Assembly: GCA_963758515.1 (NCBI GenBank) | Contig: CAVWVO010000004.1 | Span: forward strand, 1,513 to 65,512 | Direction of reading: 5' to 3' | Origin: an uncultured Actinomycetota bacterium | Lineage (GTDB): Bacteria; Actinomycetota; Acidimicrobiia; Acidimicrobiales; Bog-793 | DNA: 64,000 nucleotides | Part shown: piece by piece, positions 1-64,000 of the stretch | Numbering within the stretch: position 1 is the first letter of the stretch | How the letters are laid out: each line of letters starts with the position of its first letter | Notes under the pieces: generated by a model | Database searches by the model: none | Told to the model about the DNA's origin: nothing | What the model saw: the letters and a program-made list of their open reading frames with translations, nothing else | Program-made: the position numbers and the translations under genes

Positions 1-61
1 GTTGCGGCCAACCCCATTCGGTCCGGCAGGAACGCCCTCAGCTAGCCGATCCTTTAGGACT

Positions 62-1216
62 TCAGAAGGCCGGTCCCGTCAGTACCTTCTCGTAGGCCGC
101 TACGAGCTCGCGAAGGCGGTCGATCGGTACCGCGTGGGCCGTGTTGCCGTCGCGACCGACCATCGTGTCCGCTGCCACCAATGCATTCACAATGGCTTCC
201 TCGGTGGCATCGACCACCGCCTCGTAGAGCGGGCTAATGTAGCTCTCACTGAAGCTGTGTGACGGTTCGGGTAAGCGGTCCGTCATCGTCGGGCAGGACA
301 GCCGCGACGTCTGCATTCCCGTCGCGAACGAAAGGAACAGGTCCCCGCTCGTGTGTGCGGCGACGCCACCCACTCGAGCGATTCCCAGTCCGGCACGCTG
401 CGCGATCCGCGAGCACTGGTGGGGTAACAGCGGCGCATCGGTGCCGACGACCACGATGATCGATCCGGTCCGGGCAGCCTGCCCACCCATCTCTGGCCCG
501 GGCACGACCGACTTCGGCAGGAGCCGACCGACCGGAACGCCGCCCACGTTCAACCTCTCTCGTTGTCCGTAGTTGGCTTGCACCAGCACGCCGACGGTGT
601 AGCTCCCCGTCTCAAAGTCGACGAGCCGCGATGAAGTCCCGATGCCGCCTTTGAACTCATGACAGATCATGCCTGTGCCACCGCCGACGTTGCCCTCATC
701 GACCGCCCCCTCCGCGGCCGTGTCCAGAGCGCTCCACACGTGCTCCGCCTCGACGTGCATCCCGTTGATGTCATTGAGGTAGCCGTCCCACGTTTCGCCG
801 ACTACCGGGAGGCTCCACCGCGTTTCGCCGGACGGCCGGTCGCGCACCTCCGCCGCGATCAGTGCATCGCGTACGACGCCAACGCTGTGCGTGTTGGTGA
901 TAGCCACTGGCGAGGTCAGCAGACCGGATTCACGTACCCACTCAAGGCCGGTGAGTTCACCGTTGCCATTCAGCCGATGGCACCCGGCGAAGATGGTGGC
1001 CTGCCCGACGTTCGAGTGTGGCACGATCACCGTGACACCGGTACGTACCGGACCACGCCCGACCACGAGCTCGCCATCCCCATCGACTAACGTGGTGTGG
1101 CCGACACGGACTCCGACCACGTCGGTGATGGCATTTTCAAGCCCTGGAGTCCCGGCTCCGATCACGATGCCGAGGTCACGCGGACGGGCGCGGCGTTCTT
1201 GGGAGGCCGCGGGCAT
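62..1216 (-). CDS. DmpA / P1-family (S58) aminopeptidase-like protein
   Basis: Uninterrupted 384-aa ORF. The motifs GAGTPG..NAITDV.GVRVGH and GGTG..HEFKGGIGTSS are typical of the L-aminopeptidase/D-esterase family. Confidence 0.85.
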   Translation of the reverse strand: MPAASQERRARPRDLGIVIGAGTPGLENAITDVVGVRVGHTTLVDGDGELVVGRGPVRTGVTVIVPHSNVGQATIFAGCHRLNGNGELTGLEWVRESGLLTSPVAITNTHSVGVVRDALIAAEVRDRPSGETRWSLPVVGETWDGYLNDINGMHVEAEHVWSALDTAAEGAVDEGNVGGGTGMICHEFKGGIGTSSRLVDFETGSYTVGVLVQANYGQRERLNVGGVPVGRLLPKSVVPGPEMGGQAARTGSIIVVVGTDAPLLPHQCSRIAQRAGLGIARVGGVAAHTSGDLFLSFATGMQTSRLSCPTMTDRLPEPSHSFSESYISPLYEAVVDATEEAIVNALVAADTMVGRDGNTAHAVPIDRLRELVAAYEKVLTGPAF

Positions 1217-2139
1217 TGCTACTTCGCCACGCTGACTCGAGGTGGGTGTTGGTTCAACGTTCGGTGCTGGAGTTTGAAGTCATCGACGCTCACCTCTCAG
1301 CGTAGGCGAACGAGCGATGGTGTCGAGCGAGCCTGCGGGGGTGCCGAACTGAACGCAGTACCGTTTCGATCGTGACGGTCACTCGCTCGAAGTCCATCAT
1401 CTTCGATCGCCGTGACTGCACTGTCAGAGAGGACGTCGACGTTGTCGAATGGTGCGGCATAGCCGCGAGCGCGGACCTTTAGGGCCGGCGAAGCCCCCGC
1501 AACGGCGACGTACGCCTCGACGGCATACAGGCCGACCGCCAGCAGCCAGTTGAGGAGGATGTCGGCATGAAGAACGGTGCGATGATGTGTACCCTCGTCG
1601 AAGTTCCCCTGGCGCGTAGCCTCATCGTGCGCATGACATCAATCCGGCCGCGCAGACGAGATGCCTGCTCTCGGAAGCGGCCGTACTCCTCGATGCGTCC
1701 GCGCTGGAGATAGCGCAAGAGAAGATCGAGGAACGGGCGACGAAGTTCTCGAGGACCGGACTGCCGGCATCGACGAGAGCCGGAGCCGGCGCGGACCAGA
1801 AATCGATCGCTCTCGCACTTCGATCGGAGGCATCACGCTTCCTACTGGTCTTGCTGGTCGGGAGGAACTGCCGGTCACCCCGGTGCCTCCCGCATCATCT
1901 GCTTCGTCAAGTTCCCGCCAGGCACCCGACGATGCCGGAAGAGCGGTGGGCGGTGCAACGACGGCCGGCGTGGTCGCCGGCCGCGGCGGCGGCCTTGGCG
2001 CGCTGATCTGCGAGGAGCTTGGAGGGTTCCGGTCCAGGGGATCCGGGCGTACTTGCGGGCGCGGCAGCCGTTGGTCCTGCTGCAGATGAAGAACTTGTCG
2101 ACGGCCCCGGCGGTGTGCCTGATGTGGCCGATGGTCCCA

Positions 2140-2472
2140 AGGTCCGCCGGGGTCGTACGACCTCAGCTTGTAAAGCCGTACTGAGCCGAACTCCGGCTTG
2201 TAGCGCTTCGAGCGCAGCGCACATTTGCGCGTCGCGTCGGGCTGGCGGTGCACCCAGAGGTGCTCAATCCATCTGTCGAGGAATGCCACCAGGATCATGT
2301 TCCCCGTCAGCGGCAACTTGCCGCCCTCCGCGTCCGTCAAGACCTTGGCCAAGTCGCTCTGGGCGGTGCGGAGCGTCCCGTGCACGGTTCTCGATGCCTG
2401 GCGCGGCTGACCATCCGGCCGGTAGCCGACGACGACGCGCAGCCGCCAGATTCCAGCGCTCGTTTCGGTCAT
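2140..2472 (-). pseudogene. Tyrosine integrase, N-terminal fragment only
   Basis: MTETSAGIWRLRVVVGYRPDGQPRQASRTVHGTLRTAQSDLAKVL..FLDRWIEHL matches the N-terminal SAM-like domain pattern of actinobacterial phage-type integrases. The frame then collapses and no catalytic R..HxxR..Y region is found downstream. Confidence 0.6.
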
Positions 2473-2494
2473 CGTGCCGCGCACGAGAAGCGGC

Positions 2495-2711
2495 TCTAGA
2501 CAAGGTTCTAGACGCGGTGTCATCCCTCTCCTTACAAAAGGGCTGGTAGAAGGCCCAAAATATTAGATGTCGTAGTAGAGCATGAAGCTTCCGGGGAGTC
2601 TGCCTGGACGTCAGCAGACCCCAGGAGTGCTGATCAGGGACCTGCGCCGCCACTCTGGGTGCATCTGGTGCGGTCTGGTTGGCGGCAGTTCTAGACGCGA
2701 AGCTAGACGCG
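2495..2711. repeat. Two pairs of direct repeats (T)CTAGACGCG flanking an AT-richer 170-bp spacer, next to the integrase start. Candidate arm-type sites of an att region.
   Basis: Copies at 2495-2501, 2507-2516, 2690-2699 and 2703-2711, with a 12-bp period inside each pair. The first pair lies 23-44 nt upstream of the integrase fragment start at 2472. Confidence 0.45.
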
Positions 2712-3107
2712 TACGGGGGCAAGACCCGGGAGACCGTTGGCGGTCGACGTCTCTGCCTGACGCAGCAATCCCTGTACCACGACGCGACGCGGGCCCAGCC
2801 ACGAGATCCGAGCCGAAAGCGCCATGGGGTTGACGGCCGCATGCTGACGTACTGATAGGACGACACCAGTGGATTACTCGGAACTGCACCGCCCCGACCG
2901 GCACTTGAAGGGCTGTCGCTGCCTCCTTGTAGGAAAGACCGATCCCGGCCACGAGAAGCAGCAGATCGCGAGCTTCGGGAGAAAGCTCGCACAGAGCCGC
3001 CTCGATGCCAGTGTGGTCGGGGAGTTGGTCGACGACCCCCTCCCACCGATCGTCTCCTTCGTCCGCTCCGGCGCTGAACCGGCCAACGGCCCGGTCCTTG
3101 CGACGCC
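2611..3107 (-). pseudogene. ECF sigma-70 fragment (region 4 only)
   Basis: Minus-strand translation gives ..ALCELSPEARDLLLLVAGIGLSYKEAATALQVPVGAVQFRV, a sigma-70 region 4 HTH. There is no region 2 upstream (in-frame stop near 3110) and the sequence after 2860 is meaningless. Confidence 0.4.
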
Positions 3108-3121
3108 TTTAGCCAGCTTGG

Positions 3122-3138
3122 ATACCCTGCCAGGGTAT
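3122..3138 (+). promoter_or_regulatory. CsoR/RicR-type operator dyad ATACCCTGCCAGGGTAT (TACCC-N5-GGGTA)
   Basis: Perfect 7-bp arms ATACCCT/AGGGTAT, 24 nt upstream of the csoR-like start, overlapping a TATGGT -10-like hexamer. Confidence 0.65.
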
Positions 3139-3161
3139 GGTAAGCGCACGGGAGGTGAGGG

Positions 3162-3442
3162 ATGGTCGGGTACTCGGACAACAAGGATGACGTGCTGCGC
3201 CGTTTGCGCCGTATAGAGGGCCAGGTGAGGGGCCTGCAGCGGATGGTGGGCGAAGACGCCTACTGCATCGACGTGCTGACCCAGATCTCGGCGGCGACCA
3301 GGGCGCTGCAGTCGGTCGCCCTCGAGCTGCTCGGCGACCACCTGTCCCACTGCGTGCAGGAGGCACTTCAGTCGGGCGGCCCGGACGCTGACGACAAGGT
3401 CCGGAGGCCCGCGACGCCATCGAGCGTTTGGTGCGCTCGTGA
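3162..3442 (+). pseudogene. csoR: CsoR/RcnR-family metal-sensing repressor with a probable 1-nt frameshift near 3401-3405
   Basis: LRRLRRIEGQVRGLQRMVGEDAYCIDVLTQISAATRALQSVALELLGDHLSHCV is a textbook CsoR core. The expected C-terminus EARDAIERLVRS-stop is present, but in another frame and ending at 3442. Confidence 0.65.
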
Positions 3443-3445
3443 TCG

Positions 3446-4755
3446 TTGCCGATGGCGATCGTGCGCGCCACGTTCGTGACCGACATCGGCCACTCGCTCC
3501 GGGAAGGCTTCTACATGTTCTGGGAAACGCTGTGGGCGCTCGTCCTCGGCTTCGGCCTTTCGGGGGCCGTCCAGGCGTTCGTGTCCCGAGACGAGATGCA
3601 GCGCCGCCTGGGCGACCACCGGCCGGCGCGCGGTCGCCCGAGCGTCGCTCTACGGGGTCGTCTCGTCGTCATGCTCGTATGCCGCCGCGGCGATGGCGAA
3701 GTCCCTGTTCGCCCGAGGGCGCGGACTTCCTCGCCTCGATGGTGTTCATGTTCGCCTCGACCAACCTGGTCGTCGAGCTCGGCATCGTGCTCGCTCGTGC
3801 TGATCGGCTGGCAGTTCGTCGCCGCCGAGTTCGTCGGCGGGGCGATCATGATCGTCCTGCTCGTGCTCGCCGGCGGCCTGTGGTTCCGGGGCCGGGCCCT
3901 CGCCGAGGCCCACAAGGTCGCCGAGGCGTCGAGCGGCGACCACGCGCACCACAGGTCGGAGAGACGGAACGCCAGCGTCTCGGCGGGCGCGCTGGATCGC
4001 GTCGCTCGGCCGGTTGGTCGGACGCCGCCGGCTACACGATGAGCGACCTCACCATGCTGCGCCGCGAGATGGTCGATCGGCTTCGTCGTCGCCGGCTTCC
4101 TCGCCGAGCTCGGTGCCGACTCATGTCTGGAACGACGTGTTCATCCACGGCCACGGCTTCTGCGACCACGCTCGAGAACGTCGTCGTCGGTCCGTTCGTC
4201 GCCATCATCAGCTTCGTCTGCTCAATCGGCAACGTCCCGCTCGCGGCCGCGCTCTGGAAGGGCGGCATCAGCTTCGGCGGTGTCGTCAGCTTCATCTTCG
4301 CCGACCTCATCGCCTTGCCGCTGCTGCTCGTCTACCGCAAGCAGTACGGCCGGCGGATGACGCTGCGCATGCTCGGCGTGTTCTGGCTCGTCATGTCGCT
4401 CGCCGGCCTCGTCACCGAGGAGCTCTTCAAGGCCGTCGGCTGGGTGCCGAAGACCCGACCGACCGTCATCGCCGCCGACGCTCTGCGATGGGACTACACG
4501 ACCGTGCTCGACATCGTCGCGCTTGTCGCCTTCGCTGGCCTGTACTGGCTCTACCGCAACCGGGAGCGCTTCGGCGGCGGGAGCGGCTACGCCAAGGACC
4601 CGGTCTGCGGCATGCAGGTCGAGACAGCCCACGCTCCGGTCTCGGTCGCGCACGCGGGAAGTCGCGTCTACTTCTGTTCCGAGCGCTGCAGCGACCGGTT
4701 CCTGACTGAGCCCGAGCGCCAGGCCAGCGCCTTGAGGCCCGAGACACCAGCTTAA
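3446..4755 (+). pseudogene. Predicted permease (COG0701/ArsP-like) with a C-terminal YHS/TRASH metal-binding domain, carrying multiple frameshifts
   Basis: Permease segments are split between two listed ORF frames, and a third stretch seems to need the remaining frame: FWETLWALVLGFGLSGAVQAF / ADFLASMVFMFASTNLVVELGIVL / LIGWQFVAAEFVGGAIMIVLLVLAGGLWF. The C-terminus is DPVCGMQVE....YFCSERC. Confidence 0.7.
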
Positions 4756-4914
4756 AGGGGCGGCACCGAGCTCGTTGATCTTTGTATTCTCCATTGGCAA
4801 TCTTCGATGTTCCCGTGAGTGTCGTTGATGCGACTCTCTGGGCCTTGACTATCAGGGACTTATCGCACGGCCCTCGAACGCGTAGCCGAAAACTTTCGGC
4901 TCACCCTTGAAGTA

Positions 4915-5340
4915 CTAAGAGTCCAGCTGCTCGACGACGAAGCCGGGCCTGCTCGATCGCCTCGGGGATCCGGCGAGTGAGGTGACACCCGCCGGCAATC
5001 CGCTTGTTGAGCGGCCTCGAGGCGCCCTTGCCAACGCGCGACATGTGCATCGGGGGCGTGCCCGTGCTCGACGAAGTGGAGTTGAGCCACCGGGTTTCAG
5101 CAGGCGACGCGTCTCGGCGAGCGCCGTGGCGAGATCGGGGATGGTGCAAAGCGTCCAAGTTGAGAGAACCGGGCTCATTTCAAGCGGCACGCCGAGTTCC
5201 CAGAATATGGCCAGCGACGTGGCGGAAGCGGTGGAAGGTGAGACCTTCGACGCCCCAGCTCGAAGCAACGCCGGTTCGTAGGCACGCTGGCGGAAGTTGG
5301 GGGCTTGGGCGCCTGGAGGACTAGATCGCCGAGACAGGTC
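4915..5340 (-). pseudogene. Class I SAM-dependent methyltransferase, frameshifted
   Basis: LSTWTLCTIPDLATALAETRRLLKPGG, then LHFVEHGHAPDAHVARWQGRLE and NKRIAGGCHLTRRIPEAIEQA, lie in three different minus-strand frames. Confidence 0.5.
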
Positions 5341-5436
5341 CTGGCCCGTGAGAGCGAGGTGGGCGCTCAGCTCGTCAAGAATCCGATCAGGAACCGAGAC
5401 GGTCCGCGCGGAGGCGACGGTCGCACCAGCCGAGCC

Positions 5437-5850
5437 TTAACCGGGTCCGGACGTCCCGGCGGTGACGAAACCGAGCGCCTCATCACGGCTTCGACAGGCA
5501 CGAAGAGCAACGATCTTCCCGTCTCGGACAGTGAGGACGTGGAAGTTCATGTCAGCGGTCTGTCGCGCTCGCCTCGCATCGATACCAGGGGAGCGGGTGA
5601 CGACGAGCACGCGCTCACCGCTGGCGACGACATCCTGAAGTTCGGCGCGGACCTTCCATCCGCTGTCTCGTCCCATCCAGTACGCAAGCTGCTCGCGGCC
5701 GTGACAGACCGCGGGCTCTGGATCAGGGACACTCGGGTCGAGAAACGTCCACTCGAAATCGTCGGCGACGAGGTTCAAGACCGTCGTGAAGTCGCCGGCG
5801 GCGAATCCCGCGAATGCCTTACGGGCCACCTGCTCTGCGTTCTCAGCCAT
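5437..5850 (-). CDS. SnoaL-like / NTF2-fold protein
   Basis: MAENAEQVARKAFAGFAAGDFTTVLNLVADDFEWTF...NFHVLTVRDGKIVALR pattern. Its start overlaps the upstream stop by 8 nt. Confidence 0.7.
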   Translation of the reverse strand: MAENAEQVARKAFAGFAAGDFTTVLNLVADDFEWTFLDPSVPDPEPAVCHGREQLAYWMGRDSGWKVRAELQDVVASGERVLVVTRSPGIDARRARQTADMNFHVLTVRDGKIVALRACRSRDEALGFVTAGTSGPG

Positions 5851-6583
5851 CGTTACCTCCCTGCGCTTCAGAGTCGACCGAACGAGCGCCTCGGTGTTCA
5901 AGCCACTCGATCACGTTGGAGCGCTGCGTGCCTCGGCCACGCGCCGCGTCGAGTGGGGTGCCGTGCGCGTATTCGGGCACCCAATCGAGGTCGGCGCCAC
6001 GGTCGAGTAGTCGCTCGGCCGTGCGCCGCTGACCAGCACCGCAGGCGTGCCAGAAGCCCTGTGAGACGTTCTCAGGCGTGGCGACCGACTCGTCCGAGAG
6101 AAGCTCCTCGAGGCGATCGACAAGGCCGAGTGCCGCGGCTGTCCACAGCGAGTCGACACGCGCGCCGCGAGCGACGAGCAGGTGCGCCACGTTCCAGCAG
6201 CCATAGCCGACCGCGTTCGCGAGCGGGGTGCCGATCGAGCCGTCCGGCATGTCGACGTTGGCTCCGGCGTCAATGAGGACCGCCGCGACCGCGGCGTCGT
6301 CGCTGCTCGCCGCCCAATGCAACGGCGTCTCACCGCGCTCGTCGTCGTCACCACGAGCGTCGACGACGGCACCTGCGTCGACGAGCAGCCGCGCGATCTC
6401 TGGTCCCTTCGGAAAGTAGCCCGGCCAGTCCGTGACGACATGGAGCGGCGTCTTGCCTCCCGCCGCACCCCCGAGACGGGAGGAAGCGAGGCCTGGGTGC
6501 TCGTCGACGAGTCGCCGCATCGTGCCAATATCGCCGCCCCGGACCGCCGCGATCATTGCGATGGCGACCTCAGCCGTGGTCAT
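5843..6583 (-). CDS. Ankyrin-repeat protein
   Basis: Repeated G.TPLH.A......vv.lLldaGA.vd units (GKTPLHVV, GETPLHWAASSDDAAVAAVLIDAGANVD, GTPLANAV). ATG confirmed at 6583. Confidence 0.8.
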   Translation of the reverse strand: MTTAEVAIAMIAAVRGGDIGTMRRLVDEHPGLASSRLGGAAGGKTPLHVVTDWPGYFPKGPEIARLLVDAGAVVDARGDDDERGETPLHWAASSDDAAVAAVLIDAGANVDMPDGSIGTPLANAVGYGCWNVAHLLVARGARVDSLWTAAALGLVDRLEELLSDESVATPENVSQGFWHACGAGQRRTAERLLDRGADLDWVPEYAHGTPLDAARGRGTQRSNVIEWLEHRGARSVDSEAQGGNDG

Positions 6584-7257
6584 CGACGCTAGTCTCGGTC
6601 GAGCGCTTCTCCGGTGGGAAGGTGGGCACAACAGCAGGGTTGGACGTCGCAGACCTCGAGACGCACCCCGCGCTCGACGATGCATCCGCAGTCGGCACAG
6701 CGCATCTCCACAGGCGAAGCGTACGCACGTCCAACCGACAACTACTAGTCGGCGAGCCGTGCTTTCTCGGCCGGACTCATGCCCAGGTGGTGCTTTCGCG
6801 CTGGCGTTACCCATCGGAAGAGCGATGCACCTGGCCGCTTGCACCAGCAGTCAGGCTCACAGGCGCACCGAAACCCGAAACGCCCTTCGCCTCGGCCACA
6901 GGGGTCAAAAGGGCCGCGCCGACGTGGAGGCAGACGATGCCGACGAGCACGTTGCGCACTGTCGACGCCACGCTGACCCAGCTGGCACACGCCCGACCCA
7001 TCGACCTGTGACGGACTCCTGCAAAGGGCGGAAAGCGCTCTCGGCAAGCGGTGCCCGGTGATGATGACGTACGGATGACGTCGCGAAAGACGCGCCACGA
7101 CCGGGTAGGTGCGGTCGCTCTACATGTGACCTCCTGTGCCGTCGGACAAGCACGGCACACACCAGCACACGAGTTCGCTCATCCTTTACACCGCGCTACC
7201 TCTCGACGGCATTTTCGGGACTCCCTCTTCCCGACGGCTCAACGACGAGAGGCAGAG

Positions 7258-7869
7258 TCAGCGGCGACGGAGTACGACCCAACTAAACGGTTGAATCGTC
7301 CCAAACGGAGTAAGGTGTTCCTCGCCCTCCGAGTGCTCAAGCGAGAAGGCCAAGCCAAAGATCCGCGCCAGTTCTTCCGGGTTGTAGCGGCGAGTCGGAA
7401 GCCCGGAGCACTCCGTCGGGCCATTTGCTGCAAAGGTCGCTAGGACGAGCACTCCACCGGGTTCCACAGAATCGGTCGCGATCGATACGTAGTGATCTCG
7501 ATCCGCTTTCTCGGTGAGGAAGTGGAACACTGCTCGGTCGTGCCACGCCTCGTAGGTCCGGTCGGGCTGCCACGAGCGGATGTCGGCGACGACGAGCTTC
7601 ACCGCGTTGACTCGATATCCGAGTCGATCTCGCACCTTGGATACGGCCGCCTCGGAGATGTCGAGCGCCGTCAAGTCCTGCCAGCCGAGGTCGAGAAGAG
7701 CATCGACCAATGTCGAAGTTCCGGCGCCGACGTCGATCATCGAGCAAGTCGGTAACGCCCACCGCCTCAGCAGCCGCAATGAAATCTCGGGATCGGCTTG
7801 GTACCAACTGACTTCGTGGTTTGCCCTGGTCTTGAAGACGTCGTCCCAATGCCGGGCCGGGGCCGTCAC
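7258..7869 (-). CDS. Class I SAM-dependent methyltransferase
   Basis: Intact 203-aa ORF with motif I IDVGAGTSTLVDALL and an acidic loop LTALDIS. Confidence 0.85.
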   Translation of the reverse strand: MTAPARHWDDVFKTRANHEVSWYQADPEISLRLLRRWALPTCSMIDVGAGTSTLVDALLDLGWQDLTALDISEAAVSKVRDRLGYRVNAVKLVVADIRSWQPDRTYEAWHDRAVFHFLTEKADRDHYVSIATDSVEPGGVLVLATFAANGPTECSGLPTRRYNPEELARIFGLAFSLEHSEGEEHLTPFGTIQPFSWVVLRRR

Positions 7870-8004
7870 ATCTTCAAGCTAACTGCCAGCAAGCAGATCG
7901 AACCGCGATGGCGTCGGGTGAACGAACATACTTTTCTCCGGACTGACGGTGCGCTCCTCTTACGCATGATGCCCCAACAGCCCCCGCATAACTCCCGATG
8001 ACGC

Positions 8005-8451
8005 TCATTGGGGCTCGGCTTCGACGCGCCGCTTGAGTGCCGCGAGGTTGGCGGGCATCTCCTCTCGAGCTTCCCGCTCGACCATCAGCGGGACGAGAAG
8101 GCGACCTATGCCGCGTCCCTCGAAGTCGACGGAGATCGTAAGACGAGCTCGGGTGCCCGAGAGCGCTTCGACGGCGACATCGACGGCGGCCCGGATGGGT
8201 CCGTCCACGCCTCGTACGCACCAGGTGCTCGGCGGGTCGACGCGCACGACCTCGGCAGTGGCCGCCCGCTTGACGAACCCGATGCGCCGGGTCGTCAGAC
8301 AGCGGTCGCCGACCTTAGGGGCGCCCGGCGTGTCCATCGCGCCGTGAACCACTCCGTTCTGCCACTCGGAGAACCGCGAAGGGTCGGTGACGTAGTCGAA
8401 CACCACCTCGGCCGACCGATCGACCTCGATGCTCGTGGTGATCGGCGCCAT
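8005..8451 (-). CDS. SRPBCC (polyketide cyclase/dehydrase-like) protein
   Basis: 148-aa ORF with MAPITTSIEVDRSAEVVFDYVTDPSRFSEWQ, typical of the family. Abuts the next gene with no gap. Confidence 0.8.
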   Translation of the reverse strand: MAPITTSIEVDRSAEVVFDYVTDPSRFSEWQNGVVHGAMDTPGAPKVGDRCLTTRRIGFVKRAATAEVVRVDPPSTWCVRGVDGPIRAAVDVAVEALSGTRARLTISVDFEGRGIGRLLVPLMVEREAREEMPANLAALKRRVEAEPQ

Positions 8452-8934
8452 TCAGCCGATCCTGCTCAAGAGGTCTGCGTAGCGAGCCAGGTACAACGGC
8501 CAGCCGCCGTCGCCCTCGACACCTTCGCGGAGGCCTTCCCAGCCTGGTCCGTGACGATCGATATTGCGGTGCTCGAGCTCGAGGCGCGTCCGCTCGGCGG
8601 ATTCTGCGACAAATCGGACCTCGACCTCGCTGGCATGGCTGGGATCGCTCTCGAGCTGCCAGTACGGGCTGATGTCCCAGCTGAACACGACCCGATCGGG
8701 TGGGTCGTAGACCAAGACCCGGGCCCACCGGCATTCGCTCCCGTCCTCGGCGCGGTCGATGATGTGCCCGCCGACCTGCGGTTCGAAGGTGGTAGTCGTG
8801 ATCGGCGCGCCGAGGAGGTTGTGCTCCTTCGGTTTGAAGTCACCGAACCGCTCCACGAATGTTGCAAACGCGTGGGCGATCGGCGTGTTCACGACGATCT
8901 CTCGACGCACGACCGCTTGATCGGCAGGGGTCAT
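8452..8934 (-). CDS. SRPBCC / AHSA1-domain protein
   Basis: 160-aa ORF. Its N-terminus VVRREIVVNTPIAHAFATF and its position downstream of ArsR are typical of this arrangement. 4-nt overlap with the ArsR gene. Confidence 0.8.
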   Translation of the reverse strand: MTPADQAVVRREIVVNTPIAHAFATFVERFGDFKPKEHNLLGAPITTTTFEPQVGGHIIDRAEDGSECRWARVLVYDPPDRVVFSWDISPYWQLESDPSHASEVEVRFVAESAERTRLELEHRNIDRHGPGWEGLREGVEGDGGWPLYLARYADLLSRIG

Positions 8935-9254
8935 TGATCCTCCTCTGTTGGTTGGTCGACGAGGTCCTCGTAGCCGCCCAAGGCGCGGTCCCAGAAGGTG
9001 TCGAGCTGATCACGCAGCGCCGCGACACCGGCTGGGTTGAGCCGGTAGATACGGCGAGTGCCTGCCGCCTGCTCGACGACGAGGCCGGCGTCCTTCAACA
9101 CCTTGAGGTGCTGCGAGACAGCCGGGCGGCTGACGGGCAGACCGGCGGCCAGCTCGCCGACGGCTTGGGGCCGCTCGGCAAGGGTCATCACGATCGCCCG
9201 CCGGGTGCGGTCTCTGAGGGCGCCCCAACCCTCGTCTCCTTGGTTACTCTCCAC
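8931..9254 (-). CDS. ArsR/SmtB-family transcriptional regulator
   Basis: GALRDRTRRAIVMTLAERPQAVGELAAGLPVSRPAVSQHLKVLKDAGLV. The GTG start at 9254 is chosen just inside the upstream dyads. Confidence 0.8.
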   Translation of the reverse strand: MESNQGDEGWGALRDRTRRAIVMTLAERPQAVGELAAGLPVSRPAVSQHLKVLKDAGLVVEQAAGTRRIYRLNPAGVAALRDQLDTFWDRALGGYEDLVDQPTEEDQ

Positions 9255-9287
9255 TAACCGTAAGTTAGTCCTAACGGATGGTCCGTT
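9254..9287. promoter_or_regulatory. Candidate ArsR operator array (CTAAC-N5-GTTAG, GTTAG-N2-CTAAC, AACGGA-N3-TCCGTT)
   Basis: Nested inverted repeats read directly at 9254-9268 and 9273-9287, immediately upstream of the ArsR start. Confidence 0.5.
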
Positions 9288-9387
9288 GTCAAGGCGGACG
9301 CGGATCAAGACCCGCATCCCCGGTTCCTCAGGAAACCCATGGATCGACTCCGGACGAACCGCCAAGCGCAGCATTCGACAGTCGGCG

Positions 9388-10362
9388 TTACTTGAGGGAC
9401 TTGACAGCTCCCGCTTGCCGGACGTCGTACCCTCCAAGTTCGAGGATTGACGAACGAACGGCGGGGTCTCGAAGCGTGTCGATGAGCGGTCCGGCGCCGG
9501 CCAGCGACTCCCCACTGAGCACGACGTCGTACTGCTCCCACACGAGCGGGACGAATTCGAGTGCTAGAGCAGCGGCGGCTGCCCGGACCCCAAGCCCGGC
9601 GTCCGCCACTCCGGATGCAACGGCGAGCGCAACCTCAAGGTGTGAGTCGGCTTCTGGCCCCGCCACCAGGTGAGGAGCGATTCCTGCGTCATCGAGCATC
9701 CGGTCGAGCAGGACACGAGTGCCGGCACCGAACTCACGCTTTGCGACGCGAAGGTTGGCGAGGTCCTTCGCTGTCTTGATCCGGCGAGGGTTCCCAGGAG
9801 GCACGAGCAGCCCCTGTTCCCGGCGCCATAAATGGATCAGGGTCGGCTCGCGTCCGCGGAGCAGCGCTTGGGCAAAGGGGGCGTTGTACGTGCCCGAGTG
9901 GTGCAGCAGATGGATCGCCGCTCCGTCAGCACTTCCGCGCCAGAGAGCCGTCAGGCCCTGGAAGCTGCCACGAGTCCCGACAGCCACGACCGAGCGACCG
10001 GCGCGACGCAGCACGAGGTCGAGCGCCGGGTCGTCGCTTCCTGCAAGTCGGAACACCTGCTCAGTCCCGAGCAGGCGTTTGGCGGCGATGAGGCCGTCCG
10101 GAGCGATCGACGCGCGGCGACGCTCGCCGAGGGTTATGACGCCGGCTTGAGCGAGGTGGCGGTACGCCCGACTGATCGTCGAGGGTGTGGTCCCGCGCTC
10201 GTCAGCGAGGGCCCGCACGCTTAAGAGCTCACTGCCGGCGGCCAGCTCGCCAGACTGGACTTGGCGGGCGATGTCGGAGCTGACGTCGAGGTAGCGCGTC
10301 ACTCGGGGGGACTTTACGCCCTTCGACGTGGTCGCCTCGGGGCCTGACCACCCGTTGCCCAC
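9388..10362 (-). CDS. HTH regulator with a C-terminal periplasmic-binding-protein-like (molybdate-binding type) domain
   Basis: GntR-like HTH LLSVRALADERGTTPSTISRAYRHLAQAGVI followed by about 220 aa of PBP-like domain. Divergent from the ABC transporter. Exact start uncertain. Confidence 0.75.
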   Translation of the reverse strand: MGNGWSGPEATTSKGVKSPRVTRYLDVSSDIARQVQSGELAAGSELLSVRALADERGTTPSTISRAYRHLAQAGVITLGERRRASIAPDGLIAAKRLLGTEQVFRLAGSDDPALDLVLRRAGRSVVAVGTRGSFQGLTALWRGSADGAAIHLLHHSGTYNAPFAQALLRGREPTLIHLWRREQGLLVPPGNPRRIKTAKDLANLRVAKREFGAGTRVLLDRMLDDAGIAPHLVAGPEADSHLEVALAVASGVADAGLGVRAAAAALALEFVPLVWEQYDVVLSGESLAGAGPLIDTLRDPAVRSSILELGGYDVRQAGAVKSLK

Positions 10363-10412
10363 ATCGCTAGGATACGCGCCGATCTGGACTACTACAGAAG
10401 GAGGCGCAGAGG

Positions 10413-11427
10413 GTGCGCACAGCAGGACATCGTCTCGTATCGGGGGTTGTTGGCCTGCTCGCGGGGGCTATGGCGATCGCCAGCTGCGGATCGACGACCG
10501 CAACTCCAAGCAGTACTTCGAGCGGATCACGTCTGTCAGGCACGCTCATCGTGTTCGGAGCAGGGACCCTCTCACAGCCTTTTGCTCAAGAGATCGCAGC
10601 CTTCAAACAAGCGAACCCGGCCGTGACGGTGCGCTCGCAGTTCGGCGCCAGCGGCAACATGACAAAGGACATCACCCAGCTGAAGGAGCCCGACGACGTG
10701 CTCGGCGTCGCCGACTACTCCCTCATCCCCTCGGAGATGTTCGGTACGGGATCAAAGCGTTTCGCGACCTGGTACATCGGCTTTGTCCGAAACGAGATCA
10801 CATTCGCCTACACGAGCCACAGCAAAGGCGCCGCCCAACTGACCTCGAAGAACTGGTACAAGATCCTTGCTGAGCCGGGCGTGCATATCGGACGTTCGAC
10901 CCCGGCGGCAGATCCCTCGGGTTACCAGATCCTGCAGATGCTGAAGCTCGCCGGGGGCTACTACCACGATCCCTCGCTTTCGGCTGACGTCCTGAAGAAC
11001 TCTCCGAAAGCGAGCGTCGCCGCCGAAGAGACCGCCTTGACCGCCGCTCTCCAGACAGGCCAGATCGACTACCTCGCCATCTACCGGTCAAGCGCCCTGG
11101 AGGACCACTTCGAGTACATCCACCTGCCCGACCAGATCAACCTGTCGAACCCCGCCTTCGCGAAGACGTACGCCGACCGTCACGGTGCAAGGCCCCACAG
11201 GGCCGACGACGGGCAAACCGATCGTCTATGCCCTCACCATCCCGACCAATGCTCCGAACCCGGCACTGGCCCGCAGCTTCGTCGCCTTCGTGCTCAGTTC
11301 GAAGGGGCAGGCGATCATGTCCTCGAATGGGTTCGTGACGATCTCCCCGGCGCTCGCGAGCAGCAAGAGCGCGCTTCCGTCTGCTCTGCGCTCCCTCACG
11401 GTGGCCTGGCCGAACCTCGCGGGATGA
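10413..11427 (+). pseudogene. Tungstate/molybdate-type ABC substrate-binding lipoprotein, +1 frameshift near 11178
   Basis: Signal plus lipobox (LAGAMAIASCGS) and a PBP fold. The frame changes at GCC GAC c GTC ACG GTG, and the C-terminal 80 aa (VQGPTGPTTGKPIVYALTIP...) continue in the frame of ORF 11185-11427. Confidence 0.75.
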
Positions 11428-12260
11428 TTGCCGCACGGCAGACCAGCCGTCGGCCCGCGTGGCCGTTCGGTGCCTTTCAGGCCCTCATGTGGGTGCTCGG
11501 AGGGCTGCTAATCGCATTCATCTTGGTGCCTGTCGTGCGGCTCGCGACGACGTCGTCTCTCGGAAGTCTCACTCATGCTGCCGAGAACGCCCAGATCCGC
11601 GACGCCATCCAGCTCAGCCTGCAGGATGCCGCCATCACCGCCGCCATCGCGACTGTCGTCGGTGTACCGCTCGCCTACGTCCTTGCCCGGAGGCGCTTTC
11701 GGGGCCGGAACCTCGTGCAGGCGATAGTCGACCTCCCCCTTGCTGTGCCGCACACCGTCGCCGGCATTGCCCTGCTCTTCGTCTTCGGGCGGACCGGTTG
11801 GGTCGGGGGACCGGCCGGTCACATCGGGATCTCCTTCTACGGCTCGCAGTGGGGGATCGTGGCGGCCATGCTGTTCGTGAGCGCCCCCTTTGCCGTCAAC
11901 AGCGCGAGAGTGGCACTCGAAGCAATCGATCCCAACATCGAGCGAGCTGCTCGAAGCCTCGGGGCCAGTCCTTCCTTCAGCTTTCGCCACGTCACCTTGC
12001 CGCTTGCCGCCCGTGGCGTGATGACCGGGGCGGTCCTCGTCTATGCGCGCTCGATCAGCGAGTTCGGCGCCGTCGTGATCCTCGCCTTCTACCCGGTGAC
12101 TGCTCCGGTGGAGGTCTACAACCTGTTCCTGCAGTCTGGGCTCGCCGAGTCGGCATCAGCGGCGGTGCTCTTGTTGTTCGTGTCTCTTGCCACCTTCCTC
12201 GTGCTCCGCACGCTCTCCTCGGGATGGCTGTTCGCCGGCGCTGACCGTGAGCGTGCCTGA
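11424..12260 (+). CDS. ABC transporter permease (molybdate/tungstate/sulfate type)
   Basis: ATGA start/stop overlap with the binding-protein gene. EAA-like loop IERAARSLGASPSFSFRHVTLPLA. Six TM-like segments. Confidence 0.85.
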   Translation: MIAARQTSRRPAWPFGAFQALMWVLGGLLIAFILVPVVRLATTSSLGSLTHAAENAQIRDAIQLSLQDAAITAAIATVVGVPLAYVLARRRFRGRNLVQAIVDLPLAVPHTVAGIALLFVFGRTGWVGGPAGHIGISFYGSQWGIVAAMLFVSAPFAVNSARVALEAIDPNIERAARSLGASPSFSFRHVTLPLAARGVMTGAVLVYARSISEFGAVVILAFYPVTAPVEVYNLFLQSGLAESASAAVLLLFVSLATFLVLRTLSSGWLFAGADRERA

Positions 12261-13299
12261 CAGCGGGCTGCTCATACGCGGCCTCACCACGCGCGCTGGC
12301 TCGTTCGAGCTAAAGGACATCGACCTCGAGGTCGCCGCCGACAGGGTGCTCGTCGTCCTCGGTCCCTCCGGTGCCGGCAAGACGATGCTGCTCCACACGA
12401 TCGCCGGCTTTCGCCAAGCTGCTGGTGGAGAGGTCTATCTGAACGGCCGTGAGCTCAACAGGCTGGAACCAGAGCAGCGGAGGATCGGCTTCGTATTTCA
12501 AGACGCCGCCTTGTTCCCCCACCTCTCGGCTCGTGAGAACGTCGCCTTCGGGCTTCATGCCAGGGGACATTCCCGACCGGGCCGGGTGGAGGAGCTGATG
12601 AATCGCTTCGGCGTCAGTGCCCTTGCTGAGCGGTCTCCCCGCTCGTTGAGTGGCGGAGAGCGCCAGCGTGTCGCTCTCGCACGTGCGCTTGCTTTCGAAC
12701 CCGATCTGCTTCTGCTCGACGAGCCGCTCTCGGCCCTGGACCAGCCCACCCGAGAAGAGCTCCGGGCGGTCATTCAGGACCTCGTTTCTGGGCTCGGGAT
12801 CCCGGTGATCCATGTCACCCACGACCGTGACGAGGCCTTCAGCCTGGCAGACGATCTCGCAGTTATCGTCGCCGGGACACTTCGCCAGAGCGGTGAGGCC
12901 GACCGGGTTGCCGCTGCGCCCTCCGACGCCGTGGTCGCCCGACTGCTCGGCTGGGCGGAGTTGGGCAGCGTCCAGGCCATCGGCGGGAAGCTCGTCATCG
13001 GAGACCTCTCACTCGACGCCGGTGACCACAGTGGAGCCGTGCATGTCTTCTATCGCCCGGAGGACGTGCGGCTCGCGCCATTCGACAGCAGCAGCAGTGC
13101 ATCCGCCACTTTCACCGCTCCGGTTCTGCGGATCACTCGAACCTTCCCACTTGCGGGCGTGCTGCTCGGTTCGGAACCGCCGATCACTGCGCTCCTGCTC
13201 CGTCGTGAGATCGACCGCCTCGACCTCGAGGTCGGCCGGGACGTCCAGGTGACGATTCCACCCGATGCTCTGTGCATCCTCCGAGCGGTCCAGGATTGA
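12247..13299 (+). CDS. ABC transporter ATP-binding protein with a C-terminal TOBE-like extension
   Basis: Walker A GPSGAGKT, signature LSGGERQRV, Walker B LLLLDEP. The in-frame GTG at 12247 overlaps the permease stop. Confidence 0.85.
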   Translation: MSVPDSGLLIRGLTTRAGSFELKDIDLEVAADRVLVVLGPSGAGKTMLLHTIAGFRQAAGGEVYLNGRELNRLEPEQRRIGFVFQDAALFPHLSARENVAFGLHARGHSRPGRVEELMNRFGVSALAERSPRSLSGGERQRVALARALAFEPDLLLLDEPLSALDQPTREELRAVIQDLVSGLGIPVIHVTHDRDEAFSLADDLAVIVAGTLRQSGEADRVAAAPSDAVVARLLGWAELGSVQAIGGKLVIGDLSLDAGDHSGAVHVFYRPEDVRLAPFDSSSSASATFTAPVLRITRTFPLAGVLLGSEPPITALLLRREIDRLDLEVGRDVQVTIPPDALCILRAVQD

Positions 13300-13380
13300 C
13301 TACCGGCAGGTGGTTGTGTCTATCCGGGCTGTACTTGTCGCAAGCAGTACTTGGTACTACCTCGTTGCTAACGTGACTCG

Positions 13381-14172
13381 GTGCTGGCTGGTGCCTGGCT
13401 ATATATAGTCGCCCTTGCGGCGTCGTTCATGATCGCCACATTGGCCGCACCTGCCGGCGTTTCGGGGGCCGTGCTGTTGTTGCCGTTTCAGGTGAGCGTT
13501 CTCGGAACTCCGAGCCCGGCAGTAACACCGACGAACCTGCTTTACAACGTCGTTGCCACGCCAGGGGCCCTTTACCGGTACTGGCGCCAGGGCCAGACCG
13601 GCGGCGAGCTCACTCGGCTCCTTGTTCTCGGCACGCTTCCCGGCGTCGTTGCCGGCTCGATCATCCGCGTCGAGTTCCTACCTGGAACCCGGCCGTTCGA
13701 GGTGGTGATCGCAGTGGTCATGGTGCCACTCGGTGGCTCGCTGCTTACCCGTAGGCGTCTCCGAGGCAACGCCGTCCCTACGAAAAGCTGGCTTTCGCCC
13801 ACCCGCCTCGCGATGGCAGCCGCCGCGGTCGGTTGTATCGGGGGGATCTACGGGATAGGCGGCGGTTCACTACTCGCTCCTCTTCTGATCCGCTCGGGGC
13901 GGCCGCCGTCAGAGGTGGCTCCGGCGACACTTGCCTCGACCTTGGTGACCTCGATCGCCGGCGTGGCCACGTTTCTCGTTCTCTCCACTCACCACCGTGG
14001 GTCAGTGGCCCCTGACTGGACTATCGGCATCGCTCTCGGAGCCGGCGGTCTGGCGGGCGGATACCTCGGAGCTCGACTGCAACCGCGTCTTCCCGAGATG
14101 GCGATCCGACGCCTCCTCGGGGTCCTCGTCATCGCCGTTGGAGTTAGGTATGGCTGGCTGGCTGCGCCATAG
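13381..14172 (+). CDS. TSUP (TauE/SafE) family anion exporter
   Basis: 263-aa polytopic ORF with two internally similar halves: GVSGAVLLLPF... and GIYGIGGGSLLAPLLI. Confidence 0.85.
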   Translation: MLAGAWLYIVALAASFMIATLAAPAGVSGAVLLLPFQVSVLGTPSPAVTPTNLLYNVVATPGALYRYWRQGQTGGELTRLLVLGTLPGVVAGSIIRVEFLPGTRPFEVVIAVVMVPLGGSLLTRRRLRGNAVPTKSWLSPTRLAMAAAAVGCIGGIYGIGGGSLLAPLLIRSGRPPSEVAPATLASTLVTSIAGVATFLVLSTHHRGSVAPDWTIGIALGAGGLAGGYLGARLQPRLPEMAIRRLLGVLVIAVGVRYGWLAAP

Positions 14173-14239
14173 TCCGAGGTTGCTTGCGGAAGGGCGGGCA
14201 GATAGTCGTCTCGATGACGTCGGTCTCGCCCTGGCCACC

Positions 14240-14610
14240 GCGGCACAGACACGGCGACGCTGGAGCTACGTCAACGTGTTGGGTATCAAAGTTGGGTATC
14301 AACAGCCGCCTACTCACGCCAATGCGAGGCAGCGTGACAGACAGAAGCCCCAGTTCAAGCGGTTGTCGGCCGCCTGAAGCAACCCCCAGACAACCTGGAG
14401 AGGCTTTGCAAGCCGGGGGTCGCCGGTTCGAGCCCGGTCAGCTCCACTAAAGCCCCTGGTCAGAGGCCACTTATTGTTGGCTGTATAGTGACAAATACGG
14501 TGTTGGGATCAATCTGGGTGTCAACCAGGCGAGTTAGGCGCCGCACGGTGCAGCGCACGAAGCGGGAGCGACTGCCCCTGAACGGCACTTCGGGGCACCT
14601 CTGGGGCGCG
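14240..14610 (+). mobile_element. attP-like module A: paired 11-mers, conserved block, tRNA-Ala(UGC)-like 3' 45 nt, second 11-mer pair, integrase N-terminal remnant
   Basis: TTGGGTATCAA at 14279 and 14292. Core GGCTTTGCAAGCCGGGGGTCGCCGGTTCGAGCCCGGTCAGCTCCA at 14402-14446. TTGGGATCAA and TGGGTGTCAA at 14503 and 14515. Remnant ..RRRTVQRTKRE.. from about 14535. Confidence 0.6.
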
Positions 14611-15536
14611 CGGTGACCACCGCGTTATCGGCCACCGATCCAAGCGCAACGTCGAGAAGTTGCTCTGAGGTTTGAACGTCGCCGCTAAATTCCCGCCCGA
14701 ATCAGCCGCCGGTCATGGCTGCCTCTTCGGCGGTCTCGGAGCGGCTTTGGCTAATGACGAACCGACACTGCTCTCGCCAGGCACCTCACCCGCTCGGCGC
14801 CGGGGTCGACTGCTAGCCGCGCGCGCACGGAGGGCGTAGAGCGCTGATGCGGACCGTCGGGGCGGAACCCGAAAGTGAATCACCAGAAGGACCATCCCTA
14901 CTTTCGCCCTACTCTGTATGGCGGGCAGGCTGATCGCTCGGCCCTGCCCGGCGTGGGTGCTGTCACGAACACCCAGGTTTGATTCCGGCGCAGGCACCGC
15001 CGGAACAAGGGTGATTCCAAGGACTCAGCTTTGGGAAGGGTCGTCAGGCGTACGACGGAGTACCAGCGCTAACCATTATGTTATCTGCACGCCGTCGAAC
15101 GGTCATGAACGGCAGCGTCCGCGGGATATTCGCGGGATGCGACTTCCGCCGCTGTATAACGGCTTCAGGGCCTTCTCGTCGCAGTTTCGTCCGAGCCACG
15201 TCTGCAGGCCGAAGTGCCAGCTACGACACTTGGTTTGACGTCCAAGCTAACGCCCGCCGCGACCGATGCGACTGGCCGGAGGAGTACGTCCGGGGGAGCC
15301 GTCTAGCTGAGTCGCGCTCGGGATGGACGACCTCGGTCGATTTGTACAACGCCAGCCCTCGCGAGCGGCGCGGCAGCGCATCCTGCTGTGGCTCTATCGG
15401 CGAGCCGCTTCAGCTGGGCTTCGAGGGTGCTGATTTTACTCGACGAGAGTCGGTCGGAGCAGGAAAACCACTTTCAATGAGCGGCCTCGTGGCGTCGTGA
15501 CAGGATCGAGACCTCATGCCGTTGCTCTGGTCGGCT

Positions 15537-18005
15537 CTATACGTAGCCTCGCTTCTGCAAGACTTGCCAGGATATCCATCCTGGAACGATCGGCAGCCAG
15601 TAGGTGGACAGCCTGTAAACGAGTACAGCCGCGACGGCAGGCCCGGCGTGCATACCAACGCCGGTCAAGCCGGCGACCAAGGCCGCCTCGATCGCGCCGA
15701 GACCGCCCGGGGTAGGTGAGGCGGCAGCAATGGCAGCGGCACCCAGGTAGACCGCTCCGATCTCTTCGATCCCGACCCCGCCGCCGAATGCCTGGATCGA
15801 GGCCGCGAGGCCTGCGATGTACGCAAGAGTCACCAACGCAGAGCCGCCCACCAAAAGCGCCAGCTTGACAGGGCTGGCTGCGACAGTTCGCAGGCTGTCG
15901 GCACCCGATCTCAGGGCCGGCAGCACCCGGGTTGCTCCGAAGCTCCTACCCCGACTCGTGGCGAGCAACATTCCGACCAGTGCGGCTGCAACAGCGAGAA
16001 TGAGCAGCAGCTTGCTGGCTGCCGGCAGCTTGAAGGCGTGCGTCAGCCCACGGCTCGCCAATGTGAAGAAGATCACCATGAGGATCAAGTGAGCCACAAG
16101 TCCCACGAGCGCATTGACACCAACCGCGGCGATACCGGCACCGGGTGGGACACCCCTCTTTTGCAGGAATCGTGCGTTCAGCGCCATTCCGCCGATGTTG
16201 GCGGGCGAGACCCGGTTGACGAACGAGGATGCGGTCTGCGTCAGGGTCATGGGCCAGAACGGTATGGGTCCCGGCACGGCACCAATCAGCGCCACCGAAC
16301 TCGCAAGGTACGTCAAGGCGGATGCGGCGAGGATGACCGGCACCCAAATCCAGTGCGCCGACTGCAATGCCTGCCAGCTGCTTCCTACGTGGGCCAGCTG
16401 CGGCAGGATGAAATAGAAGGCACCGGCAGCGGCGGCGATTGCGAGCAGGTTCTTGAGCCGGACCCGCTGAAGCCGGGCCAACGGCTGATCACCGAGTCCA
16501 CCGGCCGCGGTGGCGGCTGCCCTGGTTTCCGCGAGCAGGCCATCGTTCCTCCCGATCGCCTGACGCGTGGCTGCCGACAGAGCCAGCGGCTGCAGCAACG
16601 GAACTGCGAGCGCCAGAGCTTCGGCGCCGACTACCGCCGCAGCGCTGGACACAGCTCTTTCCGCGCCGACCATCGTGGCCAACGACGCCAGTAGCTCGGC
16701 TATGTCAAGGTCCTTCTGTCGCCGGCTGGCGACCAGTTCCGAAAAACTGAAGTCGGTCAACCAAGGCACAAGGTCGCCGTCGACCATCACATTGGCCGCC
16801 CGCAGGGAGCGATGAGCGATCCCGGCGCGGTGCAGGCTGTCCACTTCGGTCCACAGCTGTCGGAGAAGGTCATCGCTGATCGCCTGCGAGGACAATTCGG
16901 CGAGCGAGGTGCCATCTATCCGCTCCATTACAAGCAGCGCCGTCCCCTCGCGGGCTTTGATAATCCGTTCGACATTGGGGACACGGACGCCGGCTCGCTC
17001 GGCTGACATGCCAACGAGGGCCTGGTGCTCGACCGCGCGAATCACCGCGGCGGAAGGCCATGTGTTGTCGACGTTGCGCAGCCGGACGAACCGATATGCC
17101 CGGTAGAGCAGGTCCGCATCACGTTGGTCCGAGCCGAGAGCCTTTATGAACAACCGGCGCCCGTCAGCGGCGACGGCCACGAACGGCCGGGAGCCTTTCG
17201 TATGAATATCGGCCGACTCGACGATGACGGTTGGAAGACCCGCGGACCGAAGCGCCTCCGCGATCCCGACCGGACCGATCCGAAGGTCAGGCACGCCGAA
17301 TGCCACCAGAACACCGGCGCCCACGCTCACCCCGACTGCGAGCGCGAGAAGCAGTTCGGCCGGCAGCACAGTGCCGGTAATGAGCCGGATCCCTACCATC
17401 GTGCTCACCGTTAGCCATGCCGTCCGGCGCCACGGACGGCACAGCCATGGCGCGAGGGCGACAGTGATCGCCGCCGCCGCGGCAAGCAGCGGCGGGTCTG
17501 GAAACCAGGCGCCGATCAGCCACGAGCCGTGTCCTGTGGTCAAGGCCAATGCGTGCGGGTGCTTATCGCCGAACAGATACAAGATTCCTGACAGCGCCGC
17601 ACCGGCTGCAACAGCGCCGGCCGTCAGGCCGGCCAGGAGACGGAACCGGCGGTGGAGGAGGACGCCGGCGACGATCCCCGCGGCAGCGACGACGAATGCA
17701 ACTTGCACAAGACCAATCAACAGCCTTCCAGTCGAATCAGATCCGAGCCAGGACACGGTGCGCGCGCCGTTCCTGACGAGCTGACCGGGGGCCACCGCGA
17801 TTGCCGCGAGTGTGCCGATTAGAACCAGTCCGCTTACGATGAGCCGGATGACATCGCCCGGATGCCGGTAACGGGACGACGGGACAAGCTGAAACGCCTG
17901 GGTTCTGACTAGATCTGCCGTGTCGGGCCCCGAGTCATCGGTCATCGTGAGCTCGCCTTCAGGAGGGATCTTCGCGTCACGCTGGGTCTGGTCCGTGCTG
18001 GTCAT
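15537..18005 (-). CDS. Polytopic membrane protein with a central kinase-like domain (catalytic Asp position is Ser) and a C-terminal MprF-type flippase-like (LPG_synthase_TM/UPF0104) domain
   Basis: Intact 822-aa ORF. The start ATG at 18005 overlaps the PAP2 stop (ATGA). Kinase-like loop GIAHRSLRAANVMV and LTDFSF. C-terminal SPTPGGLGAIEAALVAGL motif typical of the flippase-like TM region. Confidence 0.8.
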   Translation of the reverse strand: MTSTDQTQRDAKIPPEGELTMTDDSGPDTADLVRTQAFQLVPSSRYRHPGDVIRLIVSGLVLIGTLAAIAVAPGQLVRNGARTVSWLGSDSTGRLLIGLVQVAFVVAAAGIVAGVLLHRRFRLLAGLTAGAVAAGAALSGILYLFGDKHPHALALTTGHGSWLIGAWFPDPPLLAAAAAITVALAPWLCRPWRRTAWLTVSTMVGIRLITGTVLPAELLLALAVGVSVGAGVLVAFGVPDLRIGPVGIAEALRSAGLPTVIVESADIHTKGSRPFVAVAADGRRLFIKALGSDQRDADLLYRAYRFVRLRNVDNTWPSAAVIRAVEHQALVGMSAERAGVRVPNVERIIKAREGTALLVMERIDGTSLAELSSQAISDDLLRQLWTEVDSLHRAGIAHRSLRAANVMVDGDLVPWLTDFSFSELVASRRQKDLDIAELLASLATMVGAERAVSSAAAVVGAEALALAVPLLQPLALSAATRQAIGRNDGLLAETRAAATAAGGLGDQPLARLQRVRLKNLLAIAAAAGAFYFILPQLAHVGSSWQALQSAHWIWVPVILAASALTYLASSVALIGAVPGPIPFWPMTLTQTASSFVNRVSPANIGGMALNARFLQKRGVPPGAGIAAVGVNALVGLVAHLILMVIFFTLASRGLTHAFKLPAASKLLLILAVAAALVGMLLATSRGRSFGATRVLPALRSGADSLRTVAASPVKLALLVGGSALVTLAYIAGLAASIQAFGGGVGIEEIGAVYLGAAAIAAASPTPGGLGAIEAALVAGLTGVGMHAGPAVAAVLVYRLSTYWLPIVPGWISWQVLQKRGYV

Positions 18006-18769
18006 CTTCGGGCCCCCGTAACTCGATTGGGAAGGACGCGCAGGCTCGGGCCGCGACGGGCCAGGTGTCTCCTGTCGTTCCATCGCCGCTGAAGCAGTTC
18101 GGTTACAAGGGCGGTCACCAAGGCGCAGGACGTGCCGAGGAGAATCCCGGCAGTGGCGTCAGAGAGCCAGTGGGCAGCTAGGTAGGCTCTGGAGAGCCCC
18201 ATCAAGATCGCGAACGTCACCGCGACCGCGCCCCAAAGAGCGCGCCGCCTACCCGCGGGCACCAAGGCGATGACAGCCGCGACGACAGTTACCGAGGCGG
18301 CGACGGCGTGTCCCGACGGGAACGACCCACCGCTCGTCGCAACGAGGGAACCGAACGGTCTCGGCCGGTCATAGACGTCTTTCAGCGAGCCGATGAGGAG
18401 CTCCGACGTCACCACCGCCGCGGTGAAGGCGGCCAGGTGCCACCACCGGCGCTTCAGGGCCAGGAAGCCGGCCATCGCTATCCGCACGGGCAGGGTGACG
18501 TAAACAAGCCCGAGAACGTTGAAGACCTTTGCGATTCCCGTCAGCGGCGCTGTCCGGCCGGAGACCATAAGGCGCAGCCACCAATTGTCGATGTGCTGAA
18601 TCCTGGCCAGCGTGCCATGGACAGCGACCAGGACGAACAGCATGGCCGTGAGCGTGACTACCACGGCGGTAACGAGAGCGGCTCGCCGCGGGCTGGCGAG
18701 GAGCGCTTCCTCCTTCCACGGGGTCGTGGCCGGCCCGCTTAGCCCGGACATGAGGCGCCTCGTCCGCAC
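18002..18769 (-). CDS. PAP2-family phosphatase (membrane)
   Basis: KDVYDRPRP, SFPSGHAV and SRAYLAAHWLSD are the three canonical PAP2 motifs. Start is the GTG at 18769 or the ATG at 18751. Confidence 0.85.
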   Translation of the reverse strand: MRTRRLMSGLSGPATTPWKEEALLASPRRAALVTAVVVTLTAMLFVLVAVHGTLARIQHIDNWWLRLMVSGRTAPLTGIAKVFNVLGLVYVTLPVRIAMAGFLALKRRWWHLAAFTAAVVTSELLIGSLKDVYDRPRPFGSLVATSGGSFPSGHAVAASVTVVAAVIALVPAGRRRALWGAVAVTFAILMGLSRAYLAAHWLSDATAGILLGTSCALVTALVTELLQRRWNDRRHLARRGPSLRVLPNRVTGARR

Positions 18770-20952
18770 AAGGAAAGGCCTTCTGTGCGCCGGACGTAGT
18801 CGACGAGCACAGACCGAGGTGTGAAAGCCAACGCGCCATCAATGGCAGCCACGAGTTTCCGGGATGCACCCGGCGCGAAGCGGAACCAGTAGGTGGCGCA
18901 CCCTCCGGAGAAGGTGTAGTAGCGAAGATCGGAGTACTGCGTCTTACGGCTAGGCGGATCCTCGAACTGGCGCGTACCGGGCTGGTCGGAGGGGATCTGC
19001 TGGGCGCCCGAGGTGTCGCAGGTCGCAGTGAGGGTTACGGTGACTGCTCGCGGCCCTGCGCGATCGGAGTCCAGCGAGAGGCTGGCCCTCCCGCTGGCGA
19101 TGTCCGTGCCGCCAATGCTCCAGCCCGTCGGGAGCGCGGCGATGCAGGGCAGCAGGGCAGCGGACGGGACTGCCTGGGCGCTCAGGATCATCGAATGGCC
19201 GGTGCCGCAGCTGGGGGCGTAGGCGCCCAGATTCTCGCCTGCCGGGAAGAAGGCATTTCCCGTTTCCCCCACGGCGGCGGTGATGACGGCGAGCATCGCG
19301 GCCGCCAGAGCGACCCGCCCGATGTTCCAGCGTTGCAGCGCGATCGGCGGCCGCTGCGGGGCGAGGGCGCGGAATTCGCCGAGCAGGTCGCGCTGGTCCC
19401 GTTTCATGAAGGCGCGCAGTTGGGTCGGGCTGGCGGCCCCGCGGGTGGCGGCGAATGCTTCAGCTAGCTCGGCTTCGGTGAAGTACGCCAGCGCCCGCCG
19501 GTAGACCCGCTGCGGGTCGGTGCGCACCGCGAGGAGGAGCATCATGTTGCCCAGGTCGACCGCCTGCCGCCATGGTGACGGGCGCACCTGGACGAAGGCC
19601 ACGTCGACCAGCAGCAGCTCTCCGGAGCGGACCATCAGGTTGCCTGGTTTGATGTCGCGGTGGGCGATCCCAGCGTCCCACAGCGTGCGGATCAGCCGCA
19701 GTCCCTGGTCGATCACCGTGTCGTCGACGTCGGCTTCGCCGATTTCGACGGCGCCGGTATGGAATTCGGTGACCAGCATGTACTCGCGCTCGGGCGTGAT
19801 CTCCACGATGCCGTATGGCTGGGCCGTGCGGACCCCGATGTCCTGCAGCAGGCGCAGGGCATAGTCCTCGTACTCGACCAGGCGCCGCACGGTCTGGAAG
19901 GGGTGCTCGTCCTCCAGGGAGCCGTACAGGATGGTCCGCCACAGCTTGTACCAGCGGTCGGCGCGGACGTGACCCTTGGTGTAGAGCTTGGCGAACACGA
20001 ACTCCTCCGGGCCGCCTTCGACTCGCAGCCGCAACGGCGTGGAGCCGGCGGAGGACTCCAGGCCGACCGGCTTGATCTCGGCCACCGCGAGGCCGAGCTG
20101 GTCGCGCACGGCCTGGCGGATCGCCTGCCCCCGCCGGCCGGTCACGTCCACGTGCGCGGTGCGGCCGCGCCGGTAGGCGACGGGGAACGCCTCGTTCGGG
20201 GTGAAGTACCGAAACGCGGTGACCGCGATCGCAACGGCGATCGCCACGGCGAGCAACGCATCACCGGGGTGATCGACACCGAGGTACAGGCGAGCCAGAC
20301 AGAAGACGGCGACCACGGCGACCACCGCAGCCTTTGTGTAGGTGCGGACGTGGCCGGGCACGGCCAGGCAGTAGACGGCGCCCATCAAGAAGATCGTCAG
20401 GACCGCTGCCGAGGGGGACACCCCGGAGTACCCGCCCCAGCTGCCGATGATCGTTACGCCGTACGGGCGTGGTCTGGACAGCCCGAAGTAGATCGATGTC
20501 CCGGCAATCTCCAGGAACAACACGCTTCCCAGGAACACCAGCAAGTGCCGCCAGCGGCGGAACGCCATCGTCAGGGCGACCACCGACAGGCCGAGCGCGG
20601 TGGCCCCCCAGCCGGAGCCCGCTCCGTTGATCCCGTTGGCCACATCGGTCAGCCACGGCGTCCGTATTCCGGCCAGGAGACGGAGCACCCACGTGCTTGC
20701 CCGGTCATCGATCCGGAGCCACGGCGTGTGCTGGGACGCCAGGAACGCGCCGGCGAGCACCACAGCCCCAAGGATCAGCCATGCCGTGGTGCTGAACGAG
20801 AACGCGCGCGGCAGGGGCGGGGGGGCGCCGGTGGGGCGGCGCTGGCGCGCTGTTGGCAGCACGGCGGGACCCGGCACTGGGCCGACTACGGAATCTAGTG
20901 TTGTAGCGGCAACGGTGTTCTCGCTCGTGGACTCGGTCTTGGAAGTGTTCAT
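18739..20952 (-). CDS. Membrane protein with an N-terminal degenerate PAP2-like domain, a kinase-like domain, one TM segment and a Cys-containing extracytoplasmic domain
   Basis: Intact ORF. ATG at 20952 is preceded by GGGAGA. LSRPRPYG / VSPSAA (His lost) / ARLYLGVDHPGD. FVFAKLY.., IAHRDIKPGNLMV, LLVDVAF. Late TM RVALAAAMLAVITAAVG followed by about 160 aa containing 5 Cys. Confidence 0.8.
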   Translation of the reverse strand: MNTSKTESTSENTVAATTLDSVVGPVPGPAVLPTARQRRPTGAPPPLPRAFSFSTTAWLILGAVVLAGAFLASQHTPWLRIDDRASTWVLRLLAGIRTPWLTDVANGINGAGSGWGATALGLSVVALTMAFRRWRHLLVFLGSVLFLEIAGTSIYFGLSRPRPYGVTIIGSWGGYSGVSPSAAVLTIFLMGAVYCLAVPGHVRTYTKAAVVAVVAVFCLARLYLGVDHPGDALLAVAIAVAIAVTAFRYFTPNEAFPVAYRRGRTAHVDVTGRRGQAIRQAVRDQLGLAVAEIKPVGLESSAGSTPLRLRVEGGPEEFVFAKLYTKGHVRADRWYKLWRTILYGSLEDEHPFQTVRRLVEYEDYALRLLQDIGVRTAQPYGIVEITPEREYMLVTEFHTGAVEIGEADVDDTVIDQGLRLIRTLWDAGIAHRDIKPGNLMVRSGELLLVDVAFVQVRPSPWRQAVDLGNMMLLLAVRTDPQRVYRRALAYFTEAELAEAFAATRGAASPTQLRAFMKRDQRDLLGEFRALAPQRPPIALQRWNIGRVALAAAMLAVITAAVGETGNAFFPAGENLGAYAPSCGTGHSMILSAQAVPSAALLPCIAALPTGWSIGGTDIASGRASLSLDSDRAGPRAVTVTLTATCDTSGAQQIPSDQPGTRQFEDPPSRKTQYSDLRYYTFSGGCATYWFRFAPGASRKLVAAIDGALAFTPRSVLVDYVRRTEGLSLCGRGASCPG

Positions 20953-21252
20953 GTCGATCTCCCTGGAGTGTTCAATGGATTGAGGGGGGTTGGTCATCGG
21001 ATCGGGCACTTAAGGACGCGAGGCCATGCGACGCATCGGTGGAGTGGTGACTACATCCAGGGCCACCTTCTGCTTGGGGACACCCTGAGCCGGGAGCAGA
21101 CGATTGGCGAGGTGTTGGACGTTCTCGTGGGCACCAAGCGTCGCCTGCGGTCACGCCGCCAATGAAGTCCGACGCACCCGGACGGGCAGCTCGACCCATC
21201 ACGCGCCCGTGTCGGGGAATCCTCCCAAGATTCCCCGACACGGCGCGGGCGA

Positions 21253-23316
21253 TCAGTGCAGGGCCGGCTCCAGGTGCTCCATCTTCGACAGATCCACCAC
21301 CGGAGCGGCCAGACCCACCGTCGGAGCAGCCGTTCCCCGGCGGGCGGCCCGCTCGGTCCAGATGTCGAGCACGAGCAGACTCAGGTTCGACACGACCGCC
21401 GCACCGATGATCGTCGTGATCAACGCCATGAGCCCGCTGGTCGCGTGGAAACCGAGTGCGGCTCCGACCACCGCACCGACACCCGCGGCACCGATGCCCT
21501 TGGCCCGCATCGCCTTCGGTGTGTCGGCGCGGACCCAGCCGGCGTAGAGCCCGAGCCAGATCGGCACCGCGATCGAGACCACCGTCACGAGCGGGTCGTC
21601 GAGCGGCCGGCTCGGCCAGAACCGCAGTAGCAACAGTGCGCCGAGGAACCAGCCGCCGAGTCCGAACACGATCGGGCCGGCCGAACGGATCCATGCGCCC
21701 GTCTTGCGGCCCGTACCGCCCCGGCGGCGGATCCGGATCGCCAACACCACGAGCCAGAGCACTGCCAACAAGGCGAAGCCGACCATTGCCCCAAGGAGGT
21801 CCCTGGCGATCCCTGTCTGTGTGGACGGTGTCACGAAGCTGACGACGTTCGGGGTGTAGCGGGACGTGTCGACCTGACCGGTGGCGTAGAACTTGGTCAG
21901 CAACTGCGTGCCGGCTTTCGGCTCGTAGTACCAGAAGTCGTCCACGTGCCCGAGCCCGGACAGGATGACCTGATGCCCGTTGGAAAGGTGCGGCAGCAGC
22001 TCCTTCGTGGCGTTCTGGGCCGGCGTCTCGAAGTCGAGCGTCCCGCCGACGAGCAGCGTCGGGACGCTCGAGTTCTGCACGCTCGTGTACTGGTTCTCGC
22101 CCGGGTTGGCCGGCCAGGCGTGCACAAGGCCTCCTGCCCCCCAGATGAAGTCCGCGAGGGGATTTCCGATGATCGAGCCCCGGTCAGCGCCGGAGCTGTA
22201 ATAGCGCTCGACGGGGTGGGCGTCGGCCATCCCGATGCTTGCAAACTCGCCCCAGACGAACGACTGGGGGAGGACCAAATGGGTCATCATCGATAGAAAC
22301 CACAGGCCGCTCGGGTCACCCTGCGCGGCGGAGATCCACGAGTCGAGGGTCGTCGGCCCGGACAGTTCCGAAGCCTGCGCGGTCGAATACGTGAGTCCGA
22401 GGAACGTCCCGACCCGGACGTTGCCCGGCTCGATCGGCAGGGATAACCAACTGCTCGGCATGTGGGCGGCCGTGTGCTGCATGCTGGCGGCGAGGTTTCC
22501 GGTGCGGGCGCGGCAGGAAGGCTGCTTCGCGCACAGCGCCGAGTAACGCTCGATCCCCTGATCGATCTCGGCTCCGCTGTAGAGGAAGTTCCCGGGCGGG
22601 TTGACCCCGACCATCACCGAGCGATCGACAGTGCTCGGGTACCGCCACTGGTAGACCATCCCGAGACGGGTCCCGGCGCTCTCGCTGAACAGGTCGATGC
22701 GCTTGTAGCCGAGGGCGACGCGAGCGGCGTCGATGTCGGCGGCCTGCTCTGCCAGCGTGTAGCCGGCAAGGTCTACGCCGTCTCGCTCAAGCCGCTTCGC
22801 GCACGCGGCGAAGGCCTGCGAGTACGCGGTGAGCGACGCTTTGCCGAGGTAGTCGGCGGAGTTGTTCAGCGCCGCCGTCACCTCGGGACAGTTCAGCACC
22901 GAAGAGCCGTCGACGCCGCGGTAGCCGACCATGACGACATCGTGCTTAGCGGCCAGGCGGTTCGCTTGGGGAAACGTCATGTTGGTTATGCCCGGGCCGC
23001 CGCTCAGATGGAAGATTGGCGCCAGCGGGTGAGATGAGCGAGCCAGGATCCGGATCACCGGCAGCGCGATCAGCCGCGACTTCGAGCTCGCTCGGTTCTC
23101 CGGCACGACCAACGTGCCGCAGTCGGCGGGCATCGCGCCCTGCTCGCTCGCGTAAGTGCACGCGTGCATGGTCAGGTCACCGGCCTTGGCTCCGGCGGGC
23201 ACTGAGGCGGCGGCGTCGCCGGGTGCGAACCGGATGTACATCAGGCCGAACAACATCACCCCGATGACCACCAGGGCAACGATCCGAGTGGGGGTGTAGA
23301 TCCGCTTTGCCTTCAT
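21253..23316 (-). CDS. Membrane-anchored alpha/beta hydrolase (TAP/tripeptidyl-aminopeptidase-like) with a C-terminal multi-TM region
   Basis: N-terminal TM anchor, HLSGGPG oxyanion region, nucleophile elbow FSESAGT. The last ~190 aa form about 5 hydrophobic spans. ATG at 23316 has GAAGGA 10 nt upstream. Confidence 0.8.
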   Translation of the reverse strand: MKAKRIYTPTRIVALVVIGVMLFGLMYIRFAPGDAAASVPAGAKAGDLTMHACTYASEQGAMPADCGTLVVPENRASSKSRLIALPVIRILARSSHPLAPIFHLSGGPGITNMTFPQANRLAAKHDVVMVGYRGVDGSSVLNCPEVTAALNNSADYLGKASLTAYSQAFAACAKRLERDGVDLAGYTLAEQAADIDAARVALGYKRIDLFSESAGTRLGMVYQWRYPSTVDRSVMVGVNPPGNFLYSGAEIDQGIERYSALCAKQPSCRARTGNLAASMQHTAAHMPSSWLSLPIEPGNVRVGTFLGLTYSTAQASELSGPTTLDSWISAAQGDPSGLWFLSMMTHLVLPQSFVWGEFASIGMADAHPVERYYSSGADRGSIIGNPLADFIWGAGGLVHAWPANPGENQYTSVQNSSVPTLLVGGTLDFETPAQNATKELLPHLSNGHQVILSGLGHVDDFWYYEPKAGTQLLTKFYATGQVDTSRYTPNVVSFVTPSTQTGIARDLLGAMVGFALLAVLWLVVLAIRIRRRGGTGRKTGAWIRSAGPIVFGLGGWFLGALLLLRFWPSRPLDDPLVTVVSIAVPIWLGLYAGWVRADTPKAMRAKGIGAAGVGAVVGAALGFHATSGLMALITTIIGAAVVSNLSLLVLDIWTERAARRGTAAPTVGLAAPVVDLSKMEHLEPALH

Positions 23317-23442
23317 GACGAGCACGTCCTTCGGTCCTGCGGAAAACCGGGTGAATCCCGCTACACGAACCGTAAAGACCGGGCCCGGCGGAGTCGTCGG
23401 CCGCGAGTGCGATTGGCGCTCGTCCTGCGGGCGGATTCGAGA

Positions 23443-23459
23443 CTCGTCCTCGAGTAGGA
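23443..23459 (-). promoter_or_regulatory. 17-bp box TCCTACTCGAGGACGAG (minus-strand reading) upstream of the hydrolase-kinase operon
   Basis: 13 of 17 positions are identical to the box upstream of the kinase/regulator operon (25414-25430) in the same orientation. It lies about 125 nt upstream of the hydrolase start. Confidence 0.4.
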
Positions 23460-23518
23460 GGTTCGAAGCGCGGGATCGACGGAACGGCGGCAGTCGCGCT
23501 TGGGGTCCCCTGTGAGGC

Positions 23519-24178
23519 TTAGGTGGGTGTGGCTCCCGGTACGAGCCCGGTCTGGTAGGCGAGCACGACGACTTGGACGCGGTCGCGGAGGTTGAGTTTC
23601 TGGAGGATGTGTGAGACGTGGGTCTTGACGGTCGTCTCGCTGATATAGAGCTCCGCGCCGATCTCTGCGTTGGACAGGCCGCGGGCGATGAGCCGGACGA
23701 TGTCTTGCTCGTGTGCGGTGAGCTCGTCGAGTTCTTTCGGCGACTCGTGGCGAGGGATGCGGGTGAATTGACTGATCACGCGTTTGAGGATCGCGGGTGA
23801 GAGGAGCGCGTCTCCAGCGGCGACGGTGCGGACCGCCTCGATCAGCTGTTCGGGGGGGTCGTCTTTGAGCACGAATCCGCTCGCGCCGGCGCTGAGTGCT
23901 TCGTAGACGTATTCGTCGAGTCCGAAGGTGGTGAGGATCAGGATCCGGGCGGTGTTGTCGGTGGCAATGATCCGGCGGGTGGCCTGGAGCCCGTCGAGCT
24001 CTGGCATGCGGATGTCCATCAGGACCACGGTCGGGTCAAATTGCGCCGCCTTGGCCACCGCTTCCAGTCCGTTGCTTGCTTCGGCGACGACTTCCATGTC
24101 CTGTTCGCCGGCGAGCAGCATCCGGAAGCCGGCGCGGACCATGGCCTGGTCGTCGGCGATGAGGACTCGGATCGTCAT
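23519..24178 (-). CDS. NarL/LuxR-family response regulator
   Basis: IRVLIADDQAMVRAGFRMLL, DIRMPELDG, and a C-terminal LuxR HTH LSNAEIGAELYISETTVKTHVSHIL. Confidence 0.9.
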   Translation of the reverse strand: MTIRVLIADDQAMVRAGFRMLLAGEQDMEVVAEASNGLEAVAKAAQFDPTVVLMDIRMPELDGLQATRRIIATDNTARILILTTFGLDEYVYEALSAGASGFVLKDDPPEQLIEAVRTVAAGDALLSPAILKRVISQFTRIPRHESPKELDELTAHEQDIVRLIARGLSNAEIGAELYISETTVKTHVSHILQKLNLRDRVQVVVLAYQTGLVPGATPT

Positions 24179-25380
24179 GGCCGGTCCGGGGTGAGTGGGA
24201 GGCGGGCGCTGAGCGTGAACCCGCCGCCGTTTGTCCTGCCTGCGGTCATCTCGCCGCCGTAGAGTTTGACGCGCTCGCGGATGCCGATCAGTCCGTGGCC
24301 ATGGCCGTCGCTCGGCGTCACGCAGGTGCCGTCGTCGCGCACTTCGATCCCTACCTCGTCCGGCGCATACCGGACGGTGACCTCCGCGTGGCTGGCGCGG
24401 GCGTGCTTGAGCGCGTTGGTGAGACCCTCCTGAACAATCCGATACGCGGAGAGGTCGATCCCTGGCGGGAGCGGGAAACGCTCCCCGTCGAGGTGCAGCT
24501 CGACGGGGAGCCCGGCACGGCCGATCTCCTTCACCAACGAGTCGAGGCCGTCAAGGCCGGGCTGAGGCGCGAGCTCTAGGCCGTCGCCGTCACGGCGCAT
24601 CACACTGAGCAGACGGCGCATCTCGGTCAGCGCGCCGCGCCCGGCCTGCTCGACACTCCTGAGGGCATCGCGATCCTCGGCCATCGCGTCGAGGCGGTGC
24701 CTGACAGCGCCGACTTGCAGCACCATCACGCTGACGGCGTGCGCGACGATGTCGTGCAGCTCGCGCGCGATCCGCGCCCGCTCCTCGGCCACAGCGACGC
24801 GCGTCGCTGCATCCCGCTCCTGCTCGGCCTGTGTCGCATGTGCCTCCGCCACCTCGGCCTGCTCTTCGGCCTGTGTCGCATGTGACTCCGCCACCTCGGC
24901 CTGCTCGGCCCGCGCGCGGACGGCAAGGCCTGCTACCAAGGCGACGGCGAAGTCGATGGGAATGAAGACGAGCTGGAAGACCGAGTGTCCGGGGATGTTG
25001 TAGAGGAGGGTCGCCGCAGCACCGACCACGATCGCCAGTCCGAGGCCGGCCTGGCGGACGTCCCGAAGGTTCCCGAGCAGGAATGCGGCCACCAGGCCGA
25101 GCAGGAAGATGGACTCGGGGTACGGGATCAGCAGCGGGTCGACGAACGAGATTCCCGCGGCCAAAAGCCAGTACCCCGCCGGTCCGGCAAATGGAAACCA
25201 TCGCCGCGCGAACAGGGGTAGCACCAGGATCGCGAGCGCGGGAAGGCAGAACCACAGCGTCGTTGTCGGAGCTCCGGACGAGCCGCGTCCGAGCACCACG
25301 TCGAGCATCGCCATGATCGCAAGCAGCGCGATCAGCAGGTCGAACCAGTACGTGCGGGCGAGATGTTCGATTCGGCTCAC
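24175..25380 (-). CDS. Sensor histidine kinase (HisKA_3 type, intramembrane-sensing architecture)
   Basis: About 160 aa of closely packed TM helices with no obvious extracytoplasmic domain. H-box RIARELHDIVAH, then HATPase motifs. ATGA overlap with the regulator gene. Confidence 0.9.
   Translation of the reverse strand: MSRIEHLARTYWFDLLIALLAIMAMLDVVLGRGSSGAPTTTLWFCLPALAILVLPLFARRWFPFAGPAGYWLLAAGISFVDPLLIPYPESIFLLGLVAAFLLGNLRDVRQAGLGLAIVVGAAATLLYNIPGHSVFQLVFIPIDFAVALVAGLAVRARAEQAEVAESHATQAEEQAEVAEAHATQAEQERDAATRVAVAEERARIARELHDIVAHAVSVMVLQVGAVRHRLDAMAEDRDALRSVEQAGRGALTEMRRLLSVMRRDGDGLELAPQPGLDGLDSLVKEIGRAGLPVELHLDGERFPLPPGIDLSAYRIVQEGLTNALKHARASHAEVTVRYAPDEVGIEVRDDGTCVTPSDGHGHGLIGIRERVKLYGGEMTAGRTNGGGFTLSARLPLTPDRP
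24826..24909. repeat. Intragenic 42-nt tandem duplication (2 units) in the kinase linker
   Basis: GGCCTGTGTCGCATGTG(C/A)CTCCGCCACCTCGGCCTGCTC.. occurs at 24826 and 24868. It encodes the duplicated stretch AEQAEVAESHATQAEEQAEVAEAHATQAE (14-aa period). Confidence 0.8.
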
Positions 25381-25413
25381 TCGCTAAAGGTACGCCGCCC
25401 CCTCCGTTCCCGC

Positions 25414-25430
25414 CTCCTACCTGAGTAGGA
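25414..25430 (-). promoter_or_regulatory. Palindromic box CTCCTACCTGAGTAGGA (TCCTAC-N4-GTAGGA) upstream of the kinase/regulator operon
   Basis: Perfect 6-bp arms, 35-50 nt upstream of the kinase start codon. Related box at 23443-23459. Confidence 0.45.
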
Positions 25431-25632
25431 ATCGAAGTCGTCGGATGGTAGGAGCCGCGGTTGACTACTTTGCAGGTTGGGGCCGCTACGAGCGCCGAGG
25501 GGTCGGCCAGCAAGGCCCGAGAAACGGATACGAGCCGGGTCGCATCCGCACGGCCGTAGGGGCGGTCGAACCTCAAAGTCCAGGTCCGCTGGGCGCGGAA
25601 CCCGGGGCGCGATGCAACACCCGTGATCTGTC

Positions 25633-26265
25633 TCAGCATTGCGCGGCTCTCTTGCGTAGCGTCGGTACGCCGTCACCTTGTAGCTCGTCAAGTGCGACGA
25701 ACCGGCCGCTCAAAGTAAGGACGAGAGCCTCGATATGCCCGGCGACCTCAGGACCGTCGCCCGCTGACCACTCCGCGTCGGTGGCGGTGGCCCGAAGGTC
25801 TTGAAAGAGCTTCGCTCCAGGAAAGAAGCGACTTGCCCGGAGGTCCGACGCAACAGTAATCATTCGCTGCTCCGGGACGGACCGCTTTCGATCGAGAGGC
25901 CGGCGAATGTCGAGCTGGTGGACCACGATGTCCTCGAGCATGGATAGCGACGATAAGCCGGGGAGATGACTGCGACTGGTGAGCATGTTTCGATAGTCCC
26001 GAAGGATTTCCATTACGGGAGCGTCTCCTCGGCGCTTGGCGTCCTTAGCGATGTATCGATTGGGCCGAAAGCCCGATGCAATCATGCCCAAGGCAAGTCG
26101 AGCAACAGTCATCTGTGTCTCGCTCAGCATGTGCCCGACCACATCGCGCACTCGCCACTCGGTGCAAAGTGAGCGGAAGTCCCATTGCTCGGGTGTCAGC
26201 GTGTCGAGCAGTTCCATGAGAGCGGCACGCTCCTCGAAGACGTCGATCCAGACATCAGGTTTCAT
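25633..26265 (-). CDS. Maleylpyruvate-isomerase/DinB-like, mycothiol-dependent enzyme family protein
   Basis: The N-terminus LMELLDTLTPEQWDFRSLCTEWRVRDVVGHM is typical of the actinobacterial TIGR03083-type family. Confidence 0.75.
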   Translation of the reverse strand: MKPDVWIDVFEERAALMELLDTLTPEQWDFRSLCTEWRVRDVVGHMLSETQMTVARLALGMIASGFRPNRYIAKDAKRRGDAPVMEILRDYRNMLTSRSHLPGLSSLSMLEDIVVHQLDIRRPLDRKRSVPEQRMITVASDLRASRFFPGAKLFQDLRATATDAEWSAGDGPEVAGHIEALVLTLSGRFVALDELQGDGVPTLRKRAAQC

Positions 26266-26730
26266 GATGAATATGTTCTCAGCTCGATGTGGCGCCTCCC
26301 AAGCAGGAGCCAGAGGGCGAACACGAACTCACCGAGGCCCGTGATCGCAGAGACATCGAGCGAGGAGCCTCGGGAAAACGCTCTTCCGAAGCTGTCGCTC
26401 AGATAGCCGGAGCCCGGCGCACTCGACGATTCAGTGGGGCTCGCCACGCTGCTCCGAAGGTGCATCGCTGGGAGGCGCCACAGGAACCGAGGACTCCGGG
26501 AGTGGGCGGCGCGAGAGCTGAAGGGGTACGAGGAAGAGGACGAGCTGCCGCCATACCGGTCGGCGCCTCCACCGCCGCTCCTGTTGGACGGGGCGACTAC
26601 GCGAGGACGGATACCGGACAACTTGTCCCATCGACGATGATTCCGAGGTCGCACGCGAACCCCCTCGATCGCTGATCTGAACTACATGTCGGCCGTCGCG
26701 GAGATCGCTCAGGTGGTCGAGGCTGCGAAG

Positions 26731-26863
26731 GTACAAGGACCAACGACGGGCAAACCGATCGTCTATGCCCTCACCATCCCGGCCAATGCTCCGAACCCGG
26801 CCCTCCCCCGCAGCTTCGTCGCCTTCGTGCTCAGTTCGAAGGGGCAGGCGATCATGTCCTCGA
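26731..26863 (+). repeat. Displaced duplicate of the 3' part of the binding-protein gene (copy of 11185-11326)
   Basis: ACGACGGGCAAACCGATCGTCTATGCCCTCACCATCCC...GGGCAGGCGATCATGTCCTCGA is shared with only a few mismatches, plus a 9-nt gap near the 5' end. Both copies encode VQGP..TTGKPIVYALTIP.NAPNPAL.RSFVAFVLSSKGQAIMSS. Confidence 0.85.
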
Positions 26864-26865
26864 CC

Positions 26866-27501
26866 TCGAACGGGATAGGCGCCATCGCCGTGATCGAGCG
26901 GCCTGCGAGAAAGGCCTGCTCCGCCCCCGTCTCATCACCCATCACCGCGGCCAGGTTGCCGCGGCATCGGGCCAAAGCGAGCACTCCGTGGATTCCGGCC
27001 GAGAGGATGCCGGCGGTCAGTCGGTCATCAGGAGCACTGCCATGCGACCGGATGACAATCCGGAAGCTGGCCGACGAGGTCCTCGAAATTGTCCTCCTCT
27101 CCAGACGCCTGCCGGAGATCGCCGACGATGCGGAGGAGAAGCGGGTCGCAGCCGACACTGCCGAGATGTTCGCGAAGCAGGTCCGTCGCTCGCTCTACAT
27201 TGCCGGAGGCCGCGGTGCGGAGGACCTCGATGTGGTGGCGTTCCCAGGTCCTCTGCCCGCGATCGTGACGTTGGCCTGAGGTTCCGATCGTGGCGTCGAG
27301 GTCGCAGAGGGCAAGCTCGAACGCCGGGTCGGCTTCGATGGCGAGGCGCAGCGCTATGGTGGCTCGGCGGCGGTCAATGGCTCTCTGCGCCTGCCGGTAC
27401 AACGCCGCGGCCTGTGAGCTCGTGGTGACCGGGCGGCCATGGTCCTCAACGGCGTCCAAGTCATGATGCTGGCTGAAGGGCGGACCTTGTCCTGGCTGCA
27501 T
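26866..27501 (-). pseudogene. TPR-like helical protein (possibly TTC38-like), frameshifted and 3'-truncated
   Basis: ORF 27028-27501 continues in the frame of ORF 26763-27158 (..HGSAPDDRLTAGILSAGIHGVLALARCRGNLAAVMGDETGAE..) and runs into the duplicated fragment. Confidence 0.35.
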
Positions 27502-27653
27502 GATCCCATGTTGCTCTGACGGCCTGAGGCGACACTGAGGTGATACTGAGGTCAGCCGCCCGGAGAAGATCTGCCGAAGCTGCGACGTCCGGTTCGAAGA
27601 GGCGGCAGACCTCAGAATGTGTCAAACCGGCGCCGGCTCCGCTTGGCCGCCTC

Positions 27654-30600
27654 TCAGCGCGTGAGGAGCGCGAAACGTCCTGCGAGCGCTGCGACATCCG
27701 GCTCGTCAGTGAAACTGGTCAGACTGCTGTACGACAAACTCCGGGCGCGCTTCTGAGCGAGCGCGACGAAGGCCTCGATGTTGTGCTTGGTCGGGTCGAC
27801 GAACGCCTTGACTGCGGCTACGGCCGTATCGGCGAGCAGTTGTATCGTCGAGTCCCCGCCGGTGGAGGCGATTTGGGAGGCGTTCGCGGCGAAGACCATC
27901 GCTTCGTCTGCTCTGCCGGCGTCGAGTGCCCACCACGCCAGGCCAGCGAGCACGCCGGCCTGGCCGGCGCCGCCGGAAGCGAGTCCGCCTGCACCGCAGG
28001 TCCCGGCAGGAAGGGCGGAGTTCGCGGTAGTAGCTGCCTGCCGCGTCGAGCAGCTCCCGCGCCCTCGCCAGGTTGCCGAGTCGACGAGCTACCGCCGCCT
28101 GACCGACCATCGCGTCGGCAGACACCGCCGGGTTGAAGCTGTAGGCAATCGCCTCCTGGTACAGGGTGTCGGCTGCGTCGTCGTCGCCTTGTTTGCCTCT
28201 CAGCGCGGCAAGGCGGAAGAGATTGAACAGCACATAACCGCGTTGTCCCGCTGCGCGGCATCGCTCCAAGAGCGCCTCGTAGGTTGCTGACGCACCATCG
28301 AGGTCGCCTCGGGAGTCGGCGATGCCGGCAAGGATGCTGAGCGGGTCGACGGTATACCAGACCTCCCCTTGAGCGTCGAAGCGCTTGACGCTCGAGCGGG
28401 CGGCTGGCTCGGCGTCATCGAGCCGCCCCAACAACGCCAAGTTCCAGGCGACTATCAAGTCGTGCACGGCGAGCTGCCAGCCGTGCGCAGCCGGTTCCAG
28501 CAGATCGTGCGCCGCGCTCAATGCGTCGAGAGATCGTTCGAACTTGTGGGCGCGCATAAGCACAGTGGCACAGAGCACCAGGGCCTCCGCTCGACGAACC
28601 CGATCGTCGCCGGGTGTCAACGCGGCGACTGCCGCTTCACATTCGAGGGCACCAGCCTCTGGGCTGAACGCAAGGGACACGAAATAGCCGTGCCAGACCC
28701 GTGCGGTCGCTGCCAACTCAGGACGGCGCGACCCCTTCGCCTCGAGGGCGTCACCGAGCCAGCGTGCTCCTTCGACATAGTCGCTGTTGATGAACCACAG
28801 CCAGGCCATTCCCGAGACCAACGACAGAGCCTCATCGGCGTCGTCTCTAGTGATGAACCAGTCGAGCGCCGCCCGCAGGTTGCCCAGCTCCGCGGTGAGG
28901 CGTTTCCGCCAGATCGGCCCGGTGGCGCCTCGCAGACCCTCGTGGGCCTCCTCGGCCATCTGTCGGTAGTGGGCGCCATGCCTGCCGCAAATGGCCTCAA
29001 CCTCGTCGGCTTCATCGAGCCGGTCCCGGCCGTATTGCCACAGCGTCTGGAGCTGAGTGAACCGGGCGTCACGACCGGCGTTAGGGCGGGCGACGAGGGA
29101 CTTGTCGACCAACCGGCTTAGAAGGTCGAGTATCTCACCGGCCGGCACCTCGTCGTCGGCACAGACCGCCTCGGCGGCCTCCAGGTCGCAGCCCCCCGCG
29201 AAGACCGCTAGTCGAGCGAACAGGCGGCGTTCGTCTTCGAACAGCAGGTCGTAGCTCCAGTCCACCACCGCCCGAAGGGTTTGTTGGCGGGGCAGGGCTG
29301 TGCGGGCGCCCATGGTGAGCAGCCGGAAGCGATCGTCCAGCCGTTCTGCCAGCGTGGCCAATGTAAGTGAACGAAGGCGGGCGGCGGCAAGCTCAACGGC
29401 TAGAGGAAGCCCGTCCAATCGACGGCAGATGTCGTCGATCACAGGAATGCGTGTGCCCGTCTGCCGCAAATCCGGGTCGGACGGCCCGGGCGCGATCGAC
29501 GAACAGCTCGACTGCAGCCGGCACGGCCAATGGGCCAACGGAAATCAGGACCTCGCCAGGAACGCCGAACGGCTCGCGGCTCGTCGCGATCAGCCGGAGA
29601 CCGGGAAGCGTTCCGACCAGGGTCTCTGCCAGGGCCGCTGCCTGGTCGATCACGTGCTCACAGTTGTCGAGAACGACCAACAGTGACCGACCGGCCAGGT
29701 AACGCACGATGAGCTCCACCGTCGAGTCCGGCGAAGGAGGGCCAATGAGGCCCGCAGCGGCCGCCCCGAGTGCGCTGGCCACGGCCGGCGCAACCCCCCC
29801 GGGGTCGGTGACGCCGGCGAGCTCGACCAGCCAGGCCCCGTCGGGGTGCTCATGGCGCAGAGTGGCGGCCGCCTCTACTGCTAATCGGGTCTTGCCCACC
29901 CCACCTGGGACCGATCAGCGTCACCAGCCGGCTAGATCTGACGGCCTCGCTCAGCTCCTCGATTTCGGCTGTGCGACCGACGAAGCTGCTCAACTGCTCC
30001 CGCAGGTTGCCCGTCGGCATCGGCGTCGGAACCGCCCCAAGATCTGCCCGGCCGGCTGCGGTGAGTGATGGGTCGTGGGCCAGGATGCGGGCCTCGAGTT
30101 CTCGCAGGGCCGGGCCGGGGTCGAGCCCTAGCTCGTCGACCAAACAGTCACGTGCTTCGCTGTAGGCGCGCAAAGCCTCGGCCTGGCGGCCAGCCCGGTA
30201 GAGGGCGAGCATGAGCAGCTCCCACAGTCGCTCGCGAAGGGGATGCTCCCGGGACAACGCCTCAAGCTCACCTATGACCTCGTTATGGCGACCGAGCGCC
30301 AGATCGGCTTCGACGCGGGTCTCGATCGCCACAAGGGTCAACTCGGCGAGATGTGCTCGTTCCCCATCGGCGAAGCCCGCGTACGCGAACTCCGTGAGAG
30401 GCTCCCCCCGTCGCAGCCGTAGCGCTTCGGCTAGAGCGGTTGACGCGAGCGCCATCTCCCCCTTGTCAAAAAGGCGCCGCCCCTCCGCCACCAGCTGTTC
30501 AAAACGGGCAGCGTCGACATCATCCGGACCGATACCGAGGGCATAGCCGGCGTCGGAGGTGACGATCGCCGTCGCTCCGAGGGTACGCCGGAGCTGGCCG

Positions 30601-30797
30601 ATCTGGGCCTGCAAGGCGTTGACCGGGTTGGCCACTTGGTCATCACCCCACAGCGCGTCGATCAGCCGGTCCGCGCTCACAGGCTTTCCCCGCTGAAGCG
30701 CCAGTAGAGCCAGGACCGTTCGCTGCTTGGCACCCCGGACCGGTACCGGCACGCCGCCTTCTACTGCCTCAAACTCGCCGAAGAACCTCACCTCCAC
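27654..30797 (-). pseudogene. SARP (BTAD) - NB-ARC - TPR large regulator (AfsR-like), at least 3 frameshifts
   Basis: The winged-helix/BTAD N-terminus (29850-30797), NB-ARC (29393-29899), helical/TPR part (27706-29538) and C-terminal tail (27654-27953) lie in different frames. An extra A splits the P-loop, reading LIGP-RWGGQD instead of LIGPGGVGKT, near 29906. Confidence 0.8.
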
Positions 30798-30942
30798 GCG
30801 TGCAGCCTACGACCACCGCTCCGCGAGCACCTGAGCAGCTTCCTACTGCGCTGAGGTCCCACCTCAGCGGCACGGCAGTCACGCCTCAGGCCCCGAGCGC
30901 AGCCTTGCCAAGACACGCAGCTCATCGACGAAAGGAAGAGCA

Positions 30943-31872
30943 ATGATCGAGGCACAGCTCCTGACGAAGCGCTATGGAGAAACCGTCGCGGTCGACGGAG
31001 CCTCCTTCGCCGTCCGACCCGGCCACGTGACCGGCTTCCTCGGCCCGAACGGTGCCGGGAAGTCGACCACGATGCGGATGATCCTCGGCCTCGACAGGCC
31101 GAGCTCCGGCGAAGTCCGTGTCAACGGCAAGCCGTACGGGCAGCTCGCCGATCCTCTCAGGTCGGTCGGGGCGCTGCTCGACGCCAAGGCCATCGTCGGC
31201 AGCCGCACCGCCGCCAACCACCTCAAGTGGCTCGCCGACAGCAACGACATCGACCGTCGCCGTGTCGGGGAAGTCCTCGATCTCGTCGGCCTAAGCGAAG
31301 TGGCGGGGAAGCGGGTGGGCACCTTCTCACTTGGCATGAGCCAACGCCTCGGCATCGCCGCTGCCCTCATCGGCGACCCGGAGACGGTGATGTTCGACGA
31401 GCCGATCAACGGCCTCGATCCTGACGGCATCTTGTGGATCCGAAACCTGATGAAGTCGCTCGCCTCAGAGGGCCGCACCGTCTTTCTCTCGAGCCATCTC
31501 ATGAGCGAGATGGCCCAGACCGCCGACCACCTCCTCGTCATCGGGAGGGGCCGCATCATCGCCGATGCCAGCACCGAGGAGTTCGTCAACCACAACTCGG
31601 CTCCGAGCGTCAGGGTCCGGGCGCTCGAGCAGGGCGAGCTGGCGAACGCCCTGACACAGCGCGGCGCTCTTATCGAGAGCGGTCCCGACGGCTGCATGGT
31701 CGTGACGGGGCTCGACGCCGCCGCAGTCGGCGGAGCCGCTTCTGCTGACGGCATCACCCTCCTCGAGCTCGCTCCGCAGGTGAGCTCGCTCGAGGAGGCG
31801 TTCTTCGAATTGACCCGAGATGAGACCGACTACCACGCCGGCGAGCTCGTCGGCTCCACGAAAGGAAACTGA
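30943..31872 (+). CDS. ABC-2 type (DrrA-like) ATP-binding protein
   Basis: GPNGAGKST, LSLGMSQRLGIAAAL, VMFDEP. RBS-like GAAAGGAAG upstream. Confidence 0.9.
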   Translation: MIEAQLLTKRYGETVAVDGASFAVRPGHVTGFLGPNGAGKSTTMRMILGLDRPSSGEVRVNGKPYGQLADPLRSVGALLDAKAIVGSRTAANHLKWLADSNDIDRRRVGEVLDLVGLSEVAGKRVGTFSLGMSQRLGIAAALIGDPETVMFDEPINGLDPDGILWIRNLMKSLASEGRTVFLSSHLMSEMAQTADHLLVIGRGRIIADASTEEFVNHNSAPSVRVRALEQGELANALTQRGALIESGPDGCMVVTGLDAAAVGGAASADGITLLELAPQVSSLEEAFFELTRDETDYHAGELVGSTKGN

Positions 31873-31873
31873 C

Positions 31874-32684
31874 ATGAGCGTCACGACCCATCCGACCCCG
31901 CCGGCAGTCCCGGTTCTCAGCACCACGATCAGCAGGATCCTGAAGGCGGAGTGGACGAAGCTTCGCACCCTACCCTCCACCTGGCGGACGGTCGCCTTTG
32001 CCTTCGCCTTCTCCATCGCGGCGGGCGCCATCCTCGTGAGCTACCAGGCCAATGGGTGGGCCACCATGACGCCTAGCGAGCGCGGCGACCTTCGACGCCA
32101 CGAGCTGCTCGCTGTTCGGCATCATGATCGCCGCCGTGCTGCTCGGATCGCTCGCCGTGCGATCCGTCGCCGCCGAGTACGCCTCCGGCATGATCCGCTC
32201 CACCTTCACCGCCATGCCGGCGAGGCGACTCGTGCTGGCGGGCAAGGCAGCCACAGTGGCCGCATTCGCCTTCCCTCTGGCGCTTCTGTCCAACTTCGTC
32301 GCCTTCGAGATCGGCCAGCGGATCTTCGCCGGAAAGCACCTCCAAGTGACCCTCGGCCATCCCGGCGTGCTCGGGGCGATCTTCTTCGGCGCCGTGGCAG
32401 TCAGCCTCATCGCCGTCATCGGTGTCGGTCTCGGCGGGGTTATCCGGCACACCGCAGGGGCGACCGCTGCAATGGCCGTCGTCATCGTCGGAGGCGTCAC
32501 CTTCGGCCAGCTCCTTCCGGCAGGCGTGCGTGGCTACCTCCCCGGCACCGCCCTCCAGGCGGCCGTGACCGTCCATCGTTCGCCCGGGATCCTCGCGCCG
32601 GGCACGGCCATCGTGGTCCTCGCGGTGTATGCGGTGATCACGCTGGTGGCGGCCTCGATACGGGCAGCGCACCGCGACGCCTGA
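31874..32684 (+). pseudogene. ABC-2 family permease, +1 frameshift at about 32090
   Basis: ILKAEWTKLRTLPSTWRTVAFAF... reads to ..SERGD, then continues as FDATSCSLFGIMIAAVLLGSLAVRSVAAEYASGMIRSTF in the frame of ORF 32124-32684. Confidence 0.75.
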
Positions 32685-32769
32685 ATCGACGGTGGCCACC
32701 GTCACATCCCAACGCACTTTGATCGAAGACCTTGCAGCATTCACGACTATCAACCGACTGGAGAAGTCA

Positions 32770-33477
32770 ATGAACAACGCCAGGCAAACACGCCAGCGGC
32801 TGTTGGCACTTGCTCTTCCCCTCACTGCCGCCCTCTACATCGGCGCCGAGGGTCTCAACCCCAAGGGGACCGACAAGATCATCACGACAACGGCGATCGC
32901 ATTCAAGGTGCTGCCGATCGCGGCGAAGCACTCAACACAGCTCTACGCCTCGGGCTCGCTCTCAGAACTCGCCCTCGGCGCCGTCGCTGTCATGTATGGG
33001 GCAGTCGCCTTGCTCGTCCGAAAGCGCGGGTCGACGACTGCAACCATTGCGGCACTGATCGGTGGGATCGGTGCCTTCTGCGGTGCCATCGTCAACGTCT
33101 TTGTCGGCCTCAATCTCGCTGCTGCTGCGACGGCGCACGTGACGCGACAGGCAGCTGCTCGGATCCTCGTCGCGAACTTCAACTCGAGAGCGGGTCAGGT
33201 GTTCACGGACATCTACGCCTTCAGCGAGTTTGTCGCCCCGGTCATCATGGGGGTTGCCCTTTGGCGAAGCCGTCGCGTCCCACGCTGGCTCGCCGTCCTG
33301 TTCGCCGTCGGCTTCGAGGCCGCCGAGCAGACGGGATCGTTCGGTCTCACCAAGGTCGTCTTGTTCATGGCGCCGTTCGCCGCAGCGATGGTCCTTCTGG
33401 CGGTGCGCATCTGGAAGGAGCCCGAGCCTGCTTTGCCGGTGACCGACAGTAAGGAGCAACTTCTCGCGACTGTCTGA
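32770..33477 (+). CDS. Hypothetical polytopic membrane protein
   Basis: ATG at 32770 preceded by GGAGAAG. About 6 hydrophobic spans. Family not recognised. Confidence 0.55.
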   Translation: MNNARQTRQRLLALALPLTAALYIGAEGLNPKGTDKIITTTAIAFKVLPIAAKHSTQLYASGSLSELALGAVAVMYGAVALLVRKRGSTTATIAALIGGIGAFCGAIVNVFVGLNLAAAATAHVTRQAAARILVANFNSRAGQVFTDIYAFSEFVAPVIMGVALWRSRRVPRWLAVLFAVGFEAAEQTGSFGLTKVVLFMAPFAAAMVLLAVRIWKEPEPALPVTDSKEQLLATV

Positions 33478-33622
33478 TATCTCGGTCCGAGCTGAGCTCG
33501 GACGATCGCCTCGGGCCTTGGTTGGCGAAGCGGTCGCAGCAAACCCTTGGCGACACTGCCGGCTGGATCGGCCCATTGCAGCACAGACGTGCAACACCTC
33601 TCGACAACAGAAGGGAATTCTG

Positions 33623-35243
33623 ATGAAGATTCGCAACCGCATGACGGTCGGCCTCGCTGCCGCACTCGTGTTCGTGCTTGTTCCAGTGCTCGGGGCAGCC
33701 CCGGCAGGGGCAGTCGACCGGGCGAGGCCCGTGCCGGCCATCGCCTGGCACGTCTGTCCCGCCGGCAGCGCCGCCGCCATGGCGGGCGGCTTCGTGTGCG
33801 CGACGGTCACCGCCCCTTTGGACTACGAGCACCCGTCCGGGCCGAAGATCAAGCTCGCCATCGTGGAGCACCCTGCAGCCGACTTGAGGTCGCGGGGCGT
33901 GATCTTCGTGAACCCGGGAGGCCCCGGCGGGCGAGGGAACGGTCCAGATCCCGCAATGGCTGGGCTTCTTTCCGAAGGAGATGCTCCGTGACTTCGACAT
34001 CGTGAGTTGGGACCCGCGAGGCGTCGGCTCCAGCACAGCGGTTCAGTGCTTCCCCAATCAAGGCGCCGAGACGGCTTTTCTCGGCAAGGACGCGTATCTC
34101 CCCACTCGCCGGGATGAGCAGGCTGGCTACATCGCCCGGTGGCGGGAGTTCGGCAAGATCTGCGAGACAACGAACCACGCCCTCCTCGAGCACGTTTCAA
34201 CCGCCGACTCCGCCCGCGACCTGAACCTGCTACGGCTGGACCTCGGCCAGGCCAAGCTCGATTACCTCGGTGTCTCCTACGGCACGTTCCTCGGCGCCAC
34301 CTACGCCAACTTGTTCCCGCGTCACGTGGGTCGGATGGTTCTCGACGGGAACACCGCGCCCGACGCCGTCGCCGACGGTGGCAAGCCGAATCCAGCCCTG
34401 GCCCTCTCGCTCCGCCTCGGCGAGAACAGCGCGGTCGCCAAGGTGCTCGACTCCTTCCTGCACATCTGCGGGCAGGCGAGCACCTCGGTCTGTGCCTTCT
34501 CGGCCGGCAGCCCCGCCGCCACCGACGCCAAGTGGAGTGGCCTCCTCGCCCGCCTGCGGCGGGCGCCCATCAACCTTGGTGGTCCGTTCACCTACGCGGA
34601 ACTGCTCAACGTCGCGAGCGCCGACCTCGACTTCGTACAGCCGTACACGACGCCGGTGACCGGTGGAGACGTCCCGGGGTGGTCCGGAATGGCTCAGGGC
34701 CTCGAGCAGCTGTGGCTGGCGCGCAACCAGAAGGCGAGTACCGCCGCCCCGACAGCACCGGCCGACGTTACACAGGCACCCGAGCGATACTCCGGCGCCG
34801 AGCAGGCCTATGCGATCATCTGCGACGACTCGCCGAGCCCTGCGGCCAGTGCCTACGGTCACCTGCAACATCTCGTGATCGCCGGTGGCAGCGTCATCGG
34901 GCTGCCGTACCTGTGGGAGCAGGACGAGCCGTGCGCCACCTGGCCGGTGCACGGGGTGAACACGTACAGCGGTCCCTGGAGCGCCCACACGAGCCCGATC
35001 CTCGTGATCAACAACACCAACGACCCGGCGACTTCGCTGGCGAACGCCAAGGCGATGACCCACGAGCTCGGCGATGCCCGGCTCCTCGTCGTCAAGGGCT
35101 ACGGCCACACCTCCTTCCTCAACCCGAGCACGTGCGCCGAGAACCACATGACGGCGTATTTCCTCACCGGCGCTCTCCCGCCGAAGGGAACCGTATGCAG
35201 CCAGAACCTCCCGCCTTTCGCGGCCGCGATCGGACAGCCATGA
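33623..35243 (+). pseudogene. Secreted alpha/beta hydrolase (TAP-like), frameshift near 33927-33935
   Basis: Signal peptide MKIRNRMTVGLAAALVFVLVPVLGAAPAGA and ..FVNPGGPGG, then the frame switches to ..EGTVQIPQWLGFFPKEMLRDFDIVSWDPRGVG. Nucleophile GVSYGT. C-terminal TAP-like region. Confidence 0.75.
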
Positions 35244-35302
35244 CGAGTCTTCGACCAGTTCTGGCAGCGAACCGAAGGACCGAAATCACCAAGGAGAGCA
35301 CC

Positions 35303-36172
35303 ATGACAACCGTCCAGACCGAAAAGACCCGGTACGTGATCCGGCCGGAAGGGCGCATCGGTTACGACGTTGCGGGTAACGGCCCTCTAGTCGTGCTCGT
35401 GCCAGGCATGGGCGACCTGCGAGGCGCCTATCGCTTCCTCGCGCCCCGGTTGCGAGGGGAGGGTTACCAGGTGGCTTGCACGGACCTTCGCGGCCACGGC
35501 GACAGCGACGCCACCTTCAGCTCATATGGCGACATCGAGACAGCCGGAGACATCATCGCTCTCGTCGAGGAGCTCGGCGGTCCCGCCGTGATCATCGGCA
35601 ACTCCATGAGCGCCGGTTCCGCCGCCTTTGTCGCAGCGACACGGCCCGACCTGGTGCGGGGCCTTGTGCTCCTCGGTCCATTCGTCCGCAACCCGAAAGT
35701 GAGCGCCATGCAGCGGGCACTGCTCCGGGTCGTCATGGCCAAGCCGTGGGCGGCTCTGTCGTGGAAGGCCTACATGCCAAAGCTGTACGCCGGCCGGCGG
35801 CCCGACGATTTCGGCGAGTACCGGGACGAGGTCGTGGCCAGCCTTCGCAGGCCGGGGCATGCAAAGGCATTCTCCCTCACGACTCGTACGGACCATGCCC
35901 CGGTAGAGGCTCGGCTCGCCGAAGTGTCGGCGCCCACCCTCGTCGTAATGGGGAAGCAGGACCCCGACTTCGCCGATCCGCGGGCGGAGGCCGACTGGAT
36001 AGCGGACGCATTGCACGCTGAGGTCGTCATGGTCCCTGAGGCCGGTCATTACCCCCAGTCGCAACGACCAGACGTCACTAACGATGCGGTCCTGGCGTTC
36101 TTGGCGGCAGTCGCCAACCGCAAAGCGACACCTGCCGATCCGGCAATTGCCCCCACCGAGACAGGAAGATGA
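35303..36172 (+). CDS. Alpha/beta hydrolase
   Basis: ATG at 35303 after AAGGAGAG. VLVPGMGD, GNSMSAG nucleophile elbow, C-terminal EAGHYPQ. Confidence 0.85.
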   Translation: MTTVQTEKTRYVIRPEGRIGYDVAGNGPLVVLVPGMGDLRGAYRFLAPRLRGEGYQVACTDLRGHGDSDATFSSYGDIETAGDIIALVEELGGPAVIIGNSMSAGSAAFVAATRPDLVRGLVLLGPFVRNPKVSAMQRALLRVVMAKPWAALSWKAYMPKLYAGRRPDDFGEYRDEVVASLRRPGHAKAFSLTTRTDHAPVEARLAEVSAPTLVVMGKQDPDFADPRAEADWIADALHAEVVMVPEAGHYPQSQRPDVTNDAVLAFLAAVANRKATPADPAIAPTETGR

Positions 36173-36642
36173 GCGTGCCCACAGAGACCTCCGTCGGCGC
36201 CTTCATCGCACCCCGTGACGGCGTAGTTCTCGGGCCGCCGCGCCGATGGCTCCGTCTCGAAGGTGCGACTCTCCTAGTCGGCTCTCTCGTCGCCTTTTCG
36301 ACTACCCGGCAGGCCTGGTGGATGGTACCGGTCACGCTTCTCGCACCCGACCTGCTCGCGTTCGGTTACCTAGGCAGCACGCGGCTCGGGGCGCGCCTGT
36401 ACAACCTTGCTCATAGCATTCTGTTGCCGGCAGGGCTCGTGGGCCTCAGCTGGTGGCAGCACAAGCCGCTCGTATTGGCACTTGCCGTTACCTGGCTCGC
36501 TCACATCGGTTTCGATCGGCTACTTGGCTACGGTCTCAAGTACGACGACGACTTCAAGCACACTCATCTGGGACATCTCGGGCGACGAGAAGTTGATGTC
36601 AGCCGCCGACTCGACATTGGCATCCGTGACGCAGCGGACTGA
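36169..36642 (+). CDS. DUF4260-family membrane protein
   Basis: ATGA overlap with the upstream gene. ..LLAPDLLAFGYLGSTRLGARLYNLAHS..WLAHIGFDRLLGYGLKY pattern. Confidence 0.7.
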   Translation: MSVPTETSVGAFIAPRDGVVLGPPRRWLRLEGATLLVGSLVAFSTTRQAWWMVPVTLLAPDLLAFGYLGSTRLGARLYNLAHSILLPAGLVGLSWWQHKPLVLALAVTWLAHIGFDRLLGYGLKYDDDFKHTHLGHLGRREVDVSRRLDIGIRDAAD

Positions 36643-36789
36643 CGTGGATAAAGCCCGCTTGAACATCTCGGCCGCCAGACTAGGACTCAAGACCACTTGC
36701 AGGCCCGGCGTGGCACTGCTGACGATGTGCGATCAGCGGGACGATCCTCGCACGAGCGCATAGGTTCTCGCAATTTCTTGGGGCGCATC

Positions 36790-37090
36790 CGACGCCTCGG
36801 AAAGCGCCGGCTCGACCTCCCACAGGTCGACTTCGAGCTCACCGTCGACGAGGCGATAGCGCGTTCCATACCGCTCGACGAGGCACAGCCCGGGAGACGC
36901 CGGAAGCCTCCCGCAGCCGTGTACGGAGACTCGTCACCGTGTTCCAGAACCGCTGGCTGACCTTGCCGGATCCACCTCCGGCCAGAGCGCCTCGACCACG
37001 GTCTCCCGGAACGAGCAACTGACCTGCTCCGAGAACACCTTGCCAGTGCCGGCTGTGACCCTCTCGCCCTCCGCATCGTCGCTCATCTCC
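36790..37090 (-). pseudogene. Remnant of an OmpR/PhoB-type winged-helix DNA-binding domain
   Basis: Fragments ..WNTVTSLRTRLRE.. and ..LVERYGTRYRLV.. lie in two minus-strand frames. There is no receiver domain upstream. Confidence 0.3.
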
Positions 37091-37294
37091 TGGCGCCAAT
37101 GGGAAGGACCAACTGGTCATCGACCTCGCCGACCAGTTTCCGGCTTGTCATCCGGCCCACTGGCGCGGAGCGCCGGACCGCTCTCGGCACAGGCAAGTCA
37201 CGCTGGTCGCCTAACAGGCGCTTTAACGGCTTATGTTTTAGGGGCCATCGAGACGTGAGTTGCTGGTCACATCAGGCTCGGCCACTATGGCGTC

Positions 37295-38383
37295 GTGAAT
37301 GTCGGCGGGTGGGTCGACCCTCGATTCGCTGCGGTCCGCGACGAGTTCCAGGGCGTCCTAGAGGAGCAGCGTGGCACTGGTGCCGCCTATGCCGTCTGGT
37401 GCGACGGCCGCCGGGTAGTGGATCTCTGGGGCGGTCACGCTGATGTCAGTAGGCGGGCGCCATGGGTGTCTGACAGCCTGGTTCAGCCCTACTCGGTAAG
37501 CAAGCCATTCGTGGCGGTCTGCGCGCTGAAACTGGTGGAATCGGGCGGTCTCGACCTCGATGGACCGGTGCAAAAGTATTGGCCCGAGTTCGTAGCCCCG
37601 GCCACTGTGCGCCAGCTGTTGTCGCACCAAGCGGGTGTGGTGGCATTGGCCGCCCCGGCACCGACCGAGGCCTTCTACGACTGGGACTACCTGTGCCAAC
37701 TCCTGGCGGCACAAGAGCCGGCATGGGAACCGGGCACAGCGCATGGCGAGTCGGCATTGTTCTACGGACATCTCGTCGGCGAGCTGGTCCGACGGGTCGA
37801 TGGGCGCACTCTCGGCCGGTTCCTCCGCGAGGAGATATGCGGACCTCTCGGAATCGACTTCTCCTTCGGCCTCGACCCGGCACAGCAAGCCCGGACGGTT
37901 GAGCTGACTGGTCTCGACAGCTCGTTCCGGGCCGCCAACGCATCGGGACGGCCGCCGCTATACCTGCGGGCGGTCGGCAACCCCCCGGGCGCGCAGGACG
38001 GTGCCGTCGTCAACAGCCCTGCATGGCGCACCGCAGAGATCCCCGCCGTCAACGGGCATGGCACGGCGCGAGCCGTCGCCGGGTTCTACCACGCCCTGTC
38101 CACTGGCAAGATCCTGCGACCCGACACTCTGGCGGAGGCGACGCGCCCGCAGTGCTCGGGGACGGACCAGGTGTTCGGAGACGACAACGCTTGGGGGCTC
38201 GGATTCGGGATCGATGACGAGGGATTCGGGATGGGAGGCCTGGGTGGGAGCTACGGCGCGACAAGCACCCGCGGGGGCTATTCCCTCGGCTTCGTAACGG
38301 GCAGCGTCGGTACCCATCAGCGCGTCACGAGTCTTGAGAACAGCCTTCGGACTTGTCTCGCATTGGAGCCACTCGACGCCTGA
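37295..38383 (+). CDS. Beta-lactamase-related serine hydrolase (class C/esterase type)
   Basis: Intact 362-aa ORF with SxxK motif YSVSKPF and the expected length for the family. Confidence 0.85.
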   Translation: MNVGGWVDPRFAAVRDEFQGVLEEQRGTGAAYAVWCDGRRVVDLWGGHADVSRRAPWVSDSLVQPYSVSKPFVAVCALKLVESGGLDLDGPVQKYWPEFVAPATVRQLLSHQAGVVALAAPAPTEAFYDWDYLCQLLAAQEPAWEPGTAHGESALFYGHLVGELVRRVDGRTLGRFLREEICGPLGIDFSFGLDPAQQARTVELTGLDSSFRAANASGRPPLYLRAVGNPPGAQDGAVVNSPAWRTAEIPAVNGHGTARAVAGFYHALSTGKILRPDTLAEATRPQCSGTDQVFGDDNAWGLGFGIDDEGFGMGGLGGSYGATSTRGGYSLGFVTGSVGTHQRVTSLENSLRTCLALEPLDA

Positions 38384-38436
38384 GGAGGAACACCTCCATT
38401 GAGCCAGCCGTCCGCGGGGAGCAGGTCACGGGACCA

Positions 38437-38990
38437 CGATCGATTCAGCTCTGCAGCACTGAACGGGGACGCTGCAGCTGTGTCCTCAGCGCCCGTTGGG
38501 TATCAAAATTGGGTATCAACGTGTGCCTACCCACCCCGTTGCGATCCAACGCGCTAGACAAAAGGCCCAGTTCAAGCTGTTGTCGGCCGCCTGCAGCAAC
38601 CCTCCAGACAACCTGGAACGGCTTTGCAAGCCGGGGGTCGCCGGTTCGAGCCCGGTCAGCTCCGATCCAACGCGCTAGACAAAAGGCCCAGTTCAAGCTG
38701 TTGTCGGCCGCCTGCAGCAACCCTCCAGACAACCTGGAGACGGCTTTGCAAGCCGGGGGTCGCCGGTTCGAGCCCGGTCAGCTCCACAGCTAAATCTGAG
38801 TTCAGGCACCTAAGCGGTGTTGCATCGTGGCGTGGTCGCCTTTTTCGGCTGGTCCCTCGACGGAAAAGCGGCAGTACGTGCGCCGCACGGTGCACGGCAC
38901 GAAGCGGGAGCGACTGCAACTCCTTCAGCGCCGACGACCGCCAGGCGATACTCGACACCTTCGACGCCAACGACTTCCCCTTCAAGATCC
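38437..38990 (+). mobile_element. attP-like module B, with its core tandemly duplicated and an integrase N-terminal remnant
   Basis: TTGGGTATCAA at 38496 and 38509. tRNA-Ala-like cores end at 38663 and 38785. The downstream remnant ..FFGWSLDGK / RQYVRRTVHGTKRE.. is split over two frames. Confidence 0.6.
38543..38785 (+). repeat. Tandem duplication, 121 + 122 nt, each unit ending in the tRNA-like T arm and acceptor strand
   Basis: Units 38543-38663 and 38664-38785 are near-identical. One extra base in unit 2: CCTGGAACGGC versus CCTGGAGACGGC. Confidence 0.85.
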
Positions 38991-39016
38991 ATACCGGTGA
39001 CGGCTCAGATGGCGAT

Positions 39017-39056
39017 CAACCTTGGGGTTGACAACCGGACAACGGCGCCCTACCGT
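39017..39056 (+). promoter_or_regulatory. Candidate ArsR operator/promoter (CAACC-TTGG-GGTTG dyad overlapping TTGACA; TACCGT 17 nt downstream)
   Basis: Dyad at 39017-39030, TTGACA at 39028-39033, TACCGT at 39051-39056, gene start at 39087. Confidence 0.4.
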
Positions 39057-39086
39057 CCTATTCAACCAAAGAGTTGAGGAGGGTAG

Positions 39087-39443
39087 GTGGCGGTGCAGGC
39101 GATCGTGACCGTGTTCTCGGCATTGGCCGACGAGACCAGGCTTGACATCGTGACCCGCCTCGCCGCCGGCGACGCCACCTTGAGCGAGCTGGCCGAGCAC
39201 TACGACATGTCCATCCAGGCGGTGTCCAAGCACCTCTCGGTGCTCGAAGACGCCGGGGTCGTGTCCCGCCGGCGCGAGGCACAGCGTCGACCGGTCCGTT
39301 TGGAAGCGGAGGTGTTCGACCTCATGACCAAGTGGATCGAGCGATATCGCCAGAACGCCGAGGTCCGCTACCAGCGTCTCGACCAGTTGCTCGCCCGACT
39401 CGACGACCAGACCCCCGACAACGACGAAGGAGCCATGACATGA
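39087..39443 (+). CDS. ArsR/SmtB-family transcriptional regulator
   Basis: FSALADETRLDIVTRLAAGDATLSELAEHYDMSIQAVSKHLSVLEDAGVV. GAGGAGGG RBS upstream. Confidence 0.85.
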   Translation: MAVQAIVTVFSALADETRLDIVTRLAAGDATLSELAEHYDMSIQAVSKHLSVLEDAGVVSRRREAQRRPVRLEAEVFDLMTKWIERYRQNAEVRYQRLDQLLARLDDQTPDNDEGAMT

Positions 39444-39976
39444 CGACCACGACCAACCGAGAGGCCAAGATCACCATCGACGACAAGACGCCGTCGATCA
39501 CGATCGTCCGGGAGTTCGACGCCCCAGCGAAGGCGGTCTACCGGGCACACACCGAACCGGAGCTGTTCGTGCAATGGGTAGGCCCTGACAGCCTCGAGTC
39601 CAGCCGCGTCGACCGCTGGGACTGCCGCACTGGTGGCGAGTGGCGCTACGTCTCGACTCGAAACGACGAGGAGCACTGGTTCCGGGGTTGCTTTCACGAA
39701 GTCCGGCCTAACGAGCTCATCGTCCAGACGTTCACCTACGAGCCGGCGGCCGACAACGTGTCGCTCGGACGCTTTGTTTTCGAGGACCTGCCGGGCGGAC
39801 GCTGCCGGCTCATAGCGACCTCGCTGGTCGACAGCTTCGAGGCCCGCGACGCGTTCGTTGCCAGTGGCATGGACGTGGGCGTCCAGGAGGGCTACCGCAA
39901 GCTCGACGCGCTCCTCGCTCGGATGATGGCGGCAGCTGCGGTCGACGAGCCGAGGAACACATCATGCGAGAACTGA
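39440..39976 (+). CDS. SRPBCC / AHSA1-domain protein
   Basis: ATGA-type overlap with the ArsR gene. ITIVREFDAPAKAVYRAHTEPELFVQW pattern. Confidence 0.8.
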   Translation: MTTTTNREAKITIDDKTPSITIVREFDAPAKAVYRAHTEPELFVQWVGPDSLESSRVDRWDCRTGGEWRYVSTRNDEEHWFRGCFHEVRPNELIVQTFTYEPAADNVSLGRFVFEDLPGGRCRLIATSLVDSFEARDAFVASGMDVGVQEGYRKLDALLARMMAAAAVDEPRNTSCEN

Positions 39977-40569
39977 TCGTCGACTTCATCACGTCCCTAG
40001 ACGGGTACGCGACAGCAGAGGGCTGGCCGGGGTGGTGGGGCCTCGAAGGCCCCGAGTACCTCGGCTGGCTCGACGAGCGACCCAATGCCACGCTGCTCAT
40101 GGGTGCGAACACGTACCGGCTGATGTCGGGCTTTGCCGCCGGCGCCACCCCGGCGGGGACCGACGAGTTCTCCTCCGCTGAGGAGGCCTCGATCAGCGGT
40201 ATCACCGGAGCGTCGAAGGTGGTGTTCTCGTCCACCCTCGAAGAACCGCTTTCTTGGGCGAACACGACCCTCGTACGCGGCGACGCTGTCGAAGCGGTGC
40301 GGGCGATGAAGGCGGACGGGCCGGGCCTCCTGAGCACGATCGGCAGTCTCAGCCTGTGCCGGTCGCTGCTACGAGCCGGAATCGTCGACCGGTTCCGGGT
40401 CGTCATCTTCCCGGTCATCACCGGCGCCAGCGGCTCAGAACGCATCTACGACGGTTACCCCGACGTCGCGCTCGACATGATCACCAGCAGAACCTTCGAC
40501 GGGCGGAGCCAACTCGTGGAGTACCGTCCACGCGTCCTCGAACACTCACCGCTCGACGCCACAGCGTGA
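39964..40569 (+). CDS. Dihydrofolate-reductase-like (RibD C-terminal domain) family protein
   Basis: MRELIVDFITSLDGY...LLMGANTYRLM...STIGSLSLCRSLLRAGIVDRFRVVIFPVITG. Confidence 0.8.
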   Translation: MRELIVDFITSLDGYATAEGWPGWWGLEGPEYLGWLDERPNATLLMGANTYRLMSGFAAGATPAGTDEFSSAEEASISGITGASKVVFSSTLEEPLSWANTTLVRGDAVEAVRAMKADGPGLLSTIGSLSLCRSLLRAGIVDRFRVVIFPVITGASGSERIYDGYPDVALDMITSRTFDGRSQLVEYRPRVLEHSPLDATA

Positions 40570-40879
40570 TGGGCACGAGGTCGACGCTCGTCGTCCGGGG
40601 CCCGAACTTGCACGGAGTAGGCGCCCACCGCTCAACGTCGCTGTCGCAACAGATACGCAGAGAAGGCCGATCTACACTCGTCGGTTCAAATCGGGCATGA
40701 GACCGATGGCTCACCTCGCTGCCAACAACCAACCCCCAGCTCAGCGGACGGTTGTAGCTACGAGACAGCTACGGCCTTGATTTGCGCGTTAGCCCTCGTT
40801 TTGAAGACCGATCGATCTCGACCATCGCGTACGGGTACGGGTTTGGCGACCTCAGTGGCTTCAACCACTTCAAAGAGCG

Positions 40880-41150
40880 GCGGTGACCTGCTGACGGTTG
40901 GCCGTGGGTAACAAAGTTGGATATCAACGCAATCCGACTGCCGTCGACACGGTCCGCCCTGGACAGACAATGAGTCCAGCTCAGACCATCCAGGCCGACG
41001 AGGCCTGCCAGTTAGACAGCTCGAAGGGGCGGGCCGGGTGTCGCCGGTTCGAGTCCGGTCAGCTCCACTAAAGCACTGGTCAGAGGCCCTTTATTATTGT
41101 CTGTGGAGAGACAAATGTGGCGTGGGGTATCAAACCGGGCATCAACCGGC
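40880..41150 (+). mobile_element. attP-like module C (more diverged; only the T arm and acceptor part of the tRNA-like core is kept)
   Basis: GTGGGTAACAA and TTGGATATCAA at 40904 and 40917. GCCGGTTCGAGTCCGGTCAGCTCCA ends at 41067. TGGGGTATCAA and CGGGCATCAA at 41123 and 41136. The downstream flank aligns with module A (AAAGC.CTGGTCAGAGGCC..TTATT.TTG.CTGT). Confidence 0.55.
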
Positions 41151-41357
41151 CACGAATGACGCGCCGAACTGGGACGGGTCGAAGTCTTGCGAGAGTCGTA
41201 GGGCTGGCAACGAACTCCGTGCCGGATGCCCGCGCCGTAGTTGGCTACAGCGATCGCTGTCGCTCAACACTTGTTGCATCGCAGTGGTGCCCGGGTACAG
41301 CTACGCGCCTCGCGGCTGAGGGTTACGGCTGGGACGGCCCTCCTGCCATCCGCCACA

Positions 41358-41945
41358 TCATCGCGGCGAAAGAGTTCCCTCCCAGTTCTCGCTGGCGCCG
41401 ACCGACATCGTGTCGAACTGGATCGTTCCTGAACCGGAATCGCTTGCGAACTTCCCCGTTCCCGACAAAACCGTAAATGTCCTCCGCGTCGCGCTGATTA
41501 CGCCAAGACACAGGTATGGAGCCTTGACCCTCACAAGTAGGTCTCCTCGGTGAAACATAAGCCTCTCGACGAATGCGTGGGAAGCCCCGCAGCGCCAGTT
41601 GCCTTGCGGGTACTCCACATCCAGAACCGGCGCAACCGTCGCTGTACCCAACTGGGGAGAATGACCGGCTTCGACCAAGACGAAGCACTGAGCGGCCTTA
41701 GATGTTCGGGGCGGGCAGGCAACGCTGGCGGAGTTCCGCACCGAATCCTGCGTGGTGAGGGTGAAAAAACCCTTTGGACTGGGTGGCACCAGAGTCGTGT
41801 GAGGAGCAGCGGTCGTGTCCACGTGTGTCGAGGAGCTGGACGTTGCTGAGCCGCATGCGGTCGCAAGGATGGCCACGGTCACGGTAGTTATGGATGGGAA
41901 CGCCAACCTGCGGTGCGACGCCATTGACATCGAAGTCTGTCTCAT
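41358..41945 (-). CDS. Hypothetical lipoprotein
   Basis: Signal peptide with lipobox VAILATACGS. 195-aa ORF. Family not recognised. Confidence 0.55.
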   Translation of the reverse strand: MRQTSMSMASHRRLAFPSITTVTVAILATACGSATSSSSTHVDTTAAPHTTLVPPSPKGFFTLTTQDSVRNSASVACPPRTSKAAQCFVLVEAGHSPQLGTATVAPVLDVEYPQGNWRCGASHAFVERLMFHRGDLLVRVKAPYLCLGVISATRRTFTVLSGTGKFASDSGSGTIQFDTMSVGASENWEGTLSPR

Positions 41946-41989
41946 AGGCCAACAGCGAAGCGAGCGACCGCTTCATCTCACGAGGCTTC

Positions 41990-42190
41990 CCGTCCGCGCG
42001 GTGCCGAGCCGCCGACCCGGTCGCGCCTCCGGACAACGCCGAGTACCTGAAGTACGTCGACTTCATGCGGGCCAACGGGGTCCCGAACTACCCGACCCCG
42101 GCGCCGAAGGCAAGACGAACTTCAACGGCACCGGCGTCGACCCTAACAGCCCCTTCGTCGAGAAGGTCAACCAGGTGTGCGGCAAACAGA
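41990..42190 (+). pseudogene. Fragment of a small secreted Cys-containing protein (..MRANGVPNYPDPG..GVDPNSP..C motif family), frameshifted near 42094
   Basis: YLKYVDFMRANGVPNYP is in one frame and DPGAEGKTNFNGTGVDPNSPFVEKVNQVCGKQ is in another. No start or signal peptide. Confidence 0.3.
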
Positions 42191-42194
42191 TCGT

Positions 42195-42700
42195 GCGCGC
42201 CATCTTGGTAGATCAGCGGCACGGGTCCGGCGGGAGACATCACCGTGCCGGCTGGGCGGCGAGCAGCGTACTGAAGCCCTCACGCACCATTTCCTGGTCA
42301 TCGGCGATGAGGCAGGTGATGGTCACTGGTGCTCTTCCGCCGTCGTATCGCCACCGTCGTCCTCGAGCGATCGCTGCCCCGTTACGAGCGGCATACCTCG
42401 CAGCCGCAAGCACGCTGCTACGAGGAAGCCACCCTTATCGGTCGGTCCGGCGCTGAGAGAGCCACCAAGGAGCGCAACCCGCTCCTGCATGCCGACGAGC
42501 CCGAGGCCCGGCCCTCACCGTTGGAACCGAGCCCGGTGGCTGCCCCCGGCCGTTTCGCACCCCGAGTCTCAGCGAGTCGGCGTCCCGCTCAACCTTGACC
42601 AGGACGTCGGACCCGCCCGCGTGGCACCTGCATTGGACCGCGCTTCCTGGATGATTCGGTAGGCGCGTACCTCCACCGTGGCCGTTGACTGGGCTGCCGC
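42195..42700 (-). pseudogene. Wreck of a HisKA_3 histidine kinase C-terminus plus the first ~30 aa of a NarL-type response regulator
   Basis: Minus-strand reads: ..YRIIQEA.SNA.., ..GLGLVGMQERVALLGGSLSAGPTDKGGFLVAA.L.., then VTITCLIADDQEMVREGFSTLLAAQP followed by nonsense. Confidence 0.5.
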
Positions 42701-43149
42701 CTGGCAGCGTTCGCCGGCGGGATCGCCTTCAGGAACAGGGACCTGGTGGGAGGAGGTAGGCGAGGAGTGGCAACAACCGCCCTAGCTCGTGCTCGTATCC
42801 CGTGGCGAGCTCAGGACACCAGCCGAAGAAGCGTCAGCCGGCGGCCCCGGCAGCTCGCGCTGACGGTCCTTCGGGTTTGGTCAGGAGGCGATCGTCATCA
42901 ACCTCGACAACTAGTCGGGGCCTGCCCCGGTGAGAACACGTCGGCGACGGCATGCCGTAACATCAAAGCTCCAGCGGGCTGTGCGGCCGCCTGACTCGGA
43001 GCGTCCTTGCCGACCCTGAGGCCCTTTCCAGCCCGACCCCGCGACGATAGGCCGGCAGGAACAGCGAGGAGGCCCGTGACGGCATCGAAGATCGACTCAT
43101 CGACTGCCCCGTCACCGCTGACGCCCGCTCCGAGCCATCCGGTACCGGC

Positions 43150-44283
43150 ATGAGGTGGCGCCGCGAGCGGCCTGGTCGGCGGCCGAGCCGGGGGCCGGCC
43201 TTGCTTTGTGGGGTTGTGGTCGCCGCCTCCTTGCTGGCGGCCTGTTCTTCGGCCGATGGCAGTGCGAGCACGACAACCCCCACCCCGAAGAGCAGCGTGG
43301 CGGCACCATCATCGGCGACGTCAACACATGACACCGACCCACCCATCTCGAAGCCGGCGACTCCTGGTCGAGCCAAGCATCGGGCAGTACGTCGCCACCT
43401 CAAGTCCGATCCTGTTGCCACGGGCTCGAACGAGACCTCCTTACTCCCCCTCCCGGAGCCGAGGAGGTTGCGGCCGTTCTCGCCTGGCCTGCCCGGAGAA
43501 GGACTGTGGCGCCCGGTGGGTCGCCGGGTAGGAGGAGCGCCCGCCGTGTTCGAAACGTTCCTGCGGCCGCCTGGATCGGGCCTGGCGGCAGGGGTCGCCT
43601 GGATGGACCCGAGGCTGCTGCGGGCCCAGCTCTACTCGGGGAGCGGAAGCCCCGGAGCCGGCCCGTGGAAACTGACAGCGCCGATCGGCACCGCGGCGGC
43701 CCGTTCACTTGTCGCAGCATTCAACGGAGGGTTCAAGTTCCCGGCGGCAGAGGGGGGCTACTTCGCCGAAGGCCGCCTCGTCTACCCTCTGCGGGCTGGC
43801 GGAGCATCCCTCGTCATCTACCGGAACGGCGGTGCCACCGTCGGGGAGTGGGGGCGGGACGTCCAGATGACCCGCGATGTGATCGCCGTCCGTCAAAATC
43901 TCACGCTTCTCGTGGATCATGGCCAGGTGGTTCCGGGCCTCAATCCGTACGACATCTCTCAGTGGGGTTCAACCCTCGGCAGCATCCCGAACGTGTGGCG
44001 CTCAGGTCTGGGCATCAGGGCGGACGGCTCCCTCGTGTACGTGGCGGGCCCTTCGCTCGAGATCACGCAGCTCGCTGCCCTGCTCGCCCGAGCCGGCTGC
44101 GTCAGGGCGATGACGCTCGACATGAACCCGGACTGGACGGTGTTCGCCGCTTACAGCCCCGCCCCGGGGGGATTGGCCAAGCCTGCCAACGGCAGCGACC
44201 TGCTCGCCGGTATGGTCCAGCAGCCTTACACGTTCTTCGAGACGTGGTGGGGGCGGGACTTCATCACCATGTCAGCTCGTTGA
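43150..44283 (+). CDS. Phosphodiester glycosidase (NAGPA/DUF2233) family lipoprotein
   Basis: Lipobox LLAACSS, low-complexity linker, then VAAFNGGFKF...IRADGSLVYV..LDMNPDW. Confidence 0.8.
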   Translation: MRWRRERPGRRPSRGPALLCGVVVAASLLAACSSADGSASTTTPTPKSSVAAPSSATSTHDTDPPISKPATPGRAKHRAVRRHLKSDPVATGSNETSLLPLPEPRRLRPFSPGLPGEGLWRPVGRRVGGAPAVFETFLRPPGSGLAAGVAWMDPRLLRAQLYSGSGSPGAGPWKLTAPIGTAAARSLVAAFNGGFKFPAAEGGYFAEGRLVYPLRAGGASLVIYRNGGATVGEWGRDVQMTRDVIAVRQNLTLLVDHGQVVPGLNPYDISQWGSTLGSIPNVWRSGLGIRADGSLVYVAGPSLEITQLAALLARAGCVRAMTLDMNPDWTVFAAYSPAPGGLAKPANGSDLLAGMVQQPYTFFETWWGRDFITMSAR

Positions 44284-44903
44284 GCGAACGAGGAAGCCCC
44301 TCGCGTCGGCGACGCCCCGACGCGGCCGGCGGGATCGAGGCCAACGCGAGGCTGACGGCTTCGACAGGAGCCCTCCTTCTCGTCCTTCTCGCCGCCGAGG
44401 GCGCCACCATCCCGAGTGTCCGCCAGCTGATCACGCCGCACGTGTTCATAGGCATGATCCTCGTGCCCCCCGTGTTCCTGAAGATTGCTTCGACGAGTTA
44501 CCGCTTCGTCCGCTATTACAGGGGGGCCCCTCTGTATCGGCAGAAGGGGCCACCGCCGGCCCTGCTCCGGCTCCTCGGCCCGTTCGTCGTTGTGCTCACG
44601 CTCGTCGTCCTCGCCAGCGGCATCGCCTTGCTCCTGGCGGGCAGCCGATGGCGCCAGGACCTCCTCTTCGTGCACAAGGTGAGCTTCGTGCTCTGGTTCG
44701 CCGCAATGACCGTCCATGTTCTCGGGCACGTTCGGGACACTGCTCGGCTGGCGCCGCGGGACTGGTCCCGCCGGACGAGCTACGAGATCGGCGGCGTGGG
44801 ACTTCGCCAGTGGCTGCTCGTCGCAAGCGTCGTTGGCGGCGTCGTGGTGGGCCTCCTTGTCGTCTCGAAGGTGGGCAATTACATCGCGATCAGCAGTCCT
44901 TGA
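44280..44903 (+). CDS. Hypothetical membrane protein (4 TM-like spans)
   Basis: The open frame continues from the upstream stop. The TTG start at 44280 is tentative. Hydrophobic spans LLLVLLAAEG, FIGMILVPPVFL, PFVVVLTLVVLASGIALLL, SFVLWFAAMTVHVLG. Confidence 0.5.
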   Translation: MSERGSPSRRRRPDAAGGIEANARLTASTGALLLVLLAAEGATIPSVRQLITPHVFIGMILVPPVFLKIASTSYRFVRYYRGAPLYRQKGPPPALLRLLGPFVVVLTLVVLASGIALLLAGSRWRQDLLFVHKVSFVLWFAAMTVHVLGHVRDTARLAPRDWSRRTSYEIGGVGLRQWLLVASVVGGVVVGLLVVSKVGNYIAISSP

Positions 44904-45049
44904 GCCGGGTGCCGCCTCGCCGGCGATACCGGTTGTCAGTTCGGGCGAGGCCGCCGTCACCGGGTGCCGGGCGCTCTCTCGGGTACGCCGGGCACCGGTA
45001 ACGTCTCTGTGGGCTCGGCCTTCTCGACCCCACGTCCCTCGTCACCTAG

Positions 45050-45247
45050 TCCGGCTACGCCGCCATCTTCATCCTGTGCGTCCTGCAGTCCTGCTGCGAT
45101 CCACCGTCGTCCGAGTTGACGATGGGCGTGGCCGGAGCTCTCGCCGCCACCGGCAAGCTCAACCTCGCCGCCGTGATCGCCATCGGCACCGCGAGCGAGG
45201 TCGGCGCCTACATCGCCTGGTTCGTCGGCACTCGACGCTTTTTGTAA
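45050..45247 (+). pseudogene. DedA/SNARE-associated family fragment (~65 aa)
   Basis: GYAAIFILCVLQSCC.PPSSELTMGVAGALAATGKLNLAAVIAIGTASEVGAYIAWFVG, bounded by an in-frame TAG at 45047 and TAA at 45245. Confidence 0.5.
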
Positions 45248-45807
45248 GAGAAGCGGGCGCCGGGAAGGTGCCAGTAACCGATCAGGTTCTCGCACGCCCC
45301 CGGCCCGATCCACGCGGCGTGGGCGGGTGAGGCTTTCAGGCTGAGGAGAATGGCGCTCAGAGCCCGGCCTGAGCGCCTGATGATCTGTGAGGTGGGGCGG
45401 GAAACCCGATGAGGCGGTCCACGTAATCTGCCGCGCGGTCCGGCAAGGAGCCGGTCTTCATCCGCAGATAGGCGCACTCGGGAAAGAAGAGCGGCAGCGC
45501 CCGTCCCGTTGGGTCCGTGATGATCGCCTCCCACAACGGCCTCAGCCGGCTGGGGAGCGCCGGCCCGAGCGGAGGTTCCACGTGCGTCTGTGGGAGGCGC
45601 CCCGGCTCGGTCGTCGCCGTGGTAGCCGAGGGGAACAGCCGTCGGCGCTCCGCTCGTGGAAGTTGCCGGCAGGCTCGTGGTCGTCGCCGCCGGCAGGCTC
45701 GTTGGCGCTCGACTGACTTCGCCGGCGCTGAAGCCGCGCACGCTGAAGCCCCGCAAGCGGTGGCGACACAGGCGGCCGCCACCGAGCCAGCATGCGAGAT
45801 CGGAACC

Positions 45808-46280
45808 TCAGCCCGTCGCCGGATGGGTTGGGAAGGTACCGTGCGGACCGAGCAGGTCGAAGCCGTCGGGGGTGTTGAGAAGCCCCGGCGCTGTTCCGGG
45901 GACGCCGCTCTTACCGTATTGCCACACGAGGGCGCCGGTGGCAGGATCGACGGCCACCATGCGATGGTTGTAGTCGTCATTGGCCATGAGGACGCCCGAA
46001 GGTAGCTGCTCGACGAGGGAGGGATGGTTCAGCTCGCCCGGCCCGGACGTCGGCCCGTACCTGTAGAGAATCCGACCCTGGCGGTTGAACTCCACAAAGG
46101 CCGACCTGTATATTCGTTGCCGAAACTGGGAACTGCCTGTGTCTCAGCGGCACCGTCGCTGAAAGTCCGATGCCTGAAGCCGATATTCCCTGCCAGTCCC
46201 AGGTGGCACTGCACCCCTCCTCGACAGGCGTCACCGGCACGAGCCCGACAGATGGGGCGCCCGCTTGTCCAGGGATCAAC
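45808..46280 (-). pseudogene. Beta-propeller-type repeat protein fragment, frameshifted
   Basis: EFNRQGRILYRYGPTSGPGELNHPSLVEQLPSGVLMANDDYNHRMVAVDPATGALVWQYG. The upstream part is readable only in other frames. Confidence 0.3.
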
Positions 46281-46298
46281 CCCTGAAAGAGGTCAGAG

Positions 46299-46796
46299 AT
46301 GATCCGCTCGATCGTAGGGTTTCACGCTGACGCCGACGGGGACTGGGTGGCGGAGCTCTCCTGCTGGCACAACCAGCACGTTCGCCACCGGCCTCCTTTC
46401 CAGGAGCGGGCCTGGGTCGTGGACCCTGTGGGACGAGACGCCCACCTCCAGTCCTCCATTGAATGCCCCCTCTGTGACCGGGCAGAGCTGCCCGAGGGGC
46501 TGACCGTCCTCGAGCGCGCCGGCCCGTGGGACGAGCATTCCTTACCCGAGGCGCTCCGCCGCAGCCATCGAACACCGAAGCAGCGATGGGGCCGACTGCA
46601 GGTTCACTCCGGTGCAGTCGACTTTCAGTTTCTGCCGGACAATGCCCCAGGCGGTCCGCTCCTGCATCTCCTCGAGGGATCGCACCAGGCCATTCCCCCT
46701 CATCTCTCTCATCGGGTCCTCCTGATCGGGCCGACCCGTGTGGAGCTCGAGTTCTTGGGGCGGCGCAACGAGCAGGGACCAGGACTGGCCCGTTAG
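46299..46796 (+). CDS. DUF3565 / DUF1971-type (TehB-related) fusion protein
   Basis: IVGFHADADGDWVAELSCWHNQHVRHRPPFQERAWV...IECPLCDRAELPEGL, then WDEHSLPEALRRSHRT..WGRLQVHSGAVDF. Confidence 0.7.
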   Translation: MIRSIVGFHADADGDWVAELSCWHNQHVRHRPPFQERAWVVDPVGRDAHLQSSIECPLCDRAELPEGLTVLERAGPWDEHSLPEALRRSHRTPKQRWGRLQVHSGAVDFQFLPDNAPGGPLLHLLEGSHQAIPPHLSHRVLLIGPTRVELEFLGRRNEQGPGLAR

Positions 46797-46941
46797 GAAT
46801 CGTGCGGAGGTCTTTGCCCACCGACCTCGGCCGGCTGGGAGCAACTGCCCGCCCTTCCGTCGAGGCCCCGACGTCGGATTCCACAGTATTCGTGATGCTC
46901 GCCACTAGGGGGACAAAGTGGAGGCGGAGTTCTCCAGCCCT

Positions 46942-47133
46942 CGATCGATGTACCTCTACCGCACTGAAGCGGCGTCCCCCGTAGCTGGCGTTAGCCCGTT
47001 GGGTATCAAACTTGGCTATCAACACTCGCCTACCCACCGCCATCGCGCGCCAACGTGACAGACATAAGGCGCAGTTCAAGCGGTTGTTAGCCACCTGAAG
47101 CAAACCTTCCGACATCCTGGAGAGGCTTTGCAA
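46942..47133 (+). mobile_element. attP-like module D, truncated inside the anticodon-loop sequence
   Basis: TTGGGTATCAA and TTGGCTATCAA at 46999 and 47012, followed by the conserved block. Similarity ends after GGCTTTGCAA at 47133. Confidence 0.55.
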
Positions 47134-47560
47134 CGCGCCGTTGTCTCGTCCCCGCCGCCTTGGCATCGTTGATGTTGTCGATTTGGTAGCGCTGCAGACT
47201 GTTCGAGAGCTTGTCGAAGAAGGCCTCCGCAGCGGCATCGGCCGCAAGCGCCGCTGCGAAATCTTCGGGAACGTGGACCTCACTCGTCGTATCGGCGATC
47301 GCCAAGGTGACCCGGATGGGGTCTCCTCCGCTCGGGCCTGTCTCCTTGCGAACGGCGGCGCTGATGGCGATCATGTGCCTCCACGCACATCACCCCGACG
47401 TCGAGCGGTACTGATAGCCGTTCGCGTCGACGATTACTGCCGGTCGACTCCCAGCGCCCGGTCGCTCGATCACGTCCTCGGGAACCACGATTCCATGTGT
47501 TGTTGCCCGTCGCCGTCACCGTCGTCTCGAATGTCACACTGGCATGCCAGACGTTGCTCC
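47087..47560 (-). pseudogene. DUF1905 / YdeI-type protein, frameshifted, with its 3' end replaced by module D sequence
   Basis: VTFETTVTATGNNT.. (another frame) and MIAISAAVRKETG...FFDKLSNSLQRYQIDNINDAKAAGTRQRRVA. The last 15 codons (from the K in AKPLQDVGRFASGG) plus the stop are encoded by the reverse complement of module D. Confidence 0.55.
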
Positions 47561-47914
47561 TTCTCGCGGGGACCTGCCGCAGTGGATGTCGCCTTGACTG
47601 CTCGAAGGGGCCTGTCCATCCCACGGATCGGACCCGTCGGGCTCGTCGTTGCAACTACGCGCCGCCGGTCGGGGACCGGCTCCCCACGATGGGGCGACAT
47701 TGCCTGCGAGCGTCCAACCGACGAGCGCGTTCGCGTGCCCGTGGCCCATTCCGTGCTCGGTCTTCAAGAAGCCGACGATCTCCATGTGCTTCTCGAGACC
47801 ACAATCGACAACGATCCGCTGCCACTCGGGGATTGAGCGGCCGTATTTTTTCTCAATGGAAGGAAAGTACGATGTGGGGCCTTCCTTTGGCCAAGACGTA
47901 CCTGGACTAGCCAT
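47534..47914 (-). CDS. DUF4287-domain protein
   Basis: SYFPSIEKKYGRSIPEWQRIVVDCGLEKHMEIVGFLKTEHGMGHGHANALV. The C-terminal ~50 aa are low-complexity and may be read-through. Confidence 0.65.
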   Translation of the reverse strand: MASPGTSWPKEGPTSYFPSIEKKYGRSIPEWQRIVVDCGLEKHMEIVGFLKTEHGMGHGHANALVGWTLAGNVAPSWGAGPRPAARSCNDEPDGSDPWDGQAPSSSQGDIHCGRSPREGATSGMPV

Positions 47915-48258
47915 GTTGAGGGTTCTCCTTGCTCACGTAACAGCTAGTTGTTCGACGGGGTGGTCCCGCCGATCTCATCGGTCGTAACGCCCACTCCTCC
48001 CGCGCAAGTCGATCAGGCCGTCTATCCGACGTCAACGACCGGACCTGCACGCGCTGACAGTCAGCGCATCTGCCACCTGTCCCCAAAGATCAGCTCAGCT
48101 ACAGCCACGGGCCATCCCTAAGCGTCGGCAGGGCGCACCCGCTATGGCCGGACGGCGGCCTTCCGAGTACCGGCAGTCGGCTCCACCGCGCCCACCTCCA
48201 CGAGCGGCTCACACGTGCGCGCGGCGTCGGGCACGGGTGCTTTCCAGGTTCGACTGGC

Positions 48259-48591
48259 TTAGGAACCTTCCGACTCTAGTAGCCCCGATTCCGGACGGAG
48301 CGAGAGCGCCAAGCGTGGCATGACGAACGACATGAGAAAGATCGGCAAGAACCTCTTTCCGGTGCATCGGAATGCGACGACCTGGGCCTCGGCCGCGTCG
48401 AAGGTCAGAGTGCGGCTCAGGTTTCGCCCGTTGCGGACTTGCAGAGTGTGATGCCCGACTGCGATTGGTATCTCGATCATGTCGTTCATTTCGAGCGACC
48501 CGACACGCTCACCGTCGACCACGACGTCGTACGCGCCACGACGTACCTCGACTCCAATCGCCTTATGCGTCAACTTGAGAGTTGCCGACAT
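48259..48591 (-). CDS. Hypothetical small protein with a C-terminal hydrophobic segment
   Basis: MSATLKLTHKAIGVEVRRGAYDVVVDGERVGSLEMNDM.., in an AT-richer patch. Family not recognised. Confidence 0.45.
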   Translation of the reverse strand: MSATLKLTHKAIGVEVRRGAYDVVVDGERVGSLEMNDMIEIPIAVGHHTLQVRNGRNLSRTLTFDAAEAQVVAFRCTGKRFLPIFLMSFVMPRLALSLRPESGLLESEGS

Positions 48592-48689
48592 CTTCAGCCT
48601 CCCTTCGCCGCCCTGTGGCTCGCAACGGGCCGAGCGCACTCCCGTCGATCTTTCTCGGCGCCCCGTTCGACGAACTCGCAAACACGGGG

Positions 48690-48875
48690 CTACCGGCTGG
48701 AGCCGGCCGCCACGATCCGGCGGAGCAGGTACAAGTCAAGGACCAAGGGGAGGACGAATACCAGGCCCCACCAGTGTCCCGTGGCGCAGAGCACAATGAC
48801 GATGACGGCGATCCACACTGCCAGCAGCAGCCGGATCACCAGCGATGACCTTCGGTGCCGTAGATCCCACTTCAT
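48690..48875 (-). CDS. Hypothetical small two-TM protein
   Basis: 61-aa ORF with two hydrophobic spans, directly upstream of and co-directional with 48259-48591. Confidence 0.35.
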   Translation of the reverse strand: MKWDLRHRRSSLVIRLLLAVWIAVIVIVLCATGHWWGLVFVLPLVLDLYLLRRIVAAGSSR

Positions 48876-49503
48876 TGTTGCCCCATGCTACGACCAACTG
48901 GCCTCTGGCATCCCTCGGAAACTCGGGGTGCTGGGATCACCCGGCGCCGGGGATCCCTGCGCCCGTCCTCCGACCAGAGCGCCGCGCAACAGGGCGGTCA
49001 GCGCACCGGCTACGTCCGAGCAATCGTTATCACGAGCACGAAATGGGCGATCTGGGGCTCCGCGGCTGTCTCCGAACGCGCGTCGCCCAATCTCGCCGTC
49101 CCAAGTCCTGCAGGGCGCCCCGAAACGCCGGTCCAAGGACCTAGTCGGTGTGGCGTTCTGGCAGGACGTCCTCGCCCCGCTCGCCTGCCTCTTCGGCGGC
49201 AACGGCAGAGGCAACGCTGACTGCATCTCTGCTCATCTCCTCACTGACGAGACGAGTGACACCATCGACCGAGTTCTGCATCTCCGGCAGTAGGGGAAGT
49301 AGTTTCACTCGAAGGCCCTCGGCGGTCTGGCCCGCTGTAACACGTGTGAACATGCCGTAGAACTCCGGATTCGTTAGCACGAGCAGCCGGATGGATGCTG
49401 ACACGAGAGTCAGGAAGTACACCTCGTTCAGGCATGTGACGACCTTGCCCGTCGGATGGTTACCTCAGCTCGTGAGCCCGCTATTTGCCTTGATCGACGC
49501 AAC

Positions 49504-49827
49504 TCAGTATTGAATGTCTAGGGCGTAGCGCACGGCTTGGTCGAGCCTGACGCGGGTGCCGAGGTCGAGATGACCGACGGCCTCTGGCTCGAGGAGCGTG
49601 GTGGGAATGGTGATCAGGTTGTCGCAGCTGATGACGCTTTGATCGGCAAGGCCTTGTGCAGGCCCGACTTCAACCTCGGAACGGATACCACGGATAGTTC
49701 GTGTGATCGGGGCGCAGGTGAGAGCAGTGAGGACGGCTATAGCGGCGTCTCGGGTCAGGACGCAGACAGGCCGCCTCCCGGCTGGCGGCCCCAGGTCCGC
49801 CCAGATGATGTCGCCGCGCTCTACCAC
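49504..49827 (-). CDS. mazF: MazF/PemK-family type II toxin (endoribonuclease)
   Basis: RGDIIWADLGPPAGRRPVCVLTRDAAI....LTCAPITRTIRGIRSEVEV...SVISCDNLITI pattern. 7-nt overlap with the antitoxin gene. Confidence 0.8.
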   Translation of the reverse strand: MVERGDIIWADLGPPAGRRPVCVLTRDAAIAVLTALTCAPITRTIRGIRSEVEVGPAQGLADQSVISCDNLITIPTTLLEPEAVGHLDLGTRVRLDQAVRYALDIQY

Positions 49828-50066
49828 TCGGGGGCGGTCAGTGACGCGAGTCGTGATGCGGCGGAGACAATCGCCGGATCCTGGGGCAGCCTCCGGTAGG
49901 CATCCTGCAGGGCGCGGTCTGCTTCGGCGTGTTCAGCGGCTTCGAGGACTGCAGCAGCGCCGCGTCGCAGTAGCTCTGAGCGGCTGGTTCCTTGTTTGTC
50001 GGCAAGTCGGTCCAGGCGGTCGATGAGTTCGTCGTCGAGCTGTACGAGCACTTCCTTCCGTCCCAT
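49821..50066 (-). CDS. Ribbon-helix-helix (CopG-like) antitoxin
   Basis: MGRKEVLVQLDDELIDRLDRLADKQGTSRSELLRRGAAAVL. Start ATG confirmed at 50066. Confidence 0.75.
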   Translation of the reverse strand: MGRKEVLVQLDDELIDRLDRLADKQGTSRSELLRRGAAAVLEAAEHAEADRALQDAYRRLPQDPAIVSAASRLASLTAPEW

Positions 50067-50092
50067 GACCATATGGTAGACCATATGGTCAT
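50065..50092. promoter_or_regulatory. 28-bp perfect palindrome ATGACCATATGGT-AG-ACCATATGGTCAT overlapping the antitoxin start codon. Candidate TA operator.
   Basis: 13-bp arms read directly. This is the most AT-rich element of the locus. Confidence 0.6.
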
Positions 50093-50187
50093 GCATGTGA
50101 CCGCAGCTACCGGCGGTCCCGGCTTCGCTGGGTTCCTCACCACAAGGAGGGATTCCAATTGACCGCGACCACGACGACCATCGAGCG

Positions 50188-50560
50188 GTGGCCGGGGTGG
50201 GCACCGGCATCGCGATGGCAACTGCGATGTCTGCGGCTCTAGTCGAGCTGTCGGAGGAGAAGAGCGGAGTCGGCTCCGAGGGTGATGCAGGCTGTCAACA
50301 AGACCGGGGGTCCGCTCGGCATCGCCCTTCTCGGCAGCGTACTGAGCGCGGGCTATCTAGCCCGACTCGACCGGGTAGGTCTACCTGCCGCCGCCGTGGC
50401 GGCCGTCCGCCAAAGCGTCTTCGGCGGCGTGGCTGTCGCCCACAAGCTACATTCCCCGGCGCTACTCACCTCGGTGCAGCGAGCCTTCGTCTCAGCCGGT
50501 ATCGCCTTGGCCGGCCTTGTCCTCACCGTTGTCTTCTGCCTCAGACAAATGCTCCGAAGG
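50188..50560 (+). pseudogene. C-terminal fragment of an MFS (EmrB/QacA-type) transporter, frameshifted
   Basis: GVGTGIAMATAMSAALVELSEEKSGVGS then, in another frame, MQAVNKTGGPLGIALLGSVLSAGYLARL.. No upstream TM1-12. Confidence 0.5.
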
Positions 50561-50649
50561 AGTCACGGCAGCCGTCTGTGGACGCCGAAGGTAAAAAGGT
50601 CGGCAATCGGCGCCGCTGACCGCCGGCCAGGCTGCGTAGGACCAACATG

Positions 50650-51050
50650 TCAACGGCGAACGAGGTTGGCCTCGGCAGTCGGTGTGTGCTCGGCGAGCCA
50701 TCGACCGTGGGCTACGGGAGCCGCGGCGTCGTTCTCCCCATGCCACAGCTGGACAGGGATGGCAATCGATGAAACGTCGAACCCCCGGGGTGGGAGGAGA
50801 GCCCCCCAGTCGGCCCACCAGCCGAGATCGCCCTGGGTCGAAGCGTCCGCTGTCGCTGCTGCGAGAAAGGTTGCCATCTCACGGCTGTGAGCCGCGTCCT
50901 GGTCCGCCCTCCGCCCCAGCGGCGAATCGGCCGGCCGCCAGCGCGTCGATAGCATGAGCCCCGATGCCCCGGCGTTCCCTTCGTCGAGTCGGAACTCGAG
51001 GTTCGTCGGCTCTGCGACCGAGCCTGGTGAAGAGCGATGAGATCCTGAGG
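50650..51050 (-). pseudogene. Alpha/beta hydrolase C-terminal fragment
   Basis: FDVSSIAIPVQLWHGENDAAAPVAHGRWLAEHTPTAEANLV, followed by a premature stop before the catalytic His. The upstream part is out of frame. Confidence 0.45.
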
Positions 51051-51099
51051 CGACGCCCGTCTACGTAGCAAAGAACACGATCTCTTTAAAGGAGCAGCG

Positions 51100-51875
51100 A
51101 TGACGAACCGACCCGTCGCCCCGCCGGGGCTCCCTGCTGGGTCGACCTGTGGACCTCAGACATCGAGGGCAGCCGCCAGTTCTATGCCGAACTGTTCGGC
51201 TGGCAGGCAGGCGAGCCGAGCCCCGATCACGGCGGCTACTTCATGTTCACCCGCGCCGGCATTCCGGTCGCCGGGGCGATGGGCGACATGGGTGAGGCGC
51301 GCGCCAACAACACGTGGAAGCCCTTCTTCGCTACGGAGGACATCGAGCGCACCCTCAAGCTCGCCGCGGCGCACGGGGCACGGTGCGTCTCCCGGCCATG
51401 GCGATCGACGATCTCGGCCATCAGGCGGTGATCGCCGACCCGGCGGGGGCGGTAACTGGCATCTGGCAGCCCGGCAGCTTTCCCGGCTTCACCGTGATCC
51501 ACGAGCACGGCACCCCGAGCTTCATCGCCATCGACGTCCACGACTACCACAGAGAGGTCGCCTTCTATCGCCAAGTGTTCGGCTGGGATCCACTCGAGGA
51601 GGAGGTCGACGGTCATCACTACGCCGGCTACATGGACCCGGACAACAACCGACCAATCGCCGGGATCGGCGACGAGGTGGAGTCGCTGGCCCCCAGAGAA
51701 TCGCCGCACTGGTCGGTGTTCTGGCAAAGCGACGATGTCGACGCCTCGGTCGCGAAAGTCAGCGCGCTTGGCGGCGCGGTGCTCACGCGAGGCTGCCGAC
51801 CACGGCCTCGGGCGGGTCGCCCGAGTGGCCGACCCCACCGGCGCGCCCTTTTGGCTCTTCCGGCCCAAGGGTTAG
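51100..51875 (+). pseudogene. Two-domain VOC (glyoxalase/bleomycin-resistance fold) protein with 3 frameshifts
   Basis: ATG at 51100 in frame 0. GAPCWVDLWTSDIEGSRQFYAELFGWQ is in another frame with no start codon. GTVRLPAMAIDDLGHQAVIADPAGAVTGIWQP follows after a second shift. EAADHGLGRVARVADPTGAPFWLFRPKG-stop follows an extra C near 51788. Confidence 0.75.
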
Positions 51876-52670
51876 TACATGGCCGGCCCGCCAGGCGAGC
51901 GAAGCCAACGACGAAATGCGCCGGTAGTAGGTCACCAACTCCACAGTGATTTGGTGGTCACCGAGGTCGGCGATCGACAAGGGCGAAGCACTCGCGAGGG
52001 AACATCGCCCTCAGCAGGCAGTGCATTTACGCGCAATCGACGGGACCCGGACCATTGGCCATGCTCAGGATCGACACCGACATGTTGAGCGATGCTATCG
52101 ACGCCCGCGCCTATCCCATAGAAGTCGTCGAGTGCGTCCCTAAACGACAGGGATCGGTCATGCCCGATCGCCGGGTCGGCGCCGTTCGCGATCGCGACCG
52201 ACAGCCAGTTCCGAGCTACCCCGATGACCGTCGGTCTTACCTTGCAGCAATACAGCTGATCTCGACGACGGCTCCCTCATCGACCACTCGTTTACCCGAC
52301 GCCGTCCAAGCCGAAAAACGTCGCTAAGGAATTGTCCTGCGATGGCGATGAGGAGCTCTGCCTGAGCCCGAAGTCGCGAGTGGTGGTGATGCGCGGACTT
52401 CGGCGGGCCGCTCACAACCATGGCATCCGAGGACGATGTGGAACTGAACAACTCGCAGGAGGACTAGCTACTTCCCCGTCAGGACGGTCACATCGGACGC
52501 GCCGCTCGGTGCGAAGCCGACGGACCCTCTTGCTCTGACAGATGCCCATCACCACCGCATGGTCTTCATGATCGGCATGTCGACGCTGCCCGGATCTCGA
52601 CGCGGCGCAGTGTCATACTCGCTAACCGCCTGGTTGAGTTCGCTCGACGTGTCGATCAGTGCAACGACAC

Positions 52671-52699
52671 CAACCCATTTGGTGTGGCCGATTGGGTTG
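52671..52699 (+). promoter_or_regulatory. Imperfect 12-bp-arm inverted repeat CAACCCATTTGG-TGTGG-CCGATTGGGTTG upstream of the NRAMP gene
   Basis: Ten Watson-Crick pairs, one G-U wobble and one mismatch. It ends 22 nt before the ATG at 52721. Confidence 0.3.
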
Positions 52700-52720
52700 A
52701 AGGGAACTAACTCCTCTAGA

Positions 52721-54085
52721 ATGACAACCACTGCCGCCCGGGCGAAGCGACCGGGCGGTTCCAAGAGCCGGCGCGCCCGGGTCGACACGACCCGCACGGC
52801 CAGCGGCCCCCTGTGGCGTCGGTACCTGCGCCTGCTCGGACCGGGCCTCGTAACCGGTGCCTCCGATGACGACCCGTCTGGCATAGCTACCTACGCCCAG
52901 GCCGGGGCCAAACTCGGCTTCGGCCTCCTGTGGTCCGCCCTCTTAACTCTGCCGCTAATGGCGGCAGTACAGGAAATGTGTGACCGCACCGCGCTCGCCA
53001 CCGGCAAGGGGTTGGGCGAGCTGATCATGAAGCGCTTCGAGCGGAAGGGCCGACGCGTCGTAACGCTCCTCCTGGCTGCCCTCATCGTGGCGAACGCGCT
53101 CAACATCGCCGCCGATCTGCTGGCCGTCGGCTCCGGCATGCACCTGCTCCACGCCGGTCCCACCGGCCTGTGGGCGCTCCTCGGGGGCGTGGCAATCACC
53201 GCGACTGTCGTGGCTGGCTCCTTCGAATGGCTGGGCAAGATTTTCAAGCTGCTCTGCCTCGCCCTCCTCGCCTATGTCGGCGTGCTGGTCATCGCCCATC
53301 CGCCGTGGGGAGCGGTAATGAGGCATACCCTTGTTCCACACCTCTCCCTGTCCCGGGACTACCTGTCCCTACTCGTCGCCGTGCTCGGTACCACCATCTC
53401 CCCGTATCTCTTCTTCTGGCAGAGCGCGCATCGCCTCGAGGAGATGCGCGACGAATCGGGAAGTCGGGACCGGGCGATCCCGCTCAAGGACCGAAGCGAC
53501 CGTCAGGCCGGCAAGAAGCGACGCTCGGCTCGGATAGACGTGTTCAGCGGCATGGCGTTGTCGAACCTGGTGATGTTCGCCATCATCGTCGCCACCGCCC
53601 AGACCCTGGCCCGCCACGGTCAGCATGACATAGTCAGTGCCGCTCAAGCTGCTAACGCCCTCAGGCCCATAGCCGGCCGTTTCGCCCAGCTCCTCTTCGC
53701 CCTCGGCTTCATCAGCTCCGGGATGCTTGCAATCCCCGTCCTCGCCGGCTCCGGCGCAGCGGGGATGGCCGGACTCCTGCACCGGCGCTGGGGCTTCTCC
53801 CGCTCCGTCCGCCAGGCTCCCGTCTTCTACGGCCTAGTCGGCGTGGGCACCGTTGGTGGCACACTGCTGAGCTTGGTCCACGTCGATCCGATCCACCTTC
53901 TGGTGTTCGTCGCCTTCATCAACGGGCTGGCCGCCGCTCCCTTTCTTGTGGTGGTTCTTCTGATCGCCAATGACCGAAAGATCATGGGTAACCGAGGCAA
54001 TGGCCGCGTGTCCAACGCTCTGTGCTGGGCCACCGCCGCTCTCATGGCTGTGGCCGCGGCGCTGCTCGTAACCGGGGGAGGTTGA
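52721..54085 (+). CDS. mntH: NRAMP-family divalent metal (Mn/Fe) transporter
   Basis: LLGPGLVTGASDDDPSGIATYAQAGAKLGFGLLW..LPLMAAVQEM motif region. 454 aa, about 11 TM. Confidence 0.85.
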   Translation: MTTTAARAKRPGGSKSRRARVDTTRTASGPLWRRYLRLLGPGLVTGASDDDPSGIATYAQAGAKLGFGLLWSALLTLPLMAAVQEMCDRTALATGKGLGELIMKRFERKGRRVVTLLLAALIVANALNIAADLLAVGSGMHLLHAGPTGLWALLGGVAITATVVAGSFEWLGKIFKLLCLALLAYVGVLVIAHPPWGAVMRHTLVPHLSLSRDYLSLLVAVLGTTISPYLFFWQSAHRLEEMRDESGSRDRAIPLKDRSDRQAGKKRRSARIDVFSGMALSNLVMFAIIVATAQTLARHGQHDIVSAAQAANALRPIAGRFAQLLFALGFISSGMLAIPVLAGSGAAGMAGLLHRRWGFSRSVRQAPVFYGLVGVGTVGGTLLSLVHVDPIHLLVFVAFINGLAAAPFLVVVLLIANDRKIMGNRGNGRVSNALCWATAALMAVAAALLVTGGG

Positions 54086-54288
54086 TCGCGGCCTCGAGGG
54101 GTCGCCAAAGGGCAACGCGTCCAACGATGAAGGTGCTTCGGGCCTGAGACTGGCGGTGTCAGCGAGCCACCGTGTTCCTTGACATGACGGCACACGGTTC
54201 CGCGCCGCACACGCTAGCGGAATGGCCGGGGCCGTCACCGTCACCTGAGCGCCGGGTAGCACGGGCCCTTCGCGCCTCGGCACTAGCC

Positions 54289-54522
54289 TCAGCCCGGCAC
54301 AAACGCGCCGTTGCTCGACATCGGTTCATCGACCGGCTCCACCGGATCTGAGTTCGGCATGGGTTCACCGACCGGCTCGTCTGGATCGCGGTTGGGCATG
54401 GGTTCACCGACCGGCTCCACTGGGGCCTGGCTTGGGCAGTCGTCCACGGAGCGGCTCCACTGGGTTCTCCTCGCTTGGTCTTCGGTCCTTTCGGCTCGCT
54501 CCGCATGCACGTCTGTTTTCAC
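54289..54522 (-). CDS. Hypothetical small acidic Pro-rich protein with three 13-aa repeats
   Basis: GTG start at 54522 with GAAGGGA 8 nt upstream. Repeats PVEPVGEPMPNRD / PDEPVGEPMPNSD / PVEPVDEPMSSNG are encoded by three 39-nt DNA units (54317-54433). Confidence 0.4.
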   Translation of the reverse strand: MKTDVHAERAERTEDQARRTQWSRSVDDCPSQAPVEPVGEPMPNRDPDEPVGEPMPNSDPVEPVDEPMSSNGAFVPG

Positions 54523-54542
54523 GGCTCGTCCCTTCTTACTTT

Positions 54543-54563
54543 TTCTATCGGACTCCGATAGAA
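54543..54563. promoter_or_regulatory. Palindrome TTCTATCGG-ACT-CCGATAGAA
   Basis: Perfect 9-bp arms, 21 nt upstream of the small repeat-protein gene start. The TATCGG-N3-CCGATA core is shared with 56410-56427. Confidence 0.45.
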
Positions 54564-54835
54564 CTTCTACCCGGCGGTTCGAGTTCGAAACGGTGAGCCT
54601 CGTAAGAGAGCGGTGGCAGACGTCCGTCCAGTGGCTGACGGCTCGAAGGCCGCAACCGATGTCCCGCCGGTTCGATCGCGGGCACGAGGGCTAACTCGGC
54701 TGGGGGGACCGTGGCGCAGGTGCTTGCGGCACCGACAGAGAGCGGGTCAGGCTGACGCCTGGGTGTTCAGGTCCGCCTCGAGGTGACCGGCGTCCGGTCC
54801 CAAAGTCCTGACCATTGATGACCCGGTCCTTGCCG

Positions 54836-55774
54836 TCATTCCTGCTCTAAGCGTACGCCCCAGGAGGTGGTGAGCGACTGCCCTGGTGCCAGTCGTATCA
54901 GCCCGTCCCCGCTCTGGAAGGCGTTCGGCGGACAGGTCATCGGCTCGCAACCGAGCCCGAGGCGCCGGCGGTCTGGGCTCAAGGTGTCCCCCGTATAGAT
55001 CTCGATGATGGGATAGTGCTCGTCGACCCACAGCGCTGCCCTGCTGCCGTCGGGAGCGGTAAGGCGGGCCCAGGCTCGCCCCAGTTCGTCACGGTGTAGG
55101 TCGGTGAACGGCGTATCGAGCTTCTGTGTGCCGATTCGCCGGGGCGTCCGGAAGTCGACGTCGGTCCCCTCTACCGCGGCCTTACCAGTCGGGAGCTGCC
55201 GCTCGTTGTCGGTGAGGATGCGGGTCGACGCCCCGAGCTCGAGGGTGCAATCGTCGATCGAGCCGGTCCCCGGCGAGAGGTACGGATGCTGGCCGGCGCC
55301 GTACGGGCACGCCTTCTCGCCGATGTTGGTGGCGGTGGTGACCACGAGGAGGCCCTCCTCGCCGAGCTCGTATGCCACCTCGACATCGAGCGTGAACGGG
55401 TAGCCCATGAGGGGATGGAGCCGGGTTTCCATGACCACCCGATTTGTCTCATGCTCCACCGCCCTCCACGACCGCCAGCGCAGGAAGCCGTGGATGGCGT
55501 TGTGTTTGTCCGGCTCGGTGAGGGCCATGACGTAGTCAGTCCCCTCGAAGGTGTACCTGCCGTCACCGAGGCGGTTGGGCCATGGGATGAGGGGCGCGCC
55601 GTGGGCGCCGTCACAGATCGCATCATGTGGGTAGGGCTCGAGCACCGGGCGTTCCGCCACGGCGTATTCACGGATGCCCCCGCCGACCTCGACGACGGTG
55701 GCTCGTTGCGAACCGTGCCGAATCTCGAATTGTGCACCTGAGGGTGGCGTGACCATCTCTGTCCTTCCCGTCAT
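54836..55774 (-). CDS. Aldose 1-epimerase (galactose mutarotase-like) family protein
   Basis: Intact 312-aa ORF. NRLGDGRYTFEGTDY, HNAIHGFLR, and the expected length and beta-sandwich pattern. Confidence 0.85.
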   Translation of the reverse strand: MTGRTEMVTPPSGAQFEIRHGSQRATVVEVGGGIREYAVAERPVLEPYPHDAICDGAHGAPLIPWPNRLGDGRYTFEGTDYVMALTEPDKHNAIHGFLRWRSWRAVEHETNRVVMETRLHPLMGYPFTLDVEVAYELGEEGLLVVTTATNIGEKACPYGAGQHPYLSPGTGSIDDCTLELGASTRILTDNERQLPTGKAAVEGTDVDFRTPRRIGTQKLDTPFTDLHRDELGRAWARLTAPDGSRAALWVDEHYPIIEIYTGDTLSPDRRRLGLGCEPMTCPPNAFQSGDGLIRLAPGQSLTTSWGVRLEQE

Positions 55775-55887
55775 AGGTCCTGCTCGTTCACAACTTTCGG
55801 ACAGTCATCTAACCTGGGCGGTCGGTCTGCCCAAGGTGGTATCAACCTCTGGCGGGGCTGGCATCGACCGGAGCCCGGGGATCGTGC

Positions 55888-56358
55888 TCACCCGCGTATG
55901 ATTTGCGCCAGCACGGCGGCCTCGCTCAGCTCCTCGTTCTTGGTGGCCGTCAGCAACGTGAGTGTCCCCTCCTCGCCAAACTCGACCAGGCGCCGTAGGC
56001 CGGAGACTGCCTCCGGCGAGACTGCGAGCTCAGCCCGGTAGCGCCGGCCGAACTCCTGAAACCGCGCCGGATCATGTCCGTACCACTTGCGCAGGGCCGT
56101 CGAGGGTGCCACCGTCTTCAACCACTCATCGAGGTCGGCCTTTTCCTTGGTCATGCCGCGCGGCCAGATGCGATCGACCAACACCCGCCGGCCGTCGCCT
56201 CGTTGCCTCGCTTCGTACACCCGGCGCACCCGGATGTCGAGGGAACTTCTGGGTTCAGCCTGTGCCGGCTCGACGAAGCTCTCAGCACTCATCTGTCGGC
56301 GAGCCGATCCCGTTTCGGGATGATCGTCTCCGCCGGACCCCTCTTCTGAAAGTGACAT
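55888..56358 (-). CDS. DUF488-family protein
   Basis: IRVRRVYEARQRGDGRRVLVDRIWPRGMTKEKADLDEWLKTVAPSTALRKWYGHDPARFQEF. Start (M at 56358 or 56292) uncertain. Confidence 0.75.
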   Translation of the reverse strand: MSLSEEGSGGDDHPETGSARRQMSAESFVEPAQAEPRSSLDIRVRRVYEARQRGDGRRVLVDRIWPRGMTKEKADLDEWLKTVAPSTALRKWYGHDPARFQEFGRRYRAELAVSPEAVSGLRRLVEFGEEGTLTLLTATKNEELSEAAVLAQIIRG

Positions 56359-56409
56359 GTCGCCTTCTTCCTGATGCCTCCTGCGGCACCGGCTATCTGG
56401 CGTCGCCCG

Positions 56410-56427
56410 TTCTATCGGCTCCCGATA
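56410..56427. promoter_or_regulatory. Palindrome TTCTATCGG-CTC-CCGATA, next to an AT-rich TAATAAAAT (minus-strand) stretch
   Basis: Perfect 6-bp arms TATCGG/CCGATA with a 3-nt spacer, about 55-70 nt upstream of the DUF488 start. Confidence 0.4.
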
Positions 56428-56592
56428 TTTTATTACCTGGTCGTACCTCGGTCGACGCCGTTTTAAACTGCCTTCTCCGGTTCTCCAGCCACTGCAAGGA
56501 CACAAGTGCTACCGCCCGGGTATCCGACTGGCACCGCACCCGGGCCCGCCCCTGCTCACTCGACATCTAGGACCGTTCTGGCCGACCCCTCC

Positions 56593-58210
56593 TCATCCCG
56601 GCCTATCGCCGGCGCCGGCGTCGTTCCCCGCAGCCTGGTTGGCGACGAGTCGCTGCTGGGACTCGGCCGCGGACGCGACGTCGACAGGGTAGGTCCGTCG
56701 CCCGAGGATAAGCATGAGGCCGCTCGCGGCAAGCGGTACGAGCATGATGAGGAAGGCATCGCGAAGACCGCGTACTTCGACCGGTGACCCGGGCGCAGAC
56801 TTCGCCCCGCTCGCTGCGCTGCCGAAACCAACACTCGAGCCGCCGAACTGCTGTGCCACGAGGCCGAACGTGAGGGGGGCGAATGCCTCGAGGGTCGTGC
56901 GCACCACGGTCCGCACCGCCTCCGCCCGTCCCCACAGTTGCGAGGGCACGACGTCGAGGCGGGCGGCGTCGAGCGTCGCATTCGGTGCCGCCACGCCGGC
57001 CGCCGCGAGCACCATCAGAGGGAGCGCCAGAGCAAGGTTGGAGGTGAGGACTGCCGGCGCCAGCAGCGCCGCCGCCAGCGCGTAACCGACGATCCCGATG
57101 TCCAACCTGGCAGTGATGCGTCCCTTGGCGATGAGTTGGTCCGATCGACGTCCGCCAAACACCACTCCGGCCATTGCACCGGCCCCGACCACGACGACGA
57201 GCAGCGTCGCCACGCTTTGGCTGATGTGGAAGTTGCCGCGGACGAAAAGGACGGCGAAGGTCTTGAGGCCGGCAAAGAAGAAGTAGCCGACAGACGAGGC
57301 GACGATCATGACGACGTTGGTCCTCACGCTCAGCACGTACCGGATCGCCTTTCGCAGCCTCCACCCGGACGGGTCTTCATCGATGACGATCTCTTCCTCA
57401 GCCTCTATGCCTTGACGGTCGATCTGTTCGAGGATCGCCGAGGGCAGTGCCTTCCTCGGCCGGCCTCGGCTCGCCGGGAGCGTCCTGCCCGGCCTGCCGG
57501 TTCGCCTCTTCAGCCGACGGGATGGACTCTGTGCCGCGCCGGAGCCAACTCGCGCCGCCGCGCGCCGGCTCGGGAAGGTACCGCCACAAGACATAGGCCA
57601 CTGCGAGGCTCGGGATCGCGAGGATTGTCATCGCCGGACGCCATCCGAACCACCCGGCCACCAAGCCGGAGATGAGGACGCCGAAACCAGCTCCGAGCAG
57701 CTCCCCCGTGATGATGAAGCCGTAGATGCGCCCTCGTTCGCTTGCCGGAAAGAGGTCGCCGGTGAGCGAGGCGACAGCCGGCGCCGCCACGCTGACGACG
57801 GCGCCGAGCCCGACACGGGTACAGACGAGCATCACGTAGGAGCTCGCCACACCACTCACCGCCTCGGCCACACCCCACACCACAATTGCCGCTGCCAGGA
57901 GACGAACCCGGTTCGCCCGGTCCACGAGGCTGCCCATCGGGACTGTGGCCGCTGCCCCTACGAGCGCCGTGACGGTGACGAGCAGGCCGAGGCCCAGGTT
58001 CGAGATGTGCAAGGACGCTTCGAGTTGCGGCGCGACGGCCCCAATGGCGCCCTGGTCGGCCGAGTCAAGCCCGAGCACCGCCGCCAGCAGGACGACGACC
58101 TGCACCCTCGCGCGGCCGCCGACTTGTGTTGTCAGGCGGTCGAGACCTTCGTGGATGTTCGAGTCGACGAAGTGCTCAGACGCCCGAGCCAACCGCCGGA
58201 AGCGCGCCAT
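56593..58210 (-). pseudogene. MFS transporter, single frameshift near 57440-57480
   Basis: The N-terminal half (57398-58210; GLDSADQGAIGAVAPQL, LVDRANRVRLL) and the C-terminal half (56593-57430) are both well formed but lie in different frames. Confidence 0.7.
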
Positions 58211-58254
58211 CTCTACTCTTTCGCTTGAGGGTCACACAGCTGCGCCGGCGCGGG

Positions 58255-58863
58255 CTATCCGGCCTGGTTCGCGAACATCTCGCTCTCAGCTCTTCGTAGG
58301 TTCTCTGGAAGGTAGCTCCGTTGAAATGTAGGATTGCGACATAGCCAGTCGTAGCCGGCGTGCATGGACTGGAGAAGCCCGAGCCGCTCGTACCAGTGTG
58401 GGCCACTCGGACTGAGGCGATTTACCGTATGGCGGCGGATATAGGTGGCGCTGTGCAACCTCAAGCGCGGCTCCCGGCTGGCCCGTGTATAGTCCGAATC
58501 GAACTGATCCGAGATGTCAGCATCGAGTAGTTTCCATACGCGGTACATCGTCTCGTTGAAGGGCTGTCCGAAATCGAGATCATTGGCAGGCACTCCGCGT
58601 GCCATTTCGGCCAAACTGGATATCGCTTCTCGCATGGGACGCCTATCGGCCTCGAGAATCGAGGAGTACTCACCATGTGTGGCGAGCGCCGACAACCCTC
58701 GCACTACATCATCTCGCGCCGTCTCTCGAATCGCCAGATGGCGGACAATAAATTTGGCCACATGACCATGCTGACTCGGGTCGCCACCTGACTCGGTCGT
58801 CCAGATATTGAAGCCAAGCGGCAGCAGTCGGTTTTCTTTGATCAACAAGTCCAGAGAGTTCAT
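58255..58863 (-). CDS. Hypothetical protein in a low-GC patch
   Basis: Intact 202-aa ORF from MNSLDLLIKENRLL. Family not recognised. Two 60-nt lines inside it count 47-48% G+C. Confidence 0.5.
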   Translation of the reverse strand: MNSLDLLIKENRLLPLGFNIWTTESGGDPSQHGHVAKFIVRHLAIRETARDDVVRGLSALATHGEYSSILEADRRPMREAISSLAEMARGVPANDLDFGQPFNETMYRVWKLLDADISDQFDSDYTRASREPRLRLHSATYIRRHTVNRLSPSGPHWYERLGLLQSMHAGYDWLCRNPTFQRSYLPENLRRAESEMFANQAG

Positions 58864-59013
58864 ACAAGGTCCTTTCCGCCGCCCGAAGTTCACACTAATA
58901 GGAGGCGTCGTGGCATCCGCTCGGTTTCGCGTTTATGTCGACGTTTCAACCCTGATCCCGCGAGAATTGACCGACCGTCCCACACGAGAATGAACCAAGC
59001 TTCCGGGGGAGCC

Positions 59014-61026
59014 TCATGAAGTCTCTTTCGTGACCATCCGCAGTTTCAGTACCCGTTCGGCATGACGTTCCTCTTCGAGGAGCTTCTGTCGAGCCGCGAG
59101 AAGGTCGAACGACGTGATGAGCCCTTCGAGTTGTGACGGGTCCGAACGGGCGACGACCGGGACGACTCCGACACCGAGGCTTGCCATCCTGTCGGCGACA
59201 CTGCGAAGGATCTCGTCGGGATAGGCGACGGAGGTGGGAGCGATCATCGCCTCGAGCACCGTCTTGTCGGCATCGTCGCGATCGGCGAGCACTACAGACC
59301 ACGGCAGAACACCGAGCATCTGCCCGGCAGGGCCGAGGACCGGGTATAGGCGCTGGCGCCGCTCGGGCGAGCCCTCACCGAGAGAGCGGTAGAGCTCGGC
59401 AACCGTTCGCGTCGGCTCGACGGTATAGACGTCTCCATCCATCATCTCGCGAACAAAGGTGGCCTCGAGGGGGTCGACCGAGTACTCCCGCATGACGTGG
59501 AAACCCCTACGGGCGACCTTCTCGGTCAGGATCGACCGCTTAAGGACAAGGACGCTCACGAGGTGGGAAATGCTCGCCGCGATGAGTAGCGCCAGCAGGC
59601 TGTTCGCATCGTGGGTGAGCTCGAAGGCGAATATGACCGCCGTGAAGGGCGACCTCGTGACGCCGGCGAGTGCCCCCGCCATCCCGATGAGCGCCCACAC
59701 GCCCGGAGAGGCACCCGGCATGACATGGCCGATCACGCCGCCGAGAGCGGCACCCATCATGAGGATCGGCGCAAGAATGCCGCCGCTCGTCCCGCCGCCG
59801 AGGCCGCCGGACCAGATGACGAGTTTGACGAAGAAGAGCAGGACGAGGGCGCCGACGCCGAGCTGGCCGAGCAGCTCGGCGTGGATGGTGTTGTAGCCGA
59901 CGCCGAGCGCCCGCGGATCGACGAGTCCGCCGAGGCCGATTATGAGGCCGCCGATCATCGGCCACCACATCCAGTGCAGGTGACTGCTCAGCCTCTTGAA
60001 AGCGTCTTCGAACCGGTAGACCGCCTGGGTCATCAGCCAGGCGGCAAAGCCACAGAGCCCTCCGATGGCCGCCGCCCCGAGGAGGTTCAGGCCGCCGAGG
60101 GGGCTGTGGCCCGGGACAAGGAAGAGTGGTTGCGGCGAGACCAGATGGGCGCTCGCCATCGTCATGCGGAGGGCGTCAGCCGTCGCTGCTGCTATTCCGA
60201 TGAGCACCATCGAACGCGGCTTGAACTCGAAGGCAAGCAGTTCGACACCGAAGAGAGTGGCGGCGACCGGCGTCCCGAAGACGGCGCTCATCCCGGCTGC
60301 GGCACCGGCGACAAGCAGGCTCCGGCGCTCGGCTGCCGTCAGCCGGAACAACTGGCCGACGATGGAGCCAACAGCCCCACCCGTCAGGATGATCGGCCCC
60401 TCGGCCCCGAATGGGCCGCCGGTCCCGATGCTGATCGCACTGGAGATCGGTTTCAGAATGGCCAGGCGCGGCTGCACTTTGCTGCCGTTGATGAGGATCC
60501 GTTCCATGGCTTCTGGAATGCCGTGGCCGCGGATCTGCTCGGAACCGAAACGTGCCATGAGCCCGACGATGAGGCCGCCCCCGACGGGGATGACGATGGC
60601 GATGGCGCCGAGAGTGTTGGCGTTTGGCGAGACCAGGTGGATACTCAGGCGCTGGTAGTAGAAGAGGTTCGTGAAAAAGCCGATCATGGCGAGCAGCGCG
60701 AGCGATATGCCGGCCCCGAGGGCTCCGATGACGACCGCCAACGGCACGAGGCGAAGGATGGCCGGGGTCGTCGTGAAGTCGCCGAGCTCTCGCTCCCGCG
60801 TCTCCTCACTGCGTAGATCTGGCCCTACATAGGACGCCTCGCTCTCGGCATCGAGCTCCGGCGGTACCTCGACCAGGCCGGTGGCAGTCGTCTCGTCATC
60901 CGCCACCAGAACGTGCTGCCGGCCTGGAGATTCGTGAGGCGCCACGGTCGGGTTTGTCTCCGCACTTGCAGATGACAATTCGTTGTTTCTCCGCGCGCCG
61001 CCGAGGGGCGGTAAATATCGCCTCAT
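59014..61026 (-). CDS. ClC-family chloride channel / H+-Cl- antiporter with a C-terminal CBS pair
   Basis: GHGIPEAMERIL, GTGGPFGAEGPIILTGGAVGS, GVFGTPVAA, GGILAPILMMGAALG. C-terminal CBS-like region. ATG confirmed at 61026. Confidence 0.85.
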   Translation of the reverse strand: MRRYLPPLGGARRNNELSSASAETNPTVAPHESPGRQHVLVADDETTATGLVEVPPELDAESEASYVGPDLRSEETRERELGDFTTTPAILRLVPLAVVIGALGAGISLALLAMIGFFTNLFYYQRLSIHLVSPNANTLGAIAIVIPVGGGLIVGLMARFGSEQIRGHGIPEAMERILINGSKVQPRLAILKPISSAISIGTGGPFGAEGPIILTGGAVGSIVGQLFRLTAAERRSLLVAGAAAGMSAVFGTPVAATLFGVELLAFEFKPRSMVLIGIAAATADALRMTMASAHLVSPQPLFLVPGHSPLGGLNLLGAAAIGGLCGFAAWLMTQAVYRFEDAFKRLSSHLHWMWWPMIGGLIIGLGGLVDPRALGVGYNTIHAELLGQLGVGALVLLFFVKLVIWSGGLGGGTSGGILAPILMMGAALGGVIGHVMPGASPGVWALIGMAGALAGVTRSPFTAVIFAFELTHDANSLLALLIAASISHLVSVLVLKRSILTEKVARRGFHVMREYSVDPLEATFVREMMDGDVYTVEPTRTVAELYRSLGEGSPERRQRLYPVLGPAGQMLGVLPWSVVLADRDDADKTVLEAMIAPTSVAYPDEILRSVADRMASLGVGVVPVVARSDPSQLEGLITSFDLLAARQKLLEEERHAERVLKLRMVTKETS

Positions 61027-61050
61027 CGCAACACGATGATATCGTGGTGC

Positions 61051-61503
61051 ATGACCTTTCCTGACGAGGCGTATGCCAAGCTCCTCGCGCTGAGAACGGG
61101 GTTGCGGCGCTTCGAGCACTGGAGCCAGGAGCAAGCCGCCTCGGTGGGGCTGACTGGCACCCAGCACCAGCTGCTGCTCGCGATCAGGGGGCACGACGAC
61201 CCACGAGGACCGACGATCGGCGAGGTGGCCGACTACCTGTTGCTTCGCCACCACAGCGCCGTTGGGCTGGTGGATCGGGCGGAGCTCGCCGGTTTGGTCG
61301 AGCGCGATCGTGACACCGACGACCGACGGGTCGTCCGCCTACGGCTCACCCCCGAGGGGGAGCGTCAGCTCGAGCGCCTTGCGGCACTCCATCTGGAGGA
61401 GCTCGAGCGCCTCGCTCCGGAGATCACCGGCATCTGGGACGGCTTGGCGCCGGCGAACACGGTCCACGGTTTTGGGCGACTCGACCGCGGCGAGGAGAGG
61501 TGA
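61051..61503 (+). CDS. MarR-family transcriptional regulator
   Basis: LTGTQHQLLLAIRGHDDPRGPTIGEVADYLLLRHHSAVGLVDRAELAGLVERDRDTDDRRVVRLRLTPEGE. Divergent from the ClC gene. Confidence 0.8.
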   Translation: MTFPDEAYAKLLALRTGLRRFEHWSQEQAASVGLTGTQHQLLLAIRGHDDPRGPTIGEVADYLLLRHHSAVGLVDRAELAGLVERDRDTDDRRVVRLRLTPEGERQLERLAALHLEELERLAPEITGIWDGLAPANTVHGFGRLDRGEER

Positions 61504-61679
61504 AGTCAGCAGAGCGCCGTTAGGCCCCGTGGCGGGCACTTCTCCGGGGACCATCCGCCACCGCTCTCTTCATTGAGCTCGACGTCGAGACCGGAGAGGT
61601 ATCGGTGCCGGGCCACGAGGATGGCACCTCGCGAGAACGCCACGTTCGTGTGTTTGGACCGGAGAGGCGGAAGCACGAT

Positions 61680-61994
61680 CTAGGACGATCGACCGCGCCT
61701 GGCCGGATAGCCCGCGCGATGACCGTGAACGACCGGGAGTTGATGGAGGACAGCCAGTGGGTGGAAGAAGGTCTCGTGCAGCGCGTGTACCGGATGGAGC
61801 AGAACGCCGTGGCGACAGTAGGGACATGACCCCATCGGCTCTGTTCCCGACGTCACAGCTAGATGGCCGCACCTGTTGCAGCGGGCGAGGCGTAGCAGGC
61901 CGAGGGTCCCCATGAGTCCGATCACTGCCGCTGCGAACACAAGGGCTGCGAAGCAGCAGACGACAATACCTAGCAGTACTTCCACGATGACCAC
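61680..61994 (-). CDS. Hypothetical small protein with an N-terminal TM helix and a CxxC..CxxC zinc-ribbon-like motif
   Basis: VLLGIVVCCFAALVFAAAVIGLMG then CNRCGH...CPYCRH. Confidence 0.4.
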   Translation of the reverse strand: MVIVEVLLGIVVCCFAALVFAAAVIGLMGTLGLLRLARCNRCGHLAVTSGTEPMGSCPYCRHGVLLHPVHALHETFFHPLAVLHQLPVVHGHRAGYPARRGRSS

Positions 61995-62340
61995 GAGTAC
62001 CTCCTAAGACAGCCTTACTCTACTCGTTTCGCGATCCTATCGTGGTTCGATCTGATTATCGGTCGACAGTCGGGCCCTGCTCCTCGGCGGCCGACGAGAA
62101 GCTCGTCAGACGACGCCGGATCCGCCGAGCAGAGCGGCTTTCGCACTGCGTTCCCGATCGAGAGGCGGCCCTGCGTCAGGCAGCGACCGACTGGCTATTG
62201 CAGGAGACCATTGGTCTGCCGGACCCCGATCTGAGAGACCACTGGTATTGACTGGTCGCGGCCTTTCGCCTACATTCGGCTGAATCACGCCCGCCCATTC
62301 GGCCGTCTCACAATCCGGCCCTTCCCCCCTGTACGTCCAG

Positions 62341-63051
62341 GTGGCGCGCCTCATCCTTGATCAGGCTTCAGGCGGCGAGCTCCGAAGTGGTGCGCGGCTT
62401 CCGTCCGAGCGGGCTCTATGTGTACAGCTCGGCGTCAGCCGGGTCACCCTTCGGAAAGCTCTTGCGACCCTTGTTGACGAGGGTGTGCTCGAGTCGTCGC
62501 GGGGCCGGGGCTGGTTCCTCACGACGGGCGTTCTCGCCGAACCGCCGAACGCGCTGCGGTCGTTCACCGAGACCGCCCGCATCCGAGGACTCCAACCGAG
62601 CGCCCGCGTGCTGTCCACCGGCACGCGTCCAGCGTCGATCAGCGAGGCGGAGTCGTTCTCGGTAGCCCCCGGGAGCGAGCTGTTCGAGCTTCGACGGATC
62701 CGTTGCCTCGACGGCATACCGGTCGCCTATGACGAGAGCAGGGTGCCGCTCGGGCTCGCCCCCGGGCTGTCGTCGCTCGACTACACCGTCTCCTCCCTTT
62801 ACGGCGAGCTCGAACGTGCCGGGGTGGCGCCGGTGCGTGCCGACTATGCCGTCGAGGCTGCGGAGGCCGATCCGGAGACGGCGCGCCACCTTGAGCTTTC
62901 CGAGGGGGCGGCCGTGCTGCGGACGGTGCAGACGACGTACTCCGCATCCGACCGAGTCGTGGAGGTGGGCTCGACGACGTACCGGGGCGACCGGTACCGC
63001 TTCCGGGCGTCGCTCTACCGGCCGCTCTCGGAGCGGTTGCTCCGGACATAG
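62341..63051 (+). CDS. GntR-family regulator, HutC subfamily (UTRA effector domain)
   Basis: LPSERALCVQLGVSRVTLRKALATLVDEGVL, then a UTRA-like C-terminal domain. GTG start, short N-terminus. Confidence 0.8.
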   Translation: MARLILDQASGGELRSGARLPSERALCVQLGVSRVTLRKALATLVDEGVLESSRGRGWFLTTGVLAEPPNALRSFTETARIRGLQPSARVLSTGTRPASISEAESFSVAPGSELFELRRIRCLDGIPVAYDESRVPLGLAPGLSSLDYTVSSLYGELERAGVAPVRADYAVEAAEADPETARHLELSEGAAVLRTVQTTYSASDRVVEVGSTTYRGDRYRFRASLYRPLSERLLRT

Positions 63052-63151
63052 GAGCGGCAAGTTTCAGGTTCGCGAGACGGCTTAGGCCATGAAACAGGGG
63101 GTCACTGTGGAAGGAAGTGAGAGAGTGGGCGCTGGCGATCCGTCAAGTGCG

Positions 63152-64000
63152 ATGTCGCGACGAAAGTTCCTCGGTGTCCTCGGCACCGGTGCCGTCGCCC
63201 TTGGAGCGGGCGGCCTGCTCGAGGCTTGCGGAGGCTCCGCCGGGTCGACGACGACGTCCGCAGGATCGTCGTCGTCGAGACCGGTCCGTGGTGGGACCCT
63301 TCACGTCGGCCTCACCGGGGGCGCCAGCTCGGACACGTTGTACCCGCTCGCGCAGGTCACCCCGCCGGACCTCGCCCGCTCGCCTCAGCTCTACAACTCG
63401 CTCATCGAGTTCGACCAGCAGGGACAGCTGGTGCTCAGCCTGGCGGAGGAGATGACGCCGAACTCCAACGCGACGTCGTGGGTGATCCGCGTGAAGAAAG
63501 GGATCACCTTCCACAACGGAAGGACGCTCGGGGCCGACGACGTCATCTTCACGTTCCAGAAGTGCCTCAATCCGAAGGCTCCCGCACCAAGCGCCTCACT
63601 TCTCGTGCCGGTGGACCTCGGGGGCATCAAGAAGCTCGACGAGTACACCGTCATGGTCCCGTGCAAGACACCGTACTCATCGCTGCCGCAGATGATCCAG
63701 AACTACAACATGCCGATCATGCCCGTCGACTGGAACATCCATCACCCGGTCGGCACCGGCCCCTTCGAGTTTGTCTCGTTCACGCCCGGCGTCACGAGCA
63801 CGTTCAAGCGGAACCCGCACTACTTCGAGTCCGGGCTGCCATATCTCGACTCGGTCGTCATAACCGACTACGCCGATGAGACGAGCCTGACGAACGCGCT
63901 CATGTCAGGCCAGGAGGACGCCATCGGCGCCATCTCCGTCGCCTCGGTCGAGGCGTTGCAGAGCGGGAGCCAACAGGTCCTCTTCTCGAATGCGGGCGGC
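63152..64000 (+). CDS. ABC transporter substrate-binding protein, peptide/nickel (family 5) type, with a Tat signal; 3'-partial at the window edge
   Basis: My own translation of the third frame: MSRRKFLGVLGTGAVALGAGGLLEACGG...GGTLHVGLTGGASSDTLYP...WVIRVKKGITFHNGRTLGADDVIFTF... No stop before position 64000. Confidence 0.8.
   Translation, partial: MSRRKFLGVLGTGAVALGAGGLLEACGGSAGSTTTSAGSSSSRPVRGGTLHVGLTGGASSDTLYPLAQVTPPDLARSPQLYNSLIEFDQQGQLVLSLAEEMTPNSNATSWVIRVKKGITFHNGRTLGADDVIFTFQKCLNPKAPAPSASLLVPVDLGGIKKLDEYTVMVPCKTPYSSLPQMIQNYNMPIMPVDWNIHHPVGTGPFEFVSFTPGVTSTFKRNPHYFESGLPYLDSVVITDYADETSLTNALMSGQEDAIGAISVASVEALQSGSQQVLFSNAGG

Follow-up and report, generated by a model that had tools for sequence, protein, structure and literature searches.

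The window analysed here, a stretch of 64,000 nucleotides from an uncultured Actinomycetota bacterium, carries four related modules, A to D, which are linked to one another by self-BLAST and whose features all lie on the plus strand. Module A begins with a left arm (P), in which two copies of the 11-mer TTGGGTATCAA stand in 13-bp phase (14279..14302), 118 nt before the T-arm as in left arms from metagenomes. The arm also contains the box CAGTTCAAG (14351..14359), a variant of CAGCTCAGG at a fixed position that shows neither covariation nor an ORF. The core (14402..14446) consists of the 3' 45 nt of a tRNA-Ala(UGC), from the anticodon stem/loop to the discriminator, and equals that of the tRNA-Ala at the related locus L119. 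The right arm (P'; 14456..14524) comprises the box CTGGTCAG (14456-14463), a hairpin-like stretch and the degenerate 11-mer pair TTGGGATCAA / CTGGGTGTCAA (14503-14524), and its identity with the C right arm is about 80%. It is followed by an integrase N-terminal remnant, VRRRTVQRTKRE (14530..14575), assigned to the island right of A.

In module B, the 11-mer search located the left-arm pair at 38496..38519. Self-BLAST uncovered a 122-bp tandem duplication of partial left arm and core (38542-38663 and 38664-38785, 99% identical), and B therefore has two cores, B1 (38620..38664), in which the discriminator is changed from A to G, and B2 (38742-38786), which is identical to A at 45 of 45 positions. 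The integrase N-terminal remnant of the island right of B, ending in VAWSPFSAGPSTEKRQYVRRTVHGTKRE, lies at 38815..38928. Module C has a degenerate left-arm pair, GTGGGTAACAA / TTGGATATCAA (40904..40927), and a partial core of the GGGTGTC..GAGTCC variant (41033..41067), from which the anticodon loop has been deleted or mutated; the remaining 35 nt comprise the 3' anticodon stem, variable loop, T-arm and acceptor strand up to the discriminator. Its right arm (41076..41145) contains the box CTGGTCAG, a hairpin and an 11-mer pair (41123-41133, 41135-41145), and no integrase remnant was found there. In module D, the left-arm pair (46999..47022) precedes a core truncated to GGCTTTGCAA (47124..47133). 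The core breaks off exactly at the end of the anticodon loop, where D is fused to a minus-strand gene of the OmdA/YdeI family (47134..47373), whose 3' end is cut so that profile positions 1-49 of 60 are left.

Segment E1 extends over about 24 kb from the A core to the B core (14447..38619) and contains genes for an LPG-synthase/kinase, PAP2, hydrolases, a two-component system, BTAD regulators, an ABC transporter and a beta-lactamase. Segment E2 (38787..41032, about 2.3 kb) carries genes for an ArsR-type regulator, an AHSA1-like protein and RibD_C. Segment E3 (41068..47123, about 6 kb, C to D) consists mostly of ORFs that have no family matches, with weak NAGPA-like and cytochrome b561-like matches. 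No replication, transfer, excision or other mobility gene was found among the scanned ORFs of E1-E3, and the GC content is even along the whole window.

The tRNA-Ala core

When up to 3 mismatches were allowed, the 45-nt core was found three times in the window (14402-14446, 38620-38664 and 38742-38786; 0 expected). The sequence-only reading had built all four modules around this 45-nt core, which holds for A and B, whereas C keeps 35 nt and D only 47124-47133. Real tRNA-Ala(UGC) genes with the core as their 3' part exist in close relatives: L119 has a complete gene, the last 45 nt of which equal the core at 45/45 positions in A and B2, and in both modules the block runs from the anticodon stem/loop to the discriminator, as in the 3' part of a tRNA gene. 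The C variant, over its 35 nt, equals the tRNA-Ala(UGC) of L004, L051, L124, L126 and others. It is matched by complete tRNA-Ala(UGC) genes at at least 12 loci in related metagenomes and MAGs, and ARAGORN annotates tRNA-Ala(tgc) with the C-type variant in L124-L127. Among 185,579 representative genomes, the exact 43-nt core was matched in one, and this match is a module and not a tRNA.

Within the window itself, ARAGORN detected no tRNA or tmRNA, no Rfam family was matched at the gathering thresholds, and the covariance and ARAGORN scans placed no complete tRNA or tmRNA over any module. The 5' half of tRNA-Ala is missing from the window even at 3 mismatches, as had been stated for the modules from the sequence alone. 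Neither end of the array has an intact target tRNA gene within the window, and the 14 kb left of A contain neither a tRNA-Ala gene nor the left end of the E0 island; the anchoring tRNA presumably sits left of the window.

The left arm and core could instead form a structured RNA gene with a tRNA-like 3' end, either small and tmRNA-like or Y-RNA-like, in which a 5' strand (GGAGCTA or GCGGTTG) pairs with CAGCTCC and a tag-like frame ends in ..QFKRLSAA*. The weak, truncated tmRNA matches (about 10 bits, E 0.07-0.74), an acceptor-like complementarity in the MFE fold of A and an in-frame LSAA-stop in A and L001 would be in line with such a gene. However, the tmRNA score is due solely to the T-arm and acceptor, and both ARAGORN and the Rfam gathering thresholds gave empty results. 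The folding energy is not better than that of shuffled sequences (z = +0.78), the alignment fold has no helix outside the tRNA part (covariation term +0.42), and position 2 of the putative 5' acceptor strand varies between G, C and U in an uncompensated manner. Furthermore, the tag frame lacks a stop in B and is unconserved in L003, L077, L043 and others. This structured-RNA reading is thus extremely improbable and effectively refuted. A tRNA or tmRNA gene at the modules was likewise rejected, as neither a complete acceptor stem with cloverleaf nor a tRNA-like domain with tag frame is present.

Arm sites and integrases

The 11-mer, at up to 1 mismatch, matches the window 8 times (0.12 expected), each time on the plus strand and within the four modules. 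The two tandem 11-mers 13 bp apart that had been claimed for each module are thus present far above chance, as are the other features described from the sequence alone. In the 889,609 bases of loci that were fetched, 12 pairs were found, all on the core strand: 8 of these lie 117-120 nt upstream of the T-arm, 3 lie 59-60 nt downstream of the core, and one, close to a contig end at +1283, is interpreted as a left arm, that of a mini island of 1.3 kb. The left arm was found at nine metagenomic and MAG loci, always with the 11-mer pair on the same strand as the core and then a second box, CAGSTCAG (family box CAGCTCAGG), the position of which is fixed in all left arms. An alignment of 12 left arms has steady spacing and almost no indels, and revealed neither RNA covariation nor a conserved ORF.

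Arm-type direct repeats flank the core on both sides at conserved spacing, and the CAGSTCAG box is present on both arms. The second 11-mer pair that had been placed about 55 bp downstream in A and C was located at 14503-14524 and 41123-41145, 56 and 55 nt past the core, in agreement with +59/60 at intact sites. One type of right arm is shared by A and C, and B has another. Among the left arms, those of A, B and D diverge by 17-24% from each other, and that of C diverges more.

In relatives (L119, L124/L125, L126/L127), a TTGGGTATCA pair and then the start of an intact tyrosine integrase come after the tRNA; the pair lies +59/60 nt past the tRNA in L119, L124 and L125. The 11-mer is thus tied to integrases, since it sits between tRNA-Ala and the integrase start at L119 and L124-L127. 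These intact integrases, encoded directly after the tRNA and 11-mers, have about 370 amino acids (371-391) and contain PF00589; the family combines the Pfam domains PF14659 and PF00589, has hundreds of PF00589-carrying members and is common in Acidimicrobiales MAGs. In the window, all that is left of the integrase next to the site are stubs (40-110 bp) in A and B, which confirms the N-terminal remnants that had been proposed for these two modules. The intact N-terminus KRQYVRRTVHGTKRE matches the remnant in B, for which tblastn with the L119 integrase gave residues 23-47 (72% over 25 aa, E 4e-6), and P0002 and P0006 match it as well. The remnants in A and B share 38 bp at 94.7% identity. The integrase fragment to which the sequence-only reading had likened these remnants (about 2140-2478) is on the minus strand and has different upstream repeats (GCGTCTAGA). 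The same 38-bp stretch has been retained in both stubs, which would be odd if they had decayed independently and counts against the reading as stacked islands given below.

It is very improbable that a dispersed non-autonomous repeat of the MITE or REP kind, unrelated to integrases, makes up the 11-mers and the conserved block. Four same-strand copies within 33 kb, in a window without an intact integrase, could be taken for such a repeat. However, the 11-mers of the window are confined to the modules, every pair in the 890 kb of loci is on the same strand at a fixed distance from the tRNA-Ala core, pairs stand before intact integrase genes, and terminal inverted repeats are absent.

Probable junctions between decayed islands

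Several points were observed directly: the core is identical in sequence to real tRNA-Ala genes, 11-mer and core are linked with intact integrases, the architecture is fixed, one segment is polymorphic for presence/absence, and an RNA or ORF signal is lacking. We consider modules A to D likely to be attachment-site junctions from tyrosine-integrase islands that target tRNA-Ala(UGC) in Acidimicrobiales-like actinobacteria. The earlier proposal of tandem, decayed integrative elements at one tRNA is therefore supported, and the searches that could have contradicted it did not do so. The same type of tandem junction recurs elsewhere: in L003 and L010, a TTGGGTATCAA-type left arm leads to the core and then to a TTGTCGATCAA-type right arm with an integrase start. 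L052 contains a single anchored island, with tRNA-Ala followed by left arm and core 8.4 kb further on.

In each junction, a left arm (P) that terminates one island on its right would be joined by the shared core to the right arm (P') and integrase with which the next island begins on its left, and this order, P-core-P'-integrase, makes every junction resemble an attP. An integrase of about 370 amino acids probably recombines the attP of the island with the tRNA-Ala(UGC) gene, with a crossover in or beside the anticodon loop by analogy to anticodon-centred tRNA sites; the 45-nt copy of the island would restore the tRNA and the original 3' end would come to lie at the junction on the far side. 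With its N-terminal arm-binding domain, the integrase is predicted to bind the TTGGGTATCAA pairs at -118 in the left arm and at about +56 to +60 in the right arm, and the CAGSTCAG box is a candidate site for an excisionase or a host factor. Accretion through repeated neighbouring integrations, or the gain of a ready composite element, may have given rise to the array E0|A|E1|B|E2|C|E3|D. Later, the integrase genes would have been deleted to stubs of 40-110 bp, the anticodon loop lost from C, and D cut at the loop and joined to the truncated gene, leaving integrase-less, att-flanked islands of the CIME kind. We infer this order of events, the binding roles, the crossover point and the position of the tRNA left of the window.

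The L001 MAG is 96.8% identical to the window over 6678-14447 and then runs into the right flank of B; it lacks exactly the 24.3 kb from the A core to the B core (14448-38786), and its junction falls at the core. This polymorphism could be an insertion or a deletion. Since the sequence of L001 switches from A-like to B-like 2-25 nt left of the anticodon loop, homologous recombination between the repeats could explain it as well as integrase action could. Moreover, the LPG-synthase/kinase gene of E1 is kept across many Acidimicrobiales at 70-80% identity, and its cluster is present in L129 without any att site; at least part of the cargo thus looks like lineage-typical chromosomal DNA.

These observations also bear on an alternative in which the att sequences are genuine and the intervening DNA never formed separate islands. 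One attP-like junction would have been copied or moved by duplication, gene conversion, homologous or integrase-mediated rearrangement or ready-made composite transfer, so that ordinary chromosomal segments ended up bracketed by att copies. The occurrence of E1 genes in other Acidimicrobiales without att sites, the lack of mobility genes in E1-E3, the uniform GC content and the A/B switch in L001 all fit such a history, the 122-bp tandem duplication in B proves that local duplication occurs, and a fragment of the sulfate-binding gene of E0 has been copied into E1. However, the left arms of A, B and D are 17-24% apart and that of C more, and C has a different natural core variant, a pattern more readily explained by separate, related donors than by recent local copying. 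Furthermore, an integrase stub stands where it would be expected in A and likewise in B, and two right-arm types exist. We therefore regard this alternative as unlikely, and E1-E3 as putative former mobile elements.

Relation to known islands and significance

An attP of the lambda or L5 type has direct-repeat arm sites to either side of its core and an abutting integrase gene; excisionase and bending proteins bind extra boxes between the arm sites and the core. The modules resemble these sites in their core-flanking arm repeats, the extra conserved boxes and an integrase next to the site, intact in relatives and reduced to stubs in the window, with binding being predicted here. They differ in the TTGGGTATCAA arm sites, the strict -118/+59 spacing and the CAGSTCAG boxes, which are specific to the family. 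Tandem island arrays and an anticodon-centred attP class have been described with Islander, in whose collection of 3919 islands only 4 arrays have three or more members (PMC4383910). Both here and in those arrays, an island carries the tRNA sequence from the anticodon loop to the 3' terminus, a displaced piece of the tRNA is left at every island end, and several islands are stacked at one tRNA (PMC4383910). The integrase is positioned on the tRNA side in those arrays and, as an intact gene, in the relatives studied here. However, Islander demands an intact tRNA and an integrase per member, while the window has two integrase stubs and no tRNA; with four junctions, the array is at the rare end.

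Cis-mobilizable elements (CIMEs) and the accretion of ICEs and IMEs at att sites have been reviewed, with Streptococcus thermophilus ICESt1/3 and Streptomyces pathogenicity islands as examples of tandem, integrase-less, att-flanked remnants that arise by integration beside a resident element and subsequent decay (PMC5704250). The array is like these in its att layout; phylum (here Acidimicrobiales-like Actinomycetota), integrase family and target (tRNA-Ala versus fda, tRNA-Lys etc.) all differ. E1 agrees with a CIME in having intact cores and arms at A and B and no mobility genes in the scanned ORFs, and E2 and E3 have at least one damaged att site each (C and D). The ssrA islands of Dehalococcoides are also serial cargo islands, each of which has at its end a directly repeated copy of the 3' terminus of the small-RNA gene that serves as integration site; they target tmRNA, and the target here is tRNA-Ala with the anchoring gene outside the window (PMC3146451). 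Among the approximately 50 ORFs scanned across the window, some of which have no Pfam match, no domain was found from the set of integrase, replication gene and FtsK/SpoIIIE-type transfer gene that makes up an actinomycete integrative and conjugative element (AICE). The window contains no intI, and its sites are tRNA-derived with arm repeats rather than integron attC hairpins. The array is an ordinary, if clear, example of genomic islands that have been stacked and have decayed, of known type and with a textbook recombination mechanism.

It is quite unlikely that the integrase-less, att-flanked segments are more than fossils and form a working cassette store, in which recombination-competent junctions, with perfect 45-nt cores, perfect 11-mers and fixed spacing, are kept and are shuffled, excised or exchanged in trans by one integrase encoded elsewhere, e.g. 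at the real tRNA-Ala. Three hints point in this direction: the polymorphic 24-kb segment; the recurrence of integrase-less islands at the tRNA-Ala site (L051 and L052); and the differences between A and L001, which by our own count affect about 6% of the left-arm positions and 0 of 67 core and 11-mer positions. If true, this would mean integron-like swapping of multi-gene chromosomal segments in Acidimicrobiales.

For the stacked, decayed islands, the analysis provides a concrete att architecture and a target, tRNA-Ala(UGC), for a large and seemingly uncharacterized integrase family of soil and peat Acidimicrobiales-like actinobacteria. About 33 kb of accessory and regulatory genes are bracketed by recombination sites, and one of the segments differs between genomes that are 97% identical. 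In practice, the motifs can be used for mapping island boundaries in MAGs of the Acidimicrobiales-like lineage.

Copies of the tRNA-Ala core and their counterparts

Four attP-like modules, A (14240-14610), B (38437-38990), C (40880-41150) and D (46942-47133), had been described from the sequence as repeats built on the 3' 45 nt of a tRNA-Ala(UGC). The repeats are indeed far above chance. When the window was scanned for the 45-nt core with up to 3 mismatches, three matches were obtained versus 0 expected, all on the plus strand, one in module A (14402-14446) and two in module B (B1, 38620-38664; B2, 38742-38786). The 11-mer TTGGGTATCAA of the arm-type pairs was found eight times with at most one mismatch (0.12 expected), again only on the plus strand and only within the four modules. 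Module B contains two cores, owing to a 122-bp tandem duplication of part of the left arm and the core, the core of C is reduced to its last 35 nt and lacks the anticodon loop, and the core of D ends exactly after this loop (GGCTTTGCAA), followed by unrelated sequence. A self-BLAST of the window revealed that module A is 83% identical to B1 over 212 bp, 94.6% to B2 over 111 bp, 84% to D over 136 bp and 80% to C over 138 bp, of which the latter match spans the T-arm, the acceptor and the right arm. The integrase stubs of A and B are 94.7% identical over 38 bp. The palindrome TCAACC-TTGG-GGTTGA at 39010-39032, which is one mismatch away from the 11-mer, was considered as a third right-arm pair and rejected. 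It is located about 55 bp upstream of an ArsR-type gene (39087-39443), is conserved in L001, a contig of an uncultured Actinomycetota MAG, and is probably the operator of the ArsR-type regulator.

ARAGORN detected neither a tRNA nor a tmRNA in the window, and thus no complete one over a module, and no Rfam family reached its gathering score. The claim that no module has a convincing tRNA 5' half was borne out, as this half is absent from the window even at 3 mismatches. A tmRNA-like or tRNA-like RNA gene, to which weak Rfam tmRNA matches, a '..QFKRLSAA*' frame and a potential 5' acceptor strand might point, was considered and rejected. Neither the anchoring tRNA nor the left end of E0, the DNA left of A, lies within the window. 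Among 185,579 representative genomes, the exact 43-nt core had one match, which is the orthologous module in L001 and not a tRNA. Real tRNA genes surfaced only with the shorter T-arm/acceptor 27-mer in metagenomes, yielding at least 120 loci. The anticipated tRNA-Ala(UGC) with a matching 3' part does exist in these relatives: the metagenomic locus L119 carries a complete tRNA-Ala(UGC), whose 3' 45 nt are identical to the A/B core. Moreover, the variant with two substitutions present in C (GGGTGTC..GAGTCC) belongs to a tRNA-Ala(UGC) in at least 12 loci. Among the matches listed, non-tRNA copies of the core with a related left arm were found in L003, L010, L062, L040/L077, L043, L052, L085 and L120. 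Viral contigs gave 0 matches each to the core, to the 11-mer pair and to the T-arm/acceptor, and nothing points to a phage origin.

Arm sites and the integrase family

An alignment of twelve left arms, which required almost no indels, revealed a fixed order of the 11-mer pair, an AGAC-AAAG-CCCAGCTCAGGCC box, a GAC situated about 15 nt ahead of the loop, and finally the core. The fetched loci (889,609 bases) contain 12 pairs, each on the same strand as the core; together with the confinement of the 11-mer to the modules in the window, this speaks against a dispersed repeat. Eight of the pairs are located 117-120 nt upstream of the T-arm, and three follow the core at a distance of 59-60 nt. The remaining one, at +1283 and close to a contig end, can be read as the left arm of a 1.3-kb mini island. 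For the modules themselves, the distance between pair and T-arm is 118 nt in A, 119 nt in B1 and 113 nt in C, with the shortfall in C corresponding to its 5-nt loop deletion. A second box, CAG(C/G/T)TCA(G/A), is present in the left arms of A (14351-14359), B (38568-38576), C (40977-40984) and D (47072-47080). A box of the CAG(C/G/T)TCAG type also follows the core by 10-21 nt on right arms, with CTGGTCAG in A (14456-14463) and C (41076-41083). This box, which occupies fixed positions in both arms and is similar to AGCTCAG in the tRNA D-arm and to GGTCAGCTC in the acceptor strand, is a candidate site for an excisionase or a host factor. The left arm contains neither a conserved RNA structure (covariation term +0.42, no helices outside the tRNA part) nor a conserved reading frame, and its single-sequence fold is no better than that of shuffles (z = +0.78). 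Thus, the signals are at the DNA level, as had been proposed.

The arms can be linked to an integrase family. In L119, TTGGGTATCAAtaTTGGGTATCAA is found at +60 from the tRNA, and about 50 nt further an ORF starts with MSGSMVRRGERSWRLIAFAGWDPTTKKRQYVRRTVHGTKREA, to which the stub of module B (PSTEKRQYVRRTVHGTKRE) aligns with an E-value of 4e-6. The L119 integrase belongs to a large tyrosine integrase family, whose members are about 370 amino acids long and carry the domains PF14659 and PF00589. The intact relatives P0002 and P0006 directly follow a tRNA-Ala(tgc), which was confirmed by ARAGORN, and a TTGGGTATCA pair precedes their start codon. Small HTH_17 genes, which are candidate excisionases, are located close to the intact integrases of L126/L127. 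The 66%-identical integrase P0004 has variant arms with a TTGTCGATCAA pair and is located at a tRNA-Arg(CCG) (L122, 9801-10001); the same variant arm sites adjoin the tRNA-Ala core in the right arms of L003, L010 and L062. Thus, the type of arm site and the tRNA target are only partly coupled in this family.

Within the window, no integrase of the family is left apart from the stubs in A and B. Further remnants at 45.5 and 47.8 kb, suggested by tblastn with five family members, were rejected, as the matches are weak (E 0.002-0.9) and devoid of catalytic motifs. The integrase fragment noted previously at 2140-2472 is present, but on the minus strand. It is part of an N-terminal fragment (2140-2720) of a different tyrosine integrase (MTETSAGIWRLRVVVGYRPDGQPRQASRTVHGT..), which shares about 25-32% identity with the tRNA-Ala family and is preceded by its own repeats, two copies of GCGTCTAG(A) and GCGTCTAGA / GTCTAGA. 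The fragment appears to be left over from a further island that was inserted the other way round. Integrase-less islands with the same arms also occur in other loci, such as an approximately 1.3-kb mini island at the tRNA-Ala locus L051 (4753-6197) and an 8.4-kb island encoding a TIR-domain-like protein in L052 (minus orientation, 6422-14885). Integrase loss seems to be common at the tRNA-Ala site.

Junctions, cargo and polymorphism

Upon integration at the tRNA, the tRNA side would receive the right arm and the integrase, and the far side would receive the left arm together with the displaced 3' tRNA fragment. Given these two layouts, the order left arm, core, right arm and integrase would mark the boundary of two adjacent islands. 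Boundaries of precisely this kind are present in L003 and L010, where a TTGGGTATCAA-type left arm is joined to a TTGTCGATCAA-type right arm with an integrase start, and L052 represents a single anchored island consisting of tRNA-Ala, 8.4 kb of DNA, a left arm and a core. The 3' half of each junction would derive from the attP of the right-hand island, which would explain why C carries the other natural tRNA-Ala variant. Across the aligned left arms, the identity to the tRNA starts 0-4 nt before TTTGCAA, suggesting a crossover at or right of the loop, which agrees with the anticodon-centred class of Islander (PMC4383910). At D, the breakpoint truncates an OmdA/YdeI gene (47134-47373, minus strand) at profile position 49/60, so that the last approximately 11 positions are lost, which indicates a deletion or illegitimate recombination at the loop.

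The window has a GC content of about 65% with no compositional break. Both between the modules and next to them, it carries accessory or regulatory genes of an ordinary kind, the named homologues of which belong to Acidimicrobiales MAGs. Left of A, a sulfate ABC transporter and TauE are encoded. The A-to-B segment E1 harbours LPG-synthase/kinase, PAP2, hydrolases, a two-component system, BTAD regulators, an ABC transporter and a beta-lactamase, and the stretch from B to C carries ArsR, AHSA1 and RibD_C genes. Genes for replication, transfer or excision were not seen among them. Within E1, a stranded piece from the C-terminal part of a gene for a sulfate-binding protein (SBP_bac_11 positions 183-222; 26736-26863) forms a 128-bp direct repeat of 95% identity with 11199-11326; the intact gene lies left of A, and L001 has the first copy. 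E1 also contains a 150-bp inverted similarity of 75% (27048-27195 versus 37009-37155).

E1 was also considered as an intact island elsewhere. Its mobility is unsupported, as the LPG-synthase/kinase gene is widespread, with 70-80% identity across many Acidimicrobiales, and the corresponding cluster of a more distant relative (L129-L132, 12476-22475) has no att site. The latter cluster is followed by a defence-like block encoding an N6_N4 methyltransferase, DUF4411, Peptidase_M78, a UvrD-type helicase and NERD. Hence, some of the cargo looks like chromosomal DNA typical of the lineage, and the same two observations keep alive the less likely alternative that the att copies were spread by rearrangement.

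The L001 contig is 96.8% identical to positions 6678-14447 and then resumes in the right flank of B, at 38787-38823, and, at 97%, from 39010 onward. The 24.3 kb that separate the A core from the B2 core are thus missing, as is the integrase stub of B. The informative sites turn from A-like to B-like 2-25 nt left of the loop; given this position, the event may have been integrase-mediated or homologous recombination, and either an insertion or a deletion.

It is improbable that the att-bounded segments constitute a trans-serviced, integron-like cassette store. The att architecture and the integrase family appear to be undescribed, but the underlying biology is standard. Under the favoured reading of the modules as junctions of stacked, decayed islands, the stacking proposed in the sequence-only reading matches tandem tRNA-targeted islands (Islander, PMC4383910) as well as elements that accrete and subsequently decay to cis-mobilizable elements (PMC5704250).

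Follow-up and report, generated by a model that had tools for sequence, protein, structure and literature searches.

A ten-kilobase actinobacterial gene run is very probably a mosaic of two conserved modules, one combining PAP2, kinase-like and flippase-like domains

In MviN (MurJ) of Mycobacterium tuberculosis, which is under the control of PknB and FhaA, a lipid flippase is fused to a pseudokinase inside the cell and to an extracytoplasmic domain. The substrate of KdkA and WaaP is a lipid-linked sugar, which they phosphorylate on the inner face prior to flipping, and the active site of PAP2 enzymes is expected to face outwards. In MprF, a bifunctional lysyl-phosphatidylglycerol synthase and flippase, a cytoplasmic lipid-modifying domain is fused to a transmembrane (TM) domain of the LPG_synthase_TM type (PMC8131360). 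Here we compare these systems with a locus in a 64,000-nucleotide stretch of actinobacterial DNA (the window).

Six consecutive minus-strand ORFs (HK, RR, HYD, P4, PAP2 and P6) run uninterrupted from 25380 down to 15537, as an earlier sequence-only reading had reported. The ATGA overlaps that it gave at 24175–24178 and 18002–18005 can be read directly in the letters; its P4/PAP2 overlap at 18739–18769 also holds, measuring 31 nt if PAP2 starts at the GTG and 13 nt if it starts, as is likelier, at the ATG of 18751. Its description of tight packing fits these overlaps but not the 193-nt gap between RR and HYD or the ~245–300 nt between HYD and P4. All its domain assignments stood up to profile-HMM searches (Pfam; for P4, profile comparison and Foldseek), and its membrane layouts agree with crude hydropathy. 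We hold with strong confidence that two independent conserved modules, A (HK–RR–HYD) and B (P4–PAP2–P6, the trio), meet in this run at a rearrangement junction, making it a mosaic.

Module A begins with a sensor histidine kinase (HK, 24175..25380; Pfam HisKA_3 57 bits, HATPase_c 50 bits), in which about five closely spaced TM helices (residues ~7–157) precede the HisKA_3 and HATPase_c domains; every match to the NCBIfam models MadS, UhpB, NarX and LiaS lies far under cut-off. The start of RR, a NarL/GerE-type response regulator (23519..24178; Pfam Response_reg 92 bits, GerE 68 bits), overlaps the HK stop through the ATGA. HYD (21253..23325) is a TAP-like alpha/beta serine hydrolase whose Abhydrolase_1 (33 bits) and TAP-like Abhydrolase_4 (23 bits) matches both exceed Pfam cut-offs. 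An N-terminal TM anchor (~8–36) leads into a large, probably extracellular domain (~37–503) and then about four to five C-terminal TM helices (~504–657); S216/D431/H460 form the putative triad, and alignment with the L073 hydrolase (25% identity, E 8e-14) brings the GxSxG-type Ser, the Asp and the His into register. With HYD as query, 64 metagenome loci or relatives were recovered, of which about 15 have the orthologous two-component pair adjoining the hydrolase (HK 52–87% identity, RR 56–94%) and a single one has the trio after it. HK and RR thus go together with HYD and not with the lipid genes, and by inference would control this membrane-anchored enzyme on a membrane or envelope cue.

In Module B, PAP2 (18002..18769; Pfam PAP2 65 bits) is a canonical PAP2 lipid phosphatase with all three motifs (KX6RP, PSGH and SRX5HX3D); its nearest curated family is the polyprenyl-diphosphatase SepP, at 37 bits against a cut-off of 250. 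P4, whose body lies at 18739..20926 within a 756-aa ORF (18739–21009), was assigned from Pfam, profile comparison, Foldseek and orthologue alignments. It comprises a degenerate PAP2-like six-TM domain (~69–271), a kinase (~285–555), one TM helix (561–584) and an orphan ectodomain in which six Cys are conserved. Both Pfam scores are under cut-off (PAP2 24 bits, Pkinase 20 bits); profile comparison matches the N terminus to the neighbouring PAP2 family (99.1% probability, E 5e-19) and Foldseek finds a kinase fold. Missing from the PAP2-like domain are the Lys, the Ser and the His of PSGH. The kinase, of Bud32/RIO/Kdo-like type, is minimal, having neither an activation segment nor an APE motif, and looks active from its complete residue set (G-loop, K341, E381, HRD D452, K454, N457 and D469), conserved across 70 orthologues.

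P6 (822 aa, 15537..18005, with an alternative 5′ end at 18083) joins a fully degenerate PAP2-derived TM domain (~45–241), a pseudokinase (~245–500; Kdo 25.8 bits, passing the Pfam cut-off of 21.3) and an MprF-type flippase-like TM domain (~517–822; LPG_synthase_TM 118 bits) that retains the TPGGLGAIEAAL motif and the PGGxGxxE signature. The pseudokinase keeps K288, E326, N405 and D418, and S400 replaces the catalytic Asp (HRS for HRD), a substitution that the sequence-only reading had recognized; none of 64 P6 orthologues has Asp at this position. That reading also correctly stated that P6 has no aminoacyl-lipid synthase domain, which Pfam confirms; the dead PAP2 domain at the P6 N terminus had been overlooked. 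The kinase domains of P4 and P6 are paralogues (E 2e-22).

Of 80 genome loci collected with P6 as query, 75 carry P4, 65 carry PAP2 and 63 carry the two together, upholding the earlier grouping of these three genes. The trio occurs in two gene orders, one genome may hold several paralogous sets, and in L083 and L084 the genes overlap tightly; L084 also has a P4–PAP2 pair lacking P6, so the flippase is not obligatory. The trio is a widespread module of soil actinobacteria. Directly upstream of P4, an orphan OpuAC-type binding-protein gene with 4-nt overlaps is found in 45 of the 80 loci, and no importer-type permease adjoining it was seen at trio loci; this usual fourth partner is absent from the window and had escaped the earlier reading. 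In ~14 related loci a different, secreted TAP-like hydrolase lies upstream of P4. HYD, HK and RR of the window type occur at none of the 80 trio loci, a result that does not bear out the proposal of a single six-gene module under envelope-stress control.

DNA comparison locates the boundary between the modules. From 23974 down to 20927 the window is 93–97% identical to L086, which has RR–HYD and no trio, and from 20886 to 15024 it is 92% identical to L151/L152; the recombination junction at ~20927 coincides with the normal P4 start codon. The foreign 5′ end of P4 (20927..21009, minus strand) was delimited by this identity switch and an N-terminal peptide match: the stretch ahead of P4 and its first codons (probable ATG 20952, MNTSKTEST) derive from a soluble alpha/beta-hydrolase gene 3′ of HYD in L086. 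At the loci most closely related to the trio (92% DNA identity), the upstream position is taken by an OpuAC binding-protein gene and not by the hydrolase. In the rearrangement P4 very probably acquired, in frame, the 5′ portion of the gene that is normally found 3′ of HYD, and OpuAC was lost; because P4 is joined to a foreign 5′ end, the trio in the window is probably transcribed from a foreign promoter. Directly past the HYD stop, the HYD–P4 interval contains a strong stem-loop (21197..21254, minus strand; −45.5 kcal/mol, z −7.4, 0 of 200 shuffles equally stable) with perfect 15-nt arms at 21207–21221 and 21229–21243. It resembles a terminator lacking a T tract and separates HYD from P4; L086 has the same hairpin 3′ of HYD. 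The metagenome contig L088 has the same P4-start junction, with HYD and the trio at 88–90% DNA identity to the window and no two-component system within 7 kb.

Elsewhere the domains of the trio are fused in one chain, which further supports their grouping. Distant relatives, cultured Actinocorallia and Actinomadura included, encode a canonical PAP2 domain, an HRD kinase and an MprF-like flippase domain in that order. P0303 (PAP2–PAP2–kinase (HRDLRTAN)–flippase) aligns with P6 end to end (35% identity, E 4e-123), the P6 N terminus falling on a canonical PAP2 domain, and P0283 (Actinocorallia) and P0305 (Actinomadura) are ordered flippase–PAP2–pseudokinase–PAP2–kinase–flippase. We therefore propose, with good confidence, that a single-chain actinobacterial protein with PAP2, PKL kinase and MprF-like flippase domains, in that order, was split to give the trio. 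After the split, P4 would have retained the kinase and gained the Cys-rich ectodomain, its PAP2 part dying; the PAP2 gene would have retained phosphatase function; and P6 would have retained the translocator, with both its PAP2 and kinase parts dead.

Our proposal for what the trio does is tentative, and we rate it somewhat below an even chance: it may run a lipid-phosphate cycle. P4, PAP2 and P6 would assemble via their paralogous kinase/pseudokinase and PAP2-like domains into a vectorial cycle, in which an ATP-dependent kinase works at the cytoplasmic membrane face, the MprF-like domain of P6 carries the lipid across and PAP2, facing outward, takes the phosphate off or transfers it. In most relatives an outside signal might come from the ectodomain and the translationally coupled orphan OpuAC-type binding protein. 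AlphaFold models (pLDDT 47–50) are poor beyond the kinase cores, so assembly, topology and active-site face are drawn from known PAP2 and MprF proteins only. The favoured substrate class, a polyprenyl-phosphate carrier lipid, is as a specific claim rather unlikely; it is hinted at by polyprenyl-diphosphatase models being the best-scoring ones for the PAP2 domains, by the P6 kinase-like domain passing the Kdo/WaaP cut-off and by an Actinomadura fusion gene lying among AftA-like, TagF-like/GT2 and polysaccharide-deacetylase genes, a cell-wall neighbourhood seen in that one locus, with nothing comparable at the Actinocorallia and two MAG loci. Multiple paralogous sets per genome and the binding-protein partner are more in keeping with sensing than with housekeeping recycling of a carrier. 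The whole explanation (mosaic, single-chain origin and lipid-phosphate mechanism) we judge evenly balanced between right and wrong, a rating that averages well-supported structural and evolutionary claims with a weakly supported mechanism.

Since all six genes are intact and on one strand, they might instead form one lipid-remodelling and translocation regulon under the adjacent intramembrane-sensing two-component system. The HYD–trio order shared with L088 indicates that the arrangement has persisted, and the secreted hydrolases upstream of P4 in ~14 loci mean that some hydrolase–trio link may be real; the regulon is nevertheless very unlikely given the counts of zero among 80 loci, L088 with HYD and the trio but no nearby two-component system, L086 with RR–HYD but no trio, OpuAC upstream in the closest relatives, the junction at the P4 start codon and the hairpin after HYD. 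Intactness alone is weak evidence. About 20 genes of the window had been called wrecked, and frame-shift type breaks were verified in four or five, including a SARP regulator (27706–30797) split over three ORFs in different frames, an ABC-2 permease (31820–32722), a secreted TAP-like hydrolase (33458–35234) and an MFS transporter (56593–58210); with breaks at the verified frequency, 9.9 kb without one has a chance of roughly 0.2–0.4 and is not improbable. Errors in long-read assembly could account for the breaks, and the one inspected sits within a G/C run. It is hardly credible that the cluster is decaying mobile-island cargo or an assembly artefact, its integrity and adjacency devoid of functional meaning. 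Direct repeats of ~170 nt, each with a tRNA-like 3′ half at its end, do flank a 24-kb segment containing the cluster, frameshifted genes lie in its vicinity, and recombinase and transposase genes are close to the modules in L086 and L152. Yet neither an integrase nor an intact tRNA was found within the window, both modules are highly conserved in dozens of independent assemblies, short-read ones included, and hits to the P4 family number at least 7997, the top ones among the matches listed being 82–93% identical to P4.

Two further readings concern what the trio does. The trio might serve receptor-kinase signalling only, with the P4 ectodomain and the OpuAC-type protein sensing an outside solute (for example, a quaternary amine or osmolyte), P4 phosphorylating proteins including P6, the PAP2-like domains acting as mere anchors or lipid sensors and P6 as a pseudokinase-gated effector. 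This suits the complete catalytic residues and HRDIKPGN loop of P4, the translationally coupled binding-protein gene without an adjoining transporter, an ectodomain that varies more than the kinase while conserving its six Cys, the Thr-containing N-terminal motif RRRPTGAPPPLP, invariant in the 30 close P4 homologues aligned (82–92% identity), and a paralogue expansion typical of sensors; as the HRDxKxxN loop is Ser/Thr-kinase-like, the P4 kinase could act on proteins rather than on lipids. GlnH–GlnX–PknG and the PknB-regulated MviN pseudokinase are actinobacterial precedents. We find it doubtful, since the P4 kinase is of the minimal type, a canonical PAP2 gene is retained beside P4 in 63 of 80 loci, and in the single-chain relatives one polypeptide combines a PAP2 domain that is still catalytically intact with a flippase-like domain that is intact too, which argues that the working part of the system is its lipid enzymes. 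Alternatively, the substrate might be a bulk membrane lipid rather than a carrier: the kinase would phosphorylate an inner-leaflet phospholipid or phosphatidylinositol-type head group, P6 would export this charged glycerophospholipid in the manner of MprF, altering surface charge, and PAP2 would trim it outside. The P6 LPG_synthase_TM match and its conserved signature, the MprF design of a lipid-modifying domain fused to such a TM domain and a possible OpuAC/osmolyte link to osmotic stress all point this way. It is decidedly unlikely, as the PAP2 domains score best on polyprenyl-diphosphatase models (SepP 37–89 bits), above PgpB, the trio neighbourhoods inspected hold no lipid-synthesis gene and no evidence points to a lipid of this kind in these uncultured lineages.

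Searches of Pfam/NCBIfam family names, PADLOC, PDB and the literature found no characterised homologue of or paper on the trio, consistent with the sequence-only view that no characterised system has such a composition. Module A resembles DesK/LiaS-type intramembrane-sensing systems in its sensor, whose several TM helices leave almost no loop outside and are followed by HisKA_3 and HATPase_c, and in its NarL/GerE-type regulator; curated models score far below cut-offs (LiaS 75 against 450), and the conserved neighbour is a membrane-anchored TAP-like hydrolase instead of a desaturase or LiaF. Compared with BcrC, PgpB/YodM, SepP and LpxT, PAP2 shares all three motifs and its family profile matches Bacillus subtilis YodM/PgpB (5jki) and the SepP model, although scores are well below equivalog cut-offs; unlike those phosphatases, the PAP2 domains of P4 and P6 have lost most or all catalytic residues. 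P4 and P6 share with Kdo/WaaP and Bud32/RIO kinases a minimal protein-kinase-like fold without an activation segment, the best structural matches by target coverage being PRPK/Bud32 (TM 0.67) and RioK1 (0.60). Those kinases, which act on the LPS of Gram-negative bacteria, in KEOPS or in ribosome biogenesis, have no fused membrane domains; P4 differs in its HRDxKxxN loop, P6 in lacking the catalytic Asp, and NCBIfam scores are far under cut-offs. MviN/MurJ is likewise an actinobacterial flippase–pseudokinase fusion working with an active Ser/Thr kinase, but its flippase is of the MOP fold, not PF03706, and it is not known to carry PAP2 domains. P6 lacks the aminoacyl-PG synthase domain of MprF (NCBIfam bifunc_MprF 62 bits, cut-off 600), and its partner domains, PAP2 and PKL kinase, lie N-terminal to the TM domain and are both catalytically dead; the TM family is nonetheless the same (PF03706, 118 bits), and the trio follows the same enzyme-plus-flippase logic, with a translocator and a cytoplasmic lipid-directed domain in one chain or complex.

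All six genes of the minus-strand run are uninterrupted open reading frames from 15537 to 25380, and the observation made from the sequence alone is sound. They encode a sensor histidine kinase (HK, 24175-25380), a response regulator (RR, 23519-24178), a membrane-anchored TAP-like hydrolase (HYD, 21253-23325), a PAP2-like/kinase/ectodomain protein (P4, 18739-21009), a PAP2 phosphatase (18002-18769, with a likelier start at the ATG at 18751) and a pseudokinase/flippase-like protein (P6, 15537-18005, if it starts at the ATG overlapping the stop of PAP2). The two ATGA overlaps that had been described are present in the sequence, as is that between P4 and PAP2, which measures 13 nt from the ATG at 18751 and is identical in length in the relative L083. 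The tight packing claimed for the run holds at these overlaps but not throughout: RR and HYD are separated by 193 nt, and HYD and P4 by about 245-300 nt, with a very stable hairpin at the HYD end of this gap (-45.5 kcal/mol, z -7.4). Pfam and NCBIfam profile searches support the proposed domain assignments, those of P4 by sub-threshold matches only, and the proposed membrane layouts agree with crude hydropathy.

About 20 wrecked genes had been counted elsewhere in the window, and we verified breaks of frameshift type in four or five. A SARP/AfsR-type regulator (27706-30797, minus strand; Trans_reg_C-BTAD, AAA, TPR) is spread over three ORFs in different frames; a secreted TAP-like hydrolase orthologue (33458-35234, plus strand) is frameshifted in a G/C run inside its NPGGPGG motif; an MFS transporter (56593-58210, minus strand) falls into two overlapping ORFs in different frames, with the first MFS_1 half in 57398-58210 and the second in 56593-57594; and an ABC-2 permease is off-frame past about 90 residues. 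For mapping frameshifts, the GC3 phase signal proved too noisy given the codon bias of the window, and blastx comparison with ORFs from related loci was obscured by frameshifts that those loci also carry. At the verified density of breaks, a break-free 9.9 kb is unremarkable. The same kind of gene breaks occurs in many related assemblies, so sequencing error is a live explanation. A single 615-aa ORF at 10413-12260 (plus strand) combines a ModA-like SBP_bac_11 domain with a BPD_transp_1 permease domain, and is either a natural fusion or the product of a lost stop or frameshift.

Where the sequence-only reading saw one six-gene module under envelope-stress control, neighbourhood comparison and a DNA-level junction show two, and the run very probably joins separate modules, HK-RR-HYD and the P4-PAP2-P6 trio. 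Scanning species-representative genomes gave 80 P6 loci, every one of them from an uncultured soil or bog member of the Actinomycetota, with P4 in 75, PAP2 in 65 and both together in 63, which bears out the expected co-occurrence for the trio part; a window-type HYD was found in 0 of the 80, as was an orthologous HK or RR. The trio genes occur in two orders, P4-PAP2-P6 and P6-x-P4-PAP2. The reciprocal test used 64 metagenome loci retrieved with HYD: an orthologous HK-RR pair (52-94% identity, co-directional or divergent) adjoins HYD in about 15, and the trio lies downstream of HYD in one only (L088, where no two-component system occurs within 7 kb), which makes HK-RR-HYD a recurrent module of its own. 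The practical lesson is that same-strand adjacency in a single genome can mislead about gene modules, as it did in the first reading.

The DNA itself places the junction at about 20927, the normal start codon of P4. From 23974 to 20927 the window is 93-97% identical to the relative L086, over RR, HYD and 326 nt past the HYD stop; from 20886 to 15024 it is 92% identical to the closest trio relatives, L151 and L152, whose gene order is ABC-x-OpuAC-P4-PAP2-P6. The gene after HYD in L086 encodes a soluble alpha/beta hydrolase that starts MPDPMTNHPQSIEHSKEIDMKTSKTKST, and the window P4 starts MPDPMTNPPQSIEHSREIDMNTSKTEST and then reads SENTVAAT, which is codon 2 onward of a normal P4. With L086-type DNA and first codons preceding normal P4 sequence, the window P4 is a chimera: its promoter region and first codons are foreign, and the OpuAC gene has been lost. 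A plus-strand block at 30932-36642 corresponds by synteny to what normally lies upstream of the trio in relatives (L151, L153, L003), carrying an ABC ATPase, the off-frame ABC-2-like permease, a DUF4386-like gene, the frameshifted secreted TAP-like hydrolase and DUF4260, together with a second soluble alpha/beta hydrolase (35273-36085, plus strand). This context lies on the opposite strand to the trio and 10 kb away, which implies a rearrangement, by inversion or deletion, that would have put the trio beside HYD.

Mobile-element genes recur near both modules: a tyrosine recombinase (L086 4320-5252, minus strand) lies 1.1 kb past the hydrolase pair, and a DDE transposase and integrase (L152 14336-15509, minus strand) about 9-10 kb past P6. 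The window also holds plus-strand direct repeats of about 170 nt at 14278-14446, 38495-38663 and 38616-38786, and around 40900-41070 there is a copy that has diverged; every repeat ends in what resembles the T-arm and acceptor 3' half of a tRNA (GCAAGCCGGGGGTCGCCGGTTCGAGCCCGGTCAGCTCCA). The six-gene cluster lies entirely between the first two, which are 24.2 kb apart; a further 38-nt repeat occurs at 14538 and 38880. An integrated genomic island would be expected to show such repeats at a tRNA gene together with an integrase; ARAGORN found no tRNA in the window, no tmRNA was found, the best Rfam match (tmRNA) reaching only 9 bits, and the flanking ORFs showed no integrase domain. The repeats may represent old att sites or belong to a family of tRNA-derived repeats.

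In the first module, HK carries HisKA_3 and HATPase_c and RR carries Response_reg and GerE (Pfam/NCBIfam). Compared with LiaS, MadS, NarX and DesK types, HK matches MadS best at 89 bits, short of the equivalog cut-off of 500, and RR reaches 183 bits against NarL (cut-off 250), so that the pair is assignable only to the general class of HisKA_3 kinase plus NarL-type regulator. Within the HK gene, a 42-nt tandem duplication (24817-24900, copies 90% identical) lengthens the helical linker that connects the TM region to HisKA_3 by 14 residues, which make two heptads (AEVAE.HATQAE.Q); orthologues in L095, L098 and L130 fall short of this length by about 13-14 residues and therefore appear to be without it. 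HYD scores 32.8 on PF00561 (cut-off 25.8) and 23.4 on the TAP C-terminal domain PF08386 (cut-off 21), and in alignment with the L073 hydrolase its S216, D431 and H460 fall on the triad positions. By fold, C-terminal domain and Ser-Asp-His triad, HYD is a predicted TAP-like alpha/beta hydrolase.

The middle gene of the trio, by profile score (PF01569, 64.7 bits against a cut-off of 27.2) and by all three motifs (KDVYDRPRP, FPSGHA and SRAYLAAHWLSD, for KX6RP, PSGH and SRX5HX3D), is a predicted canonical member of the PAP2 superfamily. Both Pfam matches of P4 are sub-threshold (PAP2 24.1 bits, just under cut-off; Pkinase 20 bits). Its N-terminal domain aligns with the neighbouring PAP2 family at 99.1% probability (hhalign, E 5.4e-19), and its family profile matches YodM/PgpB (5jki, E 0.006); these alignments argue clearly for a PAP2-derived domain. 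The complete PAP2 catalytic residue set was not found on aligning it with the PAP2 family: the motif-1 Lys is absent, PSGH has become (G)YSG(V)S, SR has become AR, and Asp stands in the column of the nucleophile His, followed by a His at the next position. The P4 kinase domain retains its G-loop (GLESSAGS), K341, E381, D452, N457 and D469 across 70 orthologues, as well as the catalytic loop HRD(D452)xK454xxN457, and Foldseek recovers PDB kinases at E 4e-7; with catalytic residues and fold both present, P4 is predicted to be an active protein-kinase-like protein. Its best sequence match is a Bud32-type kinase of 226 aa (8k20_B). Profile searches of the PDB and Pfam gave nothing credible for the ectodomain, which remains a Cys-rich orphan domain. 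Directly before the first TM helix, residues 55-67 (about 20809-20847, minus strand) form a cytoplasmic RxRRPTGAPPPLP that is invariant in 30 of 30 aligned sequences (P4 and 29 close homologues, 82-92% identical); proline-rich and holding a Thr, it could be a docking or phosphorylation site.

Compared directly with the PAP2 family by hhalign, the P6 N-terminal domain gives a weak match (probability 37%, E 3.5e-4). Over its whole length P6 aligns with a single-chain relative, P0303 (35% identity, E 4e-123), and this alignment puts its N-terminal TM domain on canonical PAP2; at the corresponding positions (LFGDKHP, FPDPP, IRLITGTVLPAE) a single Arg is all that is left of the catalytic residues. 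The following domain keeps K288, E326, N405 and D418 across 64 orthologues, and the catalytic Asp position (HRx) is Ser, Gly or Cys, never Asp, in 64 of 64. Its fold resembles PRPK (Foldseek TM 0.67) and RioK1 (0.60). P4 and P6 have paralogous kinase domains (BLAST E 1e-10, profile E 2e-22), each with a minimal Bud32/RIO/Kdo-like fold. AlphaFold2 models, from alignments of 25 sequences at least 67% identical for P6 and 30 at least 82% identical for P4, had mean pLDDT of 50 and 47, respectively, and are usable in their kinase cores only. The C-terminal TM domain of P6 matches TIGR00374 (59.8, cut-off 43.2), and P764-E773 (PTPGGLGAIE) is kept in 25 of 25 sequences, A771 in at least 90%.

Among 1.8 billion cluster representatives searched, at least 150 clusters show the architecture of P6 over its full length, at identities as low as 33%, and giant fusions were recovered besides. 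P0303 runs in the order PAP2, PAP2, kinase (HRDLRTAN, DFSFSE), flippase. The fusions of Actinocorallia populi (WP_106400231.1; L150 10001-14674) and A. libanotica (1557 aa) and of Actinomadura sp. GC306 (WP_131949893.1; L156 7001-11761; 1586 aa) are ordered flippase, PAP2, pseudokinase (HRE, GFG), PAP2, active kinase, flippase. With a further single-chain fusion (L157 4249-10185), these proteins span 1557-1978 aa and combine two or three flippase-like domains with a pair of PAP2 domains, a pseudokinase and an active kinase, amounting to an internal heterodimer of the trio module. These single-chain proteins and the end-to-end alignment of P6 therefore indicate that the trio arose when an ancestral PAP2-kinase-flippase protein split three ways; we regard such an origin as highly likely on this comparison of domain orders. 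After the split, each activity would have been kept in exactly one trio gene.

The trio family is large. P6 has more than 1600 close homologues, all from metagenomes or MAGs, and P6-type proteins form at least 1137 clusters at E below 1e-30. A P4 search returned at least 7997 matches from 8000 candidates; the best 120 matches listed are 82-93% identical to the window P4 and typically 729 aa, and one cluster member at 93% identity is labelled Trebonia sp. Metagenomes or MAGs of soil, bog and peat are the source of the family sequences recovered. Two or three trio sets occur in several genomes, and in Trebonia-like and acidimicrobial lineages the family is expanded to multiple copies per genome. 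When the remaining ORFs of the 80 loci were clustered, a gene for an OpuAC-type substrate-binding protein (PF04069, 114-146 bits) emerged as the fourth partner, present in 49 and immediately upstream of P4 in 45. In both L083 and L084 this gene shares 4 nt with P4 and has no permease or ATPase beside it; it is absent from the 64-kb window. About 14 loci of the window-like subclade have a secreted TAP-like hydrolase in its place, only 25% identical to the window HYD. An ABC transporter was rejected as a fifth partner, an ABC ATPase and ABC-2-like gene lying nearby in only 6 of the 80 loci.

In bacteria, PAP2 enzymes work on the outer side of the membrane, and kinases require cytoplasmic ATP. 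In MprF, the PF03706 domain moves lipid made by a cytoplasmic partner domain (for example, PMC8131360). A PAP2 domain outside, a kinase inside and a translocator in one chain therefore suggest a vectorial lipid-phosphate cycle, and that the trio and its single-chain relatives run one is a reasonable possibility, somewhat short of an even chance. In the split trio, the dead domains would then serve as assembly or regulatory surfaces, with the kinase-pseudokinase pair central. A serious rival is that P4 acts purely in signalling: its kinase domain retains its catalytic residues, and the Cys-rich ectodomain and orphan binding protein point to an input from outside. The fullest form of the cycle, a tentative and rather doubtful one, makes the trio and fusions an unrecognised lipid machine in which a kinase/pseudokinase-gated MprF-type translocator and an outward PAP2 form an ATP-driven lipid-phosphate shuttle. 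Such a shuttle could recycle the polyprenyl-phosphate carrier by a route unrelated to UptA/DedA and PopT/DUF368, or might instead bring phosphate or head groups to the surface of the cell, and the orphan solute-binding protein would supply the input. As to substrate, the PAP2 domains score highest on polyprenyl-diphosphatase models, and the Actinomadura fusion is flanked by polysaccharide-deacetylase, AftA-like and TagF-like/GT2 genes. This cell-wall neighbourhood comes from the Actinomadura locus, the other loci being uninformative; scores and neighbourhood are weak pointers to a polyprenyl-phosphate carrier lipid, the favoured candidate though a doubtful one. Were it the substrate, the trio would bear on how Actinobacteria recycle carrier lipids.

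The trio could also show an MprF-type translocator domain used outside aminoacyl-lipid export, a membrane-embedded bacterial kinase/pseudokinase pair, and how a three-activity enzyme splits into three specialised proteins; its families are large and conserved, and cultured Actinocorallia and Actinomadura carry testable fused versions. The claim of an unusual, uncharacterised phosphatase/kinase/flippase combination survives and is strengthened by these fusions. A full-text literature search found no description of the architecture, and PADLOC, searching for defence systems, returned only generic kinase and TAP-like matches. The PAP2-kinase module of a 2026 oral-microbiome preprint is unrelated, with a soluble kinase from Bacteroidota. 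Compared with Hanks-type Ser/Thr kinases, P4 has a short segment past D469, without an APE motif, and does not reach the NCBIfam PknB-type models. P6 reaches the family score of the Kdo/WaaP LPS kinases (PF06293, 25.8 bits, gathering cut-off 21.3) but has lost their catalytic Asp. OpuAC, unlike OpuA/OsmF-type betaine/choline importers, has no adjoining BPD_transp_1 permease and ATPase, and scores 89 bits on the OsmF model (cut-off 400). Like MprF, P6 has the LPG_synthase_TM flippase domain (PF03706, 118 bits, cut-off 33.4); unlike MprF, it ends at residue 822, just past that domain, with no Pfam or NCBIfam match to an aminoacyl-phosphatidylglycerol synthase domain and 62 bits on bifunc_MprF (cut-off 600). 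The trio follows the enzyme-plus-MprF-type-translocator design in an unusual variant of its own.

Follow-up and report, generated by a model that had tools for sequence, protein, structure and literature searches.

We identified an operon of three genes within the window (the whole stretch of 64,000 nucleotides that was analysed), all encoded on the minus strand and overlapping at both junctions; the coordinates of all features given below likewise refer to the minus strand. The first gene, K1 (18739..20952), encodes a protein of 737 aa with a dead PAP2-like membrane domain, a complete kinase-like domain, one transmembrane (TM) helix and a Cys-rich C-terminal domain. It is followed by a gene for a stand-alone PAP2 phosphatase (18002..18769; 255 aa), in which the three catalytic motifs are all present, and by K2 (15537..18005; 822 aa), with a dead PAP2-like domain, a kinase-like domain without the catalytic Asp and a flippase-like (LPG_synthase_TM / PplT) domain. 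A GGGAG sequence lies upstream of the K1 ATG at 20952, the K1 stop is overlapped by the PAP2 gene by 13 or 31 nt, as read from the junction sequence, and the TGA of the PAP2 gene and the ATG of K2 form an ATGA overlap. NCBI holds an 822-aa protein 100% identical to K2, and the homologues of K1 are of ~729 aa, with identities of 82-93%.

We could not find further copies of K1- or K2-type domains within the window by tblastn. The operon is neighboured in the window by an alpha/beta hydrolase, a LuxR-type two-component pair, TauE and an ABC transporter, none of which was conserved with the module when compared across related loci. RNA genes, tRNAs, promoters and terminators were sought around the operon, with nothing informative found, and a 1.3-kb ORF-poor stretch downstream of K2 had no similarity in the related loci.

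K1 and the stand-alone PAP2 phosphatase

The N-terminal PAP2-like domain of K1 (20188..20790, aa ~55-255) contains the motifs RPRP (160-163), VSPSAA (178-183) and DHPGD (227-231). Motif C1 has Tyr in place of Lys but retains RP, C2 has lost its His, and C3 has Asp where His is expected. Both catalytic His expected of a PAP2 phosphatase are gone, with RP, Arg and Asp retained, in agreement with the first-pass annotation of this DNA, which had noted VSPSAA in place of PSGH and suggested that the domain may not hydrolyse a lipid. It scores 24.1-27.0 bits (E 3e-5) against Pfam PAP2 (PF01569), below the cut-off of 27.2; it aligns to the neighbouring PAP2 family by HHalign (probability 98%, E=1e-13), and tblastn gave 29% identity over 145 aa (E=4e-7).

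The kinase-like domain (19348..20145, aa ~270-535) is the best-conserved part of K1, with a mean identity of 88%, and contains the motifs FVFAKLY (318-324), IAHRDIKPGNLMV (429-441) and LLVDVAF (447-453). It has the full residue set of a catalytically competent protein kinase-like domain, K322, E362, H431-R-D433, K435, N438 and D450, all of which are invariant in 82/82 relatives; the catalytic loop, which reads HRDIKPGN from the translation (19639..19662), takes the form IAHRDIKPGN or VAHRDIKPGN in 119/120 K1 homologues. The domain scores below the cut-offs of the named kinase families (Pfam Pkinase, PF00069, 20.2 bits, E 4e-4, vs 31.7; Bud32, TIGR03724, 18.2 vs an equivalog cut-off of 125; RIO1, 13.6 vs 480), and has no match to Pfam Kdo/WaaP (PF06293).

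A TM helix (aa ~542-572) leads to the C-terminal domain (18742..19230, aa ~575-737), which is beta-strand-rich with 5-6 conserved Cys (C582, C603, C645, C685 and C729 are invariant), has no Pfam match even at E<=5, and presumably lies outside the cytoplasm.

The middle gene passes the gathering cut-off of Pfam PAP2 (9.3e-18, 64.7 bits vs 27.2), and its motifs K-x6-RP, PSGH and SR-x5-H-x3-D are intact and conserved in 47-48/48 relatives. Thus an intact, probably active PAP2 lies between K1 and K2, as had been annotated. Its matches to the NCBIfam undecaprenyl-diphosphatase and PgpB models are weak and far under the equivalog cut-offs. The active site of PAP2 enzymes faces outward.

K2 contains two degenerate domains

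The N-terminal membrane domain of K2 (17286..17870, aa ~46-240) has no direct match in Pfam. Its PAP2 homology is visible only through profiles (HHalign to the PAP2 family, probability 96%, E=1e-9) and through BLASTP to three-domain relatives in which the PAP2 domain is intact (32% identity to that domain, 232 aa, E=2.5e-12). When it is compared with the features of PAP2 phosphatases, every catalytic residue is lost, and the domain is fully degenerate. The first-pass annotation had proposed that K1 and K2 are each fused to a different lipid-handling domain. K2 alone does carry a flippase-like domain, but it carries a degenerate PAP2 domain too, so that the unit common to K1 and K2 consists of the PAP2-like and the kinase-like domain.

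In the K2 kinase-like domain (16491..17228, aa ~260-505; mean identity 64%), which contains the motifs GIAHRSLRAANVMV (395-408) and LTDFSF (416-421), the catalytic Asp is replaced by Ser400 within the catalytic-loop remnant HRSLRAAN (16791..16814, from the translation). We found a loop motif in 117/120 close homologues, and the Asp position in these is S in 83, A in 19, G in 14 and C in 1, and never D; the K2 relatives derived from related loci (n=38) have 36 S and 2 G. The absence of Asp anticipated by the earlier annotation is therefore conserved (0/117, vs HRD, Lys, Asn and Asp in 82/82 K1 relatives), whereas Ser itself varies among small residues. K288, N405 and D418 are kept, and are invariant among the close homologues, and the second conserved Glu of the family in helix C (E328) is Gln in the K2 subclade. 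K2 does indeed have Arg in place of the Lys that had been called lost, but this Lys is no hallmark of the family, as catalytically complete K2 relatives read HRDLRxxN, and since active family members carry Arg at that position the substitution is irrelevant. All the motifs that had been quoted for K1 and K2 were recovered at their positions on the minus strand.

K2 thus lacks the residue set of a catalytically competent kinase-like domain, and combines a predicted kinase fold with the conserved loss of a catalytic residue, in line with the definition of pseudokinases as kinase folds in which one or more of beta3 Lys, HRD Asp and DFG Asp are missing. It passes the cut-off of Pfam Kdo/WaaP (PF06293; 25.8 bits vs 21.3) across profile part 69-191 of 207 only, and falls below those of Pkinase (PF00069; 28.5 bits, 1.3e-6, vs 31.7) and Bud32 (TIGR03724; 2.6e-12, 46.6 vs an equivalog cut-off of 125). 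An acidic residue four positions downstream of the missing Asp, at position 404, is enriched in other Asp-less family members (24/59 vs 2/51). We considered a compensating acidic residue of this kind in K2 and rejected it: position 404 is A, S, T or G in the clade of the window, and no other new acidic residue is present.

The flippase-like domain (15579..16448) matches LPG_synthase_TM (PF03706; 7.3e-34, 118 bits vs 33.4) and TIGR00374 (59.8 bits vs 43.2) above their cut-offs. It is far from MprF itself (NF033480; 62 bits vs a cut-off of 600), and K2 contains no PF09924 aminoacyl-PG synthase domain.

K1 and K2 are paralogues with a predicted kinase fold

K1 and K2 share 26% identity over 217 aa by BLASTP (E=2e-10), and profile-profile alignment of their kinase-like domains by HHalign gave a probability of 99.7% (E=3e-27, 230 columns), so that their resemblance is far beyond chance. 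The paralogy spans the PAP2-like and kinase-like domains, ~480 aa in all.

AlphaFold2 modelled the kinase cores with pLDDT values of 70-94 in K1 and 72-93 in K2, and was poor outside them, with whole-protein means of 50 and 59, respectively. Foldseek searches of the PDB (E<=0.001) returned 718 matches for K1 and 466 for K2, and the best 50 of each consisted entirely of kinases. Among the K2 matches listed, PRPK had the highest target-normalised TM-score, 0.61. The confident parts of both models match RIOK1, PknB and PRPK/Bud32. The models and the Foldseek matches therefore support a predicted bilobal kinase fold in both proteins, as the first-pass annotation had supposed. Because AlphaFold2 was weak outside the kinase cores, the topology of K1 and K2 draws only on general knowledge of PAP2 proteins and on the conserved Cys.

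In profile searches, Hanks-type kinases were matched at the HRD and DFG core (1967 PDB sequences, E<=0.01), and the Pkinase-type matches of K1 and K2 were restricted to the stretch from the catalytic loop to DFG. Both kinase-like domains are without an activation segment, an APE motif or a substrate-binding lobe, and their nearest sequence neighbours are Bud32, RIO and Kdo.

A large family with correlated catalytic losses

K1 and K2 descend from a large and uncharacterised family of PAP2-kinase-flippase-like proteins, seen so far in metagenome assemblies of Chloroflexi, Acidimicrobiia and Actinomycetes. An intact three-domain subfamily comprises >100 clusters with Pfam PAP2, Pkinase and LPG_synthase_TM, and 112/120 of its members contain HRDxxxxN, PSGH and R-x5-H-x3-D together. 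Across 110 family representatives, KRP, PSGH and R-H-D are retained in the PAP2 columns of 17, and the PAP2-like and kinase-like domains are both degenerate in 68. The kinase is intact in 13/17 representatives with an intact PAP2 domain vs 25/93 with a dead one (Fisher odds ratio 8.8, p=1.6e-4), and this joint loss of catalytic residues suggests that the two chemistries are linked.

We additionally compared 76 loci from related genomes. Twenty-four complete clusters have the order K1-PAP2-K2, and 13 have K2-K1-PAP2 or variants of it. K1 is solitary in 13 complete contexts, and there are several K1 copies per genome. In other lineages, degenerate K2-like proteins are encoded with neither K1 nor PAP2 beside them, which rules out a universal complementation in which each degenerate K2-type protein needs an adjacent K1 and PAP2. 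Thus the partnership of K1 and K2 is neither universal nor obligatory. Clustering of the ORFs of the 76 loci identified no universal partner beyond the three genes. Three genes do recur, for a P-type cation ATPase, an additional PAP2 and an unknown protein of ~650 aa, but only around one K1 subgroup. No informative conserved neighbours of the intact three-domain proteins were found in three genomic contexts examined.

We found no literature on the PAP2-kinase-flippase-like architecture; a preprint on PplT gives kinase-PplT fusions one sentence. Four observations are new: the N-terminal membrane domain of K2 is a dead PAP2 domain; K1 and K2 both derive from the large PAP2-kinase-flippase-like family; the catalytic losses of PAP2 and kinase are correlated across that family; and related genomes keep K1, PAP2 and K2 side by side in two arrangements.

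Discussion

We propose that K1, PAP2 and K2 make up a single membrane module for a phosphorylated lipid, in which the kinase and the phosphatase are each live in one copy and the flippase-like domain is present once, a reading to which we assign a probability of about 0.5. The three genes would constitute a single translationally coupled membrane operon, derived from a widespread single-chain protein with a PAP2 phosphatase, a kinase-like domain and a flippase-like (MprF-type, "PplT") domain, and in the lineage of the window each activity would have been left in just one polypeptide. K1 would provide the complete kinase, anchored by a dead PAP2-like domain and continued by the TM helix and the Cys-rich domain on the outer side; the middle gene a complete, outward-facing PAP2 site; and K2 the flippase-like domain, preceded by a dead PAP2-like domain and by a kinase-like domain that lacks the catalytic Asp but keeps the Lys, Asn and Asp with which nucleotide and metal are held. 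A membrane lipid would probably be phosphorylated on the inner face, moved across the membrane by the flippase-like domain, and on the outer face dephosphorylated or spent in phosphotransfer. Rather than catalysing a reaction, the K2 pseudokinase would bind nucleotide and serve K1 as a partner or regulator. It is the overlapping genes and the conserved synteny that suggest that K1 and K2 may be a functional couple, as had been claimed, and may be in contact. A protein substrate fits the sequence as well as a lipid does, because the HRDIKPGN of K1 is typical of Ser/Thr protein kinases.

That consensus is also the starting point for a different reading, of receptor-type signalling, in which K1 is a membrane Ser/Thr kinase that uses its dead PAP2-like pocket and its Cys-rich ectodomain to sense an external cue, and phosphorylates the K2 pseudokinase, so switching the flippase-like domain on or off. 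In mycobacteria, the MviN flippase is phosphorylated by PknB on its pseudokinase domain, and a flippase-fused pseudokinase is a known regulatory design; K1 is arranged like a receptor kinase, with its TM helix between the kinase and the outer domain, and the profile matches to Hanks-type kinases fall on the HRD and DFG core. However, both kinase-like domains are closest in sequence to Bud32, RIO and Kdo, and have neither an activation segment nor an APE motif nor a substrate-binding lobe. A partner of FHA-domain or phosphatase type was not found nearby, either in the window or among the neighbours in related loci, and simple regulation does not explain the coupled loss of kinase and PAP2 catalytic residues. 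We regard this reading as less likely than the membrane module.

It is less probable again, and in our view unlikely, that the genes are not functionally coupled at all, i.e. that K1 and K2 are neighbouring paralogues from a local duplication, with the kinase-like and PAP2-like domains of K2 acting as inert spacers for the flippase and K1 functioning independently. The solitary K2-like proteins of other lineages, the solitary and multi-copy K1 genes and the frequency with which both N-terminal domains are degenerate in the family are all consistent with such an arrangement. Yet the three genes overlap, their association survives a changed gene order, and the nucleotide-binding residues of K2 are invariant despite the lost Asp. 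This invariance of Lys, Asn and metal-binding Asp might instead mean that K2 is still an enzyme, with a non-canonical catalysis independent of the HRD Asp, and the downstream acidic residue enriched in other Asp-less members hints that the base can move. The clade of the window has no such residue, however, the Asp position varies between S, G, A and C, and the conserved Glu of helix C is replaced by Gln, making an active K2 very improbable.

The membrane module proposed above could be extended into a more specific scheme, which we consider doubtful. Both the ancestral single-chain protein, with PAP2, kinase and flippase, and the split form derived from it would be self-contained shuttles for lipid-linked phosphate, in which the kinase loads phosphate from ATP onto an inner-face lipid (a candidate reaction being polyprenyl phosphate to polyprenyl diphosphate), and the flippase-like domain takes the lipid outward, where PAP2 hydrolyses the phosphate or passes it to an envelope acceptor. 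In the lineage of the window, the role of the pseudo-kinase and pseudo-phosphatase domains would be to keep the three proteins assembled as one machine. If true, this would be a dedicated route to phosphorylate molecules outside the cytoplasm, where ATP is absent.

MprF-type flippase-like domains are widespread, and a lipid substrate is known for only a minority of them. The module offers a concrete and testable handle on these, in the form of a large family joining kinase, PAP2 and flippase-like domains and of a natural variant with one live copy of each activity distributed over three overlapping genes. It is also a clear bacterial case of pseudoenzymes, with one pseudokinase and two pseudo-phosphatases under strong sequence constraint beside active paralogues. 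A lipid-phosphate cycle, if true, would be a new way in which uncultured Actinomycetota, which are abundant in soil, move phosphate across the membrane.

Comparison with known systems

The middle gene shares all three catalytic motifs with the PAP2 enzymes PgpB, BcrC and LpxT, and in relation to these the K1 and K2 copies are pseudo-phosphatases. The atypical kinases Bud32/PRPK, RIO and Kdo/WaaP are the best sequence and fold neighbours of the kinase-like domains, and have the same short C-lobe and lack of an activation segment. They differ in reading HGD where K1-type proteins read HRD, and are without the membrane-embedded context and the helical C-terminal extension specific to the K1/K2 family, and the scores of K1 and K2 are far under their equivalog cut-offs.

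In the pairing of STRAD-alpha with LKB1, a pseudokinase that reads HRS at the motif is associated with an active kinase. The likeness is in an Asp-less pseudokinase that keeps its nucleotide-binding residues beside an active kinase, although that pair is eukaryotic, soluble and of unrelated origin, and an allosteric activation between K1 and K2 after this model would be a matter of pure analogy. A further parallel is MviN (MurJ) of Mycobacterium tuberculosis, a lipid flippase with an intracellular pseudokinase domain that is regulated by PknB and FhaA. The likeness is one of design, as this actinobacterium too combines an active membrane kinase with a flippase that carries a pseudokinase domain on its cytoplasmic side; MviN however belongs to the MOP superfamily and not to PF03706, has no PAP2, and its kinase is not an adjacent paralogue.

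The C-terminal 290 aa of K2 are shared with the flippase domain of MprF and with PplT (UPF0104, YbhN, TIGR00374), although MprF has an aminoacyl-PG synthase domain and K2 does not. As a rule, members of this flippase-like domain family are fused to cytoplasmic enzymes that modify lipid head groups (bioRxiv 10.1101/2022.03.11.483950; GpgSDF, PMC12713373). N-terminal protein-kinase fusions to PplT have been catalogued in Actinobacteria in a preprint that makes no mention of PAP2, of pseudokinase status or of a partner kinase (bioRxiv 10.1101/2022.03.11.483950).

The closest counterparts are the three-domain PAP2 / kinase-like / LPG_synthase_TM proteins, such as OQB27646.1 of Chloroflexi bacterium ADurb.Bin180 (auto-named "3-deoxy-D-manno-octulosonic-acid kinase"), of which K2 is a full-length homologue with 33-45% identity end to end. 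The K2 kinase-like domain is 50% identical to theirs, the K2 N-terminal domain 32% and the K1 kinase-like domain 33%. These proteins contain PSGH, R-H-D and HRD-N-D on a single chain, and were solitary in the three contexts examined. In the window, by contrast, the two N-terminal domains of K2 have both degenerated, and the live copies of kinase and PAP2 lie on separate adjacent genes. Thus, the K1-PAP2-K2 set looks, from its sequence, like a split version of this widespread three-domain membrane protein.

Organisation and distribution of the K1, PAP2 and K2 genes

We identified three co-directional ORFs on the minus strand of the window (15537-21009; G+C of the window approximately 65%). These encode the kinase-like protein K1 (18739-20952, minus, 737 aa), with an ATG at 20952 and GGGAG just upstream, a stand-alone PAP2 protein, here the middle gene (18002-18769, minus, 255 aa), and the kinase-like protein K2 (15537-18005, minus, 822 aa), for which NCBI holds an identical 822-aa protein (P0001). 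The middle gene has two candidate starts, GTG (18769) and ATG (18751), both within the 3' end of K1, and its TGA stop shares the tetranucleotide ATGA with the start of K2. Overlapping genes of this kind are the usual signature of translational coupling. The motifs quoted for K1 and K2 in the first-pass annotation were all found in place in the translations.

Downstream of K2, approximately 1.36 kb (14173-15536; G+C 63%) contain short ORFs only, without a tRNA or Rfam match, and without nucleotide or translated similarity across the 76 related loci. Upstream, on the same strand, are genes for a 690-aa alpha/beta hydrolase (21253-23325, minus; Abhydrolase_1 and TAP-like), hydrophobic in its C-terminal third, and, in overlapping frames, for a LuxR-type response regulator (23519-24178, minus) and a HisKA_3 histidine kinase (24175-25380, minus); similar two-component genes were seen in only a few of the related loci. 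We additionally noted a 615-aa ORF (10413-12260, plus) that joins SBP_bac_11 (periplasmic solute-binding) to BPD_transp_1 (ABC permease) and runs into the start of the next gene, an ATPase; it may represent a true fusion or the in-frame read-through of two genes.

The 76 loci were found by scanning one genome per species. Nearly all were labelled as Actinomycetes, Actinomycetota, Streptosporangiaceae or Acidimicrobiaceae MAGs, for the most part from projects on soil and peat, and three otherwise (two Acidobacteriaceae and one archaeon). K1 was often present in several copies per genome. Among clusters flanked by sufficient sequence to be called complete, we found the orders K1-PAP2-K2 (24), K2-K1-PAP2 with or without further K1 or PAP2 copies (13), K2-K1 (5), K1-PAP2 (4) and K1-PAP2-K2-K1 (1), and K1 alone (13). 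The association has thus outlasted changes in gene order, which argues for a functional linkage of the three genes; no other consistently linked gene was found in the related loci. A P-type cation ATPase (Cation_ATPase_N/C, E1-E2), a second PAP2 gene (265 aa) and an unknown ORF of approximately 650 aa recur beside a K1 subgroup of 88-91% identity (L001, L003, L004, L006, L010, L012, L018, L040 and L053, with the K1 copy most like that of the window).

Domain architecture and ancestry

We searched the three proteins against Pfam and NCBIfam profiles, applying family score cut-offs. The middle gene matched PAP2 (9.3e-18, 64.7 bits, cut-off 27.2), bearing out the earlier suggestion that a genuine PAP2 enzyme is encoded between K1 and K2. 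K2 matched LPG_synthase_TM (7e-34, 118 bits, cut-off 33.4), TIGR00374 (above its cut-off of 43.2) and Kdo/WaaP (25.8 bits, cut-off 21.3), and scored below cut-off for Pkinase (28.5 bits, cut-off 31.7) and Bud32 (2.6e-12, 46.6 bits, cut-off 125). K1 likewise fell below the cut-offs for PAP2 (24-27 bits, cut-off 27.2) and Pkinase (4e-4, 20.2 bits, cut-off 31.7).

The kinase-like domains of K1 and K2 share 26% identity over 217 aa (BLASTP, E=2e-10), and their family alignments match with 99.7% probability (HHalign, E=3e-27, 230 columns), indicating that the two domains are homologous. AlphaFold2 models from shallow alignments were poor overall (mean pLDDT 49.8 and 58.6), with kinase cores of 70-94, and Foldseek matched both to protein kinases in the PDB, including RIOK1, Aurora, PknB and PRPK/Bud32 (top target-normalised TM-score for K2 0.61, among the matches listed); kinase folds are thus predicted for both domains. 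Hanks-type kinases match the family profile only in the segment that spans the catalytic loop and the DFG. The activation segment and APE region of these kinases are absent from the K1 and K2 family domains, and a family-specific helical region, common to both, follows the DFG-equivalent; we therefore regard them as minimal kinases of the Bud32/RIO/Kdo kind.

The N-terminal membrane domain of K2 had no Pfam match, and was related by HHalign to the PAP2 family (96% probability, E=1e-9) and to the N-terminal domain of K1 (94%). BLASTP aligned it, in distant relatives, with the PAP2 domain (E=2.5e-12; 32% identical residues across 232 aa). On these matches, the first two modules, PAP2 and kinase, are common to K1 and K2. 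The first-pass annotation, which placed each kinase on a different lipid-handling domain, was therefore not fully right, because K2 carries a PAP2-like domain as well. The K1 PAP2-like domain most closely resembles the product of the neighbouring middle gene (E=1e-13 in HHalign; 29% identical over 145 aa in tblastn). Of its PAP2 motifs, RP is kept, together with the Arg of C3 and the last Asp; Tyr stands in place of the C1 Lys, C2 no longer has its His, and the His nucleophile of C3 is replaced by Asp. The canonical PAP2 mechanism proceeds through a phospho-histidine and, with both catalytic His residues gone, the domain is predicted to be unable to hydrolyse by this route, as had been proposed. 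It nonetheless shows a mean identity of 74% across relatives.

We searched 1.8 billion representative proteins exhaustively and obtained 5914 K2 relatives, of which 1137 had E<=1e-30. The PAP2-motif columns read KRP, PSGH and R-H-D in 17 of 110 full-length family representatives. In a search seeded with P0313, an intact three-domain relative, all but a handful of the 120 clusters listed carried precomputed Pfam PAP2 and LPG_synthase_TM assignments, and most also Pkinase; HRDxxxxN, PSGH and R-x5-H-x3-D occurred together in 112 of the 120 members. The few named members were from Chloroflexi/Anaerolineae, Acidimicrobiia and Actinomycetes MAGs. The motifs of these intact relatives indicate that the basic family architecture is PAP2, kinase, then flippase-like domain. 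All three intact proteins examined stand alone, as do both of the degenerate K2-type proteins examined from other lineages, and therefore dead K2-type proteins do not in general have K1 as a partner.

Some family members, such as P0256, P0267, P0283 and P0305 (1557-1978 aa), are giant proteins with two tandem K2-type units per chain, and could be real fusions or gene-calling read-through. One intact three-domain protein (L080:4427-6988) has as neighbours a P-type ATPase, an MprF gene and an MGDG-synthase-like gene. Together with the genes that recur beside the K1 subgroup, these may connect the family with the homeostasis of cations or of membrane charge.

Conservation and loss of catalytic residues

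The kinase domain is the most conserved part of K1 (mean identity 88%). Across 82 K1 relatives, there is no or almost no variation at K322, H431, R432, D433, K435, N438 and D450, and E362 is invariant among relatives. In the 38 K2 relatives from the 76 loci, the position of the catalytic Asp is Ser (36) or Gly (2), and K288, N405 and D418 are invariant. We located the catalytic-loop motif in 117 of the 120 closest database homologues of K2, with Ser (83), Ala (19), Gly (14) or Cys (1) at this position and Asp in none; DFSF is retained in 118 of the 120. Thus the loss of Asp is fixed and Ser itself is not selected: the proposed HRD/HRS difference holds for the Asp, kept in K1 and always lost in K2, but not for the Ser. 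The loss of Lys after HRD in K2, also taken as a sign of inactivity, does not stand, as Arg occupies this position in complete family members too (HRDLRxxN) and is uninformative on activity.

The Glu column matching E362 of K1 is Glu in 104 of the 110 representatives and Gln in the subclade of the window's K2; it is one of two adjacent Glu, either of which may be the helix-C Glu. The residue before the catalytic-loop Asn (residue 404 of K2, 16794-16796; representatives P0241-P0390) is acidic (Asp or Glu) in 24 of 59 Asp-less members versus 2 of 51 that keep the Asp, and may be a relocated catalytic base in the former; this acidic residue is absent from the clade of the window's K2. The family consensus HRDLRxxN and HRSLRAAN of K2 (16791-16814) resemble a tyrosine-kinase type loop (HRDLAARN in the EGFR match; HRDLRAAN in Src-family kinases), a likeness that may be coincidental, and the K1 loop, HRDIKPGN, is of Ser/Thr type.

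The full kinase pattern (Lys, Glu, His-Arg-Asp, Asn, Asp and a helix-F-like Asp) is present in only 35 of the 110 representatives, and many lack several of them. Retention of the scaffold is indicated by His398, which never varies, and by the helix-F-like Asp434 (Asp in 108, Glu in 2). By a looser test (Lys, Asp, Asn, Asp), the kinase is intact in 13 of 17 PAP2-intact versus 25 of 93 PAP2-dead members (odds ratio 8.8), with a Fisher p of 1.6e-4 that is indicative only, because the representatives are phylogenetically non-independent. That the two go together suggests that both chemistries serve one process.

Discussion

Every part of K1, PAP2 and K2 falls in a known superfamily. Kinase-PplT fusions are listed in a single sentence of a preprint (bioRxiv 10.1101/2022.03.11.483950), and our literature search found no study on the PAP2 module, the pseudoenzyme states, the K1 family or the three-gene arrangement. 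By sequence, the module comprises one putatively live kinase (K1), one putatively live PAP2 (the middle gene) and one flippase-like domain (K2), with two pseudo-phosphatase domains and one pseudokinase domain, each under constraint, and all encoded in overlapping genes. At the level of sequence, there is thus good support for a single membrane module that combines a kinase with a pseudokinase and pseudo-phosphatases.

The six-helix bundle of known PAP2 enzymes has its termini in the cytoplasm. The kinase domains of K1 and K2 are probably cytoplasmic too, because they are placed after such a bundle, and we infer that the PAP2 active site and the K1 C-terminal domain, with its five invariant Cys, face outward, and that the three proteins work together. 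The main alternative is that K1 acts in receptor-kinase signalling; its HRDIKPGN loop, and the succession of a kinase domain, a TM helix and an ectodomain, resemble a Ser/Thr receptor kinase, and there is a precedent in mycobacterial MviN, which carries a pseudokinase. We favour, by analogy, a lipid head-group cycle run by K1, PAP2 and K2, in which the head group would be phosphorylated, the lipid translocated and the head group dephosphorylated, and in which the Asp-less domain of K2, retaining Lys, Asn and Asp, would be a nucleotide-binding partner or regulator. This reading of the module follows the pattern of MprF and GpgSDF, in which flippase-like domains of this family are normally fused to, or encoded alongside, cytoplasmic enzymes for the modification of lipid head groups, the lipid then being moved outward (bioRxiv 10.1101/2022.03.11.483950; PMC12713373).
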